Shown here: positions 1-42,727 of the stretch, in pieces
Layout: every line of letters starts with the position of its first letter
Position numbering within the stretch: position 1 is the stretch's first letter
Virus record (IMG/VR): IMGVR_UViG_3300005288_000008
Coordinates: 1 to 42,727 of that record
Length of the DNA: 42,727 nt
Origin: a virus
Reading direction: 5' to 3' (one strand)
Translations under genes and position numbers: made by a program
Notes under the pieces: model-generated
What the model saw: only the letters and a program-made list of their open reading frames with translations
The model's database searches: none
What the model was told of the DNA's origin: nothing

Positions 1-90
1 CAGTTTTTCCTTTCCCGAAGAACCGGCCAAAAATGGTTTTAAGCCATTCAGGCCACGTCCCAGTTTGAAAGGCCTCAACAACGCTGATGC
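1..90. repeat. Left copy of exact 90-bp end duplication (identical to 42638-42727)
   Basis: cagtttttcctttcccgaag...ggcctcaacaacgctgatgc is read at both ends of the window. It lies inside a coding region, so it is most simply the closure overlap of a circular or circularly permuted assembly. Confidence 0.9.
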
Positions 91-379
91 ATAACACGAT
101 GCATAACAGTCCGGCGATGAAGGAAGAAAAGCCAGCGGTTTTCGTCCAGGCCAAAGAAAGCAGCTCAGCAGAACCCATGTAGCCGCCTATCCATCCGACA
201 ATCAAATAGCCGGCGCGTTGCCAGTTGTTGATGTCTTTGGCGAACAGGATAAAAAAGAATGCGCCACCGAAGGCGCCGATTACCGCAGATAGATCCAAGC
301 CAGGGAGCATGCTTGCCAACCCCACACCCGCCGTGCCTACGGCAAGCTGTGTTCCTGCTACTGTGAGGCTGTCTGCCAT
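1..379 (-). CDS. Holin-like small membrane protein (127 aa); gene wraps the window junction, final codon and stop completed at 42633-42638
   Basis: Absent from the ORF track because it runs off the edge. ATG at 379 is preceded by GAGGG. Manual translation: MADSLTVAGTQLAVGTAGVGLASMLPGLDLSAVIGAFGGAFFFILFAKDINNWQRAGYLIVGWIGGYMGSAELLSLAWTKTAGFSSFIAGLLCIVLCISVVEAFQTGTWPEWLKTIFGRFFGKGKTE. Hydrophobic segments plus a basic tail. The stop overlaps the ATG of the 42298-42636 gene (ATGA). Confidence 0.55.
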   Translation of the reverse strand, partial: MADSLTVAGTQLAVGTAGVGLASMLPGLDLSAVIGAFGGAFFFILFAKDINNWQRAGYLIVGWIGGYMGSAELLSLAWTKTAGFSSFIAGLLCIVLCISVVEAFQTGTWPEWLKTIFGRFFGKGKT

Positions 380-390
380 ATTGCCCTCGC

Positions 391-654
391 CTACCATGAT
401 TTAGGGTGCCGCCATTCGGCGCCGGTAAAGAAGCCGTGACCGGCAAAAAGGCAAATTGCCATACCTAGGATTATACACAGTAGAGAGACATGATCCCATT
501 GCCTGGAAGGCTGCTCATCTGGTATGTAGCGGACGCCTTGAATAATCAGGAAAGCCGCCACAAACATGTTCGCGCTAATGTCGCGATGCTGGACGAAATT
601 CCAGATCGCGACGGACAGGCAGAGGAAGCTTATGCAGTTCGGGCGGCTTAGCAC
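391..654 (-). CDS. Small membrane protein (87 aa, about 3 hydrophobic segments), first gene of the lysis cluster
   Basis: ORF track. GTG start with AAGGA about 9 nt upstream. Hydrophobic stretches CISFLCLSVAIWNFV, MFVAAFLIIQGV and VSLLCIILGMAICLFAG. 11 nt from the next start. Confidence 0.45.
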   Translation of the reverse strand: MLSRPNCISFLCLSVAIWNFVQHRDISANMFVAAFLIIQGVRYIPDEQPSRQWDHVSLLCIILGMAICLFAGHGFFTGAEWRHPKSW

Positions 655-679
655 TATGTCGATCCTTGGCGAGGTTGTC

Positions 680-699
680 GCGCCACCATCAGGTGGCGC
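680..699 (-). other. Perfect 8-bp stem / 4-nt loop hairpin (GCGCCACC-ATCA-GGTGGCGC) between fibre chaperone and lysis genes
   Basis: Read directly. No U-run follows on the coding (minus) strand, so it is not a canonical intrinsic terminator there. Confidence 0.5.
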
Positions 700-749
700 T
701 TTGGCATTATCGTCAGGATAACACTTATTGAGGATATGTGACTTTCCTG

Positions 750-1115
750 TTAGGCATCGCCGAGAGCGGAAAGCTCAGCTCTTATTTCAATTGCTCGAAG
801 CTCCTTAGCTTCAAGATCTGCCCTCTCAGGAGTCCCGACACCGACATTAGGCTCCGCTACAAGCATCGCCCGAAGCGGGCGTGTGCTTTCACGGTCAATT
901 TGTTCAAGTTCGGCATAAAGCGCCGGCCTTGGGTCGGGTATGTAAGGAGGTGGCGCGGTGAAATTCGCGCCATCATAGCTCCAGCCTTGCTCGGGTTGTG
1001 GATCAAGGTTGGTGATTTCCACCCAGATAAGAATCGGCGGAAACATCTGCGTTATATCGCCATCAGTCTCGAAAAGCTCCATTACCAGACCGTTGTCTAT
1101 GCGTGCGTACTTCAT
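750..1115 (-). CDS. Tail fibre assembly/chaperone-like protein (121 aa)
   Basis: ORF track. Start overlaps the fibre gene stop by 4 nt. Small acidic protein immediately downstream of the fibre gene, the classical chaperone position. No diagnostic motif. Confidence 0.4.
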   Translation of the reverse strand: MKYARIDNGLVMELFETDGDITQMFPPILIWVEITNLDPQPEQGWSYDGANFTAPPPYIPDPRPALYAELEQIDRESTRPLRAMLVAEPNVGVGTPERADLEAKELRAIEIRAELSALGDA

Positions 1116-2131
1116 GCGAATTCCTCCACTATAACCAATCCTGCCGCGCCTGCTCCGCCTGATCTTCCACCTGGAATGCTTGGCCCAGACAACGCCCCGC
1201 TACCGCCTGATCCTGGCGTTGTAGCTGCAAACCCGGCTGTCGAACTGGCCGGCGCGCCGCCGCCAAAAGCTGAAGCCCCGCCATAACCGCTAATCCCATT
1301 GATCGAACTCATGTTGAGTCCTGACCCGCCCTGCCCTCCTACTGCGTTTACCAGAGAGCCGCCTGATCCAGATCCGCCTATTGCTGACACAGCTGTAATA
1401 TTTGGGAATGAGCTAATGGCCACTCCAGCATTGCCCCCGGTTCCACCCGTAGCGAGAATAATAGAGCCAAAGGACGACGTGCCACCTGTGCCGCCAGCAG
1501 CGAACCCGGCTGCGCTTGCTGCTCCAGCAGCACCTACAGTGATCGCTGTAGCAGTTATTCCTGAAGTGATATAACCGACTGAATATCCGCCGCCAGCACC
1601 CCCACAACCAATACTCTGCTGCCCGGCTGCGGTTGCTCCGGATCCGCCTCCGCCTCCGCCACCCCCGAGAACAGTAACGCGAATGCTTTTTGTTCTTGGA
1701 TCTGGCGTATAGGTGCCGTTTGCTGAGAACTTCTGCACGCCAATGAGTCGTCCGGATCCGGCCAAACCCCATGCAGCTGGAGACGATGCTGGTGAATTGC
1801 CAAGGTTATTATTTATAAGTGAAGAATACAGGACGCCAGATAAATTACAGAAGCTCCCTATGTGGTATTCCTGGAGAGCGTTGTACTCGGCTACCCCAAC
1901 CTGATGCAGGTAGGCCAGAATTTGCCCGTGCGTATAGGACACCGCATTGAAATCTTGGAGTGTAGGCTGGTCAGAAGGCCCTACAATGCCCCAGCCACGC
2001 AGAAATTGAGGCGTGAATTGGCTGGTGATGTCGTTAGCCTGAGTTACCTGGCCGAAAATAGTCCGCTCGGTGCCGAGAGAGCTTGAAGCGAACGGAACAA
2101 GGTTACCGTTATACCTTACAATTTTTGCCAT
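1112..2131 (-). CDS. Tail fibre protein with glycine-rich C-terminal domain
   Basis: ORF track. Last large gene of the baseplate/fibre block. C-terminal half runs IRVTVLGGGGGGGGSG...GGTGGTS...GGSGSGG...GGAGAAGLVIVEEF, typical of phage fibre glycine-rich domains. Confidence 0.65.
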   Translation of the reverse strand: MAKIVRYNGNLVPFASSSLGTERTIFGQVTQANDITSQFTPQFLRGWGIVGPSDQPTLQDFNAVSYTHGQILAYLHQVGVAEYNALQEYHIGSFCNLSGVLYSSLINNNLGNSPASSPAAWGLAGSGRLIGVQKFSANGTYTPDPRTKSIRVTVLGGGGGGGGSGATAAGQQSIGCGGAGGGYSVGYITSGITATAITVGAAGAASAAGFAAGGTGGTSSFGSIILATGGTGGNAGVAISSFPNITAVSAIGGSGSGGSLVNAVGGQGGSGLNMSSINGISGYGGASAFGGGAPASSTAGFAATTPGSGGSGALSGPSIPGGRSGGAGAAGLVIVEEFA

Positions 2132-2847
2132 TAGATCACCTTCCTAGCCAGGTAGCCGCCCTGACGCAACGGATCAAATTTGTCAGCGAAGCCGCGAGCT
2201 GACGGGTTAATAGAGAAGCCGAACGATTCATCCGGGGCTGCCTGAATGACAACCTTGTATCGAACCGCTTGAGGTTTAGGCAGAAGATTGAGCGCTTGTA
2301 TCAATCGCAGCCGATCAGAGCTGACCGCCGGAGATACATACAGCGTCAAGGTCATATCGAGATTATCGACGACGTAGGCCTGGCCTTCAAATGCCCACAA
2401 AACTACATCCTGAATGCTTATGTATTGGTCGCTTGACACGTATCCGGATGCTCGGTTTTTGGCCGCCTTCACGCGAATAAAAAACCGATAGTCATTATCG
2501 TTTAACTGGAGGTCGGTAAAAGCAGACGAGAACCTGTCGAAGAATGGGCCGCCAACACGAAGCGCGTTGAACCGATCAGCAAACCCCTCGTTTGCAGGGT
2601 TGATACTGAAGCCGAAGTAAACCTTGGCGATAACTTCCGGGACTGATCGACTGATACCGACAATTCTGCCCAGGACATCGAGCTGGGCACCTACTGCATT
2701 ATCCAAGTCAAATGCAGGGTCAAGCGCATCAAGAAAGGCGCGAGTGGTTTCCCACGTGGAAGCCTGAAGCCCGATCTCGGATTTCGCCTTTGGCTTCTCC
2801 CAATACTGCTTGATCAGCAGATTGACGGTTTCGTCGACCAAGGCCAT
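2131..2847 (-). CDS. Baseplate/fibre-associated protein (DUF2612-like), contains an internal duplicated motif
   Basis: ORF track. Sits between the baseplate J-like gene and the fibre gene. FGFSINPANEGFADRFNALRVGGPFF and FGFSINPSARGFADKFDPLRQGGYL occur about 130 residues apart. Confidence 0.5.
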   Translation of the reverse strand: MALVDETVNLLIKQYWEKPKAKSEIGLQASTWETTRAFLDALDPAFDLDNAVGAQLDVLGRIVGISRSVPEVIAKVYFGFSINPANEGFADRFNALRVGGPFFDRFSSAFTDLQLNDNDYRFFIRVKAAKNRASGYVSSDQYISIQDVVLWAFEGQAYVVDNLDMTLTLYVSPAVSSDRLRLIQALNLLPKPQAVRYKVVIQAAPDESFGFSINPSARGFADKFDPLRQGGYLARKVI

Positions 2848-4025
2848 CAGACCACCTCGCTTACAGTGATGTTCGCCACGTCGATTTCAAACTTTGCGCC
2901 AGGATCGGGCGACAAGCTGCCGTCAGTGAAGGTGATGTTATCATCACTGATCTTCATGAGCGTCAAAATGAAGTCGTCACCAGCGGTGTAAGCTGGGCAG
3001 TACAAGGCCGACGCCTCTAGAGGTGTGCCGATGTAGAACTTGTAGGCGGCAATTTTCTGCTTGAGTAGCGCGATATCGACAGGTACAAGCGGGTTTCTGC
3101 GAGTAGCCGTGACCGTGACGTAAATCGGAACCATGACTGGCCGGTCAAAGCGACGGATCTGGTAAACAACGAAGGTGCTGCCGTCTGGACGAGTCAGGGT
3201 CTCAGGAATGTTCGCCTCGATTGCACCTTTGATGCCGGCCCCGCCAGTCTTCTGGAAAAGCAGCACCTGCATGATGTCATCAATGGTTCCGCCCTCGACT
3301 ACCGGCCAGATGCTATGCGCGTCCAGGTCGCTGATCGGGTCGTAAACATCGGAATCATTGTCGTAAACGCGAGCATCTGTCACGCCGGCAGTGTTCAGCA
3401 AGCGCGCAGCCAATGAGTTGGTCGTAGAAAACGCCGGATTCTCAAGGCTGAGGTTGCGCTTCTGGACGAACTCTTCGTCGGTCTCTTCGTCCTTGCCTGG
3501 CTCGGCGTCAACCGCAGCCGTGAAGCCCGTTACGCCGAGGACTACCGTAACTGGCGTGAATACAGCGCCTGCCAAGCCAGTTACCGAGCCGAAGTCAGTC
3601 GCCTGAAAGGTAATCGCAGACACGCCAATCGGCAGAATTACCGGCGCCGGCAGTTCCCAGAGCTGGCCAAGATCATCAGATATTTGATATCCGGTAGGCA
3701 GTGTCAGAATACGAGTCGTAACGACCGATAGATCCCAGAACGACCGAGTCGCAGGGCGCGGGAATACACCGGAGAGTTTAGCGATTTTCGCCTGGAAGAT
3801 GCCGCGTGCGAAGTCCGGGTCGAAGTTGTTGGCGATCCAAAGCCCGAACGCCTGCATGTCGGCTCGAGACTTGGCCTCAATTGCCACACGCTGACCATCA
3901 GGGCTTTCCTGATTGAGATTGATGTCGACGCCATAGATCGCTTGATAGCCCGCCACAAGCTCAGCAAAGATCTCATCAAAGCTCTGGATCGTTATGCCGC
4001 TGGCGTCAATCGTCGGGCCTGCCAT
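2847..4025 (-). CDS. Baseplate J-like wedge protein (392 aa)
   Basis: ORF track. Size and position follow a gp25/W-like gene, with start/stop overlaps to both neighbours. Typical myovirus baseplate order. Confidence 0.65.
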   Translation of the reverse strand: MAGPTIDASGITIQSFDEIFAELVAGYQAIYGVDINLNQESPDGQRVAIEAKSRADMQAFGLWIANNFDPDFARGIFQAKIAKLSGVFPRPATRSFWDLSVVTTRILTLPTGYQISDDLGQLWELPAPVILPIGVSAITFQATDFGSVTGLAGAVFTPVTVVLGVTGFTAAVDAEPGKDEETDEEFVQKRNLSLENPAFSTTNSLAARLLNTAGVTDARVYDNDSDVYDPISDLDAHSIWPVVEGGTIDDIMQVLLFQKTGGAGIKGAIEANIPETLTRPDGSTFVVYQIRRFDRPVMVPIYVTVTATRRNPLVPVDIALLKQKIAAYKFYIGTPLEASALYCPAYTAGDDFILTLMKISDDNITFTDGSLSPDPGAKFEIDVANITVSEVV

Positions 4026-4378
4026 CAGATGGTTATCTCTTCGTTGAATTCGTCGTCAAAAATCGTGCCAAACGCAAGCATTATAGTTGCATTGCGAGTG
4101 CTTGTCTTGACCTCAATTTCCAGTTTGGAGATGGTGGTAACTCCGTCAGTAGACAGGGTTACCCGCTCGACGGCGCGAAGTATTTCTTCCTTTGTATCTC
4201 GGCGCCCGAGCAGGTCGATCCAGTCGATATTAGCGTCAACATCAAGGAAAAAATCAGTGCGGAATGATTTTAGGCGCGTGACAACGTTCTGGCGGATTGC
4301 GTCGCCACGAGAAATGTAGACGGAAAGTCCTCGGCCAAACCGCCAATCACCATCTTCATCAAGTCCTGATACGCGCAT
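4025..4378 (-). CDS. Small baseplate wedge protein (gp25/GpW-like by size and position)
   Basis: ORF track. 117 aa, directly upstream of the J-like gene with an overlapping stop/start. Confidence 0.5.
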   Translation of the reverse strand: MRVSGLDEDGDWRFGRGLSVYISRGDAIRQNVVTRLKSFRTDFFLDVDANIDWIDLLGRRDTKEEILRAVERVTLSTDGVTTISKLEIEVKTSTRNATIMLAFGTIFDDEFNEEITI

Positions 4379-4416
4379 GTGGTCACCTGCAAGAGCTATG
4401 CCAGCATCTTACATCA

Positions 4417-5022
4417 TCATGCGACGTTTGTGATGAGTCCTGCGATAACCGTTACCGTGCGACTGTCACCCGTTGCAAATGTTCCAGTCCAGCCAGGTAT
4501 GCCGCCGACAGAATAGGTCGTTGAGTCGGTGTTTAGCGAGACATCAAGCGCGCCGATCAGAGTGTAGTTGCCCGTATGGATGTAATCTCCAGTTACCGTA
4601 GAGTCACCAAATCGCTCGATGGTTGCGGGGATGGTCTTCGCCATGGACGCTGGGGATACGCCGACCAGTGCAAAGCAGTCGCTGTAATCGTGCATACGCT
4701 GTTCGATTGGCGGCACGTTATCTGCGCCGCCATACCATCGGTCGAAGCAGCGTTCGCTGACCAGCAGGAGGCAGTAGTCGCCGACCGCCAGAGGATGCGC
4801 GTCGTAGCTGGTGCCGCCACTGAGGAACACTGGCGGCACTGATGGGAATACTGGGAGCTGAACTGCGGCGCCATCGACTACGCGCTGAATGACTGGCTGA
4901 CAATCAATGGTGACTGATCCAACAGCAGTAATCTTGGCGACGACGATAGTGTGGGTATTCGCCAGCGCCGTGAGAATGCCGTCGTTCATTACATCCGTTA
5001 GCTCTTCTTTCTTGTCGGTCAT
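4417..5022 (-). CDS. Baseplate central spike/hub component (Gp138 N-terminal-like)
   Basis: ORF track. 201 aa. The VAKITAVGSVTIDCQPVIQR...LPVFPSVPPVF pattern resembles the OB-fold spike N-domain. Sits between the hub and wedge genes. Confidence 0.45.
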   Translation of the reverse strand: MTDKKEELTDVMNDGILTALANTHTIVVAKITAVGSVTIDCQPVIQRVVDGAAVQLPVFPSVPPVFLSGGTSYDAHPLAVGDYCLLLVSERCFDRWYGGADNVPPIEQRMHDYSDCFALVGVSPASMAKTIPATIERFGDSTVTGDYIHTGNYTLIGALDVSLNTDSTTYSVGGIPGWTGTFATGDSRTVTVIAGLITNVA

Positions 5023-5903
5023 CTCGGCACCACATAGTTTTCGGCAATTTCACCGGTAACGCGCTGATACCAGTCGCTCCCGTCGAAGTCGCCACTGTAC
5101 GTGATAAGGCTGCACTTGTAGATGCCGTTGCGGTGCGGCGCCGTGACTGAGATCAACTGATACAGCCCGCCAACCTTGATCGACGGATTCAGGAATGTGT
5201 TGATCGTCACCTCTTTCTTGTCGGCCTCGGGCGTATTGATCAGGCCAGTTTCAGCGCTAACCACCGGAATATATCCAGACACGACCTCATTGCCGCCAAG
5301 GATGTTCAGGCGCTCATCATCAATGAACCAGCGCTGATCGGGGTCAAGCATGTCCTGGATGGTTTGCATTGAGTTCCCGACCAACACCTTTGGGCGACTG
5401 ATGTCAGCCTGGGCGCCGATCTTGCCTTTCTTGGTGTTCGGCATGGTGCCAAGCACCGCATCAATGGCAGCGGCCTTGCTGGTTACTGAGGTGGCGACGA
5501 AGCCTCGCAGGAAGTCTTCGCCGCCATCCATGGCTGAGATGGTCGTGACGAACTGGCCGTCATTCTCGCGAACGCTGCCGGCCTCGTCGATGGATCCGCG
5601 AAAGATAGTTTCCAGTCGGCCTTCGTAACCGATCTCCAGTAGCACAGGGAAATAACCCTTATTCTGATTGGAGGTCGGCTTGTCTTTGCCGTCCTTGTCC
5701 TTCTCGGGTTTCTCGTCGGGGTCGCGCACAAGTCGGCGCCGCTTGTCCTCATTCAGGCCGTCAATCTTGATCGTGGCCTTGTTGAGATCGGCCTTGTCCG
5801 ACTTATCCACGCTGAAGCGAATACGGAATGGAGGCAGAATGGTGACGGCCTGCGAGCCAATCCCGATTGTTAGGCGATAGTCTCGCAGGAATCTGTCGAC
5901 CAT
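5019..5903 (-). CDS. Baseplate hub / tail-associated protein (294 aa)
   Basis: ORF track. Overlaps the downstream spike gene by 4 nt. Called on synteny only. Confidence 0.4.
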   Translation of the reverse strand: MVDRFLRDYRLTIGIGSQAVTILPPFRIRFSVDKSDKADLNKATIKIDGLNEDKRRRLVRDPDEKPEKDKDGKDKPTSNQNKGYFPVLLEIGYEGRLETIFRGSIDEAGSVRENDGQFVTTISAMDGGEDFLRGFVATSVTSKAAAIDAVLGTMPNTKKGKIGAQADISRPKVLVGNSMQTIQDMLDPDQRWFIDDERLNILGGNEVVSGYIPVVSAETGLINTPEADKKEVTINTFLNPSIKVGGLYQLISVTAPHRNGIYKCSLITYSGDFDGSDWYQRVTGEIAENYVVPR

Positions 5904-5906
5904 TTC

Positions 5907-6104
5907 TTATACCTTTTTGCAGCAAATAATGATTTTGTCGATTGCCGCAGCAGTCACCGCGCAACACTCAAGGCCAAGCAGAAAAAGCTCTTCTACCTTC
6001 TCCAGCTCAATCCATCCTTGGTTCAGCTCGACAGTTACGAAGTTCGGCGTTTGCTCGGCTACCTTTGCCCATGACGGCAAATCGGAATCTTCCACGTATT
6101 TCAT
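5907..6104 (-). CDS. Hypothetical protein (65 aa), last gene of accessory cassette
   Basis: ORF track. Stop is 3 nt before the baseplate hub start. No recognisable motif. Confidence 0.45.
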   Translation of the reverse strand: MKYVEDSDLPSWAKVAEQTPNFVTVELNQGWIELEKVEELFLLGLECCAVTAAAIDKIIICCKKV

Positions 6105-6155
6105 TTCAGCGCTTCCCGAGGTTGCGGAGGTGGATGAGCATGTAGAGGGTGGCGA

Positions 6156-6800
6156 TCATTCCTCACCCTCCACGATTTCGAATTTGCGGTAGCCGGCGTC
6201 GTAGATGCGCGCAGCCTCACCGCGGTTGATACAGGTAACCCTGACCAAGTCGTCAATCGCCTTGGTTCGTTCTTCCGCCGCGATCTGATCAGGCGTGCGG
6301 ATTGGGCGCAGCATATCTGGAATGATTGTTCCGCAAAAGTGTCGGCCCTCTACGCACACGACAGCTACATCATGCCCCCCAAAATTTGCACAACCACCTA
6401 CAAGCATGCGCGTACCCGCTGGAAATTCTTCAAGGCGCGCGCCTTCCGTGAATTTGCTTGCAGACTTCAGCTCGCACACTATCCCGACCGGCGGCAGGCC
6501 TTCGCCGTTCCACTCAACAACCTTCGGCGCCTTCAGCGCATCAACTGCGGCCTGCCATTCGGCTCGGGTGACGATGGCGGTGGCGCAGTCTTCTGCAACC
6601 TCAAAGAGTAAGTCGCCACCCGTCCAATGCGAGCGATTCCAATTGCTACCGTTAAATTGAATTATGTTGGGACTTTCTTGTGGGTCAAGAGTAACCAGCA
6701 TGCCGTCGCGATCTTGAGCGACAAAAAGCGCCGCGCTATTGCCAAGGTTATTATCAGGCCACACCTTCAACTCCCGCGCCAAAATATCAACCAGTTTCAT
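6156..6800 (-). CDS. Hypothetical protein (214 aa), accessory cassette
   Basis: ORF track. 4-nt overlap with the upstream gene. C-terminal IAAEERTKAIDDL...AARIYDAGYRK resembles motifs seen in prophage accessory ORFs. Function unknown. Confidence 0.55.
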   Translation of the reverse strand: MKLVDILARELKVWPDNNLGNSAALFVAQDRDGMLVTLDPQESPNIIQFNGSNWNRSHWTGGDLLFEVAEDCATAIVTRAEWQAAVDALKAPKVVEWNGEGLPPVGIVCELKSASKFTEGARLEEFPAGTRMLVGGCANFGGHDVAVVCVEGRHFCGTIIPDMLRPIRTPDQIAAEERTKAIDDLVRVTCINRGEAARIYDAGYRKFEIVEGEE

Positions 6801-7303
6801 GCCGCACCGCCTTGCTTGAAGCCGGCAGCGAATACGGATGGATCAACATTGAAGCCCTTGATACCCGACACGCGCATCTCCAGCTCTTGTCGACGCTCAC
6901 AAGCCGCATCAACCGCCCGACGAAACGCCAACGGATCACGGACCCCTTTCATCACCGCATCATTCCCGCCGGTGCCCGAGATGATCACGTCGCCATAACC
7001 GAAGATGCGGCCCAGCATGCCCTGCTTGACCGATACCGATTCAACCTTGGCCAGCCGGATCTCAGCCGTATCACGCACGATCACGCCGGACTTGCGAATC
7101 ACTCGCTTGCTGGTAATGCCCATCTCGGTGCTGCGGATCTTCAGGTATGCGTACAACAGCAATGCAGCGCTGATCGGCAGGCAGATGATCGACACGCCGA
7201 AGATGACGGCGGCGCAGTAGATGTGGAACAGCGACCACTTGGAGATTTTGCCCTCGGCGAGCAGGGTTTCGTCGGCGGCGAGGGTTTGAGTGATGTAGGT
7301 CAT
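6797..7303 (-). CDS. Membrane-anchored bacterial PH-domain protein (bPH_2 / YdbS-YdbT-like), 168 aa
   Basis: ORF track. A hydrophobic hairpin (LFHIYCAAVIFGVSIICLPISAALLLYAYL) is followed by GITSKRVIRKSGVIVRDTAEIRLAKVESVSVKQGMLGRIFGYGDVIISG, the usual bPH layout. Confidence 0.6.
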   Translation of the reverse strand: MTYITQTLAADETLLAEGKISKWSLFHIYCAAVIFGVSIICLPISAALLLYAYLKIRSTEMGITSKRVIRKSGVIVRDTAEIRLAKVESVSVKQGMLGRIFGYGDVIISGTGGNDAVMKGVRDPLAFRRAVDAACERRQELEMRVSGIKGFNVDPSVFAAGFKQGGAA

Positions 7304-7638
7304 TTGGATTCTCCTTCGATGCGCTCGATCAGCAGGGCGGCGGCTTCGATTGCCTTTCCTGCAAACTTAGCGCTTACCTCGCCGCCAGTCAGGCATTTAA
7401 CGAGGCAGTCATTTACCTGCTTCAGCGCAGCCAGTAGCTCCGGCGAGGCGGCAATCAAACCGGCATTGGCAAAGTCGACAGGGTCAACCGAATAAATGCC
7501 GGCCAGTGTTGGATCATCATCGTCATCAGACGTATCGAATTTCTCGCGAGTCTGGATACTGATGACCTTTCCTTTGCCAAGAGGCAGATCGTGAACCTCG
7601 GCGAACCAAGGACCTGGAGTATGCTTTGCAGTTGTCAT
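7300..7638 (-). CDS. Hypothetical acidic protein (112 aa) with N-terminal HTPGPW and AASPELLAALK motifs
   Basis: ORF track. First gene after the promoter at 7675-7703. Motif pair is common in prophage accessory ORFs of unknown function. Confidence 0.55.
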   Translation of the reverse strand: MTTAKHTPGPWFAEVHDLPLGKGKVISIQTREKFDTSDDDDDPTLAGIYSVDPVDFANAGLIAASPELLAALKQVNDCLVKCLTGGEVSAKFAGKAIEAAALLIERIEGESK

Positions 7639-7674
7639 AACGGTATCCCTATAAGCGCGTCATTGCGCAAACGA

Positions 7675-7703
7675 ATAATCGACTAGGATAATCATTATGT
7701 CAA
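7675..7703 (-). promoter_or_regulatory. Promoter cassette P1: TTGACA-TAATGATTATCCTAGTC-GATTAT
   Basis: -35 at 7698-7703 and -10 at 7675-7680, 17-bp spacer. Member of the TTGACATA(G/A)T(T/G)ATTAT family. The TGA stop of 7700-8041 lies inside the -35. Confidence 0.6.
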
Positions 7704-8041
7704 GTCGGAACTTCCAATCCCCTGCGCTCCTGCATTTCTTCGGCGGTCACGAAATACAGCTCGCACCGCCCCTCGCTGAAATCTCCCAGCCTAAACGGCG
7801 CCAGGCCACTTGAATCCGTGGTCACGCAAAAGAAGTCAAACGGCCAGTTCAGCGCCTGGATATGCAGGCACCCTAGGCTCAGCATGAAGCCGTTATAGGT
7901 CACATTCCGCCAGCTCACATTGAACGACCAGAACTGCGAAACCTGATAAAAATTCAGCGTCAGTACGATCTCTTCGTCATCGACCAGCAGCACATGACGC
8001 TGACTCGGCTCATCGGTGATATTGATTATCTGAAACGCCAT
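7700..8041 (-). CDS. Tail/baseplate-associated protein (113 aa)
   Basis: ORF track. Follows the 258-aa tail protein downstream of the tape measure. Synteny only. Confidence 0.45.
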   Translation of the reverse strand: MAFQIINITDEPSQRHVLLVDDEEIVLTLNFYQVSQFWSFNVSWRNVTYNGFMLSLGCLHIQALNWPFDFFCVTTDSSGLAPFRLGDFSEGRCELYFVTAEEMQERRGLEVPT

Positions 8042-8044
8042 CCG

Positions 8045-8821
8045 TTATCTCCCGAGAACCGCAGTCAGCACGGATTTCTGTTTCTTGGCGCCAGCACCAT
8101 CGCCGGATTTCGGCGACTGAACGCCCTTGTCTTTCGTCCCCTGGGTCTGGCTCTTCACAGCGGGCGCTGGCTTCTTGTAGAAGCGACCCGCGTCCGTGTA
8201 GATCGTCTTGGCGATCCGGAATTTCTGGGCCGTCAACGAGAACGTCAGGGCCTTGCGCTGGTTGTCACGCGTGATCGTCACATCGTTGATCGCCATGCTT
8301 TCGTGATTGCGATACGGCATGGAGATGGTCGTGAGCTGCTTGCCGTAATGCAGCGACTCGATGAAGTCCACGAACTGTTCGCGAATCGGTTTCGACCCCG
8401 ATTTATTGCCGGTGAAGTCGCCAGGATTTTTACCAAGCGAGATCTGTTCGTTGATGCCCCTGCGACGATCTCCGGCGCTGTCCTCGACCTTGGCCGCTCG
8501 CTGATCTTGCGACGGCGTGCGCTTCGGCAGGAAGGAATTCGTCAGCCCCACGGTTGGCAGACGCTTGTCGGACTTGCTCGGCGTCGGCGCATTGAAGAAC
8601 ACGTCGGCGACATCACCGTTGATGGTGATCTTGATCGGCGCATTGATGAGGTGGTCGCCGATATAGCTGCCGTCCTCGACTACCGATGTCGGTGATGCCG
8701 TTGAGTATTGCGTCTGATCGCTTACCCTGGCGAACAGGGTAAAGCCGCCGATGCCCACCTCTTCCAGCGAGGATGAGGACAGCGCCTGATCTTCACCGAC
8801 CTTCAGTTCCTGAATGCTCAT
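8045..8821 (-). CDS. Tail protein downstream of tape measure (258 aa)
   Basis: ORF track. 4-nt overlap with the tape measure stop. Synteny only. Confidence 0.45.
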   Translation of the reverse strand: MSIQELKVGEDQALSSSSLEEVGIGGFTLFARVSDQTQYSTASPTSVVEDGSYIGDHLINAPIKITINGDVADVFFNAPTPSKSDKRLPTVGLTNSFLPKRTPSQDQRAAKVEDSAGDRRRGINEQISLGKNPGDFTGNKSGSKPIREQFVDFIESLHYGKQLTTISMPYRNHESMAINDVTITRDNQRKALTFSLTAQKFRIAKTIYTDAGRFYKKPAPAVKSQTQGTKDKGVQSPKSGDGAGAKKQKSVLTAVLGR

Positions 8822-10419
8822 CGGCCACCTCGGTTAACCTGGGTCTTGGCGGTCTTCAATTGATCCTGCAGGGCGTTATCCACGGCGGCACCTGCGGCCT
8901 TCGGATCGCTGCTCGCAATGTCGATCTTGATGTCCTGCTTGATCTGACTGTTGTTGACTGAGCTGTTGCCGGCCGGCGTCATCGCTACGGCATCGTTCGG
9001 ACTCATGCCTGGCACATCCCAAGCATCTTGCCCGCTGCCGCTTGGGAGTGGCGCTGCGTTGGCTGCCATCTCTGTGGCCGGAGATCCGCCCGAGCTGATC
9101 AAATCAACCGCCCAGTCTGGCAAGATCGAGGTAGCCGCAGATTTGATGCCGCCAAGGATCTGGCTAAACGCCGTACCGATGAAATCGAACAGGCCGAGGA
9201 AAATGTTCTTGATGCCCTCGCCGACAGAGTTGAATGCCGCCAGCAATGCGTCAAGCGCGCCCGCCCAGTTACCCTTGAACAGCTCAATGACGGCATCAAA
9301 CAGATGCCCGAACGCATCAAAGAAAGGCTGGGCGAAAGTGAGCAGCGCCGCAAACATCGCTTTGAATGCGTCAACGATACCCTGAAGCACCGGCACGATG
9401 TCCCAGCCGAAGAACTCCATGAAGAAGTCTGCGATTACGGACTGGCCGCCATCGAGAGCGGTCAGAAGATCATCAACGATAAGCAGCAGGGCAACGATAG
9501 CTGCGGTGATCAGTACGACAGGAGACAGCAGGAAAGCCATAACCGTGGCGAAACCGCCGGTTGCAAGCTGGGCGACAACGAAGGCGCCAGCCAATGCCAG
9601 GGCAATCGGCGTCATGCGCACAAAGAAACCGGCAGTTGCTTGGATGACCTCGCCGAGCCACTGAAGCCCGCCCTTGATCAGGTCTTGGTTGGCGGTCAGG
9701 AATTCAACAAAGCCATCCGTGATCTTCTGTGTGGCCGGCGCTAGGTTGATTGCGATCTGCTGGCTGAGTGCCGCCGCCGCGAACTTAGCAACACCAAGCG
9801 AATCCTGGAAGTCTGCCGCTGCTTGGGCCTGCTCAGTGGTGACAATGCCAAGCTGGCGAGCAGTGCCTATCAGGCCGTCAATCTCTTCAGTGGTGGCATT
9901 TAGGAGTTGCAGCGTCGACGGATCCAGGCCGAGCGCCGCGATAATTGATTTCTGCGTACTCTTGTCAGTGCCGAGTCTCGCAAATGATTCGCGTAACTCG
10001 TTGAACAGAACGTCCGCCGTCTTCACATTGCCGCTGGCATCCTTGACGCTGATGCCCAGCTCTTCGAAAGCCTTCTTGCCCTTGCCAAGACCGCGAGCAG
10101 CGTCACCCGAGACCTTCGAAAGTCCAGCAAGGCTTGCGCTCATTGCCTCGGCGCTCGAACCAGAAAGCTCGGCGGCAAAGCCAAGCTCCTGAATGCTCTC
10201 GACCGTGATGCCAGTTTCGGCGCTCATGTCAGTCAGGGCGTCGGCGGCCTGAGTGTTCGCCGAGACGAACGCGACAAGTCCGCCAGCGGCGCCAATCACA
10301 GCAGCGCCGAAGCCGGTCAGCAGCGCCAGGGACAGTTTCAGGTTTTCGTTGAACTCACGTTGCGGCGCGAGATCTCCGACGAAGCTGAACTTGCTGACCA
10401 ACTCATTTACGACCGCCAT
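8818..10419 (-). CDS. Tail tape measure protein (533 aa from ATG 10419)
   Basis: ORF track frame. Preferred start MAVVNELVSKF has GAGGA 5 nt upstream. Long Ala/Gly/Leu-rich helical protein with central hydrophobic segments, between chaperone and baseplate genes. Confidence 0.8.
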   Translation of the reverse strand: MAVVNELVSKFSFVGDLAPQREFNENLKLSLALLTGFGAAVIGAAGGLVAFVSANTQAADALTDMSAETGITVESIQELGFAAELSGSSAEAMSASLAGLSKVSGDAARGLGKGKKAFEELGISVKDASGNVKTADVLFNELRESFARLGTDKSTQKSIIAALGLDPSTLQLLNATTEEIDGLIGTARQLGIVTTEQAQAAADFQDSLGVAKFAAAALSQQIAINLAPATQKITDGFVEFLTANQDLIKGGLQWLGEVIQATAGFFVRMTPIALALAGAFVVAQLATGGFATVMAFLLSPVVLITAAIVALLLIVDDLLTALDGGQSVIADFFMEFFGWDIVPVLQGIVDAFKAMFAALLTFAQPFFDAFGHLFDAVIELFKGNWAGALDALLAAFNSVGEGIKNIFLGLFDFIGTAFSQILGGIKSAATSILPDWAVDLISSGGSPATEMAANAAPLPSGSGQDAWDVPGMSPNDAVAMTPAGNSSVNNSQIKQDIKIDIASSDPKAAGAAVDNALQDQLKTAKTQVNRGGR

Positions 10420-10651
10420 CGGGATTCCTCGATTTATACGCCTGGATCTCGGCGGTGATTTGTTCGAACTCGATAGCGTCCAAAAACTCTGGTGTATCCA
10501 TCGCCTCGATTTCGGCCAGGCTGCCATACCCGGCCTTCACCAATGCGAACATCGCCATGCGCTCGCCGCTTACATTGGTTTCTCGGATGAGGTCTTCGCT
10601 GGCTCCCCTACTTGGGATGCTGAGGCGATACCTGCGGCGCGAGTAAAAGGG
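10403..10651 (-). CDS. -1 frame extension ORF of the tail assembly chaperone (G/GT- or E/E'-like)
   Basis: The -1 frame stays open across the chaperone 3' end and stops at 10403-10405. It encodes ...MAMFALVKAGYGSLAEIEAMDTPEFLDAIEFEQITAEIQAYKSRNPDGGRK. An in-frame slippery heptamer C CCU UUU lies at 10645-10651. An alternative, U UUG GGG, lies at 10663-10669. Confidence 0.4.
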   Translation of the reverse strand, partial: PFYSRRRYRLSIPSRGASEDLIRETNVSGERMAMFALVKAGYGSLAEIEAMDTPEFLDAIEFEQITAEIQAYKSRNPDGGRK

Positions 10652-10986
10652 TAGGAGATCACCCCCAAAGACGTAGCCACAAGCTGCACGTAGTCCTCCG
10701 GGAATTCATCCCAGTGATCACGCGCCTTATTCAAGGCCACGCCATCAAACGAGATGTTCGACCACATGACTTCTTCGACTGCCGCGTACTGCGGAGTGTC
10801 GAGGAATTCCATGTTGTCGGCGCGCAGTTGAGGCGCGATAGACGTGTAGAACGCGAACACCTTGCGGCGCTGAACGTGTGTCATCTTGTGGAACTTGTAC
10901 TTGCGACCATTGATTTCGGCCTCGCCGTCTTCGTAGACGGCGCGAACCATGGCGACTGCTTTTTCCCGTTGCTCCTGCATACCCAT
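10570..10986 (-). CDS. Tail assembly chaperone (138 aa)
   Basis: ORF track. Sits between the tube and tape measure genes and carries the overlapping -1 ORF. Confidence 0.6.
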   Translation of the reverse strand: MGMQEQREKAVAMVRAVYEDGEAEINGRKYKFHKMTHVQRRKVFAFYTSIAPQLRADNMEFLDTPQYAAVEEVMWSNISFDGVALNKARDHWDEFPEDYVQLVATSLGVISYPFTRAAGIASASQVGEPAKTSSEKPM

Positions 10987-10989
10987 AGC

Positions 10990-11421
10990 TTACAGACTCC
11001 GCTTGGCGGTACGGAACTGGATGGTGTATTCCACCATTGCATTGCCGTCTTGGTTGTTTTTGGTTTCGGTTGGCTGAGTAGTAATACTTCCGCCATCCAG
11101 GTTCCAGCTTTCAACGCCAGCCTGTCCGTCCTTGGTGTAGGACTCTTTAGCAGACCCCTCAATCAAGGTTGCGCCCTGAGCATTGAGGATGCCGACCATG
11201 AATACATCGTCGTCGCTGTACTTCTGAACGCTAAACACAAGATCCTTAACGTCCTTGTCTACGCGCTCGGAGATGGTTACCCCGCCCGCCGCTGAGTTCA
11301 CTCTGGAGGTAGCGGCGTTCGGCGGCGTCAGCGACAGGTAGTCGCCTTCTACAAAGCTCTTGAAGGTGTAGTCATTCAGGATCAGCGAACCGCTGTCCAT
11401 CGAGATGGTGATAACACTCAT
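10990..11421 (-). CDS. Tail tube protein (143 aa)
   Basis: ORF track. Immediately downstream of the sheath gene; size is typical (DUF3277-like tube of Bcep781-type myoviruses). Confidence 0.65.
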   Translation of the reverse strand: MSVITISMDSGSLILNDYTFKSFVEGDYLSLTPPNAATSRVNSAAGGVTISERVDKDVKDLVFSVQKYSDDDVFMVGILNAQGATLIEGSAKESYTKDGQAGVESWNLDGGSITTQPTETKNNQDGNAMVEYTIQFRTAKRSL

Positions 11422-11432
11422 TGGTCAGCCCC

Positions 11433-12935
11433 TTACAGGTTGAAATTGATGATGATGTCGACCGAGTGAATCGCACCGGCATTCTTCACGGCGCCCTGAA
11501 GCACTGGAGATTTGCGCGCCGCACGATCCGCTTGAGGCTGATCACGCAACAGGCCAGCCAGCCAGTAGAAGCCGAACTGCTCGATGTTGCGATTGAACGT
11601 GTCGATGTTGCCGAAACTGTCAGGGCTAGACCAAGTGCCTGGGCCGAAGACGTTGGCGCGAACGAAGCCACGCGAGGTCTTCTCGGCGGTCGCCACCAGC
11701 TTGTTCACGTCACGGGTGATCTGCGCCAGCTTGGTGCCGGTAGCCTTCAGGACGTTGAACATGTCGGTCTGAATGGCGTCGATGAAAGCGATCAGGTTGT
11801 ACACGTTATCGACGAAATCATTGGCGCCGCTGGCCAGCACGACTGGCGTGTCTTTGATAGTCGTGTAAACGTCCAGGCCCACGCGCTTGGCCGAGTCGAT
11901 CTCGGTCTGTTCGTAAGATTCAGCAGGGACGCTCAATTCCTTGAGGTTCATCGTAATCGCCGAGTTCTCGGCGTTGAAGTTCACGGTGTGCGTGCGCGCC
12001 ATGTAGCTGGCTGCATACAGGCGGTTGCCGGACTTGCTGTACAGGCAGCGGAAGCTTGACTGACTGGCCAGCTTGACCGCCCAAACAGGGTTGGATGCGC
12101 CAACAGTAAAATAGCTGGAGCCGGTGAAGACGTTGTAGATGATGGTCTGATTGGCGCCAGCCCATGCGGCCAGAGTCGGAACCTCGGCGTCCAGTACCAG
12201 ATCCGTGAAGACCGCGCCCTTGATATTCACCAGAGCCTTCAGTGCGCTGATCGATTGCACCTTGGTTTCGATTGGTAGAACGACCGATGCAGCGCCTTGG
12301 GTCAGCGTGCCGCCAGTGCCATTGGACATGGTCAGCAAGCCGCCAATGAAGGTGCCGGCGGGGCCGGGAGTCATGTAAGTCAGCAAGCTGGTTGCGCCGG
12401 TAGTCGAACTGGTCACGGTCAGATAACCGTTATTGTGCGAGACCACCGCGCCAGTGATGGCGGTATCGAGGATCGCGGCAACCGCATCCAGGGTAGTGGC
12501 CGCGCTGAAGTCCAGAGATGCAGCAACAACCGGAGTCGCGTCAACGGTGATGTTGAAGCTGCCGTCGGTGATGGTCTGAAGCTGGGATATAAGCGTGGAC
12601 TCGACGAGCTGAGTGCTTTTCAGGGTCGCAGCGGTAGCCGGAACAGTCTCAGCAACGGCACGATGCAGGCCGATAATCAGCTCGCCTCCGAAGTTGATCG
12701 GGTTTGGCTTGGTGTCGAAGATCGTCTGCGCGTATTGAGTGGTGATCGAGGCCGTACCAAAGTCGGCCTCTACCGCAGCGGCATCACGATAGCTGCGGAA
12801 ACGCTCCGCGCTGGTGATCACGCCGGGTTCGCTGGTCAGTACCGCGACGGTGTTCATGTTGTCGCGTGCGGCTTGACGTCCTTCGGGAATCAGCGCGACG
12901 TTGACCACGTTCGTGATGCTTGCGTTATTGCTCAT
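11433..12935 (-). CDS. Contractile tail sheath protein (500 aa, DUF3383-like)
   Basis: ORF track. Large protein directly upstream of the tube gene, the canonical sheath-tube-chaperone-TMP order. Confidence 0.7.
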   Translation of the reverse strand: MSNNASITNVVNVALIPEGRQAARDNMNTVAVLTSEPGVITSAERFRSYRDAAAVEADFGTASITTQYAQTIFDTKPNPINFGGELIIGLHRAVAETVPATAATLKSTQLVESTLISQLQTITDGSFNITVDATPVVAASLDFSAATTLDAVAAILDTAITGAVVSHNNGYLTVTSSTTGATSLLTYMTPGPAGTFIGGLLTMSNGTGGTLTQGAASVVLPIETKVQSISALKALVNIKGAVFTDLVLDAEVPTLAAWAGANQTIIYNVFTGSSYFTVGASNPVWAVKLASQSSFRCLYSKSGNRLYAASYMARTHTVNFNAENSAITMNLKELSVPAESYEQTEIDSAKRVGLDVYTTIKDTPVVLASGANDFVDNVYNLIAFIDAIQTDMFNVLKATGTKLAQITRDVNKLVATAEKTSRGFVRANVFGPGTWSSPDSFGNIDTFNRNIEQFGFYWLAGLLRDQPQADRAARKSPVLQGAVKNAGAIHSVDIIINFNL

Positions 12936-13431
12936 AGATCAAACCTCGTTCGCCGATTATGCGAAGTTGTGCGATGTCGATACGCAGTATATCAACAATC
13001 ACCGAAGGGCTGTAGTGGACTTGGCATTCTAGTTGCATGCGTTCGCCGTACTGCTGGCCGGTCAGTTGCTTGACGTTGGTCGCTGCGCCTGGATGGAAAA
13101 CGGTTATGTTCAGTTCGCTTTGTAAATCAAGCGATAGCTCGGATCTGGCCAGCAGCCTGAAGTTGCTGCAAAGCGTTGCGGCGGTCGGGCCGTAGAAGTC
13201 GAACGTGAAGGCTCGCGACACAAGCTCGACGTAGCGCATGCGCTCGGTGTCGCCGTCGTAATTTGCCGAGCTGGCCAGCGGAACGTCGCCGGACAGTGAG
13301 TCGACCACGATGTATGGCTGTTCGAATTCCTGGCGGTTAAAGTTTACGCGGCCAGCCTTGATGAACTCTTCTGGATGCGGGAGAAGGTCGCGCACGAAGC
13401 GCTGAAGCTGAATCAGGATTGGCTCTGTCAT
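12925..13431 (-). CDS. Neck/tail completion protein (168 aa)
   Basis: ORF track. Overlaps both neighbours. Position lies between the connector genes and the sheath. Confidence 0.4.
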   Translation of the reverse strand: MTEPILIQLQRFVRDLLPHPEEFIKAGRVNFNRQEFEQPYIVVDSLSGDVPLASSANYDGDTERMRYVELVSRAFTFDFYGPTAATLCSNFRLLARSELSLDLQSELNITVFHPGAATNVKQLTGQQYGERMQLECQVHYSPSVIVDILRIDIAQLRIIGERGLIYEQ

Positions 13432-13775
13432 GGTGTCGGCACCAGCAGCGGAAGTTTCGTTTCTTCGCCGACAGCCTCAGTGTAGCCGTACTGGCCGTAG
13501 CCCTTGCGGAACGGCACCAGCTTGAAGTCACGACCAAGCCATTCGACGTATTGGCCGATAGCCATTGGCGAGACACTGTGAATCTGGATGTACTCAAGGG
13601 AGAAATCGATCTGCTCGACCTTGAGCTTTTCCGGGTCTGCCGGCTGGACGACGGCCATGATGTTGGCGCCGACAATGGTAACGGTAGGCACGAAGTCTAC
13701 AGTCGTTTCGCTGACGGTTTTCAGCAAGACAGGCTGCGACCATTCAGTCAGGACTTCGGACATGTCAGGGAGCAT
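13428..13775 (-). CDS. Head-tail connector protein (115 aa)
   Basis: ORF track. Translationally coupled within the connector block. Confidence 0.4.
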   Translation of the reverse strand: MLPDMSEVLTEWSQPVLLKTVSETTVDFVPTVTIVGANIMAVVQPADPEKLKVEQIDFSLEYIQIHSVSPMAIGQYVEWLGRDFKLVPFRKGYGQYGYTEAVGEETKLPLLVPTP

Positions 13776-14254
13776 TATTCAACCACCCAAGTAATGGAGT
13801 TCCGGAGCAGACCGGTGTCAATCAGAATACCAGAAGATCCCTTGGCATCCTTGGTTGATTGCTTGATGTCTGGCCACTGGCCGTAACCCTGGGTCTTGAA
13901 TGCGCCTACGCTAATGTTGCGCGCCATCAGGCCAACACGACCAAGAGCGATCTCGACATCAAGGCCCTTCTCAAGGACAAGCTTGAACTGGCCGTCGATG
14001 ACTTTCTTCAGGTCTGATTGCTTTTCAATGAATGGAGCGCGGAGAAAGGATCGCATAGGCACGAACTGGGTGCCGTATTCATGCCAGATGCCAACTTCCA
14101 GGACGGTCGGGGCAGTCTTATCGCCGTCTGATTTGTAGGCTTTGCTGGTAGCAGTCGAACTTTCAGGCAGCCCGACCTTTACCACGGCATTCTTTGCGCG
14201 CTCCATGGCCTTGAGCTGTTTTTGCGCCAGCTCCAAGACCTGTTTCGGAGTCAT
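13775..14254 (-). CDS. HK97 gp10-like head-tail joining protein (159 aa)
   Basis: ORF track. The motifs ...FVPMRSFLRAPF... and ...DTGLLRNSITWVV are characteristic of the HK97 gp10 family. Confidence 0.55.
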   Translation of the reverse strand: MTPKQVLELAQKQLKAMERAKNAVVKVGLPESSTATSKAYKSDGDKTAPTVLEVGIWHEYGTQFVPMRSFLRAPFIEKQSDLKKVIDGQFKLVLEKGLDVEIALGRVGLMARNISVGAFKTQGYGQWPDIKQSTKDAKGSSGILIDTGLLRNSITWVVE

Positions 14255-14604
14255 ACAAAGCGCGCCCCGGTACGGCGACCACCACTGAGAATCCAGTAGG
14301 TCTGCCCATAGCGGTTGGAGTTGAACCAGGAGGCGAGGTTGCTGCTCTGGCTGGCCGAGGCTTCATAGGAAACCGAGACGCTGCCAACCGACTTGCTGGC
14401 GACGTTGCGAGCCGACCCTGAGCCTGGCGCAGCAGCATTCGTGAGCAAGAAAGCGATCAGGTTGAGGATCGCCTCCCTGTTCTTGGGGTTGTCGTCGTAT
14501 TGAAGGCAGGTATAAGCAGGCCAGGTCGACGCGATGGCTTCAACCCACAAAATCGGTGGAACCGCTGTTGCGAATCGGGCTTCGAAGTCGGTCTGGATAC
14601 TCAT
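14251..14604 (-). CDS. Head-tail adaptor (DUF4054-like, 117 aa)
   Basis: ORF track. First gene of the connector block after the capsid region. Called on synteny with weak motif recall. Confidence 0.4.
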   Translation of the reverse strand: MSIQTDFEARFATAVPPILWVEAIASTWPAYTCLQYDDNPKNREAILNLIAFLLTNAAAPGSGSARNVASKSVGSVSVSYEASASQSSNLASWFNSNRYGQTYWILSGGRRTGARFV

Positions 14605-14613
14605 TATTTTACC

Positions 14614-14799
14614 TTATGCGAGTTTGGCGCGAACCAGACAATCTTTTGCTTCGAGCAATTTACGAAGCCCTGCGGATTTCTCGGCGCCATCGGGCAGCGA
14701 TTCATCCATCAGCTTCGCAAGATCGCCAATAGGCTTGCTCACTTCCTGCAAGTGCGGCGGAAGATGAGCGTACTCGAAGTATTTCATAATTGGCGTCAT
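14614..14799 (-). CDS. Small helical hypothetical protein (61 aa)
   Basis: ORF track. MTPIMKYFEYAHLPPHLQEVSKPIGDLAKLMDESLPDGAEKSAGLRKLLEAKDCLVRAKLA, wedged between the head and connector genes. Confidence 0.45.
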   Translation of the reverse strand: MTPIMKYFEYAHLPPHLQEVSKPIGDLAKLMDESLPDGAEKSAGLRKLLEAKDCLVRAKLA

Positions 14800-14800
14800 G

Positions 14801-15310
14801 TCATTTTACCTTGATCAGGCCGAGGGTTTTGGCGCGTTCAACCTTGGCGTAGAAGCGCGGATCCGCCAGTTGCGCGGCGGTCAGCGTTGCTTCGCCGTAG
14901 CTGGCCAAGCCGAGTACCTTCATCGGGTTGGCTTGAAGGTTGATGATAACCACCGAGCCGTCATCCTGAGATGCGTCGAAGCGCGCCTGGATTTCGGCTT
15001 CGATTTCGGCATCAGCAGCAGCCTTTGCTACTGGATCGAACTCTGGCTCTGTCACAGGGCTGATGATCGGATCGCCGAATGCAGCGGCAACGCCAGCGCT
15101 AACTTCTGGCTCAACAGGATCGGTCACGGCTTTTGGCTCTACAACAGGCGCAGGCTCAACCACGACCGGCTCAACATCCGGTTGCGCAGCCCCTTCAGGC
15201 TCAGGCTCTTCAGCCAGTTTTTTGTCGATCTCTGCCTGGAGCCGCTCAGCACTCCAGCGTCCATCAACCTTGATACCCAATTCTTCCGCTTGCTTCTTGA
15301 GTTCGTCCAC
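14801..15310 (-). CDS. Head-region protein with N-terminal HeH/SAP-like motif and acidic Pro/Glu/Val linker (169 aa)
   Basis: ORF track. ELKKQAEELGIKVDGRWSAERLQAEI resembles HeH/Rho-N type helix-extension-helix. Followed by low-complexity EPEPEGAAQPDVEPVVVEPAPVVEP. Confidence 0.5.
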   Translation of the reverse strand: MDELKKQAEELGIKVDGRWSAERLQAEIDKKLAEEPEPEGAAQPDVEPVVVEPAPVVEPKAVTDPVEPEVSAGVAAAFGDPIISPVTEPEFDPVAKAAADAEIEAEIQARFDASQDDGSVVIINLQANPMKVLGLASYGEATLTAAQLADPRFYAKVERAKTLGLIKVK

Positions 15311-15356
15311 GACAAACCCTCCAAAATAGGCGGCGCATCCTTGCGCCTAGGGAAAA

Positions 15357-16340
15357 TCAGAGGCCGGTCAAAGTGGCAGCAGCGCCATCTTCGATCACGT
15401 CCAGGCCCGCGATGGAGAAGTACGACTCCATGTAATACTTGAAGCCGCGCTGGTCGATGCTGGAGATTTCCAGCGGAACCGGCAGGCGGAACTGCATGGC
15501 GCGACGGTTGCGCGAGAACGCCACGGTTACCGAGGTCACGGCAGCGTTGCCCGCTTCAGCCTGATTGGTCATGCCGAAGGTGATGCCTGGGAAGTTGTCC
15601 TGCAAAGCGCGCAGCACGCTGGACGAACCGGCGGCAGAGTTCAGGATCTTCGTAGTGGCGATGTTGTACACCGACCAAGGCATGGTCACATGGTCAGCCA
15701 TGTAGGCTGGCACGTTGAACACGTTGGCCCATTGACGGTTGATCAGGCCGGCGATCTCGTCGTACAACTCTTGGCTGGTCAGCGCGGAGGCCAGACCGGC
15801 AGAGGTGTCGGTGTCCCAGCCGGTATAGTTCAGCAGACCGCGAGTCTTGAACGTGCCGTTCGAACGAACCTGGCCGATGTAGCCGATGGCGTCGATCTTG
15901 CGGTTGTACAGCTCGTTGTGCGCTTCCATGAATCGGCTTGGCAGGTTGATGTTTTGCAGCTCGGCTTTCTTCAGCTCGATTTCAGACCAATCCGACTCGG
16001 CATCCATGGTGAAAACCGGGATGTTGTCGTCTTCACCTTCCAGCGTGATCTTGCCGGTGGTGTTGGTGTTGGTGCCGGCTTCGCGGAAGTCACCGGCGAT
16101 GGCCAACTTGATCTTCTTGATCGTGTCGGCATAACCGCCTTCGTTGTTGACCACGACGCCTTGCTGCAAGAACGTCAGCTCAGGATATTCCTGAGTGAAA
16201 ATCTCGGTGCTGAGGTGTTCCAGGTTGCGAGCCAGGATGATGCCGCCGGCATCGGTAAACTTCTTGGCGTGCGCGGCCTTGTCTTCAAAAGACTTGATGT
16301 TGTACAGCTTGAACGGATCAGGCTTGATAATTTTGCTCAT
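15357..16340 (-). CDS. Major capsid protein (327 aa, DUF2184-like)
   Basis: ORF track. Follows the protease/scaffold gene and a 161-aa head protein. Strong codon-bias shadow ORF on the opposite strand. Size is typical. Confidence 0.7.
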   Translation of the reverse strand: MSKIIKPDPFKLYNIKSFEDKAAHAKKFTDAGGIILARNLEHLSTEIFTQEYPELTFLQQGVVVNNEGGYADTIKKIKLAIAGDFREAGTNTNTTGKITLEGEDDNIPVFTMDAESDWSEIELKKAELQNINLPSRFMEAHNELYNRKIDAIGYIGQVRSNGTFKTRGLLNYTGWDTDTSAGLASALTSQELYDEIAGLINRQWANVFNVPAYMADHVTMPWSVYNIATTKILNSAAGSSSVLRALQDNFPGITFGMTNQAEAGNAAVTSVTVAFSRNRRAMQFRLPVPLEISSIDQRGFKYYMESYFSIAGLDVIEDGAAATLTGL

Positions 16341-16343
16341 GAC

Positions 16344-16829
16344 TTAAACCCCGGTCAGATATTTTGGAATCAGGACGAGCCAGCAGCCGGGGCGTTTCGG
16401 CTCCCAGAATACCGCGCCTGGCACGGCGACGTTGTTGGTTGCGGTTTCGCTCGCCTTGCCGAGGTTGGCGCCAGCGGTGTTCACGGCGTAGACCTGCTGG
16501 AAGCGAGCCGGAGTATCGCCAGCCAAGACTTCGACGGTCACGAAACCGAAGTTCACGATCTCGGCAACTTGGTCTGGCGCGATGCCAAGCTTGGTGTAGG
16601 TCAGGTTTTCCAGCGCGCTGGAAATCTTGCGGCGAACAACGCCAGCGATCAGCGGAGTAGCCGAGGTGTCGAGCAGATCAATGGAGCCGGCGTCGTACTT
16701 GACAAAACGGCCAGGGATCAAGCCTTCTTCCCAGACGTCGAACGCCGAGCAGTTGTAGGGCGATGCAGCGATGAACTCGCCAGGCATCAGGTCTGGTGGC
16801 GTTACCACAACAGCTTCGTTAAAGGCCAT
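16344..16829 (-). CDS. Head-associated protein between scaffold/protease and capsid genes (161 aa)
   Basis: ORF track. 3-nt gaps to both neighbours. Function (decoration or cement) inferred only from position. Confidence 0.45.
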   Translation of the reverse strand: MAFNEAVVVTPPDLMPGEFIAASPYNCSAFDVWEEGLIPGRFVKYDAGSIDLLDTSATPLIAGVVRRKISSALENLTYTKLGIAPDQVAEIVNFGFVTVEVLAGDTPARFQQVYAVNTAGANLGKASETATNNVAVPGAVFWEPKRPGCWLVLIPKYLTGV

Positions 16830-16831
16830 GA

Positions 16832-17965
16832 TCAGGACTCCAGGGATTTCTTGAGGCGGGCACTCAGGCTGTTTTCGTCAGCCTTGCTGTCACCGAAGGT
16901 TTGATATTCGCCACCGGATTTCTTCAGCAGCTTGAAGGCGACGGACAGCTCGGAGTCGCTGAACTTCTGCGAACCATGCTCGACGGCCAGTGCGTCACGC
17001 ATCAGTTGCGCGGTCGACTTGTCGGCGAAGCTGTAGGTTTCCGGCAGAATGGTTCGCGCTTTGTCGATGACGGAGGCGTGAACCTTGACGGCATCACCAA
17101 TCGCGGCAGCGATCTTGTCGGCGAACTTCTTGCGCAGAACCTTGCGGGCCGAGTCGGTAACCTTGACCGGATCGCCACCGGCAGCGTCGGCGCTTTCGTC
17201 CATCAGCTTGTCGGCATCTTCGTCGGTCATCACCGGAAGATCTTCGACAACCGCTTCAGCAGCAGGAGCCTCGACGCCGGCTTCGGTGGCGGCAGCCATG
17301 ATTTCCTGAAGCGCCGGCAACAGCTCGGCCAGCTTATCAGCAGGCACGTTTTTGATCGCTTCCGGCAGGCCAGCGGCCAGCTCGACGATCTGTGAAAGAC
17401 TCAAAGAGCCGTCGGCGTCACAGAACGCCTTATGCAACTTCTTCGGCATGGTAGCCTCCGGGTTTGGTTTTCGGTCGATGAAGCGGCAGCCAGAACCGCA
17501 GCGGCCAGAGTCAACAGTAGCAAGATGGGTCGGCACAAGGTCGCGCTGTTCGAAGTCCCATTTGTCATGGGGAACCAGGCGGCCTTCGTAGCCAAGAGAT
17601 AATTGATTTTTGCCGCCCTCGATTTCGGCCAGCATGTCGTCGTCGAGGAACAGCTTGTTCTGGATAGCCAGGGTTGAACTGGTCGACTCATCGAACGCAT
17701 CGATAAAGGACGCTGATTCAACGCGGCTTGGAATGTCAGCAGGCTCGGTGCCTGGCTCGATATGATCGCCGATGACCGGGATACCTGGCATTTGCGAAAC
17801 AAGGCTGGCGATGGTGGCAGGCGAGCGGTAGACGGTGAAGATCTTGTCTGGCGGCTCTTGGCCGATCTCGCTACCCAGGTACTCCAGCACGCCGTCGCGA
17901 ACACTCACAGCCGTCCGAAGACTGCCGTCGTAGGTTGCCACGTCGATGAACTTGAGCTTTTCCAT
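16832..17965 (-). CDS. Prohead protease/scaffold protein (DUF2213-like, 377 aa from ATG 17965)
   Basis: ORF track frame. Preferred start MEKLKFIDVATYDGSLRT... The N-domain motif VYRSPATIASLVSQMPGIPVIGDHI resembles DUF2213. C-terminal Ala/Glu/Asp-rich helical half looks scaffold-like. Confidence 0.55.
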   Translation of the reverse strand: MEKLKFIDVATYDGSLRTAVSVRDGVLEYLGSEIGQEPPDKIFTVYRSPATIASLVSQMPGIPVIGDHIEPGTEPADIPSRVESASFIDAFDESTSSTLAIQNKLFLDDDMLAEIEGGKNQLSLGYEGRLVPHDKWDFEQRDLVPTHLATVDSGRCGSGCRFIDRKPNPEATMPKKLHKAFCDADGSLSLSQIVELAAGLPEAIKNVPADKLAELLPALQEIMAAATEAGVEAPAAEAVVEDLPVMTDEDADKLMDESADAAGGDPVKVTDSARKVLRKKFADKIAAAIGDAVKVHASVIDKARTILPETYSFADKSTAQLMRDALAVEHGSQKFSDSELSVAFKLLKKSGGEYQTFGDSKADENSLSARLKKSLES

Positions 17966-17993
17966 TATCCAGCCTTGGCACGAATCTTGCCGA

Positions 17994-18022
17994 ATTGTAA
18001 ACCCTGATTGATGGCAAAGCAA
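17994..18022 (-). promoter_or_regulatory. Sigma70-like promoter TTGCTT-N17-TACAAT upstream of protease/scaffold gene
   Basis: -35 at 18017-18022 and -10 at 17994-17999 on the minus strand. Lies directly after the terminator at 18052-18078 and about 29 nt before ATG 17965. Confidence 0.5.
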
Positions 18023-18051
18023 ATATTGTGCCGAGGGGAATTGCTGGCATG

Positions 18052-18078
18052 AAAAAGCCCGCGCATTGGCGGGCTTTT
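18052..18078 (-). terminator. Intrinsic (bidirectional) terminator AGCCCGC-N6-GCGGGCT with flanking T/A runs
   Basis: Minus strand reads AAAAGCCCGCCAATGCGCGGGCTTTTTC. Placed inside the head-gene arm after two micro-ORFs. Confidence 0.7.
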
Positions 18079-18110
18079 AATCCAGGAATTGTTGTTTTTG
18101 GGCGGGACTA

Positions 18111-18254
18111 TCAGCGCCAGAACACTGAAAGCCCCTTTCTAGAACGCCATCGTTCACGGTGCGTCCGCGCTGGATCGGTTGGCAGTCGAACATCATTAGG
18201 CGGTTCTGGCCGCACATAACTCAGCGCTGCGCCGATCAGGATTATCATCAACAT
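18111..18254 (-). CDS. Possible micro-ORF (47 aa, hydrophobic N-terminus MLMIILIGAALSYV)
   Basis: Manual translation, below the ORF-track cutoff. Weak ribosome-binding site. Ends just before the terminator. Confidence 0.2.
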   Translation of the reverse strand: MLMIILIGAALSYVRPEPPNDVRLPTDPARTHRERWRSRKGLSVFWR

Positions 18255-18294
18255 TCGATTATCCAGTTAAGGGGATTGAGGTGGGCGGGGTCGG

Positions 18295-18438
18295 TTAGCG
18301 AACCAAGTACATAACAACCCAACGACCGTCACTATCCTGCTCGACATCTACCCATTTGACTTTGGTCGGGCACAGGCACGATGCGAATCCATCAGCCTGC
18401 TCTTTGGTGCGAAAAGAAGTGAAGGTCATCGGGTTCAT
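18295..18438 (-). CDS. Micro-ORF (47 aa) MNPMTFTSFRTKEQADGFASCLCPTKVKWVDVEQDSDGRWVVMYLVR
   Basis: Manual translation, below the ORF-track cutoff. GGAG lies 9 nt upstream of the ATG. First ORF after promoter cassette P2. Confidence 0.4.
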   Translation of the reverse strand: MNPMTFTSFRTKEQADGFASCLCPTKVKWVDVEQDSDGRWVVMYLVR

Positions 18439-18472
18439 CTCGTCTTGCTCCGTTGTTCGTTTCGATGGAGCA

Positions 18473-18501
18473 ATCCTCTCACGACATAATAACTATGTCA
18501 A
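18473..18501 (-). promoter_or_regulatory. Promoter cassette P2: TTGACA-TAGTTATTATGTCGTGA-GAGGAT
   Basis: -35 at 18496-18501, 17-bp spacer. The TGA stop of the collagen-like gene (18498-18500) lies inside the -35 hexamer. Confidence 0.55.
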
Positions 18502-19418
18502 CGCTCAATAACAATTATTTGCGCAGCCGAACCAACAACCGGAACCGTCGCGCCTAACAGTACCTCTAGTCCGAGCAAGGTAACGACGTTCCGCTGATTG
18601 AGCTGAAGCGTGAAGCCCGTAGCCGTGCTGGAAACCAGCGTCCAAACCTGGCTGGCCACTGCTGGTGGCGGCGGCTGAACGTTCGGCGCCTGCGAGAATA
18701 CCGTCGGGTACGTCACAATGATCTGCCCTGCCGCGCTCGTGGTGCCGGTATAGGTTTCGAGGCGCTTGCTGATGCCCGATGGCCCTTGCGGCCCCGTTGC
18801 ACCTGTCGGCCCTTGAATCCCCTGAATACCTTGAGCACCTGTCGCGCCGGTTAATCCCTGCGGCCCGGTAGCGCCCTGGATTCCCTGCGCACCCGTATCG
18901 CCCTTTACGCCTTGCGGGCCTGTCGCACCAGTAAGGCCAATCGGGCCTTGAGGGCCTGGAACTGTACTCGCCGCCCCAGTTGCTCCCGTGGCGCCAGTCA
19001 GTCCCTGGATACCTTGCGGCCCCTGAGATCCAGTCGCACCAGTATTTCCGGTATCGCCTTTGACGCCCTGGATTCCTTGAGGCCCAGCGGCTCCCGTCAG
19101 ACCCGTGTCGCCCTTTTCGCCTTTTGCGCCAGCAGGGCCAGCTTCTCCCTGTACCCCTTGAGGGCCTTGCGGGCCAGCTAGAACGGTCGAGCTAAGAACT
19201 CCGGAGCTGATCTGCAACCCTTGGCCGACAGTAAAGAACTGCGGCAGAACCGTTACGCCGTTGAATCCGAGGATGCCATTGGCGCCACCAGCAGGAATGG
19301 TGAGGGTGCGACTCAGCGTTCCGGTATCAGTGGCGTTACGCTGATTCATCAACAAATCGTTGGCAGCCCCCAGCGCAAGGCTCGGCAGCAGTAGTGCGAG
19401 AGCAATCAGCTTTTTCAT
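18498..19418 (-). CDS. Secreted collagen-like repeat protein (306 aa) with Sec-type signal peptide and beta-rich C-terminal domain
   Basis: ORF track. N-terminus MKKLIALALLLPSLALG/AAND. 43 Gly-X-Y triplets in two blocks (23 + 20) split by STVP. The C-terminal about 90 aa (...IIVTYPTVFSQAPNV...TGFTLQL...) resembles fibre-tip/lectin-like domains. Confidence 0.85.
   Translation of the reverse strand: MKKLIALALLLPSLALGAANDLLMNQRNATDTGTLSRTLTIPAGGANGILGFNGVTVLPQFFTVGQGLQISSGVLSSTVLAGPQGPQGVQGEAGPAGAKGEKGDTGLTGAAGPQGIQGVKGDTGNTGATGSQGPQGIQGLTGATGATGAASTVPGPQGPIGLTGATGPQGVKGDTGAQGIQGATGPQGLTGATGAQGIQGIQGPTGATGPQGPSGISKRLETYTGTTSAAGQIIVTYPTVFSQAPNVQPPPPAVASQVWTLVSSTATGFTLQLNQRNVVTLLGLEVLLGATVPVVGSAAQIIVIER
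18774..19175 (-). repeat. Collagen-like Gly-X-Y coding repeat region (9-bp periodic degenerate repeats)
   Basis: Residues 82-215 of the 18498-19418 product: GPQGPQGVQGEAGPAGAKGEKGDTG...GPTGATGPQGPSG. Confidence 0.85.
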
Positions 19419-19789
19419 GATGTGGCAACCCTTGCAATGATCTTGTCGGTAGTCGAGACCGTGTTGAATACCACGAGGTCATTGACGTTGAGCGATACGA
19501 CGTTGTTGGCAACTTCTACGCCGACATCCGATGAAGTGACGGTGAGTTGGGTGATGGCCTGAATCGCGAAGATGAAGAAGCGCTGGCCGGCCTTGATGCC
19601 TGGCGAAAGGATGAGCTGCAAGTCGGCAATGGTTGCCGCCGGTGACAGCACGACATTGACCACAAGCGCATCGGTCGCAGGAATTTGGATGGTCTCCCCT
19701 GAGGCTGGAGAGAACTCAAACTCGGCAGGCGTCATGCCCGCCGACTCGCTTGCCATCATCCCCCAGGGCCAAACGAAAGGAGTGATCAT
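19415..19789 (-). CDS. Hypothetical protein (124 aa)
   Basis: ORF track. ATGA-type overlaps with both neighbours. No motif recognised. Confidence 0.5.
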   Translation of the reverse strand: MITPFVWPWGMMASESAGMTPAEFEFSPASGETIQIPATDALVVNVVLSPAATIADLQLILSPGIKAGQRFFIFAIQAITQLTVTSSDVGVEVANNVVSLNVNDLVVFNTVSTTDKIIARVATS

Positions 19790-20082
19790 TCGACCACCTC
19801 CTGTAGGCCGCCCAGCAAGACCGCAGCGTTGCCACGGATCCAGGCGGAATTCGCTTTGATACGAACGCCACCACCTGGCGGAATCTCCCAGCCGTACATC
19901 GCATCGGTTGGCGGCTGATCACCCTCATAGGCGACGATGCGCGTACCACTGCGATTGCAGCAAATGACATCAGTACCAGGCGCAAACCCAGTCACCGCGT
20001 AGAAATCGTGCCAAACCGCAGGCGCCAGTGGCAAATCCGGCTTCATGACCATTTGCAAACTCCTTGTCGCTTCCGGCGACAT
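19786..20082 (-). CDS. Hypothetical protein (98 aa)
   Basis: ORF track. ATG 20082 has AAGGA 5 nt upstream. No motif recognised. Confidence 0.5.
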   Translation of the reverse strand: MSPEATRSLQMVMKPDLPLAPAVWHDFYAVTGFAPGTDVICCNRSGTRIVAYEGDQPPTDAMYGWEIPPGGGVRIKANSAWIRGNAAVLLGGLQEVVE

Positions 20083-20087
20083 AATCC

Positions 20088-20915
20088 TTATTCATCATCA
20101 ACCGTTTCCGGAATGATCATGGTGTACGTGCAGCGGCAATTGTAGTCGGTGCCAGGCAGGAGGTATAGGCCGTCGACGTCGGAATAGAGACCTTCAGCGA
20201 GATCGAACTCCTTGCCTTCACGATCTTCGTGCGACGGACGGACTCGCTCATCACCAGCAGTCTCCCATACAGCCTTGGTGATCCCGAGATTCTGCGCTCG
20301 GATCTTGGTCGTGATCGAGTTGTAGTTCTGCACCTGATTTCGAGCCAAAAACTTGGCATGATTCTTTCTTTCGGATGCGATGTCGTCAAACTGGCTGACG
20401 ATGGTGTCAAGCGATTCGCCCTGGCTCATGGCAAACAGTGTGTTGTTCGTGAACTTCTGAAAGGTGTCGTCGCGCAGGGTTTTGATCCATTGCGAGGTCT
20501 CTGCCATCAGCGCATTGGTGGTCGACTTCATCCCCTCCTTGGCAATCAGGTCGGCAACGTTGATCCCAGTCTTCGCAGCAACCCGCTTGTAGAATTCCTC
20601 CTTGGATTTCTTGTCGAGTTTTCCGAGCGCCTTTTGACTGATGGTGTCAATGCGGTCATCGCTGAATTGCTTGAGGATCGACTTGGCCGCAGCCTTCGAC
20701 AGGCTCAGGAGGATCGACGCGAAGTTGCCGGTTTGGGCGTCAGCAAACTTCTCCACCGTCTTGACCTGGAGCTGGCCCAGCACCTGATTCTGAAATCGCT
20801 TGGCCATCGTATCGACCATGAACTCGATCATGTCGGCCAGCTCGTTTTCGATGCTGCGCGGCGATTTTGGCGCCTTGATTGGTGTCGGCTTTGCGGCGGT
20901 CAGTTGGCGCTTCAT
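20088..20915 (-). CDS. Minor head protein, phage Mu F / SPP1 gp7-like head morphogenesis protein
   Basis: ORF track. The motif ...VWETAGDERVRPSHEDREGKEF...DYNCRCTY is the hallmark of the Mu F-like family. Directly downstream of the portal gene. Confidence 0.8.
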   Translation of the reverse strand: MKRQLTAAKPTPIKAPKSPRSIENELADMIEFMVDTMAKRFQNQVLGQLQVKTVEKFADAQTGNFASILLSLSKAAAKSILKQFSDDRIDTISQKALGKLDKKSKEEFYKRVAAKTGINVADLIAKEGMKSTTNALMAETSQWIKTLRDDTFQKFTNNTLFAMSQGESLDTIVSQFDDIASERKNHAKFLARNQVQNYNSITTKIRAQNLGITKAVWETAGDERVRPSHEDREGKEFDLAEGLYSDVDGLYLLPGTDYNCRCTYTMIIPETVDDE

Positions 20916-22165
20916 GGTTGCAGTCCGGCAGTCAGATCATCCGCCGCAGACTCTTCCTCTTCAGGCTTGAACAGATCAGCCCATGCATCCTTCTTGATCA
21001 CGTCATGCTCTATCAGATAGGCGCGGTAGTCCTCACCAAGGTCGTTCAGCTTGACGGCGTTGTCGATCACCTTGGTTTCGAAATCCATCCGCTCGGCAGC
21101 GGTGCCGCCCTGGTTCTCTTTGAAGCACACACCATCAATACCGTAGGCGTGGCAAAGCTCGGTGATAGGGTCGAGCAGATAATCGAACTGCAGACCTTCA
21201 ACCATGTCCTGAAACGATTGCCGCTCTTGATTTCCTGTGCTGTTCAGGCCTTGGACGGACTCGCCAACCAGCATCGGAACCGGAATCGAAGTCACTAATG
21301 CAAGTCGGCGGATGGTGATGTTGTCGACAGCATCCAGGTTGGTCAGGGTTTGGGCGATGGATATCACGTCATCTTCGCCGTCAATTAGACCATCACCATA
21401 AATCCCGCGAATCTCCGCAAGCCTGGCGTAATACTGGATCAGGTAGTCATCATCGCCGCAACGCACGGCATCGGCGAAACCCTTGATCTTGTGAAACAGA
21501 GTCGAGTTCTTTTCGAGAATGGTTCCGGATGCCCGCTCAACAATGCCATCGTTGATTAGTTGCGTATGGATCATTTCGAACTCAGAGATGCCGCCGTACT
21601 TATAGTTGGGCAGGTCAAGCTCTGGCGGCAGATAGTACGTGAAGTCGATCACTCGCGACCAGTGAAAGGACTTGCCGCGCACGTTGTAATACTTCGGCTT
21701 CTGGTAGCGCTCATCATTGAGGTCAATGCTGACTTCCATGGCCGTTACCATGTCGCCGCTGAACACGTCGAGCTTTGTCTTGGATGGATCAACCGGTTCG
21801 GTTCGCGGCTTGGACAGGTCAGCGCCACGCTCATTCAGCAGAATGATGCCGCGACCGAACCCGATCATAAACTTGGCGGCCTTCTTGACGGCACGCTGCA
21901 GTCTCAGGTCGTATTTGTCTTTGTCCTTGTCACTATCAAACTGCAGAGTCTCGTTGAGCGCGTAACCGGTTTTGATGGTGACGATCTTGGCGCCGAGACC
22001 AGTCTTGAAGATGGCGCGTAGCTGTGTGTCATCCAGGCGAGTTGATGTGATGATGTTGATCGCCACAGCAGACCGGCGATTGGCCAGCCCATTGACGATG
22101 TTCGCCATGCCATCACGAAACCCGCGTTGCTTGCCACGACCACCGCCGCGCTTCTTGTTGCTCAT
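20912..22165 (-). CDS. Portal protein (417 aa, DUF1073-like)
   Basis: ORF track. Immediately downstream of terL with a 4-nt overlap. Basic N-terminus followed by the typical portal size. Confidence 0.75.
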   Translation of the reverse strand: MSNKKRGGGRGKQRGFRDGMANIVNGLANRRSAVAINIITSTRLDDTQLRAIFKTGLGAKIVTIKTGYALNETLQFDSDKDKDKYDLRLQRAVKKAAKFMIGFGRGIILLNERGADLSKPRTEPVDPSKTKLDVFSGDMVTAMEVSIDLNDERYQKPKYYNVRGKSFHWSRVIDFTYYLPPELDLPNYKYGGISEFEMIHTQLINDGIVERASGTILEKNSTLFHKIKGFADAVRCGDDDYLIQYYARLAEIRGIYGDGLIDGEDDVISIAQTLTNLDAVDNITIRRLALVTSIPVPMLVGESVQGLNSTGNQERQSFQDMVEGLQFDYLLDPITELCHAYGIDGVCFKENQGGTAAERMDFETKVIDNAVKLNDLGEDYRAYLIEHDVIKKDAWADLFKPEEEESAADDLTAGLQP

Positions 22166-23598
22166 AGCATGCTTCTCCAGTCTCGCTTGACAGGGCTGAG
22201 GATCGCGCCGATGGCGTCCATCGTTGGGTCAATTTGGTCGTCGTGCGCGCCTTTCGGGAAGGCGGCGAACTCTGACAGGTAATCGGATAGCCACGGCGCA
22301 TCTTCTGGCAGCAGCACATTGCCTGATTGTATCAGCGGAATGGAGTCCATGGCTCGCGTGATTTTGTCTGTCGAACGCTGGATACCGACGACAGGGATGC
22401 CCTTGCGCGCAAGGGACTGGATAAGACCGGTGCCACTTGACTTGTCCTCGGGATTCATCGACCGCAACGTGCCGTTGCTGATGGCCTTGTGCTTGTTCCA
22501 AAAAGCTTCGGCCTGGACAAGCAGCTCTGGAGCTTCCCACTTGCCGCGGACTTGATCAAGCATGACAGCCTGGCCATCCCACGATTCGCCCCAACATTGG
22601 AAGACGGAATAGTCATTATGCTCTTTCGTCTTCTGCGCGGTATCCGCAAACACGGCTCGCCACTTGAGCTTTGGCGGTACACCCTTCCAATATTTGAAGC
22701 CGTCCGTCTTGAACATGTTGCCGCCGAGCGCGACGGGCGACTGCTGATACATGGCCGACCAGAAGTAGTCGGACATGATCGCTTTCGTTTCGAGCAGCTT
22801 GTCGAGCGGATGCAGGTCAGGAACCAACGCACCTTTACGACGGTTGGAATCGTAACCTTTCTCGCCTGGCAAGTTGACCGCGACGAACTTGAGGTGTTTG
22901 GCCTTGGTGTTGATCTTCAGGATGCGGCCTGACAGGTCGTCAGTCGCCCAGCTGGTGGCCATGATGATCTGGCCGCTGTTCTTGCTGAGGCGGGTCAGGA
23001 AGGTCGTGATATACCAGTTCCAGATGCCGTCCTTGATCGTCTCGCTCAATGCCTCCTGGGCGTTCTTGATAGGGTCATCGATCAGGCCGATATCCAACCG
23101 CTTACCAGTGAGCGGGCCGCCGACGCCCTGGCCAACGTATCGACCTTTCCTCCCAACGATCTCAAACACGTCGCTGTTGCGCTTGGCTTCAACGTCGACA
23201 GTTACGGCACGCTTGGCGCTCAGCGAGGCATTCGGGAACAGCCGGTGGTATTCAGGGCTCAGCATGATCCGCTGAACGTCGCGGTTCATATCGGTTGCGA
23301 GGTCTTTGGAGTAGCTGAGGCCGCCGATGGATAAGTCAGGAGCCTGGCCGAACAGGAATGCAGGCGCGTACCGACTGACGATATCCGACTTGCCGTGTTG
23401 TGGTGGCGCCTGAACAACCAACACCGGACGCAAGCCAGCCTGCTGGTCAATGAAGAACTGATCGAGCGCCACGCACAACTCAATGGAGAATTCGCTGACG
23501 ATGTATTCAGGATTGATGTACAGGATGAAGTCTAGAAGGCCCCTTCGAGCCTTCCTACGCTTAAGCAGCTCTTGGGCTGCCAGTTGTACTGGTGTCAT
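22162..23598 (-). CDS. terL: Terminase large subunit
   Basis: ORF track. Walker A-like VVQAPPQHGKSD. C-terminal nuclease-type motifs (...ADTAQK...HNDYSV... and ...AHDDQID). Sits between the small terminase and the portal. Confidence 0.85.
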   Translation of the reverse strand: MTPVQLAAQELLKRRKARRGLLDFILYINPEYIVSEFSIELCVALDQFFIDQQAGLRPVLVVQAPPQHGKSDIVSRYAPAFLFGQAPDLSIGGLSYSKDLATDMNRDVQRIMLSPEYHRLFPNASLSAKRAVTVDVEAKRNSDVFEIVGRKGRYVGQGVGGPLTGKRLDIGLIDDPIKNAQEALSETIKDGIWNWYITTFLTRLSKNSGQIIMATSWATDDLSGRILKINTKAKHLKFVAVNLPGEKGYDSNRRKGALVPDLHPLDKLLETKAIMSDYFWSAMYQQSPVALGGNMFKTDGFKYWKGVPPKLKWRAVFADTAQKTKEHNDYSVFQCWGESWDGQAVMLDQVRGKWEAPELLVQAEAFWNKHKAISNGTLRSMNPEDKSSGTGLIQSLARKGIPVVGIQRSTDKITRAMDSIPLIQSGNVLLPEDAPWLSDYLSEFAAFPKGAHDDQIDPTMDAIGAILSPVKRDWRSML

Positions 23599-24218
23599 TC
23601 GTCTTTCGCTGGAGCGCCAGCAATCAGGGCCATCAGCTGGTCATCAGAAAGCTCACTGACATCCTTGGTGAGGATTGGTCCGCCGCCAGGGCCTGAGATC
23701 TCATGCTTGCTGGCCGACTCCCAGCCACCCATCTTGGCGAGTTGAGCGATGGCAGCCACCTTGGAGTGCTGCTTGATCTTCGGGCCGTTCTTGCCGACTT
23801 CCAGCTCGGAGATAATCATTAGCTTATCAGGGTCATTCGCCTGAAGCTCTTCGTCAATCGTCCAGGCGGTCTGATGCACGTCGTCGCCTGTCTCGGCATT
23901 CTGGCCGACGTGGACGGTCTTGAATTTGATGATGTCGGTCAGGTTTCCGCGACCGAGCCGGGTGAGGATTTTCATGGCCTCTTCGCGGGTCATAATTGCA
24001 TCAGAAATCGCTTGCAATTTCATGGAATCCATGAACGCTTTCACCTTCGGATTATTCATGATCTCCGAGGCAGATGTATCCGCAGCGGTATCACTCTTGG
24101 CTGATCCCTCGGCAGCGTAATAAGCCTGACGCTGAGTCATGCCAGCCAAGACGTTGGTGGCGATCCTCTGCTGCAACGATGTCAGGTTATCGAAAAGAAT
24201 CAGCTGCTCAGGAGTCAT
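23595..24218 (-). CDS. terS: Terminase small subunit (Terminase_2-like HTH N-terminus)
   Basis: ORF track. LTSLQQRIATNVLAGMTQRQAYYAAEGSAKSDTAADTSASEIMNNPKVKAFMD matches the small-terminase N-terminal pattern. 4-nt overlap with terL. Confidence 0.7.
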   Translation of the reverse strand: MTPEQLILFDNLTSLQQRIATNVLAGMTQRQAYYAAEGSAKSDTAADTSASEIMNNPKVKAFMDSMKLQAISDAIMTREEAMKILTRLGRGNLTDIIKFKTVHVGQNAETGDDVHQTAWTIDEELQANDPDKLMIISELEVGKNGPKIKQHSKVAAIAQLAKMGGWESASKHEISGPGGGPILTKDVSELSDDQLMALIAGAPAKDE

Positions 24219-24275
24219 TGGTTTCGCCTGTCACGAAAGTGGATAGATGCCAGAACTATATCACGCATCCAGAAA

Positions 24276-24314
24276 TGAAAAAGCCCGCAGTCGTATTAGG
24301 GCTGCGGGCTTTTA
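24276..24314 (-). terminator. Bidirectional intrinsic terminator (stem AGCCCGCAG / CTGCGGGCT) upstream of terS
   Basis: Minus strand reads AAAAGCCCGCAGCCCTAATACGACTGCGGGCTTTTTC; the plus strand also ends in TTTT. Separates the tRNA unit from terS. Confidence 0.65.
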
Positions 24315-24839
24315 TGGCTGTGGCTCGCAGATTTTCTGCGACCGGCGCCGACCAGGCATCAAATGATCATATAGGGGATGGAGCTTTGACATCGCTTCAT
24401 GCTATCTCCTTTGCCCGCATGGGCTTCCAGTTTGAGTGGTTTCCGCACCTGCGGGCTGGCGTCCTAAATCACGCATCTCAAGTCTATCGCTCTTTCGCCA
24501 TCAGCGCGACAACTGACTACAAGGGAGAACCCAACCCTGGCTAACACATTAATCGCATTGCGCTACCGATGAGGAAGTACGGTCACTGCAAACTTTGCGA
24601 AGTTTACCGATGTGCTGACGGTTACAGCGGCGGCGTTGGTTGATTCGCTGTAAGTAAGTGTAATTGTTATTCGTGTAACCACTGCCAAACAATCGAAGAT
24701 CGGTTCACCGGCTGATACCGGTCGCATACTCTCAGAAAGGATTTACTCGAGTTATCCAAGCCTACCATTTGCAAGCATCACCAAAATGCTTCAGTGATTA
24801 CGCGAATAACAACTTCAGATTTAAAGAGCGTTTTAAAAC

Positions 24840-24916
24840 TGGCGCGAATGAAGGGTCTCGAACCCTCGGCCTCTTGCGTGACAGGCAAGCGCTCTAACCA
24901 TCTGAGCTACATCCGC
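24840..24916 (-). tRNA. trnD: tRNA-Asp (anticodon GTC), CCA encoded
   Basis: Manual cloverleaf of GCGGATG-TA-GCTC-AGATGGTTA-GAGC-G-CTTGC-CTGTCAC-GCAAG-AGGCC-GAGGG-TTCGAGA-CCCTT-CATTCGC-G-CCA. 7-bp acceptor stem, loop CT-GTC-AC. Confidence 0.85.
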
Positions 24917-24930
24917 GTTTATTGTGTCGA

Positions 24931-25007
24931 TCAACCGAGGAGGATTTGAACCGCCCACTTTGCAGGTCTCTACATCGTACCTGGATCCCGTACCTTTGGG
25001 CCGGTTG
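24931..25007 (-). ncRNA. Aberrant tRNA-like element (acceptor stem + GGTTCAAATCC T-loop, non-canonical D arm and 11-nt 'anticodon' loop)
   Basis: Minus strand reads CAACCGG...CAGGT-ACGATGTAGAG-ACCTG...GGCGG-TTCAAAT-CCTCC-TCGGTTG-A. One C.U mismatch in the T stem. About 4 nt longer than a standard tRNA. 14 nt upstream of tRNA-Asp and just downstream of promoter P3. Confidence 0.4.
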
Positions 25008-25021
25008 ATCGCCATGCAGCA

Positions 25022-25050
25022 ATAATCGCTCACAACCAAAACTATGTCAA
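25022..25050 (-). promoter_or_regulatory. Promoter cassette P3: TTGACA-TAGTTTTGGTTGTGAGC-GATTAT, drives the tRNA unit
   Basis: -35 at 25045-25050 and -10 at 25022-25027, 17-bp spacer. The tRNA-like element starts about 12-15 nt downstream. Confidence 0.6.
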
Positions 25051-25135
25051 CACCCTGTCGAAAATTATTTTGCATATCCAGGCTTCGATCTATGCCGTTT
25101 TGTAAATCCTGACTTTTGGGTAAGTAAATGCATCT

Positions 25136-25409
25136 GAGTCTGTTGAGTCTAATTTGAGTCTACTCATTAGACTCAGGTCAAGGCCACGCCCCATAAGGGC
25201 TGGAGGCCATTTGAGTCTATTGAGTCTGTTTTTTCGGTTGCGCGCATTTTCAGAAAATCGGCCAAGGTTGACATCTGGTTAAAAAATGATCAGAAAAAGT
25301 GTTTTTTAAAAAAATTAGACTCAACAGACTCAAACCACCTGTAAGCCACGTATTACGTGGCCTGGAGTTGAGTCTAATCGTTAGACTCAGACCAGACTCA
25401 AATAGACTC
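25136..25409. repeat. Iteron array: 12 copies of (T)TGAGTCT(A), 6 direct and 6 inverted, including two palindromic pairs
   Basis: GAGTCT at 25136, 25145, 25156, 25213, 25222 and 25370. AGACTC at 25169, 25317, 25326, 25383, 25394 and 25404. Palindromes TGAGTCTA-N5-TAGACTCA (25155-25175) and TGAGTCTAA-N3-TTAGACTCA (25369-25389). Neighbour spacing is 9-11 bp. Confidence 0.85.
25278..25318. other. AT-rich core (candidate DNA unwinding element) in the middle of the iteron array
   Basis: ggttaaaaaatgatcagaaaaagtgttttttaaaaaaattag. Flanked by direct iterons on the left and inverted iterons on the right. Confidence 0.5.
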
Positions 25410-25473
25410 AGACCGTCATTTCCGCTCAAATATCTCAAAACATCTCAAACGAAACCAAACGTTGTTAAACAGT

Positions 25474-25502
25474 TTGACTCTCAAAACAACTCAAAATATA
25501 CT
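25474..25502 (+). promoter_or_regulatory. Sigma70-consensus-like early promoter TTGACT-N17-TATACT
   Basis: -35 at 25474-25479 and -10 at 25497-25502. The spacer contains two CTCAAA half-iterons. First plus-strand ORF starts at 25538. Confidence 0.65.
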
Positions 25503-25537
25503 CACCCCACGTTTTGACAGAGAAGGAGTGGCCAGAC

Positions 25538-25750
25538 ATGCCAATCGAGAAGGGCGTTTTCCCAATTCCTAAACGCGGAAAATTCGATTTTGACAGTTGG
25601 GAGGTGGGCGACAGCGACACCTATGACACGATGGAGGAGGTAGAGAGTGCGCAAAATGCCGGCAATGCATGGGCTAAGCGTCGGGGCAATGGCGCGAAAT
25701 TCAGCCGCAAGATGATGGATAATGGTTATCGTCTGTGGCGGGTGGCGTGA
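25538..25750 (+). CDS. Small early protein (70 aa)
   Basis: ORF-track frame 25514-25750. ATG 25538 is preferred: GAAGGAG lies upstream, and the TTG at 25514 would sit about 5 nt from the predicted transcript start. Confidence 0.5.
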   Translation: MPIEKGVFPIPKRGKFDFDSWEVGDSDTYDTMEEVESAQNAGNAWAKRRGNGAKFSRKMMDNGYRLWRVA

Positions 25751-27363
25751 TGACCGATCATGAAGAAAGAGTGGTAGTCCTATTAGATGTCGGCGGCATC
25801 GATATAACTTCCGCGCCTCAACTCGAAGTGCTGCCAATCGATAAATACCTGGACGCAATGCCAGACGAAGATGATTTCGAATTCACCGAGTTTGATATTG
25901 GCGTCATGCCTGCCCAGCCAATTCCACATAAACAGAAAGAGGTTACCGCTCAACAGGGGAAAGCTGCGGCGCCAACTCCTTATAAAAGGAAGACTTTTGA
26001 AAAGAAGTTGCCAGAATCCGAAATGTTGGAAACTTTTATTCAGTTGCCTGATTCGGTGATGGACACGGTTATTGGTCGACTCGCTCGGGTTATCTCTGAG
26101 TGCGTCGAGTTCCCTGAGGCGAGTACGTTTCTTTCGCTGCTGGGTTCTGCAAGTGCAGCGGTTGCCGCGAATTACGCTGTCCAGTACCGCACCGGATCGC
26201 CGATCACTACAGGCCTTTATGTGATCGTTGAGCAGCCGCCAGCCACGCAAAAGAGTTACATCCTGGGCATGGGGATGAACCCGTATTCCATGGCGATGGG
26301 TGAGCACAACAAGCGTATCAAGTCGAGGATCCGTGAGGTTATCGAGCGCGCCTCAAAGGAGGATGCTGTTGATATGCCGCGCTTCGGATTTGTGGTGGCA
26401 ACGGATGCGACATCGGCGGCGATGGACAAGCACCTGGCAGAATGCTCGGAGGGTCGATTTGTGATTGCTTCCGCTGAGCAGTCGGCTTTGATCTCGCTCT
26501 TCCCCGAGGGCAATAGCTTTGCCAGTACCAACGAGCTGATCCTGAAGGGTTACGCTGGTGAGTATGTGGCCGGCATGCGAGGTGGTCGGTCGGCTTTCTC
26601 TGGCATGGCCAACGGCAGCGTTGTACTGATCGCCCAATCGAACACCAGTCGCCGAGTGCTGAAGGCTTCGAACGGTTCCGGCATGGCTGAGCGATTCATG
26701 TTCATGGCCGAGCCAAGCAATCTCGGCGGACGGCATTTCGAAGGCGGATTCCCGACCAACGAAGAGCGTCGACCCTTTGAATCAGCGGTACGCGGATGCA
26801 TTGCCGAGTATTCGAAAAAGGTGCTGTCAGGAGAAGGCGTCATTCTCGACCCGGAAAACCTCGTTCAGTTGCGGGCCAGTGCGCACGGCTACCAGATGAT
26901 CAAGCAATCAAGAAAGGAAATGGAGCCACGCCTGGGTGAGCTGAAGGATAGCGGCGACATGGTTCTCCTATCCTGGCTAGGAAAGTTCGAGACGCATGCA
27001 CTCAAAGTGGCCTCAGTGCTACACGTTTTTGAATGCCTGGGCAATGGCGTATCGGTTCCAGAGATCATCCCTGACAAGACGCTGGATGCCGCAATGGAAT
27101 TCGTCGAGCTGATGAGTGACCACATGGAGAAGCTGCTGCACGATGCCGGCGAGTCCGGCAACGAAGCCGAGGAAGAGGCAGTAATCCTTACGATGGATGG
27201 CCGTAAGCTTTCGACGCGGACGCTCGTTCAGCGATTGCGCAACAAGAAGCCCTTCAGTGCCATGGGCAAGGCTGGCTACAAGGCAGCCGAGAATCGAGTA
27301 GCTAAAATGCTTCAATCCGGCATATTGGTTGTCGGTACAGACGGGAGCTTATCGGTCGTATGA
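25750..27363 (+). CDS. DUF3987-like replication initiator/helicase candidate (about 537 aa)
   Basis: ORF-track frame. ATG 25750 overlaps the upstream TGA. A central P-loop-like stretch YVIVEQPPATQKSYILG. Size and position next to the iteron array fit P4-alpha/DUF3987-type proteins. Confidence 0.55.
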   Translation: MTDHEERVVVLLDVGGIDITSAPQLEVLPIDKYLDAMPDEDDFEFTEFDIGVMPAQPIPHKQKEVTAQQGKAAAPTPYKRKTFEKKLPESEMLETFIQLPDSVMDTVIGRLARVISECVEFPEASTFLSLLGSASAAVAANYAVQYRTGSPITTGLYVIVEQPPATQKSYILGMGMNPYSMAMGEHNKRIKSRIREVIERASKEDAVDMPRFGFVVATDATSAAMDKHLAECSEGRFVIASAEQSALISLFPEGNSFASTNELILKGYAGEYVAGMRGGRSAFSGMANGSVVLIAQSNTSRRVLKASNGSGMAERFMFMAEPSNLGGRHFEGGFPTNEERRPFESAVRGCIAEYSKKVLSGEGVILDPENLVQLRASAHGYQMIKQSRKEMEPRLGELKDSGDMVLLSWLGKFETHALKVASVLHVFECLGNGVSVPEIIPDKTLDAAMEFVELMSDHMEKLLHDAGESGNEAEEEAVILTMDGRKLSTRTLVQRLRNKKPFSAMGKAGYKAAENRVAKMLQSGILVVGTDGSLSVV

Positions 27364-27704
27364 ATCTTCAGGAAGCCATCTATCAGCAATACGGTGTTCG
27401 GGTTCCGCTCGGCATCGCTGACGGCCGGCACCTGACATTCAAGATCGACCAGTTGCGAAATGGTTTTGTGTTGCGCCTGGGTGTATGCGCTTGCTTCGGC
27501 TCGATCATCGACGGTGAGTCCATCATCTTCGATGGGGAGCGGTATTGGGAGCGCAAGGTTGAGCACAAAGAGAACAAAGAAATACGCCATGAATGGCTCA
27601 TCTGGGAAGGCGCCAGATCAGCATTGGAGCGTGGCGAAAGATTGAGTCGTGCAGATAGTGAGCGATTGGCGCTTGCTGTGCAGCGGCTTGAAGCTTGGTT
27701 ATGA
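27360..27704 (+). CDS. Hypothetical early protein (114 aa)
   Basis: ORF track. ATGA overlap with the upstream gene. Confidence 0.55.
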   Translation: MNLQEAIYQQYGVRVPLGIADGRHLTFKIDQLRNGFVLRLGVCACFGSIIDGESIIFDGERYWERKVEHKENKEIRHEWLIWEGARSALERGERLSRADSERLALAVQRLEAWL

Positions 27705-27719
27705 CAGGAGAGAGAAAAT

Positions 27720-27944
27720 ATGAAATATGTTGAATACGATTTGAAACTGATCGATCTGATCCGTAATGGCTGCGGAAATTTTATGTCGCTTAGCATTCGC
27801 ATGAGCGAGGAAAACAAGAAGCTTCAGCCAGAAGGTGATAGCTGGCGTGTAACTGATCGTCGACTTCAGGCATTGCGCAAGCAAAATCGAATCGCGTATT
27901 CGCGTGATCGGCAAATTTGGTTTGTTGTCAGGAGCGACAAATAA
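27720..27944 (+). CDS. Hypothetical early protein (74 aa)
   Basis: ORF track. GAGAGA-rich ribosome-binding region upstream. Confidence 0.5.
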   Translation: MKYVEYDLKLIDLIRNGCGNFMSLSIRMSEENKKLQPEGDSWRVTDRRLQALRKQNRIAYSRDRQIWFVVRSDK

Positions 27945-28249
27945 TGAATATCGAGAAAATGCGGGAAGAGTTTGAGGAAAGAAATGGCCATCGAGCATGG
28001 TTCGTTGCTGGCGGCAGGAAAGATACTGGGCCTGAAGGTTACGTCTACGACGACTTCACAACGGATATGTGCTGGACATGCTGGGTCGACTCCCGCGAAT
28101 CGCTGGTGATTGATCTTGATGCGGCTGCAAAAGCGCTGGCTGAATCGATGGATTACCCGTGGGATTTCATGCCCGAGCAGGGCCGAACCCGCATGAAAGC
28201 AAATGCCCGCATGGTCATCGAAGCCGCCGGCCTGAAGGCGAAGTCATGA
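27944..28249 (+). CDS. Hypothetical early protein (101 aa from ATG 27944)
   Basis: ORF-track frame 27917-28249. ATG 27944 overlaps the upstream TAA and has AGGAG 9 nt upstream. Confidence 0.55.
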   Translation: MNIEKMREEFEERNGHRAWFVAGGRKDTGPEGYVYDDFTTDMCWTCWVDSRESLVIDLDAAAKALAESMDYPWDFMPEQGRTRMKANARMVIEAAGLKAKS

Positions 28250-28407
28250 GCAGGATGAATGTTTTTATATCTCATCTACTTGGTGCTCTGGCGATGGTCT
28301 ATTTCAGCTCAAGCCCCAATGCTCCCGCCATAATGTATGGCGCTATTCTTGGCTCAGCCTCGTCTCTGGCTATGCACTGGTGCTCAAAATGCTCATCTTC
28401 GACCTAA
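28246..28407 (+). CDS. Small membrane protein (53 aa)
   Basis: Internal ATG of ORF-track 28159-28407, overlapping the upstream stop (ATGA). MSRMNVFISHLLGALAMVYFSSSPNAPAIMYGAILGSASSLAM is hydrophobic. Confidence 0.4.
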   Translation: MSRMNVFISHLLGALAMVYFSSSPNAPAIMYGAILGSASSLAMHWCSKCSSST

Positions 28408-28724
28408 CCTTCACCGACGGAAAACGTTGCCGCTACCTATGCCCAGACCCAGAAGCAACAGTCGAATCAGAGCGTGCCGACCTGGAGGCGATGTTCTGCG
28501 GCCGCCTGGCATCAATGACCAGGATCATCGCGCCGCCACCTGAGAAGCTACCTTGGAAGCGCACGGCCAATGATCGCTGGGAGATACTCGGCTTCACGCT
28601 GTACCGATGCGCCGATGAGACAAAGGGTAAATGGTGCTTGGCCTTCCTGGACGAGACCGTTTACGCAAGGGAGAGCGCCGAGGTGTCGGCTGTCGTCCGA
28701 GCAAACTGGGCAAATGTTTGTTGA
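28380..28724 (+). CDS. Hypothetical early protein (about 111-114 aa; start GTG 28380 or ATG 28389)
   Basis: ORF track. Its stop TGA is embedded in the -35 of promoter cassette P4. Confidence 0.5.
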   Translation: MLKMLIFDLTFTDGKRCRYLCPDPEATVESERADLEAMFCGRLASMTRIIAPPPEKLPWKRTANDRWEILGFTLYRCADETKGKWCLAFLDETVYARESAEVSAVVRANWANVC

Positions 28725-28749
28725 CATAGTTATTATGCAGGGCTAGCAT
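28721..28749 (+). promoter_or_regulatory. Promoter cassette P4: TTGACA-TAGTTATTATGCAGGGC-TAGCAT
   Basis: -35 at 28721-28726 and -10 at 28744-28749, 17-bp spacer. Followed by the conserved GACAGGAGC leader. Confidence 0.65.
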
Positions 28750-28788
28750 CAGCCGTGTAGAAACAAATTCCCCGACAGGAGCTAAACC

Positions 28789-29028
28789 ATGAATACCCAA
28801 GCATTCGACGATGGCAAACGCGCCCAGGTAATTATCAAGCCGCGCACCATCGCTCAATCAATCCGCCGCTCAAGCGATCCATACCGCGCCAGCATCACCA
28901 GCTTCATTCGCCGTGAAGTGATCCGCTCCGACGACGGCCAGTCCGACAAGAAAATCTTTCACTTCGAAGACGGCTCGTTTCTGACTTTTATGGTCAGCTA
29001 TGCAGCAGTAGAAGATGGTTGCGCGTGA
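28789..29028 (+). CDS. Hypothetical protein (79 aa)
   Basis: ORF track. GACAGGAGC lies 6 nt upstream of the ATG. Confidence 0.55.
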   Translation: MNTQAFDDGKRAQVIIKPRTIAQSIRRSSDPYRASITSFIRREVIRSDDGQSDKKIFHFEDGSFLTFMVSYAAVEDGCA

Positions 29029-29108
29029 TGGCGCCGTCACGGTTGGATCTCATCGTAAGCCTGGCTGCGATTGTCGTAATCGTTATTTTGGCGGGGATTA
29101 ATCAGTGA
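29028..29108 (+). CDS. Possible micro-ORF (26 aa, hydrophobic: MAPSRLDLIVSLAAIVVIVILAGINQ)
   Basis: Manual translation. ATG overlaps the upstream TGA; the stop overlaps the next GTG start. Confidence 0.3.
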   Translation: MAPSRLDLIVSLAAIVVIVILAGINQ

Positions 29109-29284
29109 GGCCGCGGAACCAGATTTACGTTGGCACCCCGCCACTGGATCCGCCGGACGAGATCGAATGTGATTGGTGCGAAAACTACCGAATCATGATC
29201 GATGCCGACGAAAACGAAGTGCCGTGCCCGTATTGCCAGTGCGACAACGACCGTGGCGAGCCAAACGACCCGCCAGAAGAATGA
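29105..29284 (+). CDS. Small zinc-ribbon protein (59 aa; CDWC...CPYCQC)
   Basis: Manual translation, 1 aa below the ORF-track cutoff: VRPRNQIYVGTPPLDPPDEIECDWCENYRIMIDADENEVPCPYCQCDNDRGEPNDPPEE. GTGA and ATGA overlaps at both ends. Confidence 0.4.
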   Translation: MRPRNQIYVGTPPLDPPDEIECDWCENYRIMIDADENEVPCPYCQCDNDRGEPNDPPEE

Positions 29285-29337
29285 ACTGCCCCGGCTGTCA
29301 CGAAGAAGACGCGGCCGGGATTACTGAAGAGGATTGA
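29281..29337 (+). CDS. Possible micro-ORF (18 aa, MNCPGCHEEDAAGITEED)
   Basis: Manual translation. Exactly fills the gap between coupled neighbours. Very short, so weak. Confidence 0.2.
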   Translation: MNCPGCHEEDAAGITEED

Positions 29338-29787
29338 ATGATGAGTGAAGAACTCGGATGGTGCGAAGGCGATACCTGCAATCGCGAAGGCTGTAAGGGT
29401 GCGATCCAGATGCGCAAGGCCGATGGTTGCAGCTGCCACATCAACCCACCATGTTCCGCATGTACCGCCCCGCGCCATTTCTGTGATACGTGCGACTGGG
29501 ATGAGGCTGAAGAAGAGATTCCAGCGCCAGAACCAATGAGCCAGAAAGAGCAGGACTACTGGAAATCGCAGCGCGAAGAATGGGAACGGATTCGAAATGC
29601 TCCGCTCGATAACACAAAGGTCAGCTGGCGAGATCTTCCGCACACGCATTTCACGATGATCAAAGAGGGCGTCTATCCCGAGCACATGAGTCGCGCCGAA
29701 GTGGCAAAGGAAGTGGTAGGAACATTCGGCGGTCGTTTTGAGCACTTCGGCGGCGGGAAATTCAAATACATCGCTTACACGGACTGA
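29338..29787 (+). CDS. Cys-rich protein (149 aa, N-terminal multi-CxxC cluster)
   Basis: ORF track. WCEGDTCNREGCKGAIQMRKADGCSCHINPPCSACTAPRHFCDTCDWDE. Confidence 0.55.
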   Translation: MMSEELGWCEGDTCNREGCKGAIQMRKADGCSCHINPPCSACTAPRHFCDTCDWDEAEEEIPAPEPMSQKEQDYWKSQREEWERIRNAPLDNTKVSWRDLPHTHFTMIKEGVYPEHMSRAEVAKEVVGTFGGRFEHFGGGKFKYIAYTD

Positions 29788-29791
29788 CACC

Positions 29792-29938
29792 ATGATCCTG
29801 ACCGCCCTCTACGCCGCCCTAACCTGGCTGGTAATCATCACCGTTGCCGTAATCACCATCAGCCTTTACGGCGCACACCTGGCCAAGCTTCGCGATCAGC
29901 GGGCGAAGGACGGGGTTAATTGGAGTATCGAAGCGTGA
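29792..29938 (+). CDS. Small membrane protein (48 aa)
   Basis: Internal ATG of ORF-track 29738-29938. MILTALYAALTWLVIITVAVITISLYGAHL is a single TM segment. Confidence 0.4.
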   Translation: MILTALYAALTWLVIITVAVITISLYGAHLAKLRDQRAKDGVNWSIEA

Positions 29939-30153
29939 ACAAATCACACGATATCTCGGAAGGTATGCAGCATTGTGGCGGTGAAAACTGCCAAGAGGAT
30001 CTACGTCCCGAAGAACAATGTCCGTTTGATGAGGAAAAAGAAATAGAGTCTTGCCACTTGGCTTTTTCTAATGATCGGAACATGAAAGCTTCCGATTGGA
30101 CTGTTTTCAGAGCTGCTTGGCTAGCTTGTGCAAGATTGAGGGTTCAACCATGA
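29935..30153 (+). CDS. Hypothetical Cys-containing protein (72 aa from GTG 29935)
   Basis: ORF-track frame 29920-30153. GTG 29935 overlaps the upstream TGA. Confidence 0.4.
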   Translation: MNKSHDISEGMQHCGGENCQEDLRPEEQCPFDEEKEIESCHLAFSNDRNMKASDWTVFRAAWLACARLRVQP

Positions 30154-30893
30154 GCAAGATTCTTATCGGCTATTCGGCGTGTCCGTTGACGCGCCAAGCC
30201 TTTGAAGCTCAAGGTCATGAGGCTTGGACCTGCGACCTTCTGCCGGCGCGTGGAGATCAGTCACGTCACATTCAGTGCGATATCTGGGAAGTTGCGACCG
30301 ACCCATCTTGGGATTTTGGCGTATTCCATCCGATGTGCACCTACATGAACGTCGCCTCTGCCTGGGCGTTGAAAGATCCCGACTTCGAGCGTTACCCAGA
30401 CAAAGGCGGCTACCATCAACGCATTAAGCCGGGGACGCTGGTCGGTCATGATCGCCGAGCGGCTCAGGCTGAAAGCTTTGAAAACTTCCGCAGACTGGAG
30501 AAGTTGAAGTACCCGAGAGTGATCGAGAACCCAGCGCCGTCATCGCTTAGCACCAACGTGCGCAAGCCTGACCAGATCATCCACCCATATCAGTTTGGTG
30601 ATGACGCCAGCAAGGGCACCGGCCACTGGCTGGCCGCGGGTGTTCCGCTGCTTAAGCATACGGGATATGTCGAGCCGCGGCTGGTGTGTGAGAACAGGCA
30701 CACCTTTGAATACGGTGAGACTCGGTGCCCTGAATGCGGCTCTCAAAAATACTTGCCGCGCTGGGCCAACCAGACCGACTCCGGCCAGAATCGTCTGTCC
30801 CCAGGTGAAGATCGTTGGCTTGACAGATCTGAGACGTGGCCGGGGATCGCGGCAGCACTTGGTTACCAGTACGGAAGGTGGCTCAACTCATGA
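30150..30893 (+). CDS. Compact DNA (cytosine-5) methyltransferase-like protein with inserted zinc ribbon (247 aa)
   Basis: ORF-track frame. ATG 30150 with GAGGG upstream. FHPMCTYM (PC-type catalytic motif IV), RVIENPAPSSL (ENV-type motif VI) and CENRHTFEYGETRCPECG. No clear FxGxG SAM motif seen. Confidence 0.5.
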   Translation: MSKILIGYSACPLTRQAFEAQGHEAWTCDLLPARGDQSRHIQCDIWEVATDPSWDFGVFHPMCTYMNVASAWALKDPDFERYPDKGGYHQRIKPGTLVGHDRRAAQAESFENFRRLEKLKYPRVIENPAPSSLSTNVRKPDQIIHPYQFGDDASKGTGHWLAAGVPLLKHTGYVEPRLVCENRHTFEYGETRCPECGSQKYLPRWANQTDSGQNRLSPGEDRWLDRSETWPGIAAALGYQYGRWLNS

Positions 30894-30979
30894 CCACCTA
30901 CGCCTACTGCCTTATCGCCCTGGCCTGCCACGGCCTTCCGCAACTTATTCAATGGGGTATTGAAAAATGGATGATGTGA
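30890..30979 (+). CDS. Possible micro-ORF (29 aa, MTTYAYCLIALACHGLPQLIQWGIEKWMM)
   Basis: Manual translation. ATGA overlap with the upstream gene. Confidence 0.25.
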   Translation: MTTYAYCLIALACHGLPQLIQWGIEKWMM

Positions 30980-31347
30980 AGCGCTGCAAGCACGACAGAA
31001 ACTTTTGCATGGAGTGTCATGCGCCTGCTGCTGGAGCAATTAGCACGGGACACCCTGATGCCGGGCGTGTCTATGCCGCGGCTTACGAGGCAGTAAAGAA
31101 AGACTACGACGCCCAACGCCTGCGCGTCGATACGGCTGAGGCTGAGCTGAAGCGTGAGCGAGAATTTAATGCAGTCAATGTGTCGGAAGCAGAACGCATG
31201 CTTGCCGCCGCCGAGCAGCGCATTGCGGACCATGAAAGCATGCTGCGCCACTTCGCGAGCTGTGCCGACCTGTTTCAGGTTGGAACTATGGCAATGAATT
31301 ACGTCGCTGCCCTCAACCCCAAACCCGAGGCAGGAAGTCATGAGTGA
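30967..31347 (+). CDS. Hypothetical protein (126 aa), N-terminal Cys/His cluster and coiled-coil
   Basis: ORF track. CKHDRNFCMECH, then a helical Ala/Glu-rich segment. Confidence 0.5.
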   Translation: MDDVKRCKHDRNFCMECHAPAAGAISTGHPDAGRVYAAAYEAVKKDYDAQRLRVDTAEAELKREREFNAVNVSEAERMLAAAEQRIADHESMLRHFASCADLFQVGTMAMNYVAALNPKPEAGSHE

Positions 31348-31573
31348 CCTTCTCAACATGGAGTTGATCAATTCCCTTCCTCAGCCGCTTTTCGGAAAGG
31401 GGTACGGCAGGGACCATTGGTGGCCAATAGTGGATATCGACGTTGAAAGCGGACTTTGCCGCATAGACGTTTGCGGGTTGTTGGAAGTCAGGCAGTTTAG
31501 CGATTTTCGGTACATCCGTGACGATACGCAAACCCTACACGAACCTGACCGCTTCTATATGGATGAGGACTGA
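31340..31573 (+). CDS. Hypothetical protein (77 aa)
   Basis: ORF track. Overlaps the upstream gene by 8 nt. Confidence 0.5.
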   Translation: MSDLLNMELINSLPQPLFGKGYGRDHWWPIVDIDVESGLCRIDVCGLLEVRQFSDFRYIRDDTQTLHEPDRFYMDED

Positions 31574-31575
31574 CC

Positions 31576-32010
31576 ATGACCAATAACCCAACGATTGACG
31601 GCGTGTCGCGGGCGACAATTGAGCAGGCTTTACTTGATGCTCAAAGAGTGCGCTTCCCCACCGATAAACATATTTGCAATCTGCGCGCCTTGATAGATGC
31701 CCCTGTCGTCGAGCGCCAGCCGGTTGCCTGCGGACAATGCGGATCGACTTCGGCGGACATCTGCAACGGTAATGGCTGCGGATATCTCGAATCCGGCAAC
31801 GGTGAACCCGAAATCGCCGCCCTGCAATCCACCATCGCCCAGCTACAGGCGCGCGTGCAGGAGCTGGAGATTGGACTTGGCGGAATGCTGTTCGCTTTTG
31901 ATGACGGCGTAGGAAGAGGCTGGTCAGCAAAAATCCTCGACTACGCCCGTAAGCTGACTCCGGCTGTCGAGTTCGACGCCACCGCTGCGCTGAATGAGGT
32001 GAAGCCGTGA
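31576..32010 (+). CDS. Hypothetical protein (144 aa), Cys cluster + coiled-coil
   Basis: ORF track. CGQCGSTSADICNGNGCGY, then IAALQSTIAQLQARVQELE. Confidence 0.55.
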   Translation: MTNNPTIDGVSRATIEQALLDAQRVRFPTDKHICNLRALIDAPVVERQPVACGQCGSTSADICNGNGCGYLESGNGEPEIAALQSTIAQLQARVQELEIGLGGMLFAFDDGVGRGWSAKILDYARKLTPAVEFDATAALNEVKP

Positions 32011-32189
32011 GCCATCCAGCCGCTTACTACGAAGGAAAAGAACAGCGATCCAAAGGCCTGAGCCAGAAGGGAAACCCATACCGCTCAGTGACTAATCAAT
32101 GGTCATGGTGGCAGGCCGGCTACAACGACAAAGACATTCAGATGTCGAAGGAAAACAATTATGTACCTACCAACACAAGAGCATATTGA
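32007..32189 (+). CDS. Rmf/CrpP-like small protein (60 aa)
   Basis: ORF track. AAYYEGKEQRSKGLSQKGNPYRSVTNQWSWWQAGYND resembles the G..A...G.....(C/N)PY......W..GW pattern of the ribosome modulation factor/CrpP family. Confidence 0.45.
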   Translation: MSHPAAYYEGKEQRSKGLSQKGNPYRSVTNQWSWWQAGYNDKDIQMSKENNYVPTNTRAY

Positions 32190-32430
32190 TCTTTGGAATC
32201 GCGGCTGCTCATGTCACTTCATCGCGAACTTGGTCGGTGTGCATCGGATGACTATCTGTCGTGGCTTCAAGAAACTCGGCTTCGATTTGCTTAACAGGCC
32301 GAGGCCAAATATTGATGAGATCATCACCGAAGTTCGTCGACTAAAGTCGCTGGGCTGGTCACGAAACAAGATATCTGAACGAGTCGGATACTCGAACCGG
32401 CAGATAGGCAGATGGACAAACAACAAATGA
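32161..32430 (+). CDS. Small HTH-type DNA-binding protein (89 aa, two HTH-like segments)
   Basis: ORF track. IANLVGVHRMTICRGFKKLG and SRNKISERVGYSNRQIGRW. Last gene before the plus-strand terminator. Confidence 0.5.
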   Translation: MYLPTQEHIDLWNRGCSCHFIANLVGVHRMTICRGFKKLGFDLLNRPRPNIDEIITEVRRLKSLGWSRNKISERVGYSNRQIGRWTNNK

Positions 32431-32434
32431 ACTT

Positions 32435-32459
32435 AGCCCCTTAACTGGGGCTTTCTTTT
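32435..32459 (+). terminator. Intrinsic terminator AGCCCC-TTAACT-GGGGCT-TTCTTTTG
   Basis: Read directly, 5 nt after the stop at 32430. Confidence 0.65.
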
Positions 32460-32480
32460 GCCTTCAGGAAATAACGCCCA

Positions 32481-32506
32481 ATAAAAAGCCCATCCGAAGA
32501 TGGGCT
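32481..32506 (-). terminator. Intrinsic terminator for the minus-strand island (AGCCCATC-TTCG-GATGGGCT-TTTTAT)
   Basis: Read on the minus strand, about 45 nt after the primase stop (32549). Confidence 0.65.
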
Positions 32507-32548
32507 GCCTGGCGGGGCTTTGACAGGAGCTTGCCGAGGGTCTTCAGG

Positions 32549-33406
32549 TTATGCGCAGCACTTGCGCCTGTCAACCTTGGCATATGGATCCAGGGGAAGC
32601 GCAACGATTGCATATCCATCATCAACGAACTGATCGGCCTCGGACGGGTCGCAGCCGATGTGCGTAAAGCGGTCTTTGCAGTTTGCTAGCATCCAGTTGA
32701 AATTTTCGTACTCCATGGCGCACAGGACGCGAATGCGACCGGACTGCGACCACCACAGGCGCCATGCGTGCGCGTAATCGATGCAGATAATTGTTTTTCC
32801 GTCGTGATCGCCTTCTGGCTCAAGGATGGCGGTCGATCCGAACGATGGATTTCCGGCTGCGTAGGTGATGCCCTTGCTGCTGATCGCCGCGAGGTTGGTT
32901 GTCTCGCCGATGTTGTTGATCAGCGGGACGATGAGCGAGCCTTTCAGGTTCAGGCACTGGACATTGGAAGCGGTGTTGTTTTGCATGAGGTATTTGTGTT
33001 GTTCGGTTGGTTGGCAGGTCGAGAGGATGGTTGCGGATTTTTCGCGGTCTTCGGCGTGGCCTGGGAGATCGCAGCGCGTTGCGCGAATTACAGGCGCTCT
33101 CTTTACCGATGAAGACTCAAGGGTTATCTCGCCAAGGATTGATTCGACGGCACCGCGAAAGCTTAGGCCTGGATTCATGGCTTGAACGAAGCCGATGGCA
33201 TCGCCTCCAGCGCCGCAACCTTGGCAATAGTAGAAATCCTTCGACTCGACGACGCCGAAGCTTGGCGTCTTTTCTTTGTGGAATGGGCAGAGCGCTACCC
33301 AGTTCTTGCCGGCCCTCTTCAGATCCGGCAGATAGCCACGAATCACGCCGACGATGTCCTCGTTGGCGCGGTCGACGATGTGTTGCGGGACGAGCTGGCC
33401 GCTCAC
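32549..33406 (-). CDS. DnaG-type DNA primase (CHC2 zinc finger + catalytic core, 285 aa)
   Basis: ORF track. CPFHKEKTPSFGVVESKDFYYCQGCGAGGDAIGFV is the canonical zf-CHC2 primase motif. Confidence 0.8.
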   Translation of the reverse strand: MSGQLVPQHIVDRANEDIVGVIRGYLPDLKRAGKNWVALCPFHKEKTPSFGVVESKDFYYCQGCGAGGDAIGFVQAMNPGLSFRGAVESILGEITLESSSVKRAPVIRATRCDLPGHAEDREKSATILSTCQPTEQHKYLMQNNTASNVQCLNLKGSLIVPLINNIGETTNLAAISSKGITYAAGNPSFGSTAILEPEGDHDGKTIICIDYAHAWRLWWSQSGRIRVLCAMEYENFNWMLANCKDRFTHIGCDPSEADQFVDDGYAIVALPLDPYAKVDRRKCCA

Positions 33407-33840
33407 TTCTGAAGCTCCAGAAACGTCGGCAGCTTGATGGCCGGAATACGACCGCGAGACTTGTAGGTATGGTAATCGCTGACGGTGATGAATGCAGCAT
33501 CACACAGCGCCTTGACGCTACCAAACTGTTTGGCCAGCTTGACGAGTAGTTTTGCATCCTGCGTTGTCGGCACCGGCTTGATTCCAGGATTAGGACCTGG
33601 AAACTCCTGATCCCATTCAGCCTCAGAAAGGTCGGGCCGGAACTCTTCTTTCATGCGGCCAGTGACTTCGGCCAATCGGTAAGCAGCCCGCCGAGACATG
33701 TAGCCACGCTGAACCCACATCGCAACCGCAGTCGGCTTGAAGTTTGTAGCGCGAGCCAGCTCAGCAGCGGAGCCGTACTCAGCAATCAGGCTTGCCAGCA
33801 CGCGGCCCCGATCATCTTGCTGGAGGTCAATTGGAGGCAT
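33403..33840 (-). CDS. Cro/YdaS-like HTH transcriptional regulator with duplicated domain (145 aa)
   Basis: ORF track. GSAAELARATNFKPTAVAMWVQRGYMSRRAAYRLAEVTGRMKEEFRPDL fits the Cro/YdaS-type HTH. A second, related segment reads FGSVKALCDAAFITVSDYHTYKSRGRIPA. Confidence 0.65.
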   Translation of the reverse strand: MPPIDLQQDDRGRVLASLIAEYGSAAELARATNFKPTAVAMWVQRGYMSRRAAYRLAEVTGRMKEEFRPDLSEAEWDQEFPGPNPGIKPVPTTQDAKLLVKLAKQFGSVKALCDAAFITVSDYHTYKSRGRIPAIKLPTFLELQK

Positions 33841-33854
33841 AATTCAATTCCGTG

Positions 33855-33884
33855 TTGACATAGTGATTATCTTTGCCGGATGAT
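33855..33884 (+). promoter_or_regulatory. Promoter cassette P5: TTGACA-TAGTGATTATCTTTGCCG-GATGAT (18-bp spacer)
   Basis: -35 at 33855-33860 and -10 at 33879-33884. Its -10 overlaps the -10 of the opposing regulator promoter. Confidence 0.55.
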
Positions 33885-33908
33885 AACGCCAGATGGTAAT
33901 TATTGCAA
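33880..33908 (-). promoter_or_regulatory. Sigma70-like promoter TTGCAA-N17-TATCAT for the regulator/primase island
   Basis: -35 at 33903-33908 and -10 at 33880-33885 on the minus strand. The predicted leader contains the reverse complement of the P5 cassette. Confidence 0.55.
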
Positions 33909-33921
33909 TGAGGATATAGAG

Positions 33922-34188
33922 ATGGGCAAATGGGCCAGCGTCAAAGATCGTGAACTGCTGGAACTGGCGGCGAAAGTTGCGGAGCTTGGTTTTGTTCCAA
34001 GTCCTGATAAAGGGTACGGTAGTATTCGGGGTGTAATGCACAAGCCATGGAACCCGCTTCACGACGATGGCGATGCTTTCCGCCTGGCACACAAGCTTGG
34101 CATCCAAATCAAATGGTTCGGCAACATTGAAACCGTCCGCCGCGCAATCGTAAGCGCCGCCGCCGAAATCGGCCGTAAAATGCCATGA
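33922..34188 (+). CDS. Hypothetical protein (88 aa from ATG 33922)
   Basis: ORF-track frame 33880-34188. ATG 33922 has GAGGA upstream and lies downstream of the predicted P5 transcript start. Motif WNPLHDDGDAFRLAHKLGI. Confidence 0.5.
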   Translation: MGKWASVKDRELLELAAKVAELGFVPSPDKGYGSIRGVMHKPWNPLHDDGDAFRLAHKLGIQIKWFGNIETVRRAIVSAAAEIGRKMP

Positions 34189-34556
34189 GCACTCACTGCC
34201 GTTGCCGAAAATGCCGAGCGCGCCGAACACTGCCAAAGCATCCTGGCGATTACCGAATGCGCAAAAAATGTCCGCGCTGTAAGAAGCCGCATTTTTCGGA
34301 AAGCAATGCATGCCAGACAAATAAATGCGGATTCATTGGCATGATGACTACGCCGAAATGCAGGTCGTGCGGTAGTCGAGAATACTCGGTTGATCAGTAC
34401 CGAACTGATGGAAAGGACACACGCCCTACCTGCTCAAGCAAACAGTGCTGCCCTTATCCGCACCGAATGGGATCGAACAACCTGTTGCCGGCGCACGGCG
34501 ACCTGAACTGCTTATTCAATGCTGATGGTAGCTATCGCGATTTCTTCGCGTCTTGA
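34185..34556 (+). CDS. Cys-rich multi-zinc-ribbon protein (123 aa)
   Basis: ORF track. CRCRKC...CPRC...CQTNKC...CRSC...CSSKQCC. Confidence 0.55.
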   Translation: MSTHCRCRKCRARRTLPKHPGDYRMRKKCPRCKKPHFSESNACQTNKCGFIGMMTTPKCRSCGSREYSVDQYRTDGKDTRPTCSSKQCCPYPHRMGSNNLLPAHGDLNCLFNADGSYRDFFAS

Positions 34557-34569
34557 TTGCTATCGAAGC

Positions 34570-34598
34570 TTGATATAGTTATTATTGTTTTCTACTGA
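34570..34598 (+). promoter_or_regulatory. Promoter cassette P6: TTGATA-TAGTTATTATTGTTTTC-TACTGA
   Basis: -35 at 34570-34575 and -10 at 34593-34598. The GACAGGAGC leader follows immediately. Confidence 0.5.
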
Positions 34599-34612
34599 CA
34601 GGAGCATCACCA

Positions 34613-35515
34613 ATGGCCTTCACTCTTCACAACATCGCTACCGATAAAGAAAACGCCACGGCCAAGCGTGCCGACTCGATCAAGGCACAGCTCAGCAAAA
34701 TCAAAATCGTCAACGGTTTCAATGAGCGCGACTTCCAACGCGAAGACGTGCGCCTGCATATCGCATCAATCGTTTCCTCGCTGATCGCTGGCGAGCCAAT
34801 CCCCGCGCTGGTTGTCTGGACGAATCCAGAAACCGGCGACATCGAGCTGGTTGATGGCGAATGCCGCTACTGGGCCTACACCGATTTCGCTGCGGAGTAT
34901 CCGGACAAGTTCGACGGCTATGTCAGCGTGGTTCCGTACCAAGGCACTCCAGCTCAGCGCAAGGCCATGGTTGCCAAGAGCAACAGCCAATTACCGCTTG
35001 ATCCAGTCCAGCGTGGCCGCGTTTATCTGTCGCTGCGTGATGAGCATGGCATGAGTCGCCAGGATATTGCTGCTGAGATGGGCAAGTCGTTGGCGCATGT
35101 TGATCAGCATTTGCTGTTGGCCAGTGGCGGTGAAGAGGTTCATGCAGCCGTTGGCGCTGGCGTTATTTCCGCAACCGAAGCCGTCAAGCTGGTGCGCGAT
35201 CATGGCGCCGATGCACCTGCTGAACTGGAGCGCCGCAAAGAGGCTGCCAAGGAAATCGGCAAGGACAAGGTGACCGCGAAGGTTGCAGCGCCGAAAGCGC
35301 CAAGTCGGCCGAAAGTGGATATGGTGGTTTCGGCTGCCGTCGTGCTTGTAAAACAATTGAGCGCGTCGACAATTGAGCTTTGCGATGATCCCGAGCCTAC
35401 TTTTGTAAACGTCAGTTCGCACGCCCTGGCTGACCTGATCATGGCCGTTCGCGAAATGCAGCAGGCCGGCAAACCGCTGGATGCTGATAAGCAAATGGAA
35501 TTGATCGGGGAATAA
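34613..35515 (+). CDS. ParB/Srx N-terminal domain protein with HTH (300 aa)
   Basis: ORF track. ...IELVDGECRYWAY... is a ParB-box-like motif. MSRQDIAAEMGKSLAHVDQHL is an HTH. Confidence 0.65.
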   Translation: MAFTLHNIATDKENATAKRADSIKAQLSKIKIVNGFNERDFQREDVRLHIASIVSSLIAGEPIPALVVWTNPETGDIELVDGECRYWAYTDFAAEYPDKFDGYVSVVPYQGTPAQRKAMVAKSNSQLPLDPVQRGRVYLSLRDEHGMSRQDIAAEMGKSLAHVDQHLLLASGGEEVHAAVGAGVISATEAVKLVRDHGADAPAELERRKEAAKEIGKDKVTAKVAAPKAPSRPKVDMVVSAAVVLVKQLSASTIELCDDPEPTFVNVSSHALADLIMAVREMQQAGKPLDADKQMELIGE

Positions 35516-35520
35516 TCAAT

Positions 35521-37545
35521 ATGGCGCTCCACCTGCTGGAACACCAACTCCCCGTAATCGCCGCCATGCAAAAACACTTCCGCAGCCGCGAGACTGCGAA
35601 GTGGGGCGAGCGCGATATTCATCCACCAATCGTCTGCAATGCTTCGGTATCCAGCGGCAAAAGTATCATGATCGCCGCGCTGGCAATGGCGGTCAGAAAG
35701 GCTGCCATCAATTCACAAAAGCCGCGCTCGGTCTTCGTGCTGGTAATCCAGCGCCAAGGCGAGCTATGTATGCAAAACAGTGAGGCGGCCTGGGCATTCA
35801 ACGATGAATCCAAGCTGCTGAATAACTCGTTGTTCTCGGCCAGTTGCGGCAAGGTCAAGTCCACGCATTTCCAGGTTGTTTACGCCACCGAGGGAACGCT
35901 GTCACGTGCCCTCGGGTTCGGCGTCAAAGCCAAGGATGGCGAAGAACCTGAAGCGCCAAAGCCTCAATACAGGTTCTCGCCCTACACCGTCGAAGAACTC
36001 GCCAAGACGCCTGAGCAGCGCGCCCTGCTGAAGAAGTTTCACCCTGACCTGATCATGTGGGATGAGGGCCACCAGATCCCATACGACAACCCTGACAGCA
36101 TGGCAGTGAAGATCCTCAACCACTTCTACGACTGCAAGCCGGCAATGCGCCTGGCATGCTTCAGCGGCTCATGTTTTCGCGGCACCGACTCCATCGTCGG
36201 CGATACGCCGCAGCACCTCTGGAAGAAGTTCGCCAGCATCAAGCCGGACGATACCGATTATCCAGAAGGCGGCGTAGGCGACGGCGTCATCACCACTGAA
36301 TTCATGATCGAGCAAGGCTGGGTTGTTCCGCCGACATTTGGCTATCCGGATGACACGGATAAGCAGTACGACTTCAGTCATTTGAACCCGAATGGCTGGG
36401 AGTACGACGAAGCCGAGATGGATGCCGTTGTCAGCGATCACCAGAAGCTGCTGGCGGTATGCTCTGACGTGATCGAGAAGGCGGCCAGCCGAAAGGGCGT
36501 CCTGATCTTCGCGGCTACCCAGCGGCACGCCAGGCAGATTGCCGCCGCCATGAAAGACCTCGGCGTTGATCCTGACACCATTGGCGTGATTACCGAGAAG
36601 ACCAAGGACAAGGATCGGCGCCGGATTCTGGATCAGGCGAAAACCGGAGTCATCAAGTACACGATCAACGTCGCCGTTCTGACTACCGGGGTGAACGTGC
36701 CATGGTGGGACACGCTGGTATTCATGCGGCCAATCGGTTCGCTGGTGCTGCTGATCCAGGCTATCGGTCGCGTGCTGCGCCTGCTGATCCTTGATGGCGA
36801 AGTGCCGATGTTTGAGCGATCCAACCTGTTCGGCTTGACTGCGGCTGATCGACTTGAGCTGATTGCAGCCAGCAGCAAGCCTGATGCCCTGGTAATGGAT
36901 TACGCCGACGTGATGAACACGCTCGGGCATCTTTACGACAACCAGATCCTTGAGCAAGCCGAGCTGGAGAAGGCGAAGAAGGAAAAAAAGGATCTGATCG
37001 AGTGTCCGAAGTGCTCAACTATGAACAGCCCGTCAGCCCGCCGCTGTATTATGCGCGACGATTACGGCAATCGCTGCGAACACTTCTGGCACTTCCGCCT
37101 ATGCCCTGGATGCGGCACTCAGAACGATCAGGTTGCCCGCGAGTGCCGATCCTGCAAGCGCATGCTGATCGACCCAAACGCGGCGCTGAACAATAAGCAT
37201 TATGTAGATGGCGAGTCTATCCCGGTTCGCTCGATGAAAGCCGGTCACGGCTCAGACGGCAAGCTCTGGTTTCGTTACGAGCTGTCGACGGGAGACACGC
37301 CGATGGAATTGTTCTATCCACATGCCGGCCAGAACAAAAAGGTCAACAACATCATCTGGGGCAAGTTCGTTGATCAGTTACCGATTGATCAGCGGTCTCG
37401 TCTCAGACTCAAGGCGATGAAGGCTGAAACGGTGATGGAAAATATTGATTTGATTCCGGTGCCTGCTGAGTTGTCGGCGCGGAAGAAGGGTTCGAAATGG
37501 ACGGTAGGAAGAAGGAAATATCAGGAAGTGGAGGTGGCGGTATGA
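35521..37545 (+). CDS. Superfamily 2 DNA helicase (DEAD/DEAH-like) with C-terminal double zinc ribbon (674 aa)
   Basis: ORF track. Walker A NASVSSGKS, motif II MWDEGHQ, motif VI QAIGRVLR. C-terminal CPKC...RRC...CPGC...CRSC. Confidence 0.8.
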   Translation: MALHLLEHQLPVIAAMQKHFRSRETAKWGERDIHPPIVCNASVSSGKSIMIAALAMAVRKAAINSQKPRSVFVLVIQRQGELCMQNSEAAWAFNDESKLLNNSLFSASCGKVKSTHFQVVYATEGTLSRALGFGVKAKDGEEPEAPKPQYRFSPYTVEELAKTPEQRALLKKFHPDLIMWDEGHQIPYDNPDSMAVKILNHFYDCKPAMRLACFSGSCFRGTDSIVGDTPQHLWKKFASIKPDDTDYPEGGVGDGVITTEFMIEQGWVVPPTFGYPDDTDKQYDFSHLNPNGWEYDEAEMDAVVSDHQKLLAVCSDVIEKAASRKGVLIFAATQRHARQIAAAMKDLGVDPDTIGVITEKTKDKDRRRILDQAKTGVIKYTINVAVLTTGVNVPWWDTLVFMRPIGSLVLLIQAIGRVLRLLILDGEVPMFERSNLFGLTAADRLELIAASSKPDALVMDYADVMNTLGHLYDNQILEQAELEKAKKEKKDLIECPKCSTMNSPSARRCIMRDDYGNRCEHFWHFRLCPGCGTQNDQVARECRSCKRMLIDPNAALNNKHYVDGESIPVRSMKAGHGSDGKLWFRYELSTGDTPMELFYPHAGQNKKVNNIIWGKFVDQLPIDQRSRLRLKAMKAETVMENIDLIPVPAELSARKKGSKWTVGRRKYQEVEVAV

Positions 37546-37835
37546 CTGTTTACGTGGACGATCTTGAGTCTTACGGGTGGGTAATTCGCGGCAACAAAAC
37601 CACGAGCTGCCATATGTTTACTGACAGCCTGGATCTTTCTGAGCTTCATGCGATTGGCAAAACGGTCGGTATGCAGATCAGATGGTTTCAGGATAAGCGA
37701 TCCGCTCCACATTACGACTTAGTACCGTCGAAACGAGAGGCGGCTATCGCTGCTGGCGCGGTTCCGGTTGACCGAGAACAGGCCGTCCGCATCTGGAGAA
37801 TTCGTCGTTATCTGGTGAAAAGGTCTCTACGATGA
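37542..37835 (+). CDS. DUF4031 domain protein (97 aa from ATG 37542)
   Basis: ORF-track frame 37497-37835. ATG overlaps the helicase stop. MTVYVDDL...SCHMFTDS..ELHAIGKTVGMQIRWFQDKRSAPHYDLVPSKREAAIAAGA matches the DUF4031 pattern. Confidence 0.6.
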   Translation: MTVYVDDLESYGWVIRGNKTTSCHMFTDSLDLSELHAIGKTVGMQIRWFQDKRSAPHYDLVPSKREAAIAAGAVPVDREQAVRIWRIRRYLVKRSLR

Positions 37836-38233
37836 TCCGTATCTACGACAGCGGCTATCGGGGTGATTGCCGAACAGAGCGCTGCGAGCAAATCGACTCG
37901 ATCAGTTGGCTGTCGTTCAATTACCCTGAGCGCTTTCCATTAATTTTCCACTGCCCTGGAGAGACCAAGGCAAGTCCTCAGTACATGCAGATGCGCGCCA
38001 AGGAGGGTGTCAAGGCTGGCCCTCCCGACATTATCGACCTCGATCAGTGGCCAGGTCTGTTTGAGCTGAAGCGATTGGATCGCACGAAGTCCAAGGTCAG
38101 CAAAGAGCAGAGAGACTTCTTGATTGCGGGCTCCGAACGAGGCCACTTCACCGCCATCTGCTACGGCTTCGAACAATTCAAGCTGGCCTACGCCGATTAT
38201 CTCGCCTTCATCGCCTCAAAGCAGTTGACATAG
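37832..38233 (+). CDS. VRR-NUC domain nuclease (133 aa)
   Basis: ORF track. GVKAGPPDIIDL...GLFELKR...SKEQRDFL fits the VRR-NUC PD-(D/E)XK core. Confidence 0.7.
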   Translation: MIRIYDSGYRGDCRTERCEQIDSISWLSFNYPERFPLIFHCPGETKASPQYMQMRAKEGVKAGPPDIIDLDQWPGLFELKRLDRTKSKVSKEQRDFLIAGSERGHFTAICYGFEQFKLAYADYLAFIASKQLT

Positions 38234-38253
38234 TTATTATCTTGATCCACTAT
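38225..38253 (+). promoter_or_regulatory. Promoter cassette P7: TTGACA-TAGTTATTATCTTGATC-CACTAT
   Basis: -35 at 38225-38230 and -10 at 38248-38253. The last codons and TAG stop of the VRR-NUC gene are the TTG-ACA-TAG of the cassette. Confidence 0.6.
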
Positions 38254-38292
38254 CTCAGCACCTAAAGCAGCATCCATGACAGGAGCAACAAA

Positions 38293-38580
38293 ATGGCTAT
38301 TCAGAAAGTAACGTTGTATGTCCATTCGCTTGTGCGTAGTTGGAAACCGGAGCCAGAGATTTTTGTCGCGGGCCAGAATATGGGCTCAATCGATGATTAC
38401 ACCTTGATCTGCACTCGCCAGGTGGATATCGACATTCCGGAATTCGATGCTACTGGCTTGCTTATTGAGAAACTGGAAGCTGAGGTGCAGAAAGAGCGCG
38501 CCGAATCCCAATCCCGCGTCAACATCCTGCTCGAGCGCATCAGCAAGCTGAAGGCGATTACGCATGAGGTGCCGGCATGA
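38293..38580 (+). CDS. Hypothetical protein (95 aa, C-terminal coiled-coil)
   Basis: ORF track. GACAGGAGC lies 6 nt upstream of the ATG. Confidence 0.55.
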   Translation: MAIQKVTLYVHSLVRSWKPEPEIFVAGQNMGSIDDYTLICTRQVDIDIPEFDATGLLIEKLEAEVQKERAESQSRVNILLERISKLKAITHEVPA

Positions 38581-39389
38581 TCTACGAAAACCTCCCAGCC
38601 GAAGAATACTTCGCCATCGAAGCGGCCAGCAACTCAGGCCTGAAGCTGATTCGCCGCAGCCCTGCGCACTTCAAGTACCGCGAGCCGGGAACGGGTGACA
38701 CTCGCGCCAAACAGATCGGCTCGGCAATCCACATGGCGCTGCTGGAGCCGGAGCTGTTCGCCAAGACCTACCACGTTGCCGAAGCCGATGATCGTGTAAG
38801 CGCATACTACAAAGGCTTGGCGAAAGACCTTGGCGGCGCGGTAGTTCTGACTCGACCAGAAAACCGCCGCATCATCGGTATGCAGGACGCCGCGTATCGT
38901 AATCAGCGCTTCGCCGGCTACATGGCTAAGGCTGGTCGCAATGAGTTGTCAGTCGTGTCCGTCGATCCCGTCACTGGCGTCAATGTCAAATGCCGCTTCG
39001 ACCGCAAGGGCGACTCTGCATGGGCGCTGGATTTGAAGAAGTGCCAGGATGCTCGCGGCAATGAGTTCGCCCGCGCCATCACGAACTACGGCTACTACAT
39101 GCAGATCGCTTTCTACCAGATGGTCTGGCAGTGGGAAACCGGCGAGAAGTGCGACGACTTTCCGCTGGCGGCATTGGAAGAAGATTCGCCGCACGGCTTC
39201 ATCCTTCACGACCTTGACGAGATCGCTCTGGAGCTTGGTCGCCGCCATGCTCGCGAAGCACTCGACACATACGCACGCTGCCTGGACTCCGGCGTGTGGC
39301 CTGGCTACGAAGAAGAATCCGAATTCACCAGTGTGACATCGTGGGCAGCCAATGAACTGCTGTCAGATGAAGCCTTTGGAGGTCTTTAA
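38577..39389 (+). CDS. PD-(D/E)XK family exonuclease (270 aa)
   Basis: ORF track. ...IGSAIHMALLEPELF... and ...RFDRKGDSAWALDLKKCQD... give the D...(D/E)xK arrangement of the Cas4/RecB/YqaJ-like exonuclease fold. Confidence 0.65.
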   Translation: MIYENLPAEEYFAIEAASNSGLKLIRRSPAHFKYREPGTGDTRAKQIGSAIHMALLEPELFAKTYHVAEADDRVSAYYKGLAKDLGGAVVLTRPENRRIIGMQDAAYRNQRFAGYMAKAGRNELSVVSVDPVTGVNVKCRFDRKGDSAWALDLKKCQDARGNEFARAITNYGYYMQIAFYQMVWQWETGEKCDDFPLAALEEDSPHGFILHDLDEIALELGRRHAREALDTYARCLDSGVWPGYEEESEFTSVTSWAANELLSDEAFGGL

Positions 39390-40045
39390 TGACTATTTCC
39401 CGCGAAGAATTCATGGGCACAACCATGGCCAAGAGCGACCAGATCAACGCGGCAGACCTGTTGGGTGGCCCGCTGGTCTGCCAGATAACTGATATCCAGA
39501 TGACCGGGTCGACAGATCAGCCAATCAGCATTTTCGTTGACTCTCATCCGCAGCCATGGAAGCCGAGCAAGACATCTCGCCGCGTGCTGGCGGCGTGCTG
39601 GTCAGATGTCGAACCATCTGAATGGGTTGGTCGTTACGTCGTGCTGTACAACGACCCGACGGTCATGTGGGCCGGCAAGGCTGAAGGCGGTATTCGGACC
39701 AGCCACATGAGCCACATCGACGGCAAGAAAACGATCATGACCAACGCGACTCGCGGCAAGAAGTCCGCGCAGACGGTTGAGCCGTATTATCCGGACAGCT
39801 CTCAGGCTCCAGCGGCGGCGCCAATCTTCTGGCCCGACGAAGCATTCGCTAAGCGCCTGGCAGCAGCTCAACCAAAGATCGATTCCGGCGAGCTGACCGC
39901 CGAAGCCTTCATCGCCACGTTAGAGAAGAAGGCGCCGATGACTGCTGGTCAGAAGGCGCGGGTTAAGCCGACTCCTGAGCCGGTTGCTGATGATCTGGAT
40001 CCGCCGCAGATGGATGATGGCGATCCATTCGGCATGGATGAGTAA
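39389..40045 (+). CDS. Hypothetical protein coupled to the exonuclease (218 aa)
   Basis: ORF track. ATG overlaps the exonuclease TAA. No motif recognised. Acidic C-terminal tail DDLDPPQMDDGDPFGMDE. Confidence 0.5.
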   Translation: MTISREEFMGTTMAKSDQINAADLLGGPLVCQITDIQMTGSTDQPISIFVDSHPQPWKPSKTSRRVLAACWSDVEPSEWVGRYVVLYNDPTVMWAGKAEGGIRTSHMSHIDGKKTIMTNATRGKKSAQTVEPYYPDSSQAPAAAPIFWPDEAFAKRLAAAQPKIDSGELTAEAFIATLEKKAPMTAGQKARVKPTPEPVADDLDPPQMDDGDPFGMDE

Positions 40046-40052
40046 CCCAACC

Positions 40053-40077
40053 AGCCCGCCTTCGTGCGGGCTTTTTG
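40053..40077 (+). terminator. Intrinsic terminator AGCCCGC-CTTCGT-GCGGGCT-TTTTG
   Basis: Read directly, 8 nt after the stop at 40045 and 11 nt before promoter cassette P8. Confidence 0.7.
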
Positions 40078-40087
40078 TTATCTGGTG

Positions 40088-40116
40088 TTGACATAGTTAT
40101 TATGCAGATCTATAGT
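40088..40116 (+). promoter_or_regulatory. Promoter cassette P8: TTGACA-TAGTTATTATGCAGATC-TATAGT
   Basis: -35 at 40088-40093 and -10 at 40111-40116, 17-bp spacer. The GACAGGAGC leader follows. Confidence 0.7.
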
Positions 40117-40144
40117 CAGTCCACACCTAGACAGGAGCAAACCC

Positions 40145-40501
40145 ATGCCACTCTTAACCGCCGCAATCATCGTCTGCGGAGCGCTGCCAGCCGCTAACTC
40201 GCCGCTTGTCTGTCGCGCCCAGGTCTACCACGGTATTGAAGGCAAGCAACAAGAATGCTCGGTCGCCGCCATCCGTAAAGCGCGCTCGACCGAGGCGTCA
40301 TTCGTCAAGGTGGGTGCACTGGTTCGCACTCGATCTCACGCCGAATGCTTCTACGCCGACGACGAAGGATCCGTGATTTTCTACCTGCCAGAGTTCATGG
40401 CGGTTCAGCTCGGCGCCGACAGTTCAACGGTTTTCGAATACGATGTTGTTGATGGTGCGCCGGTTATGCGTGCGCCTGATGCGTTTGCCAAGGAGCTTTG
40501 A
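40145..40501 (+). CDS. Hypothetical protein (118 aa) with hydrophobic signal-like N-terminus
   Basis: ORF track. MPLLTAAIIVCGALPAANSPLVC... Confidence 0.5.
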   Translation: MPLLTAAIIVCGALPAANSPLVCRAQVYHGIEGKQQECSVAAIRKARSTEASFVKVGALVRTRSHAECFYADDEGSVIFYLPEFMAVQLGADSSTVFEYDVVDGAPVMRAPDAFAKEL

Positions 40502-40502
40502 T

Positions 40503-40688
40503 ATGGCGATCACAGAAGTACTACGCGAACACGAAGATGGCACCGGATTCACGCTGACTACTAAAGACGCCCGCTCGGCGTTCTCGATGGCTGAGAAGAT
40601 GGCCTTCAGCGGCAAGAAGTATTCGATCAAGCTGGGCAAGCAGCCTGGTGAGGATTGGGTTTTGGTTGTTGATGAGGTGGCGGAATGA
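40503..40688 (+). CDS. Hypothetical protein (61 aa from ATG 40503)
   Basis: ORF-track frame 40443-40688. ATG lies 1 nt after the upstream stop. Confidence 0.45.
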   Translation: MAITEVLREHEDGTGFTLTTKDARSAFSMAEKMAFSGKKYSIKLGKQPGEDWVLVVDEVAE

Positions 40689-40927
40689 ACGGGTCAGCAA
40701 TATATCTGGTCAACCACAAAACTCGCATGCGCCAGATTCTCAGCGGGCCGCAGAATGGAGAGGATCATCTTGCCAATATCAAGCAGGCCGCCAAGGATGG
40801 ATTTGTCGAAGTTACTGCTGATGAGCAGGATGCTTTCGGCGAACAGACTCAGATGCTGATCAAGGCGGGCTGGAACAAGAGTCCGCGAACCCTGAAGAAT
40901 TACGCTCATTTACTGGTGAAACCATGA
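40685..40927 (+). CDS. Hypothetical protein (80 aa)
   Basis: ORF track. ATGA overlap with the upstream gene. Confidence 0.5.
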   Translation: MNGSAIYLVNHKTRMRQILSGPQNGEDHLANIKQAAKDGFVEVTADEQDAFGEQTQMLIKAGWNKSPRTLKNYAHLLVKP

Positions 40928-41079
40928 AAAACAAACTCCACCGAGATCTTCCATGGAAGCCTACTTGCTGGTTTGGCGGAAAACTGGCAATTCACCTGTC
41001 ACGCCTTGAAGATGACAGCGTTGAGAAGTACGCGGCGGTTAAAGCGACTTCGGCCATCATGCGAGCGATGCGGAAATGA
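40924..41079 (+). CDS. Small hypothetical protein (51 aa)
   Basis: Manual translation MKNKLHRDLPWKPTCWFGGKLAIHLSRLEDDSVEKYAAVKATSAIMRAMRK. ATGA overlaps at both ends. Confidence 0.4.
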   Translation: MKNKLHRDLPWKPTCWFGGKLAIHLSRLEDDSVEKYAAVKATSAIMRAMRK

Positions 41080-41240
41080 ACAATGCGAAGTACTGGTGGT
41101 TCCGCATATTCGGCTACGGTTTGCATTTCCGCTGGACTAAGGACGGCTACACCCCGCTATTCAGCGAGCGTAACGGGCATATCAAAGTTCTGAAGATCGG
41201 CAGACTATGGATAAAATTCCTTCGACCTCAGAAATTTTGA
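41076..41240 (+). CDS. Small hypothetical protein (54 aa)
   Basis: Manual translation MNNAKYWWFRIFGYGLHFRWTKDGYTPLFSERNGHIKVLKIGRLWIKFLRPQKF. Last plus-strand ORF. Confidence 0.4.
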   Translation: MNNAKYWWFRIFGYGLHFRWTKDGYTPLFSERNGHIKVLKIGRLWIKFLRPQKF

Positions 41241-41243
41241 CCT

Positions 41244-41834
41244 TCACTTATCCTGCTTCGTCACCGTCCCAGGCTGCGTGGCGAAGTCGGTAACAATCGC
41301 GTTCTGCTTCTGCGATTCCTTGGTCATGCCGAACCAGAACCCCATGACTTCCTTGGTCATGCCCAGCCACAGGCCAAGCACGGTGCCGACAGTCAGCGCC
41401 GCAGTCGGATCCTTGATCACCTCATTGGCCCAGCCGATCAGCACAGCCACAACCACGAACAGAGAGCCGCCCAGCATGATGAAGGTCAACGCTGGACGCA
41501 CGATGTCGTTTGGCTGTTTCGCTGCCAACTGCCGCGCACTGTCACGATCTGCCGCCTCTGCCGCATATTGTGCGCCGGCAGCCTGAAGGCGAACTGTTTC
41601 AGCCTGAACGGCCAGCTTCTCCAGCTCGACACGCGCAGTCAGTTGCAACTCTTGTACGCGAACCATGGCGTCAGGATTACCAGAAAGCGCCTTGTTGACC
41701 GCATCCGGATCATTTGGCACATTAAGCGCGCTCGCAACCAAAGCTCCTACAGCGGCGCCAGCGGGGCCGCCAAGCAGAGTTCCAACGATTGGCGCGGCTC
41801 GCCCAACTATTCCGCCGATGTCTGACCAGTTCAT
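41244..41834 (-). CDS. 3TM-holin-family-like membrane protein (196 aa), last gene of lysis cluster
   Basis: ORF track. Gly/Ala-rich N-terminus, then a coiled-coil, then IVRPALTFIMLGGSLFVVVAVLIGW plus further hydrophobic segments. Resembles the GTA-type 3TM holin layout. 4-nt overlap with the endolysin gene. Confidence 0.5.
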   Translation of the reverse strand: MNWSDIGGIVGRAAPIVGTLLGGPAGAAVGALVASALNVPNDPDAVNKALSGNPDAMVRVQELQLTARVELEKLAVQAETVRLQAAGAQYAAEAADRDSARQLAAKQPNDIVRPALTFIMLGGSLFVVVAVLIGWANEVIKDPTAALTVGTVLGLWLGMTKEVMGFWFGMTKESQKQNAIVTDFATQPGTVTKQDK

Positions 41835-42301
41835 TCGTCATGCTCCAGGTTGTCTGCGATTCGGCGAGCCCATCCTTTTCCGAAGGTTGGCCAGGTCGAC
41901 AGGTCGGTCATGAATCGCAAGCGGATTGCGCTGTATTTGGCTGGCGTAACCAGCGATGCAGCCGACAGGGTTCGCGGCCCAATGATGCCGTCCTCTGCCA
42001 CTCCAGCAGCGCGCTGCAACCACTTGATGGCTTGAGCTGGCCCGCTATTCACGGCCGCATCAAATACGTGGAATCGCAGGGCTTCTGGTAGCTGGTCGGC
42101 CTTGATCGGCTTCCAGTAATCCGCCTCGTAAATGCCAATGGCCATCGACAGTGGGAAGTTGCGCATGTCGCCTTGGAAGCCATGCGCCCGCGCTACTCGC
42201 TGAGTGATGCCGTAATTGGTGGCGCCGCCAGGATCTTTGGGGTGATCGACGTAACCGCCCTCATTTCCCAGGAGTCGTTTGAGCGATTGCGTCAAGTTCA
42301 T
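41831..42301 (-). CDS. Endolysin: glycoside hydrolase family 108 domain + PG_binding_3 domain (156 aa)
   Basis: ORF track. NEGGYVDHPKDPGGATNYGITQ is the GH108 signature. The C-terminus ...DGIIGPRTL...FGKGWARRI fits the associated peptidoglycan-binding domain. Confidence 0.85.
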   Translation of the reverse strand: MNLTQSLKRLLGNEGGYVDHPKDPGGATNYGITQRVARAHGFQGDMRNFPLSMAIGIYEADYWKPIKADQLPEALRFHVFDAAVNSGPAQAIKWLQRAAGVAEDGIIGPRTLSAASLVTPAKYSAIRLRFMTDLSTWPTFGKGWARRIADNLEHDE

Positions 42302-42636
42302 TTGGCATCACCATTCTGAAAATAGAACATCTTCGACACGTTGCCCTGCGCCCTGCTGAGCAGCACGAACAGAATGGCAAAGGTCAGCGTATTGTAGAAT
42401 GACACGACAGGCCAATTGCCGTACATGAGCACGCGACCAACGATACTTAGCCACTGCTGGGCGCAGAGAGAGGCCAAGCCAAATGCGCATGCGCTGGGCA
42501 ATAATCGATATGTGGCATCACCACGACGAAACTTGAAAGCGATCTGGTAGGCGCATCCACCACAGAACATGGCCTGCATGGTGGCGACAATAGGCACCCA
42601 GTAAAAGTCGATTATCCACACTATTCCGCCGATCAT
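42298..42636 (-). CDS. Membrane protein (112 aa, 3-4 hydrophobic segments), lysis cluster
   Basis: ORF track. MIGGIVWIIDFYWVPIVATMQAMFCGGCAY... ATGA overlaps with the wrap-around holin-like gene upstream and the endolysin downstream. Confidence 0.5.
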   Translation of the reverse strand: MIGGIVWIIDFYWVPIVATMQAMFCGGCAYQIAFKFRRGDATYRLLPSACAFGLASLCAQQWLSIVGRVLMYGNWPVVSFYNTLTFAILFVLLSRAQGNVSKMFYFQNGDAK

Positions 42637-42727
42637 TCAGTTTTTCCTTTCCCGAAGAACCGGCCAAAAATGGTTTTAAGCCATTCAGGCCACGTCCCAG
42701 TTTGAAAGGCCTCAACAACGCTGATGC
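42633..42727 (-). CDS. 3' end (last 31 codons + TGA) of the wrap-around holin-like gene listed at 1-379
   Basis: Same frame as the left-end copy. ...EAFQTGTWPEWLKTIFGRFFGKGKTE-stop, TGA at 42633-42635. Confidence 0.55.
   Translation of the reverse strand, partial: ISVVEAFQTGTWPEWLKTIFGRFFGKGKTE
42638..42727. repeat. Right copy of exact 90-bp end duplication (identical to 1-90)
   Basis: Direct comparison of the two window ends. Confidence 0.9.

What the first reader, a model, noticed from the sequence alone, without database searches (positions are those of the whole stretch)
5907..7703. Four-gene accessory cassette with its own promoter inserted in the baseplate module (membrane bPH-domain protein inside)
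Four tightly coupled non-structural-looking genes sit between tail gene 7700-8041 and baseplate hub gene 5019-5903. They are a 112-aa acidic TPGPW protein, a 168-aa two-TM bacterial PH-domain (YdbS/YdbT-like) protein, a 214-aa unknown and a 65-aa unknown. Promoter cassette P1 (7675-7703) precedes them, with its -35 fused to the upstream stop codon. The same cassette type heads the early operons on the other arm. This is the architecture of a moron: an independently expressed insert in a late operon. A membrane bPH protein is not a known virion part. Superinfection exclusion, an abortive-infection-like function, or an envelope/host-takeover function are plausible but unproven.
Basis: partly seen in the sequence, partly recalled or inferred. 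Interest (0 to 1): 0.65.

Follow-up and report, generated by a model that had tools for sequence, protein, structure and literature searches.

The report
Promoter-led accessory island in baseplate operon
A soil phage carries, wedged between two baseplate genes, a small exchangeable set of non-structural genes with its own promoter. Its one fixed member is an inner-membrane PH-domain protein, a kind of add-on gene that recurs in many phages next to their DNA-injection or lysogeny genes and probably guards the infected cell's membrane.

Summary
Four coupled ORFs lie between the baseplate plug (7700-8041) and hub (5019-5903): 112 aa PF27050 "TPGPW", 168 aa bPH_2 membrane protein, 214 aa and 65 aa. 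An overlooked 17-codon ORF lies there too. A consensus sigma-70 promoter precedes them, with its -35 containing the plug stop codon.

All 10 cultured relatives (Yersinia fEV-1, nine Vibrio phages) and one close uncultured relative (L058) have plug and hub overlapping, with no promoter. So this is an insert, and the baseplate can do without it at this site.

In at least 13 close relatives the site holds an island. The invariant unit is promoter-leader-bPH (dN/dS 0.13-0.30). The neighbouring genes are swapped at conserved junctions.

It is not a textbook moron. It has no terminator and no GC anomaly. It is translationally chained into the hub, fixed in most of the clade, and there is no sign of lysogeny.

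More distant bPH homologues sit at classic moron sites elsewhere: Dit|hub, just upstream of the tape measure gene, next to integrase or repressor. Several have their own terminator.

The most likely function is a non-virion inner-membrane protein that excludes superinfecting phages or protects the membrane. This is inferred, not shown. It is a new member of a known kind, of moderate interest.

The parts
7675..7703 (-). Promoter P1: -35 TTGACA (7703-7698, contains the plug stop codon TGA at 7702-7700), 17-nt spacer holding the perfect palindrome ATAAT-G-ATTAT (7697-7687), and -10 GATTAT (7680-7675).
   Evidence: The 19-nt core is identical in 7 related genomes, and the element is recognisable in 12. 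It is absent from the empty-site relative L058.
7639..7674 (-). Conserved leader with GCGC-N6-GCGC (TTGCGCAATGACGCGC) and a weak RBS (GGGA). It travels with the promoter.
   Evidence: The same promoter and leader stand at a different site in L012. The predicted fold is not significant.
7300..7638 (-). Slot 1: 112-aa acidic soluble protein of family PF27050 / phrog_1273 (HTPGPW ... NA-LIAA-PELL motifs). Function unknown. Exchangeable.
   Evidence: AF2 pLDDT 80, no PDB match. Replaced by phrog_2201-type genes, or absent, in relatives.
6797..7303 (-). Core gene: 168-aa YdbS-like inner-membrane protein. It has an N-terminal strand, a hydrophobic hairpin (residues 23-54), a bPH_2 domain (57-129) and a variable C-terminal tail ending in QGGAA.
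   Evidence: Present at plug|hub in >=13 relatives. dN/dS 0.13-0.30.
6156..6800 (-). Slot 3: 214-aa acidic soluble protein (phrog_7798/3483). It has a variable N-domain, an SH3/Tudor-like barrel and a C-terminal helical hairpin. Conserved motifs are WxGEGLPPVG, RPIRTPEQIAAEER and YDAGYRKFEIVE.
   Evidence: Mosaic or shortened variants occur in relatives.
6106..6159 (-). 17-codon micro-ORF MIATLYMLIHLRNLGKR. Its ATG overlaps the stop of the 214-aa gene, and its stop lies 1 nt before the next ATG.
   Evidence: Found in five distinct genomes with conservative amino-acid changes. Absent from several others.
5907..6104 (-). Slot 4: 65-aa acidic protein with a Cys-rich C-terminus. It belongs to a small family of 64-69 aa proteins. 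Its stop lies 3 nt before the hub ATG.
   Evidence: Among the loci examined it recurs only in L023. Other relatives carry unrelated small 2-TM proteins or nothing there.
7700..8041 (-). Left flank of the insertion site: baseplate plug (Pam3 gp18-like).
5019..5903 (-). Right flank of the insertion site: baseplate hub (E217 gp41-like).

Best explanation
ARCHITECTURE. The plug|hub junction of this ~42-kb E217/Pam3-type myovirus clade is an accessory-gene island, not part of the baseplate. Its stable unit is a sigma-70 promoter plus short leader plus a YdbS-like inner-membrane bPH_2 protein. Other small accessory genes are slotted in and exchanged by recombination at conserved gene-junction sequences (...GESK/ATGA, ...QGGAA/ATGA). 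Examples are PF27050 or phrog_2201 proteins, p214-family proteins, tiny membrane proteins and the 65-aa protein. They are the type found in early-left operons of temperate Pseudomonas phages.

EXPRESSION (inferred). Host RNA polymerase starts at about 7668 from P1, independently of transcription coming from upstream. No terminator lies on either side. The ORFs are translationally chained down to the hub ATG. The island is therefore also read by the structural transcript, and P1 transcripts run on into the hub and spike genes.

FUNCTION (inferred). The bPH protein inserts as a hairpin in the cytoplasmic membrane with its PH domain and variable tail in the cytoplasm. It is not built into virions. 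It most likely acts on membrane events of infection. The favoured mechanism is blocking or disturbing inner-membrane penetration and DNA entry by superinfecting phages (superinfection exclusion, as HK97 gp15 or T4 Imm do). The variable C-tail is a candidate specificity element.

HOW LIKELY. Accessory island with its own promoter: about 0.85. Non-structural: about 0.8. Exclusion or membrane-protection function: about 0.35-0.4. The overall confidence given (0.45) is for the whole statement including the functional part. The soluble acidic partners (112 aa, 214 aa) are independent early-type accessory proteins of unknown function.
For: Insertion:
- Plug and hub overlap in fEV-1 and in nine Vibrio phages, in more distant IMG/VR relatives L062-L064, and in the clade member L058 (plug 75% identical), which also lacks the promoter.

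Island present with bPH in L004-L009, L014, L017, L021-L023, L054-L057 and L060:
- bPH core is 63-91% identical, with dN/dS 0.13-0.30.
- The neighbouring genes are replaced.

Promoter:
- Consensus -35, 17-nt spacer, xAxxxT -10.
- It belongs to a 16-nt motif family enriched 16 against 0.77 expected.
- The core is identical in seven genomes despite flanking dS of 0.4-1.3.
- It stays directly upstream of the bPH unit in L014 and L017.
- The same promoter and leader head a PF27050 + p214-type cassette at another site (MuF|scaffold) in L012.

Non-structural character:
- Membrane hairpin plus bPH_2 domain.
- In Dickeya phage LIMEstone1 the homologue ends an operon of topoisomerase and dCMP-deaminase genes. 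It is not among the proteins flagged 'confirmed structural'.
- It is not named among Sajous1 virion MS proteins in the main text of PMC10892097.

Moron-like distribution of more distant bPH homologues:
- Between Dit and hub with its own terminator (L085).
- Immediately upstream of the tape measure gene with a terminator (L086, L092). This is the position of HK97 gp15, an inner-membrane superinfection-exclusion moron (PMC3594210).
- Next to integrase (L082, L084, L097).
- Next to a CI-like repressor (L083).

p112 and p214 homologues lie in early-left operons of Pseudomonas prophages.
Against: - No transcript data exist. Only soil-metagenome DNA runs hold this sequence, so the start at about 7668 is unproven.
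- There is no terminator, no GC deviation, and translational chaining into the hub. This is not the insulated unit expected of a moron.
- The promoter type also heads the structural arm, so it does not by itself imply early or constitutive expression.
- No lysogeny signal. No integrase was found in the window. All close bPH homologues lie on contigs <=46 kb. None occurs in 185,579 species-representative genomes.
- No hit to PADLOC defence models.
- There is no sequence or structural link to any characterised exclusion protein.
- Characterised bPH_2 proteins (DdE/DdF, YdbS/T) handle membrane-active peptides, not phage DNA entry.
- bPH is as conserved as the structural genes and nearly fixed in the clade, which is unusual for an exclusion gene.
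- L058 and L061 are partial contigs, so a bPH gene elsewhere in those genomes is not excluded. None was found by the alignment-based scan.
Confidence: 0.45

Rival explanations
1. Membrane-peptide handling or lysis control. The bPH protein works like the characterised YdbS/YdbT-type proteins DdE/DdF. It deals with small hydrophobic or cationic peptides at the cytoplasmic face of the membrane. Here these would be phage holins or antiholins, or the island's own tiny membrane proteins. In this way it tunes lysis timing or protects the membrane from premature permeabilisation.
For: - bPH_2 proteins DdE/DdF are required for export of, and self-protection from, the leaderless bacteriocin EntDD14. YdbS/T-type pairs occur in several such clusters (PMC8657885).
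- The island often carries tiny hydrophobic products: the 17-aa MIATLYMLIHLRNLGKR in five genomes, a 66-aa protein in L006, a 57-aa 2-TM protein in L017 and a 55-aa ORF (hydrophobic on reading its sequence, not analysed) in L012.
- The phage has two holin-family genes.
Against: - The small membrane ORFs are not constant partners. They are absent in L005, L008 and L021-L023.
- The island is far from the lysis genes.
- The single-gene bPH morons elsewhere have no partner peptide gene that was noticed.
- The characterised examples are from Firmicutes, and those proteins share under 20% identity even with YdbS/T.
Confidence: 0.15
2. Host-takeover or anti-defence island. The functionally important products are the acidic soluble proteins (112 aa PF27050, 214 aa p214 family, 65 aa). 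They act early against host defences or host physiology. bPH is one more takeover protein with an unrelated membrane role.
For: - p112 and p214 are acidic (pI 4.7-4.8).
- Their homologues lie in early-left operons of Pseudomonas prophages, beside recombination genes, methyltransferases, a Lar-like anti-restriction gene and Arc-like genes.
- p214 homologues occur in 193 cultured phages of many types.
- The slots turn over quickly, as expected under an arms race.
Against: - No homology to any known anti-defence protein, and no informative fold match.
- These genes are the dispensable, swappable part of the island, whereas bPH is the fixed part.
- PF27050 and p214 do not co-occur consistently outside this clade.
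Confidence: 0.2
3. Morphogenetic role. The bPH protein is a clade-specific assembly factor, for example a membrane platform or chaperone for hub and baseplate assembly. It is encoded where it is needed and co-translated with the hub.
For: - Fixed position directly upstream of the hub, and translational chaining to the hub ATG.
- Conservation comparable to the plug and hub.
- An independent bPH gene lies between Dit and hub in L085/L088.
Against: - The clade member L058 has plug and hub overlapping with no island. L061 has only a tailspike there. No bPH was found on either contig.
- All cultured relatives with homologous plug and hub lack it.
- Homologues elsewhere sit next to integrase or repressor, or in an early-type operon.
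- L085 bPH has its own terminator.
Confidence: 0.07
4. Booster promoter with passenger genes. P1 is simply one of several internal promoters that keep the 25-kb structural operon transcribed. The genes behind it are near-neutral passengers that accumulate at a permissive junction.
For: - The same promoter type stands at the head of the structural arm (25050) and at a second internal site (18501).
- No terminator separates the island from the hub.
- The same junction also accepts a tailspike gene.
Against: - Relatives without the island have no promoter at the junction.
- The promoter stays with bPH rather than with the plug in L014.
- The same promoter and leader accompany a cassette at another site in L012.
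- bPH is under purifying selection.
Confidence: 0.1

Closest known systems
HK97 gp15 moron (Juhala et al. 2000; Cumby et al. 2012; reviewed in PMC3594210)
   Same: - An extra gene for a small inner-membrane protein inserted in the tail-gene cluster between genes that are adjacent in relatives, with its own sigma-70 promoter.
- bPH homologues in L086 and L092 occupy the very same slot, immediately upstream of the tape measure gene, with a terminator.
   Different: - No sequence relationship (gp15 is YebO-like).
- The window's island is multi-gene, lacks a terminator and a GC deviation, and is translationally coupled into the hub.
- It is fixed in most of a clade that shows no sign of lysogeny.
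- An exclusion activity has not been tested.
phrog_3707 'membrane-flanked domain' proteins of Ackermannviridae (Vi01 gp11, LIMEstone1 ORF020)
   Same: - Same family: 34-37% identity over about 130 residues, with the same N-strand, TM hairpin and bPH_2 architecture.
- A core gene of a myovirus lineage, with uncharacterised function.
   Different: - In LIMEstone1 it ends an operon of DNA-metabolism genes and is convergent to the head-completion gene. It is not inside the baseplate operon.
- It has no variable C-tail and no accompanying exchangeable genes.
YdbS/YdbT and DdE/DdF bPH_2 membrane proteins of Firmicutes
   Same: - Pfam bPH_2 domain preceded by a two-TM hairpin.
- Size and architecture of the single-domain YdbS/DdE type.
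   Different: - The cellular proteins work as YdbS+YdbT pairs in export of, or immunity to, leaderless bacteriocins and sigma-W stress resistance.
- The phage protein is alone, has a much shortened hairpin (32 residues) and a variable tail.
Accessory-gene hotspots and mosaic junctions of phage genomes (e.g. P2-type hotspots; lambdoid 'boundary sequences')
   Same: - A fixed genomic site between conserved structural genes where unrelated accessory genes replace each other.
- Exchange occurs at short conserved junction sequences.
   Different: - The site lies in the baseplate core (plug|hub) of an E217/Pam3-type myovirus.
- It keeps one invariant gene (bPH) and an invariant promoter and leader.
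- No recognisable defence or anti-defence system is present (PADLOC negative).
T4 Imm / P22 SieA (membrane superinfection-exclusion proteins)
   Same: Small phage-encoded inner-membrane proteins that are not virion components. Imm shows that a virulent phage can use such a protein during lytic growth.
   Different: No homology was tested or apparent. The activity is unknown here. The comparison is functional analogy only (own knowledge plus PMC3594210).

Membership tests
Moron (Juhala/Hendrix definition as summarised in PMC3594210) | Extra DNA between two genes that are adjacent in related phages | tested here: met
   Plug and hub overlap in fEV-1, nine Vibrio phages, L062-L064 and the clade member L058.
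Moron (Juhala/Hendrix definition as summarised in PMC3594210) | Own promoter | tested here: inconclusive
   A consensus sigma-70 promoter is conserved far beyond neutral expectation and travels with the island. No transcript data are available.
Moron (Juhala/Hendrix definition as summarised in PMC3594210) | Own transcription terminator | tested here: not met
   No terminator-like site on the - strand between 5900 and 7710. The 65-aa gene ends 3 nt before the hub ATG. Single-gene bPH homologues in L077, L083, L085, L086 and L092 do have one.
Moron (Juhala/Hendrix definition as summarised in PMC3594210) | Nucleotide composition differing from its neighbours | tested here: not met
   GC is 0.54-0.58 across the island, as in the flanks.
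Moron (Juhala/Hendrix definition as summarised in PMC3594210) | Expression from a repressed prophage | not testable with these tools
   No integrase was found in the window. Close homologues lie only on contigs <=46 kb. None occurs in species-representative genomes. Nothing indicates lysogeny.
bPH_2 / YdbS-like membrane proteins (Pfam PF03703) | Match to the bPH_2 model above the gathering score | tested here: met
   57.6 bits against a cut-off of 22, covering residues 57-129. The same holds in seven relatives.
bPH_2 / YdbS-like membrane proteins (Pfam PF03703) | Domain flanked by transmembrane helices (two-TM hairpin before the domain in the YdbS type) | tested here: met
   A hydrophobic stretch at residues 23-54, bounded by K22 and K55, aligns with the two hydrophobic segments of more distant homologues. 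No dedicated topology predictor was run.
bPH_2 / YdbS-like membrane proteins (Pfam PF03703) | PH-like fold and oligomeric assembly | not tested
No PDB sequence relative was found.
Superinfection-exclusion proteins (HK97 gp15, T4 Imm, P22 SieA type) | Blocks genome entry of incoming phage without being a virion part | not testable with these tools
   This needs plating, adsorption and DNA-entry assays. Only positional analogy supports it.
Known anti-phage defence systems (PADLOC-DB 2.0) | Match of any island protein to a defence-system model | tested here: not met
   0 families for all four proteins at E<=0.1.
PF27050 (Phage_P22_Y8K6) for the 112-aa protein | Pfam hit and the family's conserved HTPGPW / LIAAAPELL motifs | tested here: met
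   The precomputed hit is listed for the window's protein and for 26 of its 27 homologues. The motifs are visible in the alignment. The model gave no hit in the local Pfam copy.
Virion baseplate components (E217/Pam3 type) | Homology to a structural family, or conservation in all relatives with the same baseplate | tested here: not met
   No structural-family hit. The island is absent from fEV-1, the Vibrio phages, L058 and L061-L064.

The most novel reading that the evidence does not exclude
The bPH_2 'membrane-flanked' proteins (phrog_3707) are a widespread, so far uncharacterised family of phage-encoded inner-membrane entry blockers. They are genetically linked to the injection machinery they act on (hub or tape measure). 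The conserved membrane/PH core would provide the platform. The hypervariable cytoplasmic C-tail, of at least five types in this clade, would set which incoming phage's tape-measure or hub complex is recognised. In this apparently non-lysogenic clade the gene has been fixed behind a portable, possibly repressor-controlled promoter-leader module. That module also recruits other exchangeable accessory genes.
Probability: 0.15. Interest if true: 0.65.

Novelty: new member of a known kind. Interest (0 to 1): 0.42.

Why it matters
If the reading is right, it adds a new and very common protein family (bPH_2 / phrog_3707) to the short list of phage-encoded membrane proteins that control what happens at the inner membrane during infection. 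The family is core in Ackermannviridae and in this abundant soil and rhizosphere clade, and it occurs as single-gene morons in many temperate phages.

The island also gives a clean natural experiment. Empty, tailspike-only and island-bearing versions of one junction all exist, for studying how accessory genes are recruited into the middle of a baseplate operon.

It further shows a promoter-leader module that appears to move cassettes between two slots of the structural operon.

For annotation, it warns that genes lying between baseplate genes need not be structural. Practically, such genes matter for phage-phage competition and for choosing or engineering phages for cocktails.

Tried and rejected
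- Megablast of 4000-9000 against cultured phages found no match.
- The PADLOC scan was negative. NCBIfam gave only a sub-threshold PuhB hit, itself a bPH_2 protein.
- AF2 models:
  - The 214-aa protein modelled with high confidence (pLDDT 93.7), but no PDB match reached E<0.01. Only an SH3/Tudor-like barrel was recognisable, and BFVD hits were all uncharacterised.
  - The 112-aa protein (pLDDT 80) had no match.
- PDB sequence searches were empty.
- I suspected the 'GLWQRDDESRDQFIARLK' bPH tail to be a SHOCT domain. No Pfam hit appeared even at E<=1, so I dropped this.
- I suspected a functional pairing of PF27050 with the 'MKLVDILAREL' type of p214, which co-occur in the window, L004, L006 and L012. 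PF27050 genes in Pseudomonas prophages and in L042 have no p214 neighbour, so this stays unsupported.
- I suspected that adjacency of bPH to baseplate genes in Vi01-like phages was meaningful. In LIMEstone1 the gene belongs to a convergent DNA-metabolism operon, so I rejected this.
- I checked whether E217 gp39/gp40, upstream of hub gp41, are an analogous insert. gp40 is the tape measure/transglycosylase, so they are not comparable.
- The leader RNA structure is not significant (z = -0.8), and there is no Rfam family.
- No RNA-seq run holds the sequence.
- The metagenome-contig scan returned only duplicates of IMG/VR contigs.
- Literature searches for PF27050/TPGPW and for Ackermannviridae transcriptomes found nothing usable.
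Full report
**1. What is at the locus**

On the - strand the window encodes, in order:
- tape measure (8818-10527)
- Dit-like protein (8045-8821)
- Pam3 gp18-like plug (7700-8041)
- a 112-aa gene (7300-7638)
- a 168-aa gene (6797-7303)
- a 214-aa gene (6156-6800)
- a 65-aa gene (5907-6104)
- E217 gp41-like hub (5019-5903)
- spike (4417-5022)
- sheath initiator and wedges.

The four ORFs of the finding are therefore real and sit in the core of the baseplate module. Translational coupling runs through the block:
- The 112/168 and 168/214 junctions are ATGA overlaps.
- The 51 nt between the 214-aa and 65-aa genes hold a 17-codon ORF (6106-6159, MIATLYMLIHLRNLGKR). Its ATG overlaps the preceding stop, and its stop lies 1 nt before the next ATG.
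- The 65-aa gene ends 3 nt before the hub ATG.

Composition is the same as in the flanks. No terminator-like site lies on the - strand within or beside the block. The window is an ENA soil-metagenome contig, and only DNA runs contain it.

**2. The promoter**

TTGACA (7703-7698) contains the plug stop codon. After 17 nt comes GATTAT (7680-7675). Generic promoter look-alikes are at chance level (10 against 9.4 expected). This site, however, belongs to a family defined by a 16-nt motif, TTGACATARTNATTAT:
- 16 matches at <=3 mismatches against 0.77 expected, with 0 of 100 shuffles reaching that number.
- Seven sites have <=1 mismatch. An eighth, variant site is at 25050. Each of the eight has an xAxxxT hexamer at 17-18 nt, and each lies upstream of an ORF in the right orientation.

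The sites are at 28721, 33855, 34570, 38225 and 40088 on the replication arm. They also occur at 25050 (head of the structural arm) and 18501 (internal). This is therefore the phage's general promoter type, not an early-specific one. The conserved part of the spacer is an imperfect palindrome (ATAGT-T-ATTAT), which is perfect in P1 (ATAAT-G-ATTAT). That suggests an operator for a dimeric regulator, but this is inference only.

**3. Comparison with relatives**

Cultured relatives. The nearest are Yersinia phage fEV-1 (hub 48% identical) and nine Vibrio phages. In all ten the plug and hub genes abut or overlap.

Close uncultured relatives. These have hub 56-98% and plug 71-97% identity. They come from IMG/VR, ENA, Logan and NCBI. 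They almost always carry an island at this junction.

Invariant content. It is the promoter, the leader (GCGC-N6-GCGC) and the bPH gene.
- The promoter core TTGACATAATGATTATCCT is identical in seven genomes. Their flanking genes differ at synonymous sites by dS 0.4-1.3.
- The bPH core (135 codons) has dN/dS 0.13-0.30.

Exchangeable content:
- Slot 1 holds a PF27050 protein (window, L004, L006), a phrog_2201-type 'LRDYFAAKA' protein (L007-L009, L021), or nothing (L017, L022).
- The bPH C-terminal tail comes in at least five unrelated versions, or is absent.
- Slot 3 holds p214-family proteins with two different N-domains, or only the C-terminal module. In L023 this gene precedes bPH.
- Slot 4 holds the micro-ORF, the 65-aa protein (window, L023), unrelated small 2-TM proteins (L006, L017), or nothing.

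The exchange points coincide with short conserved junctions (...GESK/ATGA and ...QGGAA/ATGA).

Three informative variants:
- L058 (plug 75%, hub 64%) has an empty site. The plug stop overlaps the hub ATG, and there is no promoter.
- L061 has only a pectate-lyase-like tailspike gene there.
- L014 has a tailspike plus a 74-aa gene inserted upstream. The promoter, again fused to the preceding stop codon, stands directly in front of bPH.

An alignment-based scan for bPH did not find it on the L058 or L061 contigs, although both contigs are partial. Two conclusions follow. The island is an insertion that the baseplate can do without at this site. The promoter belongs to the island, not to the structural operon.

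**4. Portability**

In L012, another E217-type myovirus, nearly the same promoter and leader head a cassette of a small ORF, a PF27050 protein, a 62-aa protein and a p214 homologue (54% identical). That promoter-leader reads TTGACATACTGATTATCCTGGGCGATTAT...GGCGCAATGGTGCGC. The cassette is inserted at a different place, between the Mu F-like head gene and the scaffold gene.

The window has a promoter of the same family and other accessory ORFs at that same second slot. Cultured Pseudomonas syringae phage Orisa03 has a p214 homologue there behind a terminator, a TTGACA promoter and an RHH-type gene.

**5. The proteins**

The 168-aa protein is a YdbS-type bPH_2 protein. It has a very compact hydrophobic hairpin (residues 23-54). 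This aligns with the two TM segments of distant homologues.
- More than 100 clusters of close homologues exist. Essentially all lie on 39-46 kb contigs.
- None was found in 185,579 species-representative genomes, where the best hit was 37% identical.
- No integrase was found in the window.
- The clade therefore looks virulent, or at least non-integrating.

The 112-aa protein belongs to PF27050 / phrog_1273. The 214-aa protein belongs to phrog_7798/3483.
- Both are acidic and soluble.
- Their homologues lie in early-left operons of Pseudomonas prophages, next to recombination, methylase, Lar-like and Arc-like genes.
- p214 homologues also occur in 193 cultured phages, always annotated as 'hypothetical'.
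- The AF2 models are confident for p214 (pLDDT 93.7: N-domain, SH3/Tudor-like barrel, helical hairpin) and fair for p112 (pLDDT 80). Neither matches a solved structure informatively.

The 65-aa protein is a genuine small family of 64-69 aa proteins. No island protein matches a PADLOC defence model.

**6. Where else bPH genes sit**

In Dickeya phage LIMEstone1 (Ackermannviridae; the family carries 34-37% identical homologues) the gene closes an operon of topoisomerase II and dCMP-deaminase genes. It is convergent to the head-completion gene. It is not among the proteins flagged as confirmed structural (the core-gene list is in PMC10892097).

Among more distant homologues on other IMG/VR contigs:
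- L085 and L088 carry it between the Dit-like and hub genes. In L085 it has its own terminator.
- L086 and L092 carry it immediately upstream of the tape measure gene, with a terminator.
- L082, L084 and L097 carry it next to an integrase.
- L083 carries it just downstream of a CI-like repressor, with a terminator.
- L078 carries it between terminase and portal.

These are classic moron positions. The slot before the tape measure gene is that of HK97 gp15, an inner-membrane superinfection-exclusion protein (PMC3594210).

**7. Interpretation**

Shown:
- It is an insertion.
- The island is mosaic, with a fixed promoter-leader-bPH unit under purifying selection.
- There is no terminator and no compositional signature.
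- The ORFs are translationally chained into the hub.
- The bPH protein has membrane-protein character.
- The wider bPH family has a moron-like distribution.

Inferred:
- Transcription starts at P1.
- The island proteins are absent from virions.
- bPH acts at the cytoplasmic membrane.

The most likely function is exclusion of superinfecting phages at the DNA-entry step, or a related membrane-protecting role. The grounds are the family's recurrent linkage to hub and tape-measure genes and to lysogeny modules, plus the precedent of gp15. I put this at about 0.35-0.4.

Rivals, all less supported:
- Handling of small membrane-active peptides, or lysis control. This is the only experimentally known role of bPH_2 proteins (PMC8657885).
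- A takeover or anti-defence role centred on the acidic soluble proteins.
- A morphogenetic role, which the empty-site relative makes unlikely.
- A booster promoter with passenger genes.

**8. Verdict**

The label 'moron' fits the bPH family in general better than this particular island. This island is terminator-less, fused into the operon and nearly fixed in an apparently non-lysogenic clade.

It is a new member of a known kind: an accessory-gene hotspot or moron in a tail operon. It has some unusual features, namely an invariant membrane core, a portable promoter-leader and a conserved micro-ORF. Interest is moderate.

Noticed in passing
window 7703(-), 18501(-), 25050(-), 28721(+), 33855(+), 34570(+), 38225(+), 40088(+): A genome-wide promoter family, TTGACATAGTTATTAT + ~7 nt + xAxxxT. 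Its conserved spacer is an imperfect palindrome (ATAGT-T-ATTAT), perfect in P1 (ATAAT-G-ATTAT). It may be the operator of a phage regulator. Candidates are the YdaS/Cro-like HTH at 33403-33840(-) and the KorB/ParB-like protein at 34613-35515(+).
   Followed up: partly
window 6106-6159 (-): A 17-codon ORF, MIATLYMLIHLRNLGKR, bridges the 214-aa gene and the next gene by overlapping start and stop codons. It is conserved in five distinct genomes with conservative substitutions. It could be a real hydrophobic-cationic micro-peptide or a translational-coupling bridge to the hub.
   Followed up: partly
window 16832-20915 (-): A second accessory slot lies between the Mu F-like head gene (20088-20915) and the scaffold gene (16832-18022). 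It holds 98-aa and 124-aa ORFs, a 306-aa collagen-repeat protein with an N-terminal signal-like peptide (18498-19418), then the 18501 promoter and tiny ORFs. In L012 and in Pseudomonas phage Orisa03 the same slot holds p214-type cassettes (with a PF27050 gene in L012).
   Followed up: partly
L014 2198-4716 and L061 4501-6985: In two relatives a ~680-aa pectate-lyase-like tailspike gene is inserted at the same plug|hub junction. In both, the plug protein carries a C-terminal extension (148 and 151 aa instead of 113).
   Followed up: partly
L085 3501-3911; L086 1934-2368; L092 3492-3926; L083 3495-3914; L082, L084, L097: More distant bPH_2 homologues occur as single-gene inserts between Dit and hub, just upstream of the tape measure gene, or next to integrase or a CI-like repressor. 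Several have their own rho-independent terminator. In L088 the reading frame appears interrupted after 24 codons.
   Followed up: partly
bPH genes of L003-L023 (window 6797-7303): Synonymous divergence of the bPH core (dS 0.36-0.6 in most pairs) is lower than that of the adjacent hub gene (dS about 1.0-1.3). This suggests more recent exchange or homogenisation of bPH among clade members than of the structural backbone.
   Followed up: no
L001 (Yersinia phage fEV-1) 11813-12772: The nearest cultured relative carries an annotated reverse transcriptase just after its tail-fibre gene, possibly a diversity-generating retroelement. The window has nothing comparable at that position.
   Followed up: no

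Follow-up and report, generated by a model that had tools for sequence, protein, structure and literature searches.

In lambdoid and other phages, morons are units of promoter, gene and terminator inserted in a late operon. Plasmid RK2 carries the global KorB/KorA regulon, and phage N15 has dispersed ParB-type sites. The promoter-early stem-loop (PeSL) elements of T4-type phages are repeated sigma70-consensus promoters found in variable regions by small orphan genes; the borders of homology among related phages coincide with these repeats, implying exchange of cassettes by recombination from one copy to another (PMC2839356, PMC4122927). Phage P1 has 22 C1 operators with the asymmetric 17-bp sequence ATTGCTCTAATAAATTT (PMC8546580). 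Mycobacteriophages L5 and TipsytheTRex have repressor sites and stoperators, whose reader is a monomeric protein containing two DNA-binding domains (PMC9283540).

The window, which is the whole stretch of 42,727 nt analysed here, contains eight promoter cassettes. These clearly belong to an already known type of phage element, one comparable to PeSL cassettes and to dispersed-operator regulons. The source is an uncultured Pseudomonas-type phage with a myovirus-like genome of ~43 kb, and thus differs in type from the phages with PeSL. An earlier note on this DNA had compared the cassettes with those of T4-type phages. As a working analogy this comparison is fitting: sigma70-type repeats lie by small orphan genes and homology breaks at the repeats here too. 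It does not extend to the structure, as the terminator stem-loop that defines PeSL stands beside only one of the eight copies (40088, the sole PeSL-like composite in the window) whereas four are fused to stop codons. Moreover, the conserved part comprises the -35 hexamer and 10 bp of spacer, plus a separate Shine-Dalgarno block. With the P1 and mycobacteriophage systems the cassettes share dispersed, asymmetric sites of 13–17 bp that overlap a -35-like sequence and are oriented with transcription; like the mycobacteriophages, this phage encodes a two-domain HTH protein. Those phages, on the other hand, are temperate and the reader is their immunity repressor. In this phage neither an integrase nor a CI-type repressor was seen, and for Amjad_SA, a relative in culture, a lytic lifestyle has been described (PMC12968170). 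Furthermore, nearly all copies here are complete predicted promoters and not bare roadblocks.

At up to three mismatches, the 16-mer TTGACATAGTTATTAT is present eight times in the window, compared to 0.16 expected from dinucleotide shuffles. All copies were found again at the positions and on the strands reported before. Four are exact (18501-, 28721+, 38225+ and 40088+), those at 33855+ and 34570+ have one mismatch, 7703- has two and 25050- has three. The 8-mer TTGACATA occurs seven times (0.75 expected) and ATAGTTATTAT, at up to one mismatch, eight times (0.10 expected). TTGACA alone is not enriched in the window (22 versus 21.9 expected). Each copy lies on the strand of its downstream genes, with the start codon 27–52 nt away. 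The features are listed in Table 1.

Table 1. Positions of the predicted promoter elements, their cargo, the exact palindromes and the candidate reader proteins in the window.
Feature	Position	Strand	Details
Class I promoter element TTGACATAATGATTAT	7688–7703	-	-35 and conserved spacer; -10 GATTAT 7675–7680
Class I promoter element, exact 16-mer	18486–18501	-	-10 GAGGAT 18473–18478
P18501 cargo and terminator	18052–18438	-	47-aa ORF 18295–18438, then terminator, then head protease gene
Variant class I promoter TTGACATAGTTTTGGT	25035–25050	-	-10 GATTAT 25022–25027; heads tRNA unit
P25050 cargo	24278–24916	-	tRNA-Asp 24840–24916, ~520 nt leader, strong terminator hairpin 24278–24313
Class I promoter	28721–28749	+	exact 16-mer 28721–28736; -10 TAGCAT 28744–28749
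Class I promoter TTGACATAGTGATTAT	33855–33884	+	18-bp spacer; -10 GATGAT 33879–33884
Non-family promoter TTGCAA-17-TATCAT, regulator-primase operon	33880–33908	-	leftward
Class II element TTGATATAGTTATTAT	34570–34585	+	extended -10 TGATATAGT 34571–34579; Shine-Dalgarno 34597–34607
Class I promoter	38225–38253	+	exact 16-mer 38225–38240; -10 CACTAT 38248–38253
Composite terminator and class I promoter	40053–40116	+	hairpin/T-run 40053–40076; 16-mer 40088–40103; -10 TATAGT 40111–40116
Exact palindrome ATAA-N3-TTAT, outside promoter family	718–728		one of eight
Remaining exact ATAA-N3-TTAT sites	5652, 7688, 12423, 18508, 20081, 25719, 37193		
145-aa protein, two Cro-like HTH domains and flexible linker	33403–33840	-	candidate reader
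ParB/KorB-like HTH protein, 300 aa	34613–35515	+	alternative candidate reader of palindrome
89-aa HTH protein (HTH_23/HTH_3-like matches)	32161–32430	+	third candidate DNA-binding protein

Seven copies (class I) are predicted promoters for the host sigma70 RNA polymerase, with TTGACA, a 17–18 bp spacer and a -10 hexamer of the form nAnnnT. The -10-like hexamers proposed earlier are located as described, and seven of the eight have A2 and T6. The eighth, TACTGA of the 34570 copy, does not have this pair, and a -10 is also missing from its orthologues. Among close relatives nAnnnT is present at 16–18 bp in all 43 class I site clusters, and in distant relatives at 49 of 50 TTGACATA sites; the frequency is 0.146 at random positions, and only one of 15 non-family TTGACA sites has this hexamer. 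Among the early genes, none was identified as encoding a phage RNA polymerase or a sigma factor. The host sigma70 polymerase would read all eight copies. With TTGACA as -35, class I transcripts would start ~35 nt after the beginning of the motif and have a leader of 20–40 nt, at whose end lies GACAGGAGCAA, a strong and conserved Shine-Dalgarno sequence.

The 34570 copy does not belong to the single class assumed before. A C-to-T change turns the 5' half of its motif into a predicted extended -10, and only 27 nt separate the element from the start codon of the ParB-like gene. Extended -10 sigma70 promoters have the sequence TGnTATAAT and do not need the rest of the 16-mer. Likewise, class II copies contain TGnTATA(G/A)T and no -35/-10 pair, but they keep the whole 16-mer including the unneeded TATTAT. 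Class II variation in the relatives (TGATATAAT, TGGTATATT and TGGCATAAT) fits TGn(T/C)ATAnT, and none of their 10 class II clusters has a downstream -10. In L055 and L097 there is no space for one, because the Shine-Dalgarno sequence begins 6 nt past the motif. Transcription from the 34570 element (TGnTATAGT) would start approximately at the end of the motif.

The earlier report of four stop-codon fusions is correct: TGA at 7700–7702, 18498–18500 (the stop of a collagen-like gene) and 28722–28724 lies inside TTGACA, and the TAG of the gene upstream of P38225 lies inside the motif at 38231–38233. These fusions are partly inherent, as the 16-mer has stops in two of three frames (TGA at positions 2–4, TAG at positions 7–9). 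Shine-Dalgarno sequences follow P28721 (GACAGGAGCTA, 28774–28784, start codon at 28789), P38225 (GACAGGAGCAA, 38278–38288) and P40088 (40130–40140).

Each copy would head a short unit with free exchange of the first gene. In the structural arm, copies precede accessory units, as had been proposed, and two of these appear to be self-contained inserts of promoter, cargo and terminator. The P18501 unit ends in the intrinsic terminator AAAAGCCCGCCAAUGCGCGGGCUUUUU (18052–18078) and is a complete predicted promoter-gene-terminator unit of the moron type. Directly after the terminator hairpin of the P25050 unit comes the small terminase gene, which starts at 24218. P7703 heads 7300–7638 and 6797–7303 (membrane-flanked-domain accessory gene). 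As with morons, relatives have such units elsewhere, for example a cassette with a methyltransferase unit in the portal/head gene interval of L056. In contrast to morons, one promoter sequence is common to all units, and the 7703 unit has no terminator.

The cassettes mark the junctions of variable blocks, as the earlier note had it. Breakpoints are enriched ~6.7-fold in promoter, leader and Shine-Dalgarno sequence GACAGGAGCAA, with 39 HSP ends versus 5.8 expected, although some clustering of HSP ends at gene boundaries would occur in any case. Some homology islands consist of promoter, leader and Shine-Dalgarno sequence alone. The first gene behind a cassette is hypervariable: no fewer than 10 different ones occupy this place at the 40088-type promoter, and one gene lies behind this promoter in L043 and L108 and behind the 38225-type in L065. 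The 16-mer and the Shine-Dalgarno block may serve as short homologies for exchanging promoter-proximal genes among relatives.

Across ~30 related metagenomic phage contigs with 70–85% identity, variation affects the sequence on either side, the -10 hexamers and the gene that comes first downstream, but the 16-mer is nearly invariant. Information content is 1.91 bits per position for positions 7–16 and 0.57 for the -10, and conservation ends abruptly at 16 bp without tailing off. The spacer is conserved far beyond the needs of sigma70, in relatives also. Sigma70 promoters are not known to have a sequence-specific polymerase contact at -29 to -20. The dyad CATA-N5-TATG suggested earlier depends on a G after the motif, which only three of the eight copies have. 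The register ATA(G/A)-N3-TTAT is better supported by the sequences. In the window lineage the promoter spacer is one base off the palindrome (ATAG-N3-TTAT), and that of the 7703 copy is a perfect palindrome, ATAATGATTAT. Exact ATAA-N3-TTAT is found eight times in the window (0.26 expected) and 81 times in 508 kb of relatives, compared to 0–1 and 0–10 occurrences, respectively, at other spacings. A point against an operator is that the exact sites of the window lineage lie mostly away from promoters, three being in gene interiors. Of 47 promoters in distant lineages, 42 have the palindrome at up to one mismatch; it stands at motif position 6 or else overlaps the -10 (control 2%).

Probably, though by no means certainly, the cassettes are a clade-specific family of sigma70 promoters that head exchangeable units and whose palindrome is read by a DNA-binding protein. 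Binding of a regulatory factor to the spacer is plausible because the palindrome is over-represented at one spacing. The invariant 10 bp after the -35 would be the site of a dimeric or two-domain protein which, bound at -30 to -20, would shut off or tune the whole set together and would footprint the 16-mer or a ATAACCGTTAT probe. Candidate readers are the C-terminal HTH of gp33403-33840, the ParB/KorB-like protein and gp32161-32430.

It is possible, but rather doubtful, that RNA polymerase alone accounts for the conservation. The motif would then comprise overlapping core elements, namely the -35 TTGACA, an extended -10-like TGnCATAGT and a second -10-like sequence, TATTAT, which in some copies has its own -35, and the spacer would be kept for strength or tandem starts with no regulator. 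All copies contain TGA(C/T)ATAGT, which fits an extended -10 and on which class II copies seem to depend; the overlapping hexamers CATAGT and TATTAT could explain part of the conservation without an extra factor. About a quarter of the TTGACATA promoters in distant lineages lack the ATTAT block and keep their -10, so this block is inessential for promoter function. The 25050 variant also lacks it, identically in all orthologues. TTGTTA or TTGCTA is found 17 bp upstream of TATTAT at 18501, 34570 and 40088, but such a -35 is present in only these three of the eight copies. Furthermore, the palindrome is over-represented outside promoters at exactly one spacing, and its shift between two core-promoter positions in distant relatives is typical of operators and not of polymerase elements.

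The tandem-HTH protein gp33403-33840 is encoded where and as the earlier note stated, but its choice there as the obvious regulator is not borne out; as a single factor binding all eight spacers it is an unlikely reader. AlphaFold predicts two independent Cro-like HTH domains (pLDDT 88.5), and a two-domain monomeric repressor on an asymmetric site has a precedent in mycobacteriophages (PMC9283540). The N-terminal domain matches Xfaso1, N15 and P22 Cro. The C-terminal domain is nearly invariant across the clade, as is TTGACATA. The layout would suit autoregulation: the gene abuts P33855, this promoter and the leftward one of the regulator operon stand back to back with overlapping -10s, and the leftward transcript would run across the 33855 16-mer. 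However, in L137–L139 the N-terminal HTH is replaced by one with another recognition helix (55% identity overall) and the motif set is identical. This leaves the invariant C-terminal domain as the sole part that could read the motif. The lineage-specific central triplets GTT, ATG and ATC do not follow the protein either, and nothing favours it over the other two HTH proteins, which are equally placed.

That the ParB/KorB-like protein is a plasmid-style global regulator acting on ATAA-N3-TTAT, including the promoter near-palindromes, is quite improbable. As in RK2 and N15, a ParB-family HTH protein occurs together with a short palindrome in and away from promoters, here dispersed over promoters, gene junctions and gene interiors. 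The HTH_ParB match is above threshold, the PHROG ParB-like match has a value of 2.5e-49, and a class II element precedes the protein's own gene in every relative. On the other hand, the KorB-domain match is just below the Pfam threshold and no partner of the ParA type was identified. The parS and OB sites described so far are longer (13–16 bp) and unrelated in sequence to the palindrome, and the GAGTCT repeat cluster at 25130–25415 is at least an equal candidate site.

There is little to commend conservation as a mere by-product of mobility, with recombination among co-infecting relatives homogenising the copies and no function beyond the -35. Breakpoints do concentrate in the cassettes, relatives such as L056 have cassettes carrying new cargo in new locations, and the genome includes a gene for an exonuclease VIII-like recombination protein. 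Yet site-specific variants (G at 33855, T at 34570 and TTTGGT at 25050) are kept at orthologous sites in genomes of 70–85% identity, the G being fixed in all relatives, which argues against simple copy homogenisation, and conservation stops sharply at 16 bp. Exact 16-mer matches in unrelated viral contigs lie in AT-rich DNA (median GC 0.35) and look like chance. Binding of the spacer by host Fur, making the units iron-responsive, is highly improbable: the Fur box is built around ATAAT-n-ATTAT and the copies at 7703 (15/19) and at 33855 and 38225 (both 14/19) resemble it, but the exact copies at 18501 and 28721 match at only 10/19, most window palindromes lack the T-n-A centre, and nine other window positions also reach at least 13/19.

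The 16-mer TTGACATAGTTATTAT occurs in eight copies in the window, and a search allowing up to three mismatches recovers all of them at the positions and on the strands given in the earlier note. Shuffled sequences yield 0.16 matches at this threshold. The -10 hexamers and the four overlaps with stop codons of upstream genes were likewise located as described. The plain hexamer TTGACA is at background level in the window (22 occurrences versus 21.9 expected), whereas the longer words TTGACATA (seven versus 0.75 expected) and ATAGTTATTAT with up to one mismatch (eight versus 0.10 expected) are enriched. Thus, the enrichment sits in the extension beyond the -35 element. A stop codon is present in two of the three frames of the motif, and therefore any gene running into it ends there. 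The fusion to upstream stop codons reflects tight gene packing and is not a separate signal. Two further matches with three mismatches (1796-1812 and 6738-6754, + strand) do not belong to the family; they lie antisense inside structural genes and their flanks are unrelated. Both are the identical 17-mer ATTGCCAAGGTTATTAT, present in two different structural genes and like the motif at 13 of 16 positions, which is due either to chance or to a shared peptide. Exact matches in 88 unrelated viral contigs are chance matches in AT-rich DNA and no evidence of spread.

The metagenomic contig (42,727 bp) is contained entirely in the window and is organised as a phage genome with two divergent arms (see the table). 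The early arm encodes, among others, a DUF3987 helicase, a methyltransferase, a primase, a ParB/KorB-like protein, an SNF2 helicase and an exonuclease VIII-like protein. Related contigs were collected by an exact-motif scan of IMG/VR, which gave 118 stretches, about 30 of which align to the window at 70-85% identity. More distant lineages came from four contig look-ups and from another scan, for which the regulator protein was the query. No close cultured relatives were found. The sole cultured relative sharing the whole layout is the distant Pseudomonas phage Amjad_SA, whose match to the window is limited to 1.2 kb at 74.6%. Amjad_SA is reported to be lytic, and promoters are not discussed in the paper describing it (PMC12968170). 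The terminase has its best identity (65%) to that of Vibrio phage XM1. KLEP17-4 is of an unrelated lambdoid type and was rejected as a relative. A literature search found the 16-mer in no paper.

All eight copies are co-oriented with the downstream genes and are located 27-52 nt before the start codon. The -35 hexamer is an exact TTGACA in seven copies and TTGATA in one. Seven of the eight are followed, 16-18 bp downstream, by a hexamer of the form nAnnnT (A in second and T in sixth place); the copy at 34570 is not. The sites that keep TTGACA are termed class I here and lie 41-52 nt before the start codon. Their hexamers are mostly TAnnnT, mostly at 17 bp. This pattern is present in 43 of 43 class I clusters of the close relatives and in 49 of 50 TTGACATA sites of distant lineages, which were collected without any other constraint. 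The corresponding frequency is 0.146 at random positions, and one of 15 TTGACA sites outside the family has the hexamer. Such a combination would be the signature of a -35/-10 promoter in which a perfect -35 element tolerates a weak -10 element. The Shine-Dalgarno sequence GACAGGAGCAA lies ahead of the start codon, and its exact or one-mismatch form is found almost exclusively at these first genes. A contiguous motif of 16 bp could also suggest a promoter read by a phage-encoded RNA polymerase or sigma factor. This reading was rejected, as a search of the early ORFs of the window yielded no gene of this kind and the -10 element is at a fixed distance of 17 bp. TATTAT as a general -10 element with its own upstream -35 element holds true at just three of the eight copies.

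The copy at 34570 reads TGATATAGT, in which a TG is placed one base upstream of a TATAAT-like hexamer. Together with the related sites listed in the table it forms class II. In these sites position 5 is a T and no nAnnnT hexamer follows (0 of 10 clusters). Their variation is limited to (n)TGn(T/C)ATAnT, as found in TGATATAGT, TGATATAAT, TGGTATATT and TGGCATAAT, which is the pattern of an extended -10 element and predicts a promoter. In two class II sites the Shine-Dalgarno sequence begins 6 nt past the motif, so there is no room for a separate -10 element. As the TTGACA sites carry a -10 element and the T5 sites carry the extended -10 pattern, one 16-mer would be used in two registers. The 3' half TATTAT is kept in both, and polymerase contacts alone do not explain this.

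Conservation of the spacer in related phages, the lack of which would have counted against the idea in the earlier note, is evident. The 16-mer is almost invariant at orthologous sites, whereas flanks, leaders and -10 hexamers differ. In the close lineage positions 7-16 have 1.91 bits each, compared with 0.57 for the -10 element and 0.46 for the rest of the spacer, figures that are partly biased by the way the sites were collected. Stable site-specific deviations exist (G at position 11 in sites orthologous to the 33855 copy, T at position 5 in those of 34570 and TTTGGT in those of 25050). Therefore, selection maintains each site, and the copies do not simply take over the sequence of neighbouring ones. 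Distant lineages show TTGACATA-N3-(A/G)TTAT, in which the central triplet (GTT, ATG, ATC or ACG) is typical of the lineage. Positions 6-16 contain ATA(A/G)-N3-TTAT, a palindrome that is perfect in distant lineages and in the copy at 7703 and one base off (ATAG) in the main version of the window.

Exact ATAA-N3-TTAT occurs eight times in the window (0.26 expected) and zero to one time at the other spacings between 0 and 8. The 508 kb of sequence from relatives contain 81 copies, compared with 0-10 at other spacings. Seven of the eight exact palindromes in the window are outside promoter spacers and five are within about 30 nt of a gene boundary. Several intragenic ones are retained at orthologous positions in the related contigs L018 and L056. 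Among the TTGACATA promoters of distant lineages, 42 of 47 contain the palindrome with up to one mismatch, located at motif position 6 in some and over the -10 element (positions 19-20) in others; the control value is 2%. With one strict spacing, occurrence in and outside promoters and two core-promoter positions, the palindrome appears to behave like a protein-binding site. This pattern is the strongest support for the operator postulated in the earlier note. The register of that operator had to be corrected. The proposed dyad CATA-N5-TATG was rejected, since its trailing G is present in only three of eight copies. The palindrome at 718-728 lies inside a short island kept in relatives and has GATAAT 6 nt further on (- strand); the site may serve the genes at 391-654 as a promoter.

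The earlier note had favoured the 145-aa tandem-HTH protein (gp33403-33840, - strand) as the factor reading the spacer. Its predicted structure (pLDDT 88.5) shows a pair of Cro-like HTH domains with a flexible linker between them, and the N-terminal domain matches Xfaso1, N15 and P22 Cro. The gene is back to back with the promoter at 33855, and transcription from the promoter of the gene itself (TTGCAA-17-TATCAT, 33908-33880) would cross the 16-mer. Across the clade the C-terminal domain is almost invariant and the N-terminal domain is variable. In L137-L139, otherwise close relatives of the window, the N-terminal Cro-like domain is swapped, whereas the C-terminal domain and the motif set are the same. 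This exchange is domain-level mosaicism inside a 145-aa protein. Co-variation of the N-terminal domain with the spacer is thus negative, and this domain is not the reader; the C-terminal domain could be. The ParB/KorB-like protein (HTH_ParB 26.5 bits with a cut-off of 22.6; KorB 21.7, just under the threshold of 22.3) and the HTH protein 32161-32430 are equally eligible candidates. Host Fur is a weak possibility, and the match to a Fur box is weak and uneven.

The cassettes flank variable gene blocks, as the earlier note anticipated. The first gene behind a given promoter varies among relatives, with at least ten unrelated genes behind promoters orthologous to 40088. In L065 a homologue of one of these first genes is located behind the orthologue of the 38225 promoter, and the joint is at the Shine-Dalgarno block. 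In three relatives, islands shared with the window comprise the promoter, leader and Shine-Dalgarno sequence only (L071, 28695-28785; L022, 33844-33925; L101, 38222-38288). HSP ends fall 39 times inside the five early-arm cassettes and are concentrated where the motif and the Shine-Dalgarno sequence end; the excess over the 5.8 expected is an upper estimate, as the expectation was taken from length and not from other gene junctions. L056 has a promoter and methyltransferase unit between its portal and head genes; the window lacks such a unit at this place. Further islands are found at gene-to-gene junctions within the P28721 operon (see the table). The genes between them are not alignable to relatives, and the islands look like mosaic boundaries. 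In distant relatives the early arm includes a gene for a CsrA homologue (L119, 12323-12589; L120, 12397-12663), and L120 also has a Lar-like restriction-alleviation gene; both are examples of variable early-arm cargo.

Coordinates of arms, predicted units and accompanying elements in the window
Feature	Coordinates	Strand	Content
Structural arm	25050 down to 1, then 42636-41244	-	holin and endolysin in 42636-41244
Early and replication arm	25538-41240	+	
Class I copies	7703, 18501, 25050	-	
Class I copies	28721, 33855, 38225, 40088	+	
Class II copy	34570	+	class also includes its orthologues and sites before an exonuclease or ATPase gene in other relatives
P7703 unit	from 7703	-	two accessory-type genes; no terminator found
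P18501 unit	from 18501; terminator 18052-18078	-	47-aa ORF, then intrinsic terminator, before head protease gene
P25050 unit	from 25050; terminator 24278-24313	-	tRNA-Asp, leader of ~520 nt, terminator just before small terminase gene
Exact ATAA-N3-TTAT outside promoter spacers	718-728, 5652-5662, 12423-12433, 18508-18518, 20081-20091, 25719-25729, 37193-37203		
Non-family promoter TTGACT-17-TATACT	25474-25502	+	ahead of conserved 70-aa ORF (25538-25750) and DUF3987 helicase
Direct repeats TCTCAAAACA(T/A)CTCAAA	25433, 25479		flank the non-family promoter
Junction islands	29285-29343, 29873-29946, 30890-30955, 31306-31345, 31564-31612		40-75 bp, 82-100% identity to relatives
Collagen-like protein	18498-19418	-	306 aa, G-X-Y repeat, signal-like N-terminus; between head morphogenesis genes and P18501 unit
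tRNA-like segment	24917-25018	-	between P25050 and tRNA-Asp; closing stem 24925-24937 / 25002-25014
Direct repeat GATGCGTGAT(A/T)TAG	24256-24269, 24464-24477	-	
GAGTCT repeats	25130-25415	both	~16 copies of TTGAGTCT / AGACTCAA, nested inverted repeats

The cassettes are best described as one family of predicted host-type promoters, which mark gene units that can be exchanged and whose conserved spacer is operator-like. They resemble the PeSLs of T4-type phages, which are sigma70 promoters bounding exchangeable orphan genes (PMC2839356, PMC4122927), in being repeated sigma70-consensus promoters in variable regions beside orphan genes, with the repeats bounding indels and replacements. An AT-rich tract upstream of the -35 element is a further PeSL trait; here A/T-rich tracts around -40 to -55 are present in about five of eight copies with no conserved column. 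In contrast to PeSLs, a convincing terminator stem-loop accompanies one copy only (40053-40076), two other hairpins (34536 and 28695) are weak, and in four copies a stop codon directly adjoins the cassette. Because of the single stem-loop the cassettes fall outside the definition of the PeSL family. The PeSL idea is extended beyond T4-type phages and no new category is opened. The operators of P1 and of cluster A mycobacteriophages (PMC8546580, PMC9283540) are dispersed, oriented and asymmetric, and here likewise all eight copies are oriented with transcription. However, the P1 C1 and L5 systems are temperate and their sites confer immunity, whereas no integrase or CI-like gene is present among the ORFs scanned in the window, a search of 185,579 genomes with the ParB-like protein found no relatives in bacterial genomes and Amjad_SA is reported to be lytic. 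The cassettes are not filed under immunity operators, since nothing points to a temperate lifestyle and their operator role is a putative one. A likeness to KorB/ParB-type regulons lies in the ParB-family HTH protein; the strongly over-represented palindrome is a candidate operator for it.

Little credence is given to the most far-reaching reading, in which the two registers, related by a C-to-T change, would both hold a half-degenerate copy of a genome-wide ATAA-N3-TTAT operator, a ParB/KorB-like or two-domain Cro-like reader would run a plasmid-style global regulon in a lytic Pseudomonas-type clade, and operator-promoter blocks would be the joints at which accessory genes are exchanged. The points that merit testing are the use of the motif in two registers and the network of palindromes. 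For an unstudied clade of ~43 kb phages known from metagenomes, the analysis provides a ready transcription map in which eight units and their explicit start sites are predicted and two promoter architectures are distinguished. Regulation and gene exchange are probably linked through a short sequence. The small gene in the promoter-proximal slots changes with nearly every relative, and these slots are an obvious place to search for genes of host takeover or anti-defence. Should the spacer be an operator, promoter strength would be separable from regulation by a few base changes, which would be useful for engineering Pseudomonas phages.

Three cassettes are predicted to drive units on the minus strand. 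P18501 and P25050 are predicted to be autonomous units embedded in the late arm and, as promoter-gene-terminator units in a late operon, resemble morons; the P7703 unit differs in its missing terminator. The two terminators are alike, strong and intrinsic (AAAAGCCCGC...GCGGGCUUUUUCAU). Because they lie inside the structural arm, late transcription must either read through them by antitermination or restart beyond them; neither a late promoter nor an antiterminator was identified in the window. The region of the collagen-like protein is replaced in L018 and L056.

The segment between P25050 and tRNA-Asp comprises ~90 nt with a T-arm-like GGTTCAAATCC and a closing stem of 10 bp. Neither ARAGORN nor Rfam calls a tRNA in it, and Rfam found tRNA only; the segment may be a tRNA-like element that is unusual or has decayed. 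Downstream of the tRNA, the non-coding region 24440-24645 is 95% identical to L056, compared with just 67% for the adjacent terminase gene. A structured RNA in the conserved leader (24430-24660) is unsupported (z = 0.24). The GAGTCT repeats are part of an AT-richer region of 660 bp separating the divergent arms and are also present in L121 (ATTAGACTCA, five copies). Most likely, this cluster is either a replication origin, with iterons for the neighbouring DUF3987 helicase gene, or a centromere-like site for the ParB-like protein.

Follow-up and report, generated by a model that had tools for sequence, protein, structure and literature searches.

A mobile three-gene cassette of Pseudomonas phages encodes a fibre-like protein with a predicted Sec signal peptide

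Tail-fibre-like proteins of phages are assumed to be cytoplasmic parts of the virion, and we know of no virion fibre of a tailed phage that carries a cleavable Sec signal. Collagen-like proteins that bind to the capsid exist as well, SPP1 gp12 being an example. The gp10-like branching-adaptor fold is known from virion receptor-binding complexes (PMC6872550). The collagen-like tail fibres of E. coli O157:H7 prophages (PMC3368898) and the collagen-like minor tail proteins of mycobacteriophages possess Gly-X-Y stalks, lack a signal peptide and are encoded in tail modules. These proteins are the best tblastn and PHROG matches of the gene studied here, gene C. The similarity is confined to the repeats and covers at most 45% of the query. 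Unlike these tail proteins, the gene C protein apparently leaves the cytoplasm and is not built into the particle in the usual way.

Gene C is found at positions 18498..19418 (minus strand) of the window, by which we mean the whole analysed stretch of 42,727 nucleotides of viral DNA (IMG/VR record IMGVR_UViG_3300005288_000008). The ATG-start ORF encodes a pre-protein of 306 aa consisting of a signal peptide, an N-domain, a collagen stalk and a lectin-like knob; the protein has no cysteines and ends with the residues AAQIIVIER. As more than 20 full-length homologues exist and the dN/dS with respect to the nearest relative is 0.067, gene C is a real gene. Its start codon overlaps the stop codon of the upstream gene B (19415..19789, minus strand, 124 aa) in an ATGA motif. 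Gene B in turn is ATGA-coupled to gene A (19786..20082, minus strand), which encodes a small beta protein of 88–98 aa (the gene caller places its start at 20052) assigned to phrog_4770 and was recognized by HMM matches in at least 19 loci. As judged from dN/dS, purifying selection acts on A, B and C alike. At present the three gene families are labelled 'hypothetical', with one mislabelled as SurE in GenBank, and the gene C family is undescribed and unannotated. The ORF list also contains an uncertain 47-aa ORF downstream of gene C (18295..18438, minus strand), which gave no family matches and lies outside the cassette at other loci.

The N-terminus of the gene C protein consists of MKK followed by LIALALLLPSLAL and A-L-G|A-A-N-D. 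Residues 1–17 (MKKLIALALLLPSLALG; 19368..19418, minus strand) constitute a predicted signal peptide with the signal peptidase I cleavage site between G17 and A18. Judged by rule-based features, the leader displays the basic n-region, the h-region of 10–15 residues, the helix breaker and the small residues at −3 and −1 that are expected for Sec export and signal peptidase I; the Kyte-Doolittle maximum over 11 residues is 2.6 and is reached at residues 4–14. In a set of 71 family leaders with a median length of 18 aa, K or R was present in the n-region of 70, position −6 was P or S in 44, position −3 was A in 41 and position −1 was A or G in 60. The leader sequences diverge, yet they keep the K/R, about 14 uncharged residues, the P/S at −6 and A-x-[A/G] at the cleavage site, and a leader with these canonical properties is retained in about 95% of the 106 family clusters. 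This retention makes Sec export of the gene C protein very likely, as far as can be judged from sequence, and bears out the signal peptide of the original prediction. A conserved internal start was not found in the homologues, and the proteins of genes A and B are without such leaders. Three other readings of the leader were rejected: it contains no Cys and hence no lipobox with Cys at +1, it lacks the twin arginine of a Tat signal, and for a signal anchor its h-region is too short (only about 13 residues) and includes a Pro. In at least two rare cases, the intact cassettes L030 and L031, C has no signal peptide at all and its first residue coincides exactly with the predicted cleavage point, so export is not strictly required for the gene C family.

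The leader is followed by the N-domain, the family-defining module (residues 18–81, AANDLLMNQRN...GQGLQISSGVLSS; 19176..19367, minus strand). By phmmer this domain was found in 106 clusters (at most 50% identity), always directly after the leader with an onset at about residue 18–27; D21, Q26, R27, R37, P42, P59, G65 and L75 are invariant among the homologues. Six short strands are present in its AF2 model (pLDDT 70–84). Residues 20–81 had been described as Gly-rich; with only 9 Gly in 62 residues the segment is better called a conserved beta-rich domain. Searches with A, B, the N-domain and the C-domain against Pfam, NCBIfam and PADLOC gave no matches, and therefore a known defence system is not indicated. 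Profiles of A, B and the N-domain produced nothing significant against PDB sequences, the best hit being a cupin-like protein for A (E=0.21), and a search of the head region for near-identical DNA in 50,697 phage records returned no match. The 15 N-domain matches to the 2356-aa protein P0197, an SLH-anchored Ig-repeat protein, were taken as a similarity between repeats and not as homology.

In the window the cassette is situated in the head module between a Mu F-like gene (20088–20915) and a DUF2213/Pa193_gp24 protease gene (16832–17965), as had been stated, and the overlap of the ORFs shows that it is read together with the late head genes. Relatives do not keep this position. A-B-C synteny with C as the third, translationally coupled member was detected at about 25 loci. 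The carriers are Pseudomonas phages and prophages of the myo, sipho and podo types, among them E217-like myoviruses, lambda-like siphoviruses and epsilon15/P22-like podoviruses as well as the cultured phages AF and Orisa/Orimi, and the cassette has at least eight distinct placements in them, some in reverse orientation. It is inverted between the portal and MuF genes in L003, L016 and L018 and inverted between the protease and MuF genes in L005; further inverted cassettes are those of L021, L023 and L024. Elsewhere it follows the major capsid gene (L014), adjoins the terminase gene (a related phage), lies among tailspike genes (Orisa03 and a P. tructae prophage) or follows the lysis genes (phage AF gp23-25, L004, L010, L011, L017, L019, L026 and L027). 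The fibre gene itself is gp25 in AF and 00038 in Orisa03. In L003 the MuF–protease junction is intact without the cassette. A variable place and orientation interrupting a conserved gene order is the hallmark of morons, and A-B-C behaves in this way; the head-module position of gene C is incidental. The GC content of the cassette is not anomalous with GC3 only slightly lower. In four genomes its surroundings were scanned for promoters and terminators; the consensus matches did not exceed shuffled expectation and thus do not set the cassette apart as an independent unit. SGNH/GDSL esterase and pectate-lyase spike-like proteins are repeatedly encoded next to the cassette or within it, as would be expected of a receptor-binding gene cluster. 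Since the carriers span myo-, sipho- and podoviruses, no single attachment site on the virion can be assigned to the conserved N-domain.

The location in the head module of the window phage could be taken to mean that gene C encodes a capsid decoration fibre of the SPP1 gp12 or Pa223 gp52 type, the hydrophobic N-terminus of which would serve as trimerisation or capsid-insertion helix. The cassette directly after the major capsid gene in L014 and the Pa223 capsid spike as top structural match of B are consistent with this idea. However, the head-module position is not conserved among the relatives, the same N-domain occurs alongside unrelated capsids, and the window phage already encodes a cement protein. 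Moreover, the leader is conserved in its properties and divergent in sequence, with a helix breaker at −6 and an A-x-A motif; a docking helix would look different. We therefore consider a capsid fibre very improbable.

The collagen stalk comprises 23 Gly-X-Y triplets in segment 1 (residues 82–150; 18969..19175) and 21 in segment 2 (residues 155–217; 18768..18956), separated by the interruption S-T-V-P (residues 151–154; 18957..18968), all on the minus strand. Originally 43 triplets (23 + 20) had been counted; the first run and the STVP split stand, whereas the second run has to be extended by its last triplet, G-I-S. The collagen-like character itself is far beyond chance, the Pfam Collagen profile PF01391 scoring E=1.5e-19 and 70 bits compared with a cut-off of 27.2. 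The S-T-V-P break is conserved in relatives and is possibly a hinge. With the full gene C protein as query, tblastn gave only collagen-repeat matches covering at most 52% of the query, and the PHROG tail-fibre families match gene C through its repeats. A weak NCBIfam HisXaaSer match (E=0.01) was dismissed as noise from the repeats; the HXS system (PMC13128918) is a conceptual analogue only. The collagen is optional in the family: 11 of 100 members carry a Gly-X-Y stalk.

A signal peptide, an N-domain, collagen of variable length and a globular head are also the layout of bacterial collagen-like adhesins. Gene C could accordingly encode a lysogenic-conversion adhesin or matrix protein that is secreted, e.g. 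by type II secretion, decorates the surface and acts in aggregation, biofilm formation or host attachment of the lysogen. The cassette does occur in Pseudomonas prophages, in some genomes in an inverted, separately transcribed placement, and the top NCBIfam matches of gene C are Lcl (NF046116, 89.5 bits), SclA (NF038330, 86.1 bits) and SclB (NF038329, 76.4 bits). These scores are all far below the cut-offs of 500, 400 and 325, respectively, and stem from the repeats only. An LPXTG motif, a lipobox or a beta-barrel anchor is not present, and most family members have no collagen. In addition, the cassette is found in the lytic phage AF, it is co-transcribed with late genes in the window, where no integrase was seen, and A and B would be left unexplained. 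Altogether an adhesin appears improbable.

For the C-terminal 89 residues (residues 218–306; 18501..18767, minus strand) AF2 predicted a beta-sandwich with a pLDDT of 85–94. Foldseek matched this knob to the PDB entries 6cxb, 6cl6, 7eea, 2ccv, 4q56, 3wmp and 4mtm with probabilities of 0.95–1.0. For the R-type pyocin knobs and H-type lectins the probabilities were 0.9–1.0, with a TM score versus the target of 0.35–0.56 and 8–17% identity. In BFVD a KIL2 protein (rmsd 1.9, 32% identity) and a protein named 'H-type lectin domain' were retrieved. The modelled knob is thus similar to H-type lectins and to the knobs of R-pyocin or phage fibres, in agreement with the fibre-tip or lectin-like beta-rich domain that had been proposed. 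Neither Pfam H_lectin (PF09458) nor any other Pfam family matched residues 218–306 at E<=10, and tblastn with the C-domain alone found nothing, even at E<=10. Within the family, heads and stalks swap modularly, giving two main head types and 11 tail groups; the alternative head type is TNF-like. Relatives of C also contain the fibre motifs 'LAGYGITDA' and 'TVTTDAQGRVT'. Both modules of a fibre, stalk repeats and a distal knob, are present in C, as seen from the PHROG repeat matches and the pyocin and phage fibre-knob folds, and C is best explained as being built from recycled receptor-binding-protein modules. Because C shows no similarity or paralogy to the tail fibres of the same phage, a decoy for the same receptor is not supportable by sequence.

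Gene B encodes an all-beta protein without signal peptide and belongs to a family of 67 proteins. Its AF2 model (pLDDT 86.6) has a predicted T4 gp10-like (XD/branching) fold. The top Foldseek match is the Pa223 capsid spike 9ny6 (E=6.5e-4), followed by CBA120 TSP4 (7rej, TMq 0.53), T4 gp10 in the baseplate (5iv5_AC, TMq 0.52) and the KP1 baseplate (9f4b); with probabilities of 0.84–1.0, E values of 6.5e-4 to 0.27 and TMq of 0.43–0.53 the similarity is one of fold level only. At sequence level B did not match gp10-like domains in Pfam/NCBIfam or in PDB-sequence profiles. The B protein of the window retrieved nothing by tblastn, which had to be run with divergent B queries. B immediately precedes C in 24 of 25 loci. 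In the KIL phages gene A is paired with a fibre without signal peptide.

If B has indeed the fold of a T4 gp10-like branching adaptor, C may be an accessory receptor-binding fibre that is portable and becomes attached to virions at lysis, with B as stand-alone adaptor, A as helper or anchor and the N-domain of C as docking module. Signal-less C would assemble in the cytoplasm, and the signal-bearing majority would be stored as periplasmic trimers until the breach by holin and endolysin ('arming at lysis'). Secondary receptor-binding proteins are known to attach to gp10-like domains through their conserved N-termini (PMC6872550, PMC13352976). The ATGA coupling and co-occurrence of B and the N-domain, the intact cassettes with C starting at the mature N-terminus, and the composition of C of fibre modules with swappable heads all argue for such a fibre. 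The same is true for the tail-fibre, tailspike or esterase genes adjoining the cassette in Orisa03, P. tructae, L020 and L025. Furthermore, ORF42, the KIL3/KIL5 homologue that has the same C-domain and no signal peptide, was found by MS in phage preparations. These preparations, however, had not undergone CsCl purification and included polymerases and ligases as well, and ORF42 was represented by 2–4 peptides compared with 13–20 for true tail fibres. Typical virion tail fibres have a signal-less attachment domain and a gene in the tail module, whereas C carries a signal peptide and is encoded in the head module or at variable places. The missing precedent for a cleavable Sec signal on such a fibre likewise speaks against it, and the retention of the signal in about 95% of the family suggests that selection acts on export as such. 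A single adaptor would also have to suit the virions of myo-, sipho- and podoviruses, in several genomes the cassette runs opposite to the head module around it, and C shares no similarity with the phage's own tail fibre. We regard the virion fibre as the main rival reading, though a rather doubtful one.

As B carries no signal peptide, a B–C complex cannot form before lysis; C and B are not in one compartment during assembly except in the rare signal-less variants. Assembly from two compartments is a further scenario, which we consider unlikely: C would be stored as periplasmic trimer and B, together with A, would be cytoplasmic on or near the virion, both being joined when lysis breaches the inner membrane. 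The result would be a plug-in host-recognition module movable between myo-, sipho- and podoviruses. The original statement that an exported version is unable to join the virion by the normal route was too strong, given the predicted gp10-like fold of B and the signal-less C variants.

An exported trimeric protein acting at the envelope, as first proposed, is still the leading reading; the roles suggested for it at that time, receptor masking, superinfection exclusion and modification of matrix or adhesion, are speculative. We tentatively favour, at somewhat less than even confidence, that gene C, the third gene of the mobile A-B-C cassette, specifies an accessory fibre that is exported by Sec, is probably a trimer and acts on the cell envelope. 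The pre-protein is predicted to enter the Sec pathway and to be cut after A-L-G17, exposing A-A-N-D, a step for which the family conservation and the variants starting at this residue are strong indications. From collagen chemistry, the mature 27.8-kDa chain would trimerise via the N-domain and a collagen helix of about 38 nm in two segments hinged at STVP. Judging from their fold, the three lectin-like knobs may bind an envelope glycan or surface ligand. The outcome could, speculatively, be an interference at the level of the envelope, in which the receptor is masked against secondary phages or tailocins, or the progeny is kept off debris, by a logic perhaps analogous to that of T5 Llp or phi80 Cor. 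A and B would remain cytoplasmic and might be dedicated folding and export helpers of the fibre. The outer membrane would have to be crossed as well; no route for this is evident, which counts against the exported fibre.

This Pseudomonas phage and prophage family of more than 100 sequence clusters combines a fibre of receptor-binding modules and a conserved Sec signal, always paired with a small protein of predicted gp10-like fold. Should the fibre act in the envelope, it would represent a new kind of accessory system in phages that works as a lectin-like shield or as an exclusion device, with a bearing on phage–phage competition, tailocin sensitivity and the design of anti-Pseudomonas phage cocktails. 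If it is on virions, it would reveal a novel way of assembly and a host-range module that is portable by nature and usable for phage engineering. In either reading three 'hypothetical' gene families gain a testable context.

Among the described systems, Legionella Lcl, Streptococcus Scl1/Scl2 and Bacillus BclA share with C the signal peptide, an N-terminal domain, a variable Gly-X-Y stalk, a globular head and the logic of a trimeric fibre. Their match to C is limited to the repeats, and C differs from them in having no cell-wall or membrane anchor or LPXTG motif, in being phage-encoded within a three-gene cassette and in belonging to a family in which collagen is optional. SPP1 gp12 and Pa223 gp52 (bioRxiv 10.1101/2025.06.11.659172) are, like the probably trimeric C in the window, trimeric fibres or spikes encoded among head genes, and Pa223 gp52, the top fold match of B, resembles the alternative head type of the C family in its TNF-fold knob. 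Unlike C they have no signal peptide, bind the capsid with an N-terminal arm and have a fixed gene position. The fibre knobs of R-type pyocins and the H-type lectins (HPA, SLL-2, discoidin II) resemble the C-terminal 89 residues in predicted fold, at 8–17% identity and outside the reach of the Pfam H_lectin profile. T5 Llp, Cor of phi80 and N15, and lambda Lom and Bor are exported phage proteins that show a moron-like mobility and have their genes at tail-fibre and lysis gene boundaries, and we propose them as functional analogues; they are small lipoproteins or beta-barrels, whereas C is a fibre without lipobox. The branched receptor-binding complexes of CBA120 (TSP2/TSP4) and of the Klebsiella KP32 type (RBP1/RBP2; PMC6872550, PMC13352976) compare in the predicted gp10-like fold of B, in the conserved N-terminus and swappable head of C and in the adjacent coupled genes. 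Sequence homology to them was not detected; B is a free-standing protein of 124 aa instead of a domain of an anchored tailspike, C bears a Sec signal, and A-B-C moves between unrelated virion types.

Gene C was located exactly where the original prediction had placed it, at window positions 18498-19418 on the minus strand, and encodes a protein of 306 aa. Its ATG start codon shares bases with the stop codon of gene B (19415..19789, minus strand), the 124-aa ORF upstream of it. The protein begins with MKK, followed by LIALALLLPSLAL and by A-L-G/A-A-N-D, the slash denoting the predicted cleavage site. Residues 82-150 form 23 uninterrupted Gly-X-Y triplets, the number first counted; the second run, residues 155-217, is separated from the first by S-T-V-P and comprises 21 triplets instead of the 20 given originally. 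Position X is mainly Pro or Ala and position Y mainly Gln or Thr. With a Pfam Collagen match of 70 bits (E=1.5e-19), C belongs to the collagen-repeat superfamily. The segment that had been called Gly-rich (residues 20-81) contains just 14.5% Gly and turned out to be a conserved beta-rich domain. In the AlphaFold2 model (23 homologues in the alignment) the last 89 residues form a confident beta-sandwich (pLDDT 85-94), the N-domain (residues 18-81) reaches a pLDDT of 70-84, and the collagen part is left unmodelled, as expected with a monomer model.

An exact direct repeat of 90 bp is present at window positions 1-90 and 42638-42727. Therefore, the window represents a circularly assembled, apparently complete metagenomic phage genome of about 42.6 kb. 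The phage is an E217-like myovirus akin to the P. syringae Orionvirus phages, and no integrase was seen in the window. Gene C is preceded by the genes for the small and large terminase subunits, the portal and a Mu F-like protein and by two small ORFs; it is followed by a 47-aa ORF and the genes for the DUF2213/Pa193_gp24 protease, the cement protein and the major capsid protein, with the E217-like contractile tail module beyond. The neighbourhood, the Mu F-like gene on one side and the protease gene on the other, is thus as described previously. A noncoding gap of about 330 nt (17966-18294) between the 47-aa ORF and the protease gene contains two weak sigma-70-like matches and no terminator, and may be a promoter site for the protease, cement and capsid genes. 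A single tRNA-Asp (GTC) gene is found at 24840-24916 on the minus strand, just 5' of the small terminase gene at the late/early boundary. The lysis region (41244-42636 and 750-1115) comprises Phage_holin_8 and Phage_holin_3_7 genes and a GH108 endolysin gene; no canonical Rz/Rz1 pair was recognised there, and a 196-aa protein occupies the expected spanin position.

No near-identical phage was found among the 50,697 records of the phage collection, and the tblastn matches of the whole C protein were confined to collagen repeats of tail-fibre genes. About 24 full-length homologues, every one of them metagenomic, were recovered from 5.8 billion proteins. All aligned full-length homologues share the leader and the N-domain (NDLLxNQRN...GQGLQLSGGVLSS). 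The collagen part differs in length by whole triplets, is replaced by other fibre repeats in the homologues P0023 and P0025, and P0016, P0022 and P0026 carry a larger 'IPAGKxxRIRT'-type head in place of the C-terminal knob (residues 218-306 of C). When 1.84 billion representative proteins were searched exhaustively by phmmer with residues 18-82, 106 clusters with the N-domain were retrieved; the domain starts at residue 18-27, right behind the leader, in essentially all of them and is internal in none. Among 100 family members only 11 have a Pfam collagen match; other Pfam domains do not recur. By their last 90 residues the members divide mainly into those with the 'PAGxxxRxRT' head (72) and those with the knob of the window type (31), besides a few minor groups. 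The leader and the N-domain thus define the family, and collagen is one optional stalk.

The leaders of 71 family members were aligned on the N-D motif. All but one (70/71) carry K/R in the n-region; the longest uncharged run has a median of 14 residues and the leader a median of 18 residues. Position -6 is Pro or Ser in 44/71, position -3 is Ala in 41/71 and Val, Cys, Ser, Ile or Thr in 22 more, position -2 is bulky, and position -1 is Ala or Gly in 60/71. The sequences diverge widely and the Sec/SPase I properties are kept, which bears out the textbook signal peptide of the original prediction. Because these properties are conserved without sequence conservation, the leader appears to be a true signal peptide and not a docking or trimerisation helix. 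A membrane anchor was rejected, as the h-region of about 13 residues contains Pro and is too short, and so was a lipoprotein, as C has no Cys and therefore no lipobox. The leader of C contains no twin arginine, and A and B have no leaders of this type. The sole internal Met of C, M24, is not conserved among the homologues. On balance, the C protein of the window is likely to be exported, its signal peptide speaking for departure from the cytoplasm. That C decorates the capsid with an N-terminus that is not a signal is, with such leaders, highly improbable.

In two loci with an intact cassette and the N-domain, C lacks the signal peptide, namely L030 (2548-3336; N-terminus M-K-N-D-L-L) and L031 (609-1283; M-A-G-N-D-I-L). 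In both loci C starts at the end of B and is closely preceded by in-frame stops. These proteins begin essentially at the predicted mature N-terminus, and the predicted cleavage site is thereby corroborated. Such gene structures also show that a cytoplasmic form of C is viable. About 5 of the 106 clusters resemble this form, the two named being confirmed.

With purpose-built HMMs, A (88-98 aa, phrog_4770; 19786..20082, minus strand, in the window), B (121-133 aa) and C were found together in the same order in about 25 distinct loci, in most of them with overlapping stop and start codons. The two small ORFs upstream of C are not incidental. Purifying selection acts on A, B and C alike (dN/dS against the closest relative 0.20, 0.25 and 0.067, respectively). 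The GC content of the cassette is unremarkable, and consensus promoter and terminator scans around it gave no matches above shuffled expectation. The position of the cassette, described for many metagenomic neighbours with labels from BLAST against a small labelled set, varies widely. It lies in the MuF-protease interval on the same strand (window and L013), on the opposite strand in the portal-MuF interval (L003, L016, L018), in the protease-MuF interval (L005) or near the large terminase gene (L021, L023, L024), behind the major capsid gene (L014), in a prophage of P. tructae ahead of a T7-fibre-N/GDSL spike, and in the last place of the late operon, behind the genes for endolysin and spanin (gp23-gp25 of Pseudomonas putida phage AF; L004, L010, L011, L017, L019, L026, L027). 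In P. syringae Orionvirus phages B and C occur without A (Orisa03_00037/38), flanked by two spike-like enzymes. The MuF-protease junction of L003 is intact; consequently, the insertion in the window is lineage-specific. Among the phages that carry the cassette are E217-like myoviruses, lambda-like siphoviruses and epsilon15/P22-like podoviruses; wherever a host could be identified, it was Pseudomonas.

Structural comparisons were made with monomer AlphaFold2 models and Foldseek, the E-values being modest. The solved structures that the knob matched best were tail fibres of the R1/R2 pyocins (6cxb, 6cl6), the receptor-binding domain of the cyanophage Pam1 tailspike (7eea), gp53 of Acinetobacter phage AP22 (4mtm) and three H-type lectins, HPA, SLL-2 and discoidin II (probability 0.9-1.0, TM vs target 0.35-0.56, E ~1e-2). 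Among predicted viral structures, a protein of P. syringae phage KIL2 (rmsd 1.9 Å, 32% identity), phage AF gp25 and a protein named "H-type lectin domain" were matched. The Pfam H_lectin model did not match the knob; the earlier assignment as a fibre-tip/lectin-like module is thus supported at the fold level only. No informative match was obtained for A. The model of B is confident and all-beta (pLDDT 86.6) and matches the Pa223 capsid spike (E=6.5e-4), the N-terminal XD region of CBA120 TSP4, the KP1 baseplate and the T4 baseplate chain 5iv5_AC (602 residues), which we take to be gp10. B has, accordingly to the model, a predicted gp10-like "branching" fold, and no fusions of B to other domains occur in the loci examined. 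In Ackermannviridae and Klebsiella phages a gp10-like fold serves as docking site for a secondary receptor-binding protein, which attaches by its conserved N-terminus (PMC6872550, PMC13352976).

The partners can be separated. The KIL phages of P. syringae have an A homologue (hmmsearch E=1.3e-11) whose gene is joined through ATGA to that of a 281-aa fibre; this fibre has the same C-domain (E=3.8e-16) but neither signal peptide nor N-domain, and B is missing. In phage vB_PsyM_KIL2 (KU130127, genes 0051/0052; L028, 18795-19906) the pair lies, as in its relatives, immediately 5' of the large terminase gene. As this pair has A but neither N-domain nor B, A goes with the fibre body and B with the N-domain. 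By position, the fibre is ORF42 of KIL3 and KIL5, detected by ESI-MS/MS with 2 and 4 peptides in preparations that had not passed through CsCl purification and in which ligase and polymerase were present too. The peptides show that the fibre is expressed, not that it belongs to the virion. In a lower-GC phage (L025, 7932-8885) a C-type protein that has the signal peptide, the N-domain and a different repeat stalk ('GIASGATANDTDANLK') is encoded without A or B, flanked by tail-fibre/Collar-domain genes and holin and endolysin genes; the fibre can therefore exist without its usual partners. SGNH/GDSL esterase-type, spike-like proteins without signal peptide recur at the cassette: Orisa03_00036 (L008, 3738-5522), a 427-aa protein inside the A-B interval (L020, 6280-7563) and a 698-aa spike in P. 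tructae (L009, 11474-13570). Their recurrence suggests a link with surface-polysaccharide-modifying enzymes. None of the cassette neighbours checked has a signal peptide.

Two lines of evidence conflict, the signal peptide pointing to export and other features to a receptor-binding complex. C could be an accessory virion fibre docking on B; forms with a signal peptide would then join the particle no earlier than at lysis. The predicted fold of B, its strict pairing with the N-domain, the fibre-type modules of C and the frequent spike neighbours speak for this; yet this N-domain and B are shared by phages with three unrelated types of virion, head modules contain the cassette in inverted orientation, and we know of no virion fibre with a cleavable Sec signal. 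On balance we regard this as rather unlikely. We tentatively favour C as an accessory fibre acting at the envelope, for example in receptor masking, exclusion or shielding progeny from debris, and A and B might then be folding or export helpers of C. In logic and genomic placement such an envelope-acting protein would be analogous to T5 Llp, phi80 Cor and lambda Lom.

In GenBank the cassette genes of cultured phages are "hypothetical", except that B of the Orisa/Orimi phages is labelled "SurE". Orisa03_00037 (PP179327; L008, 5537-5941) is annotated as 5'/3'-nucleotidase SurE, as are the copies in Orisa01, Orisa02 and Orimi01; being a clear B homologue (hmmsearch E=7e-49) of 134 aa and all-beta, it is probably mislabelled. 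A literature search, which also covered virion proteomics of carriers, found no description of the cassette or of a signal-peptide-bearing tail-fibre-like protein. Outside the repeats C has no family membership in Pfam, NCBIfam or PADLOC. In PHROGs, phrog_4770 (A) and phrog_31472, a possible C family matching residues 1-274, are both without assigned function. A lysogen adhesin of the Lcl/Scl type is quite improbable: with 76-90 bits against cut-offs of 325-500, C scores far below these families and was rejected as a member. We do not rate gene C as categorically new, but as an accessory or fibre gene of phages whose export signal is conserved and which has its own dedicated partner of predicted gp10-like fold.

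Follow-up and report, generated by a model that had tools for sequence, protein, structure and literature searches.

A dyad-symmetric array of twelve short repeats in the viral DNA analysed here (42,727 nucleotides from a 2011 soil metagenome, hereafter the window) is likely to be the replication origin of this phage and the cis-acting partner of the adjacent DUF3987 helicase. Comparison with related sequences indicates that it is very probably a SaPI-like iteron origin of a self-loading initiator-helicase. The origin reading is favoured because the layout of the array is conserved among relatives while the sequence of its repeat co-varies with the helicase. An earlier note on this DNA had placed an iteron origin here, next to the DUF3987-like gene, with an unwinding element and an autoregulated initiator, and all of the comparative tests described below support that reading, though by inference.

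Architecture of the heptamer array

The array, at 25135-25410, consists of 12 Y-TGAGTCT-R sites, six per strand, in a block of ~280 bp. The hexamer GAGTCT is found 26 times in the 42.7-kb window, 12 of them within 25136-25409, which accounts for all of the six direct and six inverted copies claimed earlier. Each of these 12 copies extends to the 7-mer TGAGTCT, preceded by a pyrimidine (T in 9, C in 3) and followed by a purine (A in 8, G in 4). The chance expectation for the heptamer within the 274 bp of the array is ~0.03, versus the 12 seen. There is no second TGAGTCT cluster in the window, only 5 scattered copies outside the array, at the level expected by chance (~5 in 42.7 kb).

The twelve sites are laid out as [+ + + -]-36 bp-[+ +]-centre-[- -]-36 bp-[+ - - -]. 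The dyad axis is near 25272, and the layout of the right half is the reverse complement of that of the left half. The left half-array (25135-25227, both strands) has TGAGTCT on the + strand at 25135-25141, 25144-25150, 25155-25161, 25212-25218 and 25221-25227, and AGACTCA, on the - strand, at 25169-25175. It is mirrored by the right half-array (25317-25410, both strands), with AGACTCA (-) at 25317-25323, 25326-25332, 25383-25389, 25394-25400 and 25404-25410, and TGAGTCT (+) at 25369-25375. The orientation ratio is thus 5:1 in the left half and 1:5 in the right, as expected from the claim that direct copies lie mostly to the left, and inverted copies mostly to the right, of an A/T tract. The centre-to-centre spacings are 9, 11, 14 | 43 | 9 | 96 | 9 | 43 | 14, 11, 10; a neighbour spacing of 9-11 bp, as had been proposed, therefore holds for sites of the same orientation but not for the inverted pairs (14 bp). 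Those pairs had also been described as perfect palindromes. Their arms are indeed perfectly inverted, being 8 bp long at 25155-25175 (TGAGTCTA/TAGACTCA, 5-nt spacer) and 9 bp long at 25369-25389 (TGAGTCTAA/TTAGACTCA, 3-nt spacer), but the spacers themselves are non-palindromic. All six heptamers of the left half are kept in the loci L004 and L023, and the right half is conserved in both as well. The left-half layout + + + - (36 bp) + + recurs in relatives with other heptamers, and the right-half layout is kept across all heptamer classes.

The central region between the half-arrays (25228-25316), which includes the dyad axis, holds an A+T-rich tract proposed to be the DNA-unwinding element. 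The tract noted earlier at 25278-25318 is confirmed at 83% A+T; no 40-mer anywhere in the window is less stable than 25279-25318, whose nearest-neighbour dG is -41.3 (mean -57.9, sd 3.6). The stability minimum within ±1.5 kb falls in the central gap in 12/12 phage-type relatives, which argues for an origin; two island loci depart from this, their local minimum lying outside the centre. The identity of 25271-25320 is 100% to L004 and 96% to L023, higher than that of the flanking coding DNA.

Each half-array is interrupted by a spacer element, whose length is exactly 36 bp in most of the loci compared. The left element, GGTCAAGGCCACGCCCCATAAGGGCTGGAGGCCATT (25176-25211), lies between site 4 (-) and site 5 (+), and the right element (25333-25368) includes the 7-bp palindrome GCCACGT-ATT-ACGTGGC at 25345-25361. 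The elements share a quasi-palindromic consensus, CTNNAG-(GCCACG|CCCTTA)-N5-CGTGGC-CTNNAG, which is independent of the heptamer class and is found in phages and islands. The palindrome had been put forward as a hairpin. It is present in the window but is not conserved as a hairpin in the relatives, where 28% of 32 spacer elements have a perfect stem of ≥5 bp, versus 11% in shuffled sequences. Because this enrichment is weak, it is the sequence and spacing of the 36-bp elements that we regard as conserved, and a conserved hairpin at 25345-25361 was rejected.

The DUF3987 helicase and the DUF7303 protein

The array is located 5' of a rightward operon, 340 bp upstream of the start of the DUF3987 gene (25750-27363, + strand), whose presence beside the repeats is confirmed by a Pfam DUF3987 match of 7.7e-31 and by a PHROG annotation as DNA helicase. 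The predicted protein, an SF6, MCM-like helicase and the proposed initiator, comprises a disordered region (residues 1-93), an ATPase core (94-465) and a C-terminal winged helix (470-537), the last modelled by AF2 as H-H-H-beta-beta (pLDDT 77 for the model). When the model was compared with the PDB by Foldseek, the top 50 matches were all MCM. Membership of SF6 and a C-terminal wHTH have been reported for the DUF3987 helicases (PMC4889955), and one protein of the family has been demonstrated to be a helicase (PMC11724360). The C-terminal winged helix of the model and its MCM matches are consistent with a protein that could both recognize and unwind an origin. It should be mentioned that comparison of the helicase with PDB chains, by single sequence and by profile, gave no meaningful match; the chains compared included Rep1/PriRep5, which are SF3 proteins, unlike the SF6-type SaPIbov1 Rep. 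Domain and profile scans found no O-like or Rep_3-like protein among the early ORFs.

The first gene of the module (25538-25750, + strand) encodes a 70-aa DUF7303 protein (PF23978, which matches 7/16 members of the family here). Its identity is only 52-55% in L004 and L023, though both keep TGAGTCT, while L004 and L005, whose heptamers differ, have an identical central helix, and the protein is absent from the island-type loci that retain the array. Its model had no significant fold match in the PDB (best E 0.8), and its profile no meaningful match among PDB chains. DUF7303 was thus rejected as the reader of the heptamer, since its identity does not follow the heptamer and the islands lack it; it may be an accessory or regulatory protein.

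Co-variation of the heptamer with the helicase

Relatives of the array were reached via the helicase protein only; megablast of 24900-26900 against GenBank phages found nothing, and a scan of genome contigs returned one locus, L076. About 40 related loci share the layout and spacing of the array, with a heptamer that differs by lineage: TGAGTCT, TGAGTAC, TGAGCTC, TGAGTGC, TGAGGGG, TGTGCTC, TGTGCCC, TGCGGGC, TGCGTGC, TGTGTAC and TTTGCTC. The helicase is 94% identical in L004 and 84% identical in L023, both of which carry TGAGTCT, and ≤82% identical elsewhere. At 82%, in L075, the array is mixed, with six TGAGTCT and six TGAGTAC sites. Mixed two-heptamer arrays are also present in L074, L012/13 and L014-16, and therefore a single rigid specificity does not explain them.

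By comparison, at least 11 heptamer classes follow the divergence of the helicase, and do not follow that of TerS, ParB, DUF7303 or gp27360; as judged from these alignments, heptamer class is tracked by the identity of the helicase and of no other protein. Co-inheritance of helicase and array is partly expected without any function, given that gene and array are physically linked, and the argument therefore rests on discordant neighbours and on two gene orders. No convincing residue-to-base code was found in the winged helix when helicases were aligned by heptamer class, despite class-specific variation, and L008, L018, L025 and L003 share TGTGCTC but differ considerably in winged-helix sequence.

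The discordant neighbours bear directly on two other possible owners of the array. As the array is ~900 bp from terS (23595-24218), in a phage with a terminase of the Terminase_2/Terminase_6 type, its repeats could be those of a pac site, bound by the small terminase and flanking the cleavage region. Phage P1 pac has hexamer arrays on both sides of the cleavage region, and the two-sided layout seen here resembles it. However, TerS of L024 is 93% identical to that of the window (100% over residues 1-67), yet the heptamer of L024 is TGTGCTC. In L073 and L074 the array adjoins a different, Sf6-type terminase, the islands have it with no terminase nearby, and the homology break described below assigns it to the replication module rather than to the packaging module. 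The pac/terS alternative, which the earlier note had raised, is contradicted by these near-identical TerS proteins in phages with different heptamers, and we regard it as very unlikely.

The same note had offered a centromere-like site as a second alternative, in which the repeats would be centromere-like or KorB-like sites for the ParB-like protein encoded at 34613-35515. That protein has ParB HTH and KorB-like domains, and the 36-bp spacer elements are quasi-palindromic with a CACGTG-like core, as such a role might require. In L024 and L061, however, it is 93% identical, with two substitutions only in the HTH region, yet the heptamer is TGTGCTC; L063 has it at 90% identity, with no change in the HTH region, and lacks this array altogether. 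The islands keep the array without ParB, and no ParA was found among the ORFs scanned. ParB might bind the heptamer-independent 36-bp elements in phages, but this could not explain those elements in the islands. Near-identical ParB proteins in phages with different heptamers thus contradict the centromere-like reading, to which we attach very little probability.

The diversity of heptamers also decides against a methylation-based explanation. Because every TGAGTCT contains GAGTC, the array could be a cluster of GANTC (CcrM/HinfI-type) sites that puts the region under methylation control; 13 such sites fall in 25136-25480, and the window encodes a methyltransferase-like protein (phrog_757, 30096-30893). 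Most heptamer classes, e.g. TGTGCTC, TGAGGGG and TGCGGGC, lack GANTC but have the same architecture, and the window shows no shortage of GANTC (172 observed versus 163 expected). Among the loci compared, the methyltransferase was found only in L012 (91% identical), where the array is TGAGGGG; L004 and L023 end before that region. Based on the heptamers of the relatives and the absence of GANTC depletion, this reading, which we find hardly credible, was rejected.

Module boundaries, islands and exchanges

The boundaries of homology support assignment of the array to the helicase as part of an origin. DNA homology to the mosaic relatives L024, L014 and L022 ends at 25129-25131, the exact left edge of the array, and resumes near 27557; the coincidence of a recombination module boundary with the array edge is one reason for the origin reading. 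At the same edge, the junction between a packaging/tRNA module and the replication module is marked by a conserved box, CCTGACTTTTGGGTAAGTAAAT (25108-25129), which is found in most relatives and is absent from L073 and L074, whose terminase differs. A promoter on the - strand, P_left, is located at 25050-25022. The nearby tRNA-like stretch at 24917-25015 matched no Rfam family. It is noted that the GC skew changes sign near 25 kb; no weight was given to this switch because gene orientation flips at the same place.

A second gene order is seen in the island-type loci L047, L042, L053 and L076, where the helicase gene is followed by a terminator and then by an array of the same syntax, immediately 3' of the helicase gene as in the SaPI rep-ori arrangement. 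These four islands are without TerS, DUF7303 and gp114, and the array is kept there with neither ParB nor any terminase nearby. The position of the array 3' of the helicase in loci with no other candidate binders argues for the helicase as its partner in an origin. L047 also carries an AlpA-like gene and a resolvase, and its array faces convergent genes.

An exchange of both elements together is found in L063, whose flanks are near-identical to those of the window (TerL 96%, ParB 90%). Between these flanks, L063 has an AAA_25 type instead of the DUF3987 helicase and repeats of GGATGCA(AA) instead of the heptamer array. This joint swap of repeats and helicase further favours an origin.

Early promoter and possible autoregulation

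On the right, the array is followed by five CTCAAA repeats on the + strand (25425, 25434, 25444, 25480 and 25490, spanning 25425-25495), accompanied by a degenerate copy, ACCAAA, at 25454 (+). The early promoter, TTGACT-N17-TATACT, was recovered by promoter scan at 25474-25502 (+ strand, 10/12 matches); the last two CTCAAA copies lie inside its spacer. Both the promoter and the five half-sites thus agree with what had been claimed. The promoter drives the whole rightward operon, including the DUF7303 gene and the helicase, and a TTGAC-type promoter is found at the same place in relatives.

In relatives, the pentamers at the promoter lie exclusively on the + strand and, in the TGAG and TGCG lineages, change together with the initial four bases of the heptamer: CTCAA accompanies TGAG-class heptamers in 11/12 loci and CGCAA accompanies TGCG-class heptamers in 3/3. 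This co-variation also counts in favour of the origin reading, and it suggests that the initiator probably autoregulates its expression via the CTCAA repeats over the early promoter. By sharing the first bases of the heptamer, these repeats would let the helicase damp its own operon upon accumulation. Autoregulation by the same protein is not general, because the TGTG-heptamer lineages carry unrelated promoter repeats.

Since the array is placed between P_left and P_early, two strong sigma-70-type promoters, it might act in transcriptional control only, as an operator array bound by the winged helix of the helicase or by DUF7303 that times early and late expression, with replication starting elsewhere. 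The related repeats that enter P_early and co-vary with the heptamer would fit such an operator, as would the fast evolution of the promoter and small-gene segment. However, the 12 main sites overlap neither promoter, and in the islands the array comes after the helicase gene and a terminator and, in L047, faces convergent genes. Arranged as a dyad about the least stable DNA of the genome, the sites resemble an origin and not an operator, and DUF7303 neither tracks the heptamer nor occurs in the islands. We consider purely transcriptional control rather improbable, and prefer the reading of the array as an origin.

Proposed mechanism and comparison with known origins

For the array as an origin, we propose that the helicase acts as its own initiator, its C-terminal winged helices recognizing Y-TGAGTCT-R. 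One hexamer would assemble on each six-site half-array, and the two complexes would flank and melt the A+T-rich centre at 25279-25318 before the helicases load for bidirectional unwinding. Synthesis would be carried out by the host replisome, because no polymerase or primase gene was recognized in the window.

The SaPI Reps offer a precedent that also underlies our reading: these initiator-helicases load themselves and read, through a C-terminal WHD, 6-12 short iterons that lie on both sides of an AT-rich centre in opposite orientations (PMC9371898). Among the SaPI Rep/ori replicons, that of the SF6-type SaPIbov1 Rep is the nearest counterpart (PMC9371898, citing Ubeda 2007 and 2012). Both systems are self-contained and pair a helicase that ends in a winged helix with a block of short repeats (6-12 in SaPIs), placed around an AT-rich centre with opposite orientations on each side (6 + 6 here). 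In both, the repeat sequence is specific to each helicase variant (here as seen by comparison), and the island-type relatives share with SaPIs the position of the array, immediately 3' of the helicase gene. In contrast to SaPIs, the window belongs to a lytic-type phage of the Gram-negative kind, in which the array is 5' of the operon and runs into the early promoter. Its repeats measure 7 bp, or 9 bp with flanks, rather than 5-6 bp, and they follow a fixed 12-site syntax with two conserved 36-bp spacer elements. The DUF3987 helicase, compared here by sequence, has no detectable similarity to the solved Rep1/PriRep5.

The alpha protein of satellite phage P4, which acts at ori/crr, combines a helicase with C-terminal winged-helix origin binding and acts on short repeats in both orientations. 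The system in the window resembles it in joining a helicase and a C-terminal winged helix in one protein, with short repeats on both strands; it differs in that P4 alpha also has a primase and an SF3-type helicase, and in that P4 needs a second, distant repeat block (crr), of which the window has none.

In SV40 large T and papillomavirus E1, inverted pentamer or hexamer sites are combined with an AT tract and a palindrome, and two head-to-head hexameric AAA+ helicases melt the origin. Short inverted sites, an AT tract, a palindrome and a hexameric helicase (here proposed) are common to both arrangements. However, those are SF3 helicases of eukaryotic viruses, their sites are read by a separate origin-binding domain and not by a C-terminal winged helix, and their core is ~64 bp, with the AT tract to one side rather than central.

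The lambda ori/O system and plasmid Rep-iteron origins are similar in that initiator sites adjoin an AT-rich unwinding region and that initiator-iteron specificity diversifies among related mosaic phages. Their iterons are 17-22 bp, mostly direct and on one side of the AT tract, in contrast to the 7-bp sites in both orientations described here; and their dedicated initiator recruits host DnaB, whereas this phage brings its own helicase.

If the array is an origin, as is very probable, it is of a kind already known from SaPIs, here in an undescribed phage family in which the repeat and the helicase change together. More tentatively, helicase and array could form a portable replicon cassette, together with a loader-free, MCM-like double-hexamer pathway written in DNA, a view that we put forward as possible though doubtful. 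Such a cassette would pass from lytic phages, which have at least two terminase types, to integrative, satellite-like islands and back, and its recognition code would diversify stepwise through mixed-heptamer intermediates, e.g. L075. The fixed 6 + 6 syntax, together with the two 36-bp elements that do not depend on the heptamer, could be the mark of one winged helix at each site; each ring of the double hexamer would then wrap ~93 bp of DNA before the centre is melted.

DUF3987 helicases occur widely among phages and mobile elements, and the DUF3987 literature found by family name treats, as far as examined, the helicase and not the origin. The phage family would supply a DUF3987 origin of unusually explicit syntax, along with a series of at least 11 helicase/heptamer variants matched in nature. 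This series could reveal what guides the DNA choice of a winged helix carried by an MCM-like ring, how a pair of hexamers is positioned when there is no loader, and by what means related phages and satellite-like islands avoid replicon cross-talk. In practical terms, the module, at ~2.3 kb, is a small candidate replicon for hosts of the Pseudomonas type. The one relative in culture is the Pseudomonas phage Amjad_SA, whose published description is silent on the array and leaves the termini unresolved (PMC12968170). A candidate origin can now be marked in the annotation of this phage group, including Amjad_SA, in which the array is located at about 6650-6930 of its record.

Organization of the array and its genomic setting

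The window derives from a soil metagenome of 2011 and looks like a tailed-phage genome, complete or nearly so, of 42.7 kb with 55% G+C. Its - strand encodes the structural, packaging and lysis proteins, TerL (22162-23598) and TerS (23595-24218) among them, and the rightward early operon begins at 25538. The array of TGAGTCT heptamers (25135-25410) occupies the 620-bp gap between these gene blocks, and a sigma-70-type promoter flanks the gap on either side. P_left (TTGACA-N17-GATTAT, 25050-25022, - strand) reads into tRNA-Asp(GTC) (24840-24916, - strand) and a strong terminator-like hairpin just upstream of terS (24279-24313, AAAAGCCCGCAG...CTGCGGGCTTTT). Because the tRNA gene sits between P_left and this hairpin, the promoter seems to drive a short tRNA unit, not the late operon. 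P_early (TTGACT-N17-TATACT, 25474-25502, + strand) reads into the DUF7303 gene (25538-25750, + strand, 70 aa) and then the DUF3987 helicase gene (25750-27363, + strand).

The coordinates in the earlier note were all correct on re-check. The repeat unit is Y-TGAGTCT-R, and its twelve copies form the sole cluster in the window; the five TGAGTCT copies elsewhere match the chance prediction. The orientation pattern is [+ + + -]-36 bp-[+ +]-89 bp-[- -]-36 bp-[+ - - -], with centre-to-centre spacings of 9, 11, 14, 43, 9, 96, 9, 43, 14, 11 and 10. With these spacings, the right half-array mirrors the left, the axis lying at about position 25272. The A/T tract near the centre is indeed A+T-rich (83%), and 25279-25318 is the least stable 40-mer of the whole window, 4.6 sd from the mean. 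Two heptamer pairs had been described as perfect palindromes; their inverted arms are perfect (8 and 9 bp), but the 5 and 3 nt between the arms are non-palindromic.

Each array has two spacers of exactly 36 bp in most loci, one of which holds a hairpin (25345-25361) in the window. Their quasi-palindromic consensus, CTNNAG-(GCCACG or CCCTTA)-N5-CGTGGC-CTNNAG, is independent of the heptamer class and is also carried by the island-type relatives. The hairpin is present in the window but is not conserved as such. Because perfect stems of at least 5 bp occur in only 28% of 32 spacer elements (11% in shuffles), it is spacing and sequence that are conserved. Candidate readers of these elements are a conserved helicase surface or a host protein.

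A constant layout with a changing heptamer

Megablast matched no GenBank phage. A protein search with the helicase found Pseudomonas phage Amjad_SA (44% identity) and about 140 metagenomic proteins, and the loci for comparison were fetched via helicase alignment (27 IMG/VR, 30 metagenome, three Logan/JGI contigs and one bacterial MAG contig). The two closest relatives, L004 and L023 (helicase 94% and 84% identical), retain all twelve sites; their array DNA is 84-100% identical to the window, above the adjacent coding sequence, and 25271-25320 is 100% and 96% identical.

More distant relatives hold the layout and spacings almost base for base, with the heptamer swapped. The words found, with helicase identity to the window, are TGAGTAC in L073 (75%), TGAGCTC in L005 and L034 (~70%), TGAGTGC in L006/L007 (59%), TGCGTGC in L040 (~51%), TGAGGGG, partly with TGTGCTA, in L009-L013 (~49%), TGCGGGC in L014-L016 (47-48%), TGTGCTC in L008, L018-L029 and Amjad_SA (42-52%), TGTGCCC in L017 and L026 (~44%), and, over partial matches, TTTGCTC in L042, L047 and L053 (49-54%) and TGTGTAC in L076 (47%). 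Such constant syntax with a changing word is, in a comparison of sequences, the signature of a site read by the element's own fast-co-evolving protein; a host factor as the reader would not be compatible with it. A GANTC methylation cluster, for which the GAGTC core was considered, was rejected since the heptamer changes among relatives while the layout stays.

Some arrays combine two heptamers at defined, roughly symmetric positions. L075:880-1170 has six TGAGTAC and six TGAGTCT, and L074:875-1150 is likewise mixed; TGTGCTA is interleaved with TGAGGGG in L012/13 (L012:9326-9590), and L014-16 have TGCGGGC at all six + sites and TACGTGC-type words at - sites (L014:9430-9695). These mixed arrays could be intermediate stages in a shift of specificity, or a sign that two surfaces do the reading. 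Winged helices are also dissimilar among phages sharing TGTGCTC. Given both observations, either the reader tolerates variation outside the TGNG core or the sites are read by more than one surface.

The helicase as the constant partner

Because these phages are mosaics, natural experiments are possible. The earlier note kept a pac/terS array and a ParB centromere-like site as alternatives to an origin. L024 is nearly identical to the window in portal (98%), TerL (92%), TerS (93%, residues 1-67 100%) and ParB-like protein (93%), whereas helicase identity is 42% and the array word is TGTGCTC. Conversely, L004 and L023 share the heptamer and helicase of the window, and their packaging genes are less similar. 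The ParB-like protein itself (34613-35515) has ParB HTH and KorB-like domains and is 90-93% conserved across otherwise heavily mosaic genomes; no ParA was seen among the ORFs scanned.

DNA homology of the window to L024, L014 and L022 spans the region of packaging and tRNA genes, breaks off at 25129-25131 (four to six bases ahead of the first heptamer) and resumes near 27557. The array is therefore part of a swappable cassette with P_early, the DUF7303 and helicase genes and most of gene 27360-27704. A box (CCTGACTTTTGGGTAAGTAAAT, 25108-25129) at the exact endpoint of this homology is kept in most relatives regardless of the heptamer and is missing from L073/L074, both with an Sf6-type terminase. 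Possible roles for the box are as a linker for recombination or as a site belonging to the left-hand module.

The other two proteins of the cassette were rejected as heptamer readers. DUF7303 is only 52-55% identical in L004/L023 despite the same heptamer, and L004 and L005 differ in heptamer yet have the same DUF7303 central helix. The product of gene 27360-27704 is 92% (L004) and 54% (L023) identical with the heptamer unchanged, and 64% identical in the TGTGCTC phages L021 and L024. L063 has flanks near-identical to those of the window (TerL 96%, TerS 80%, ParB 90% identical, tRNA-Asp present), with an AAA_25 (RepA/DnaB-like) helicase (2983-4308) in place of the DUF3987 helicase and an unrelated set of about ten GGATGCA(AA) repeats in place of the heptamers. 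This replaced cassette (L063:1990-4308) also contains a DUF7303-like ORF (2397-2645) and a 121-aa ORF; DUF7303 is thus found alongside two unrelated helicase types.

The strongest single result for the helicase as partner comes from four loci with island-like context, L047:989-5651 (with an AlpA-like gene and serine recombinase), L042:1430-3075, L053:4001-5600 and L076:3001-4590 (a Pseudohongiellaceae MAG contig). Each encodes a helicase of the same family with a different N-terminus, followed in order by a terminator and the array, a rep-ori order resembling that of SaPIs and PICIs. The array, [+ + + -]-36-[+ +]...[- -]-36-[+ - -], lies directly past the helicase stop codon and terminator, and TerS, DUF7303, the 27360-27704 product and ParB are absent near it in all four. 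Across two gene orders, the helicase gene is the array's only constant partner. These elements may be satellites with a replicon type common to phages. Linkage alone could yield some array-helicase co-variation; what raises the inference above it is that the neighbours on either side are discordant, that two gene orders occur and that L063 has had its helicase and array replaced.

A proposed origin of replication

Pfam and PHROGs both assign the protein as a DUF3987/DNA helicase. Its AlphaFold model (pLDDT 77) has a confident ATPase core, 93 disordered residues at the start and a helix-helix-helix-hairpin unit at the C-terminus (residues 470-537). In fold comparison, the top fifty PDB matches are MCM proteins without exception, and among viral proteins DUF3987 helicases and primase-helicase fusions match best. 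The model agrees with published assignments, in which DUF3987 belongs to SF6, a distant relative of MCM with a C-terminal wHTH (Kazlauskas et al., PMC4889955), and a PriCT-DUF3987 protein was demonstrated to be an ATP-dependent helicase (PMC11724360). Among the early genes of the window, none was recognisable as encoding a polymerase, a primase or an O-like or Rep-like initiator.

In the N-terminal region (residues 1-93, 25750-26030), which is predicted disordered, members of the phage-type family share the conserved motif IDISxxPxF..APV..Y.DVMPDEDDFE, and a variable linker rich in K, R and P comes after it. This region is replaced in island-type helicases and in some relatives that carry a fused primase zinc finger (PF01807). 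The motif may serve for docking to a host replisome protein.

Among known systems, the SaPI replicon is the best-documented analogue. SaPI Rep is a self-loading initiator-helicase whose C-terminal winged helix reads 6-12 short iterons; these lie immediately downstream of rep, half on each side of an AT-rich middle in opposite orientations, and each side is believed to load one hexamer, two in all (PMC9371898 and work cited there). The window array matches each feature except position relative to the gene; the SaPI-like position 3' of the helicase gene is found in the island-type relatives. Because of these matches, we propose that the array is the phage's origin of replication. The winged helices of the helicase would read the heptamers, one hexamer would assemble on each half-array, and the centre, the stability minimum within +-1.5 kb in 12 of 12 phage-type relatives, would be melted. 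Six sites per half would suit six winged helices per ring, and ~93 bp per half the circumference of a 100-A ring.

The iteron origin that the earlier note placed next to the DUF3987-like gene gains support from the constant layout, the heptamer swaps and the helicase as only constant partner. Judged from sequence comparison, the array is a real site of origin-type nucleoprotein assembly and is strongly conserved. It probably represents a variant of the SaPI-like initiator-helicase origin in an undescribed Pseudomonas-type phage group and related islands. Full-text searches on the helicase family name and on Amjad_SA, the only cultured relative, yielded no account of such an array or origin.

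Promoter repeats and probable autoregulation

Between array and start codon, TGAG-heptamer lineages have 3-9 CTCAA copies (11/12 loci) and TGCG lineages four CGCAA copies (3/3 loci), in every case confined to the + strand and oriented like the right-hand heptamers. The half-sites that had been traced into the early promoter hence co-vary with TGAG/TGCG heptamers, but not in L007 (TGAG heptamer, CACAA repeats) or in TGTG lineages, whose promoter repeats are unrelated (GGATAGA in Amjad_SA, CTAAGAC or CTCTAAGGG in others). The array-to-start segment is the fastest-evolving part of the cassette (32-53% identity, window vs L004/L023). As promoter repeats follow the heptamer type, suggesting binding by the same reader, autoregulation is likely in this lineage, though not general. 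An array acting only as an operator would accord with these repeats; even counted together with a pac site, a ParB centromere and a methylation cluster, this is unlikely, and explanations other than the origin and these four hold the remaining weight.

Minor observations

tRNA cargo differs among relatives: L024 has tRNA-Ser and tRNA-Asp, and L063, read by eye, a near-identical tRNA-Asp in the same place. None was found in the other loci scanned (L004, L023, L014, L022, L005, L007, L018 and Amjad_SA). Immediately upstream of the window's tRNA-Asp, a tRNA-like stretch (24917-25015, - strand) has a T-loop-like motif (GGTTCAAATCC) and a 10-bp acceptor-like stem (CGATCAACCG/CGGTTGATCG); ARAGORN and Rfam made no call, and a decayed or unusual tRNA is one possibility. 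In the whole window, GANTC is at expectation (172 observed vs 163) and GATC occurs 330 times vs ~163 expected from base composition. A DNA-methyltransferase-like ORF (30096-30893, phrog_757, without Pfam match) is present among compared loci only in L012 (91% identical) and looks like a sporadic cargo gene.
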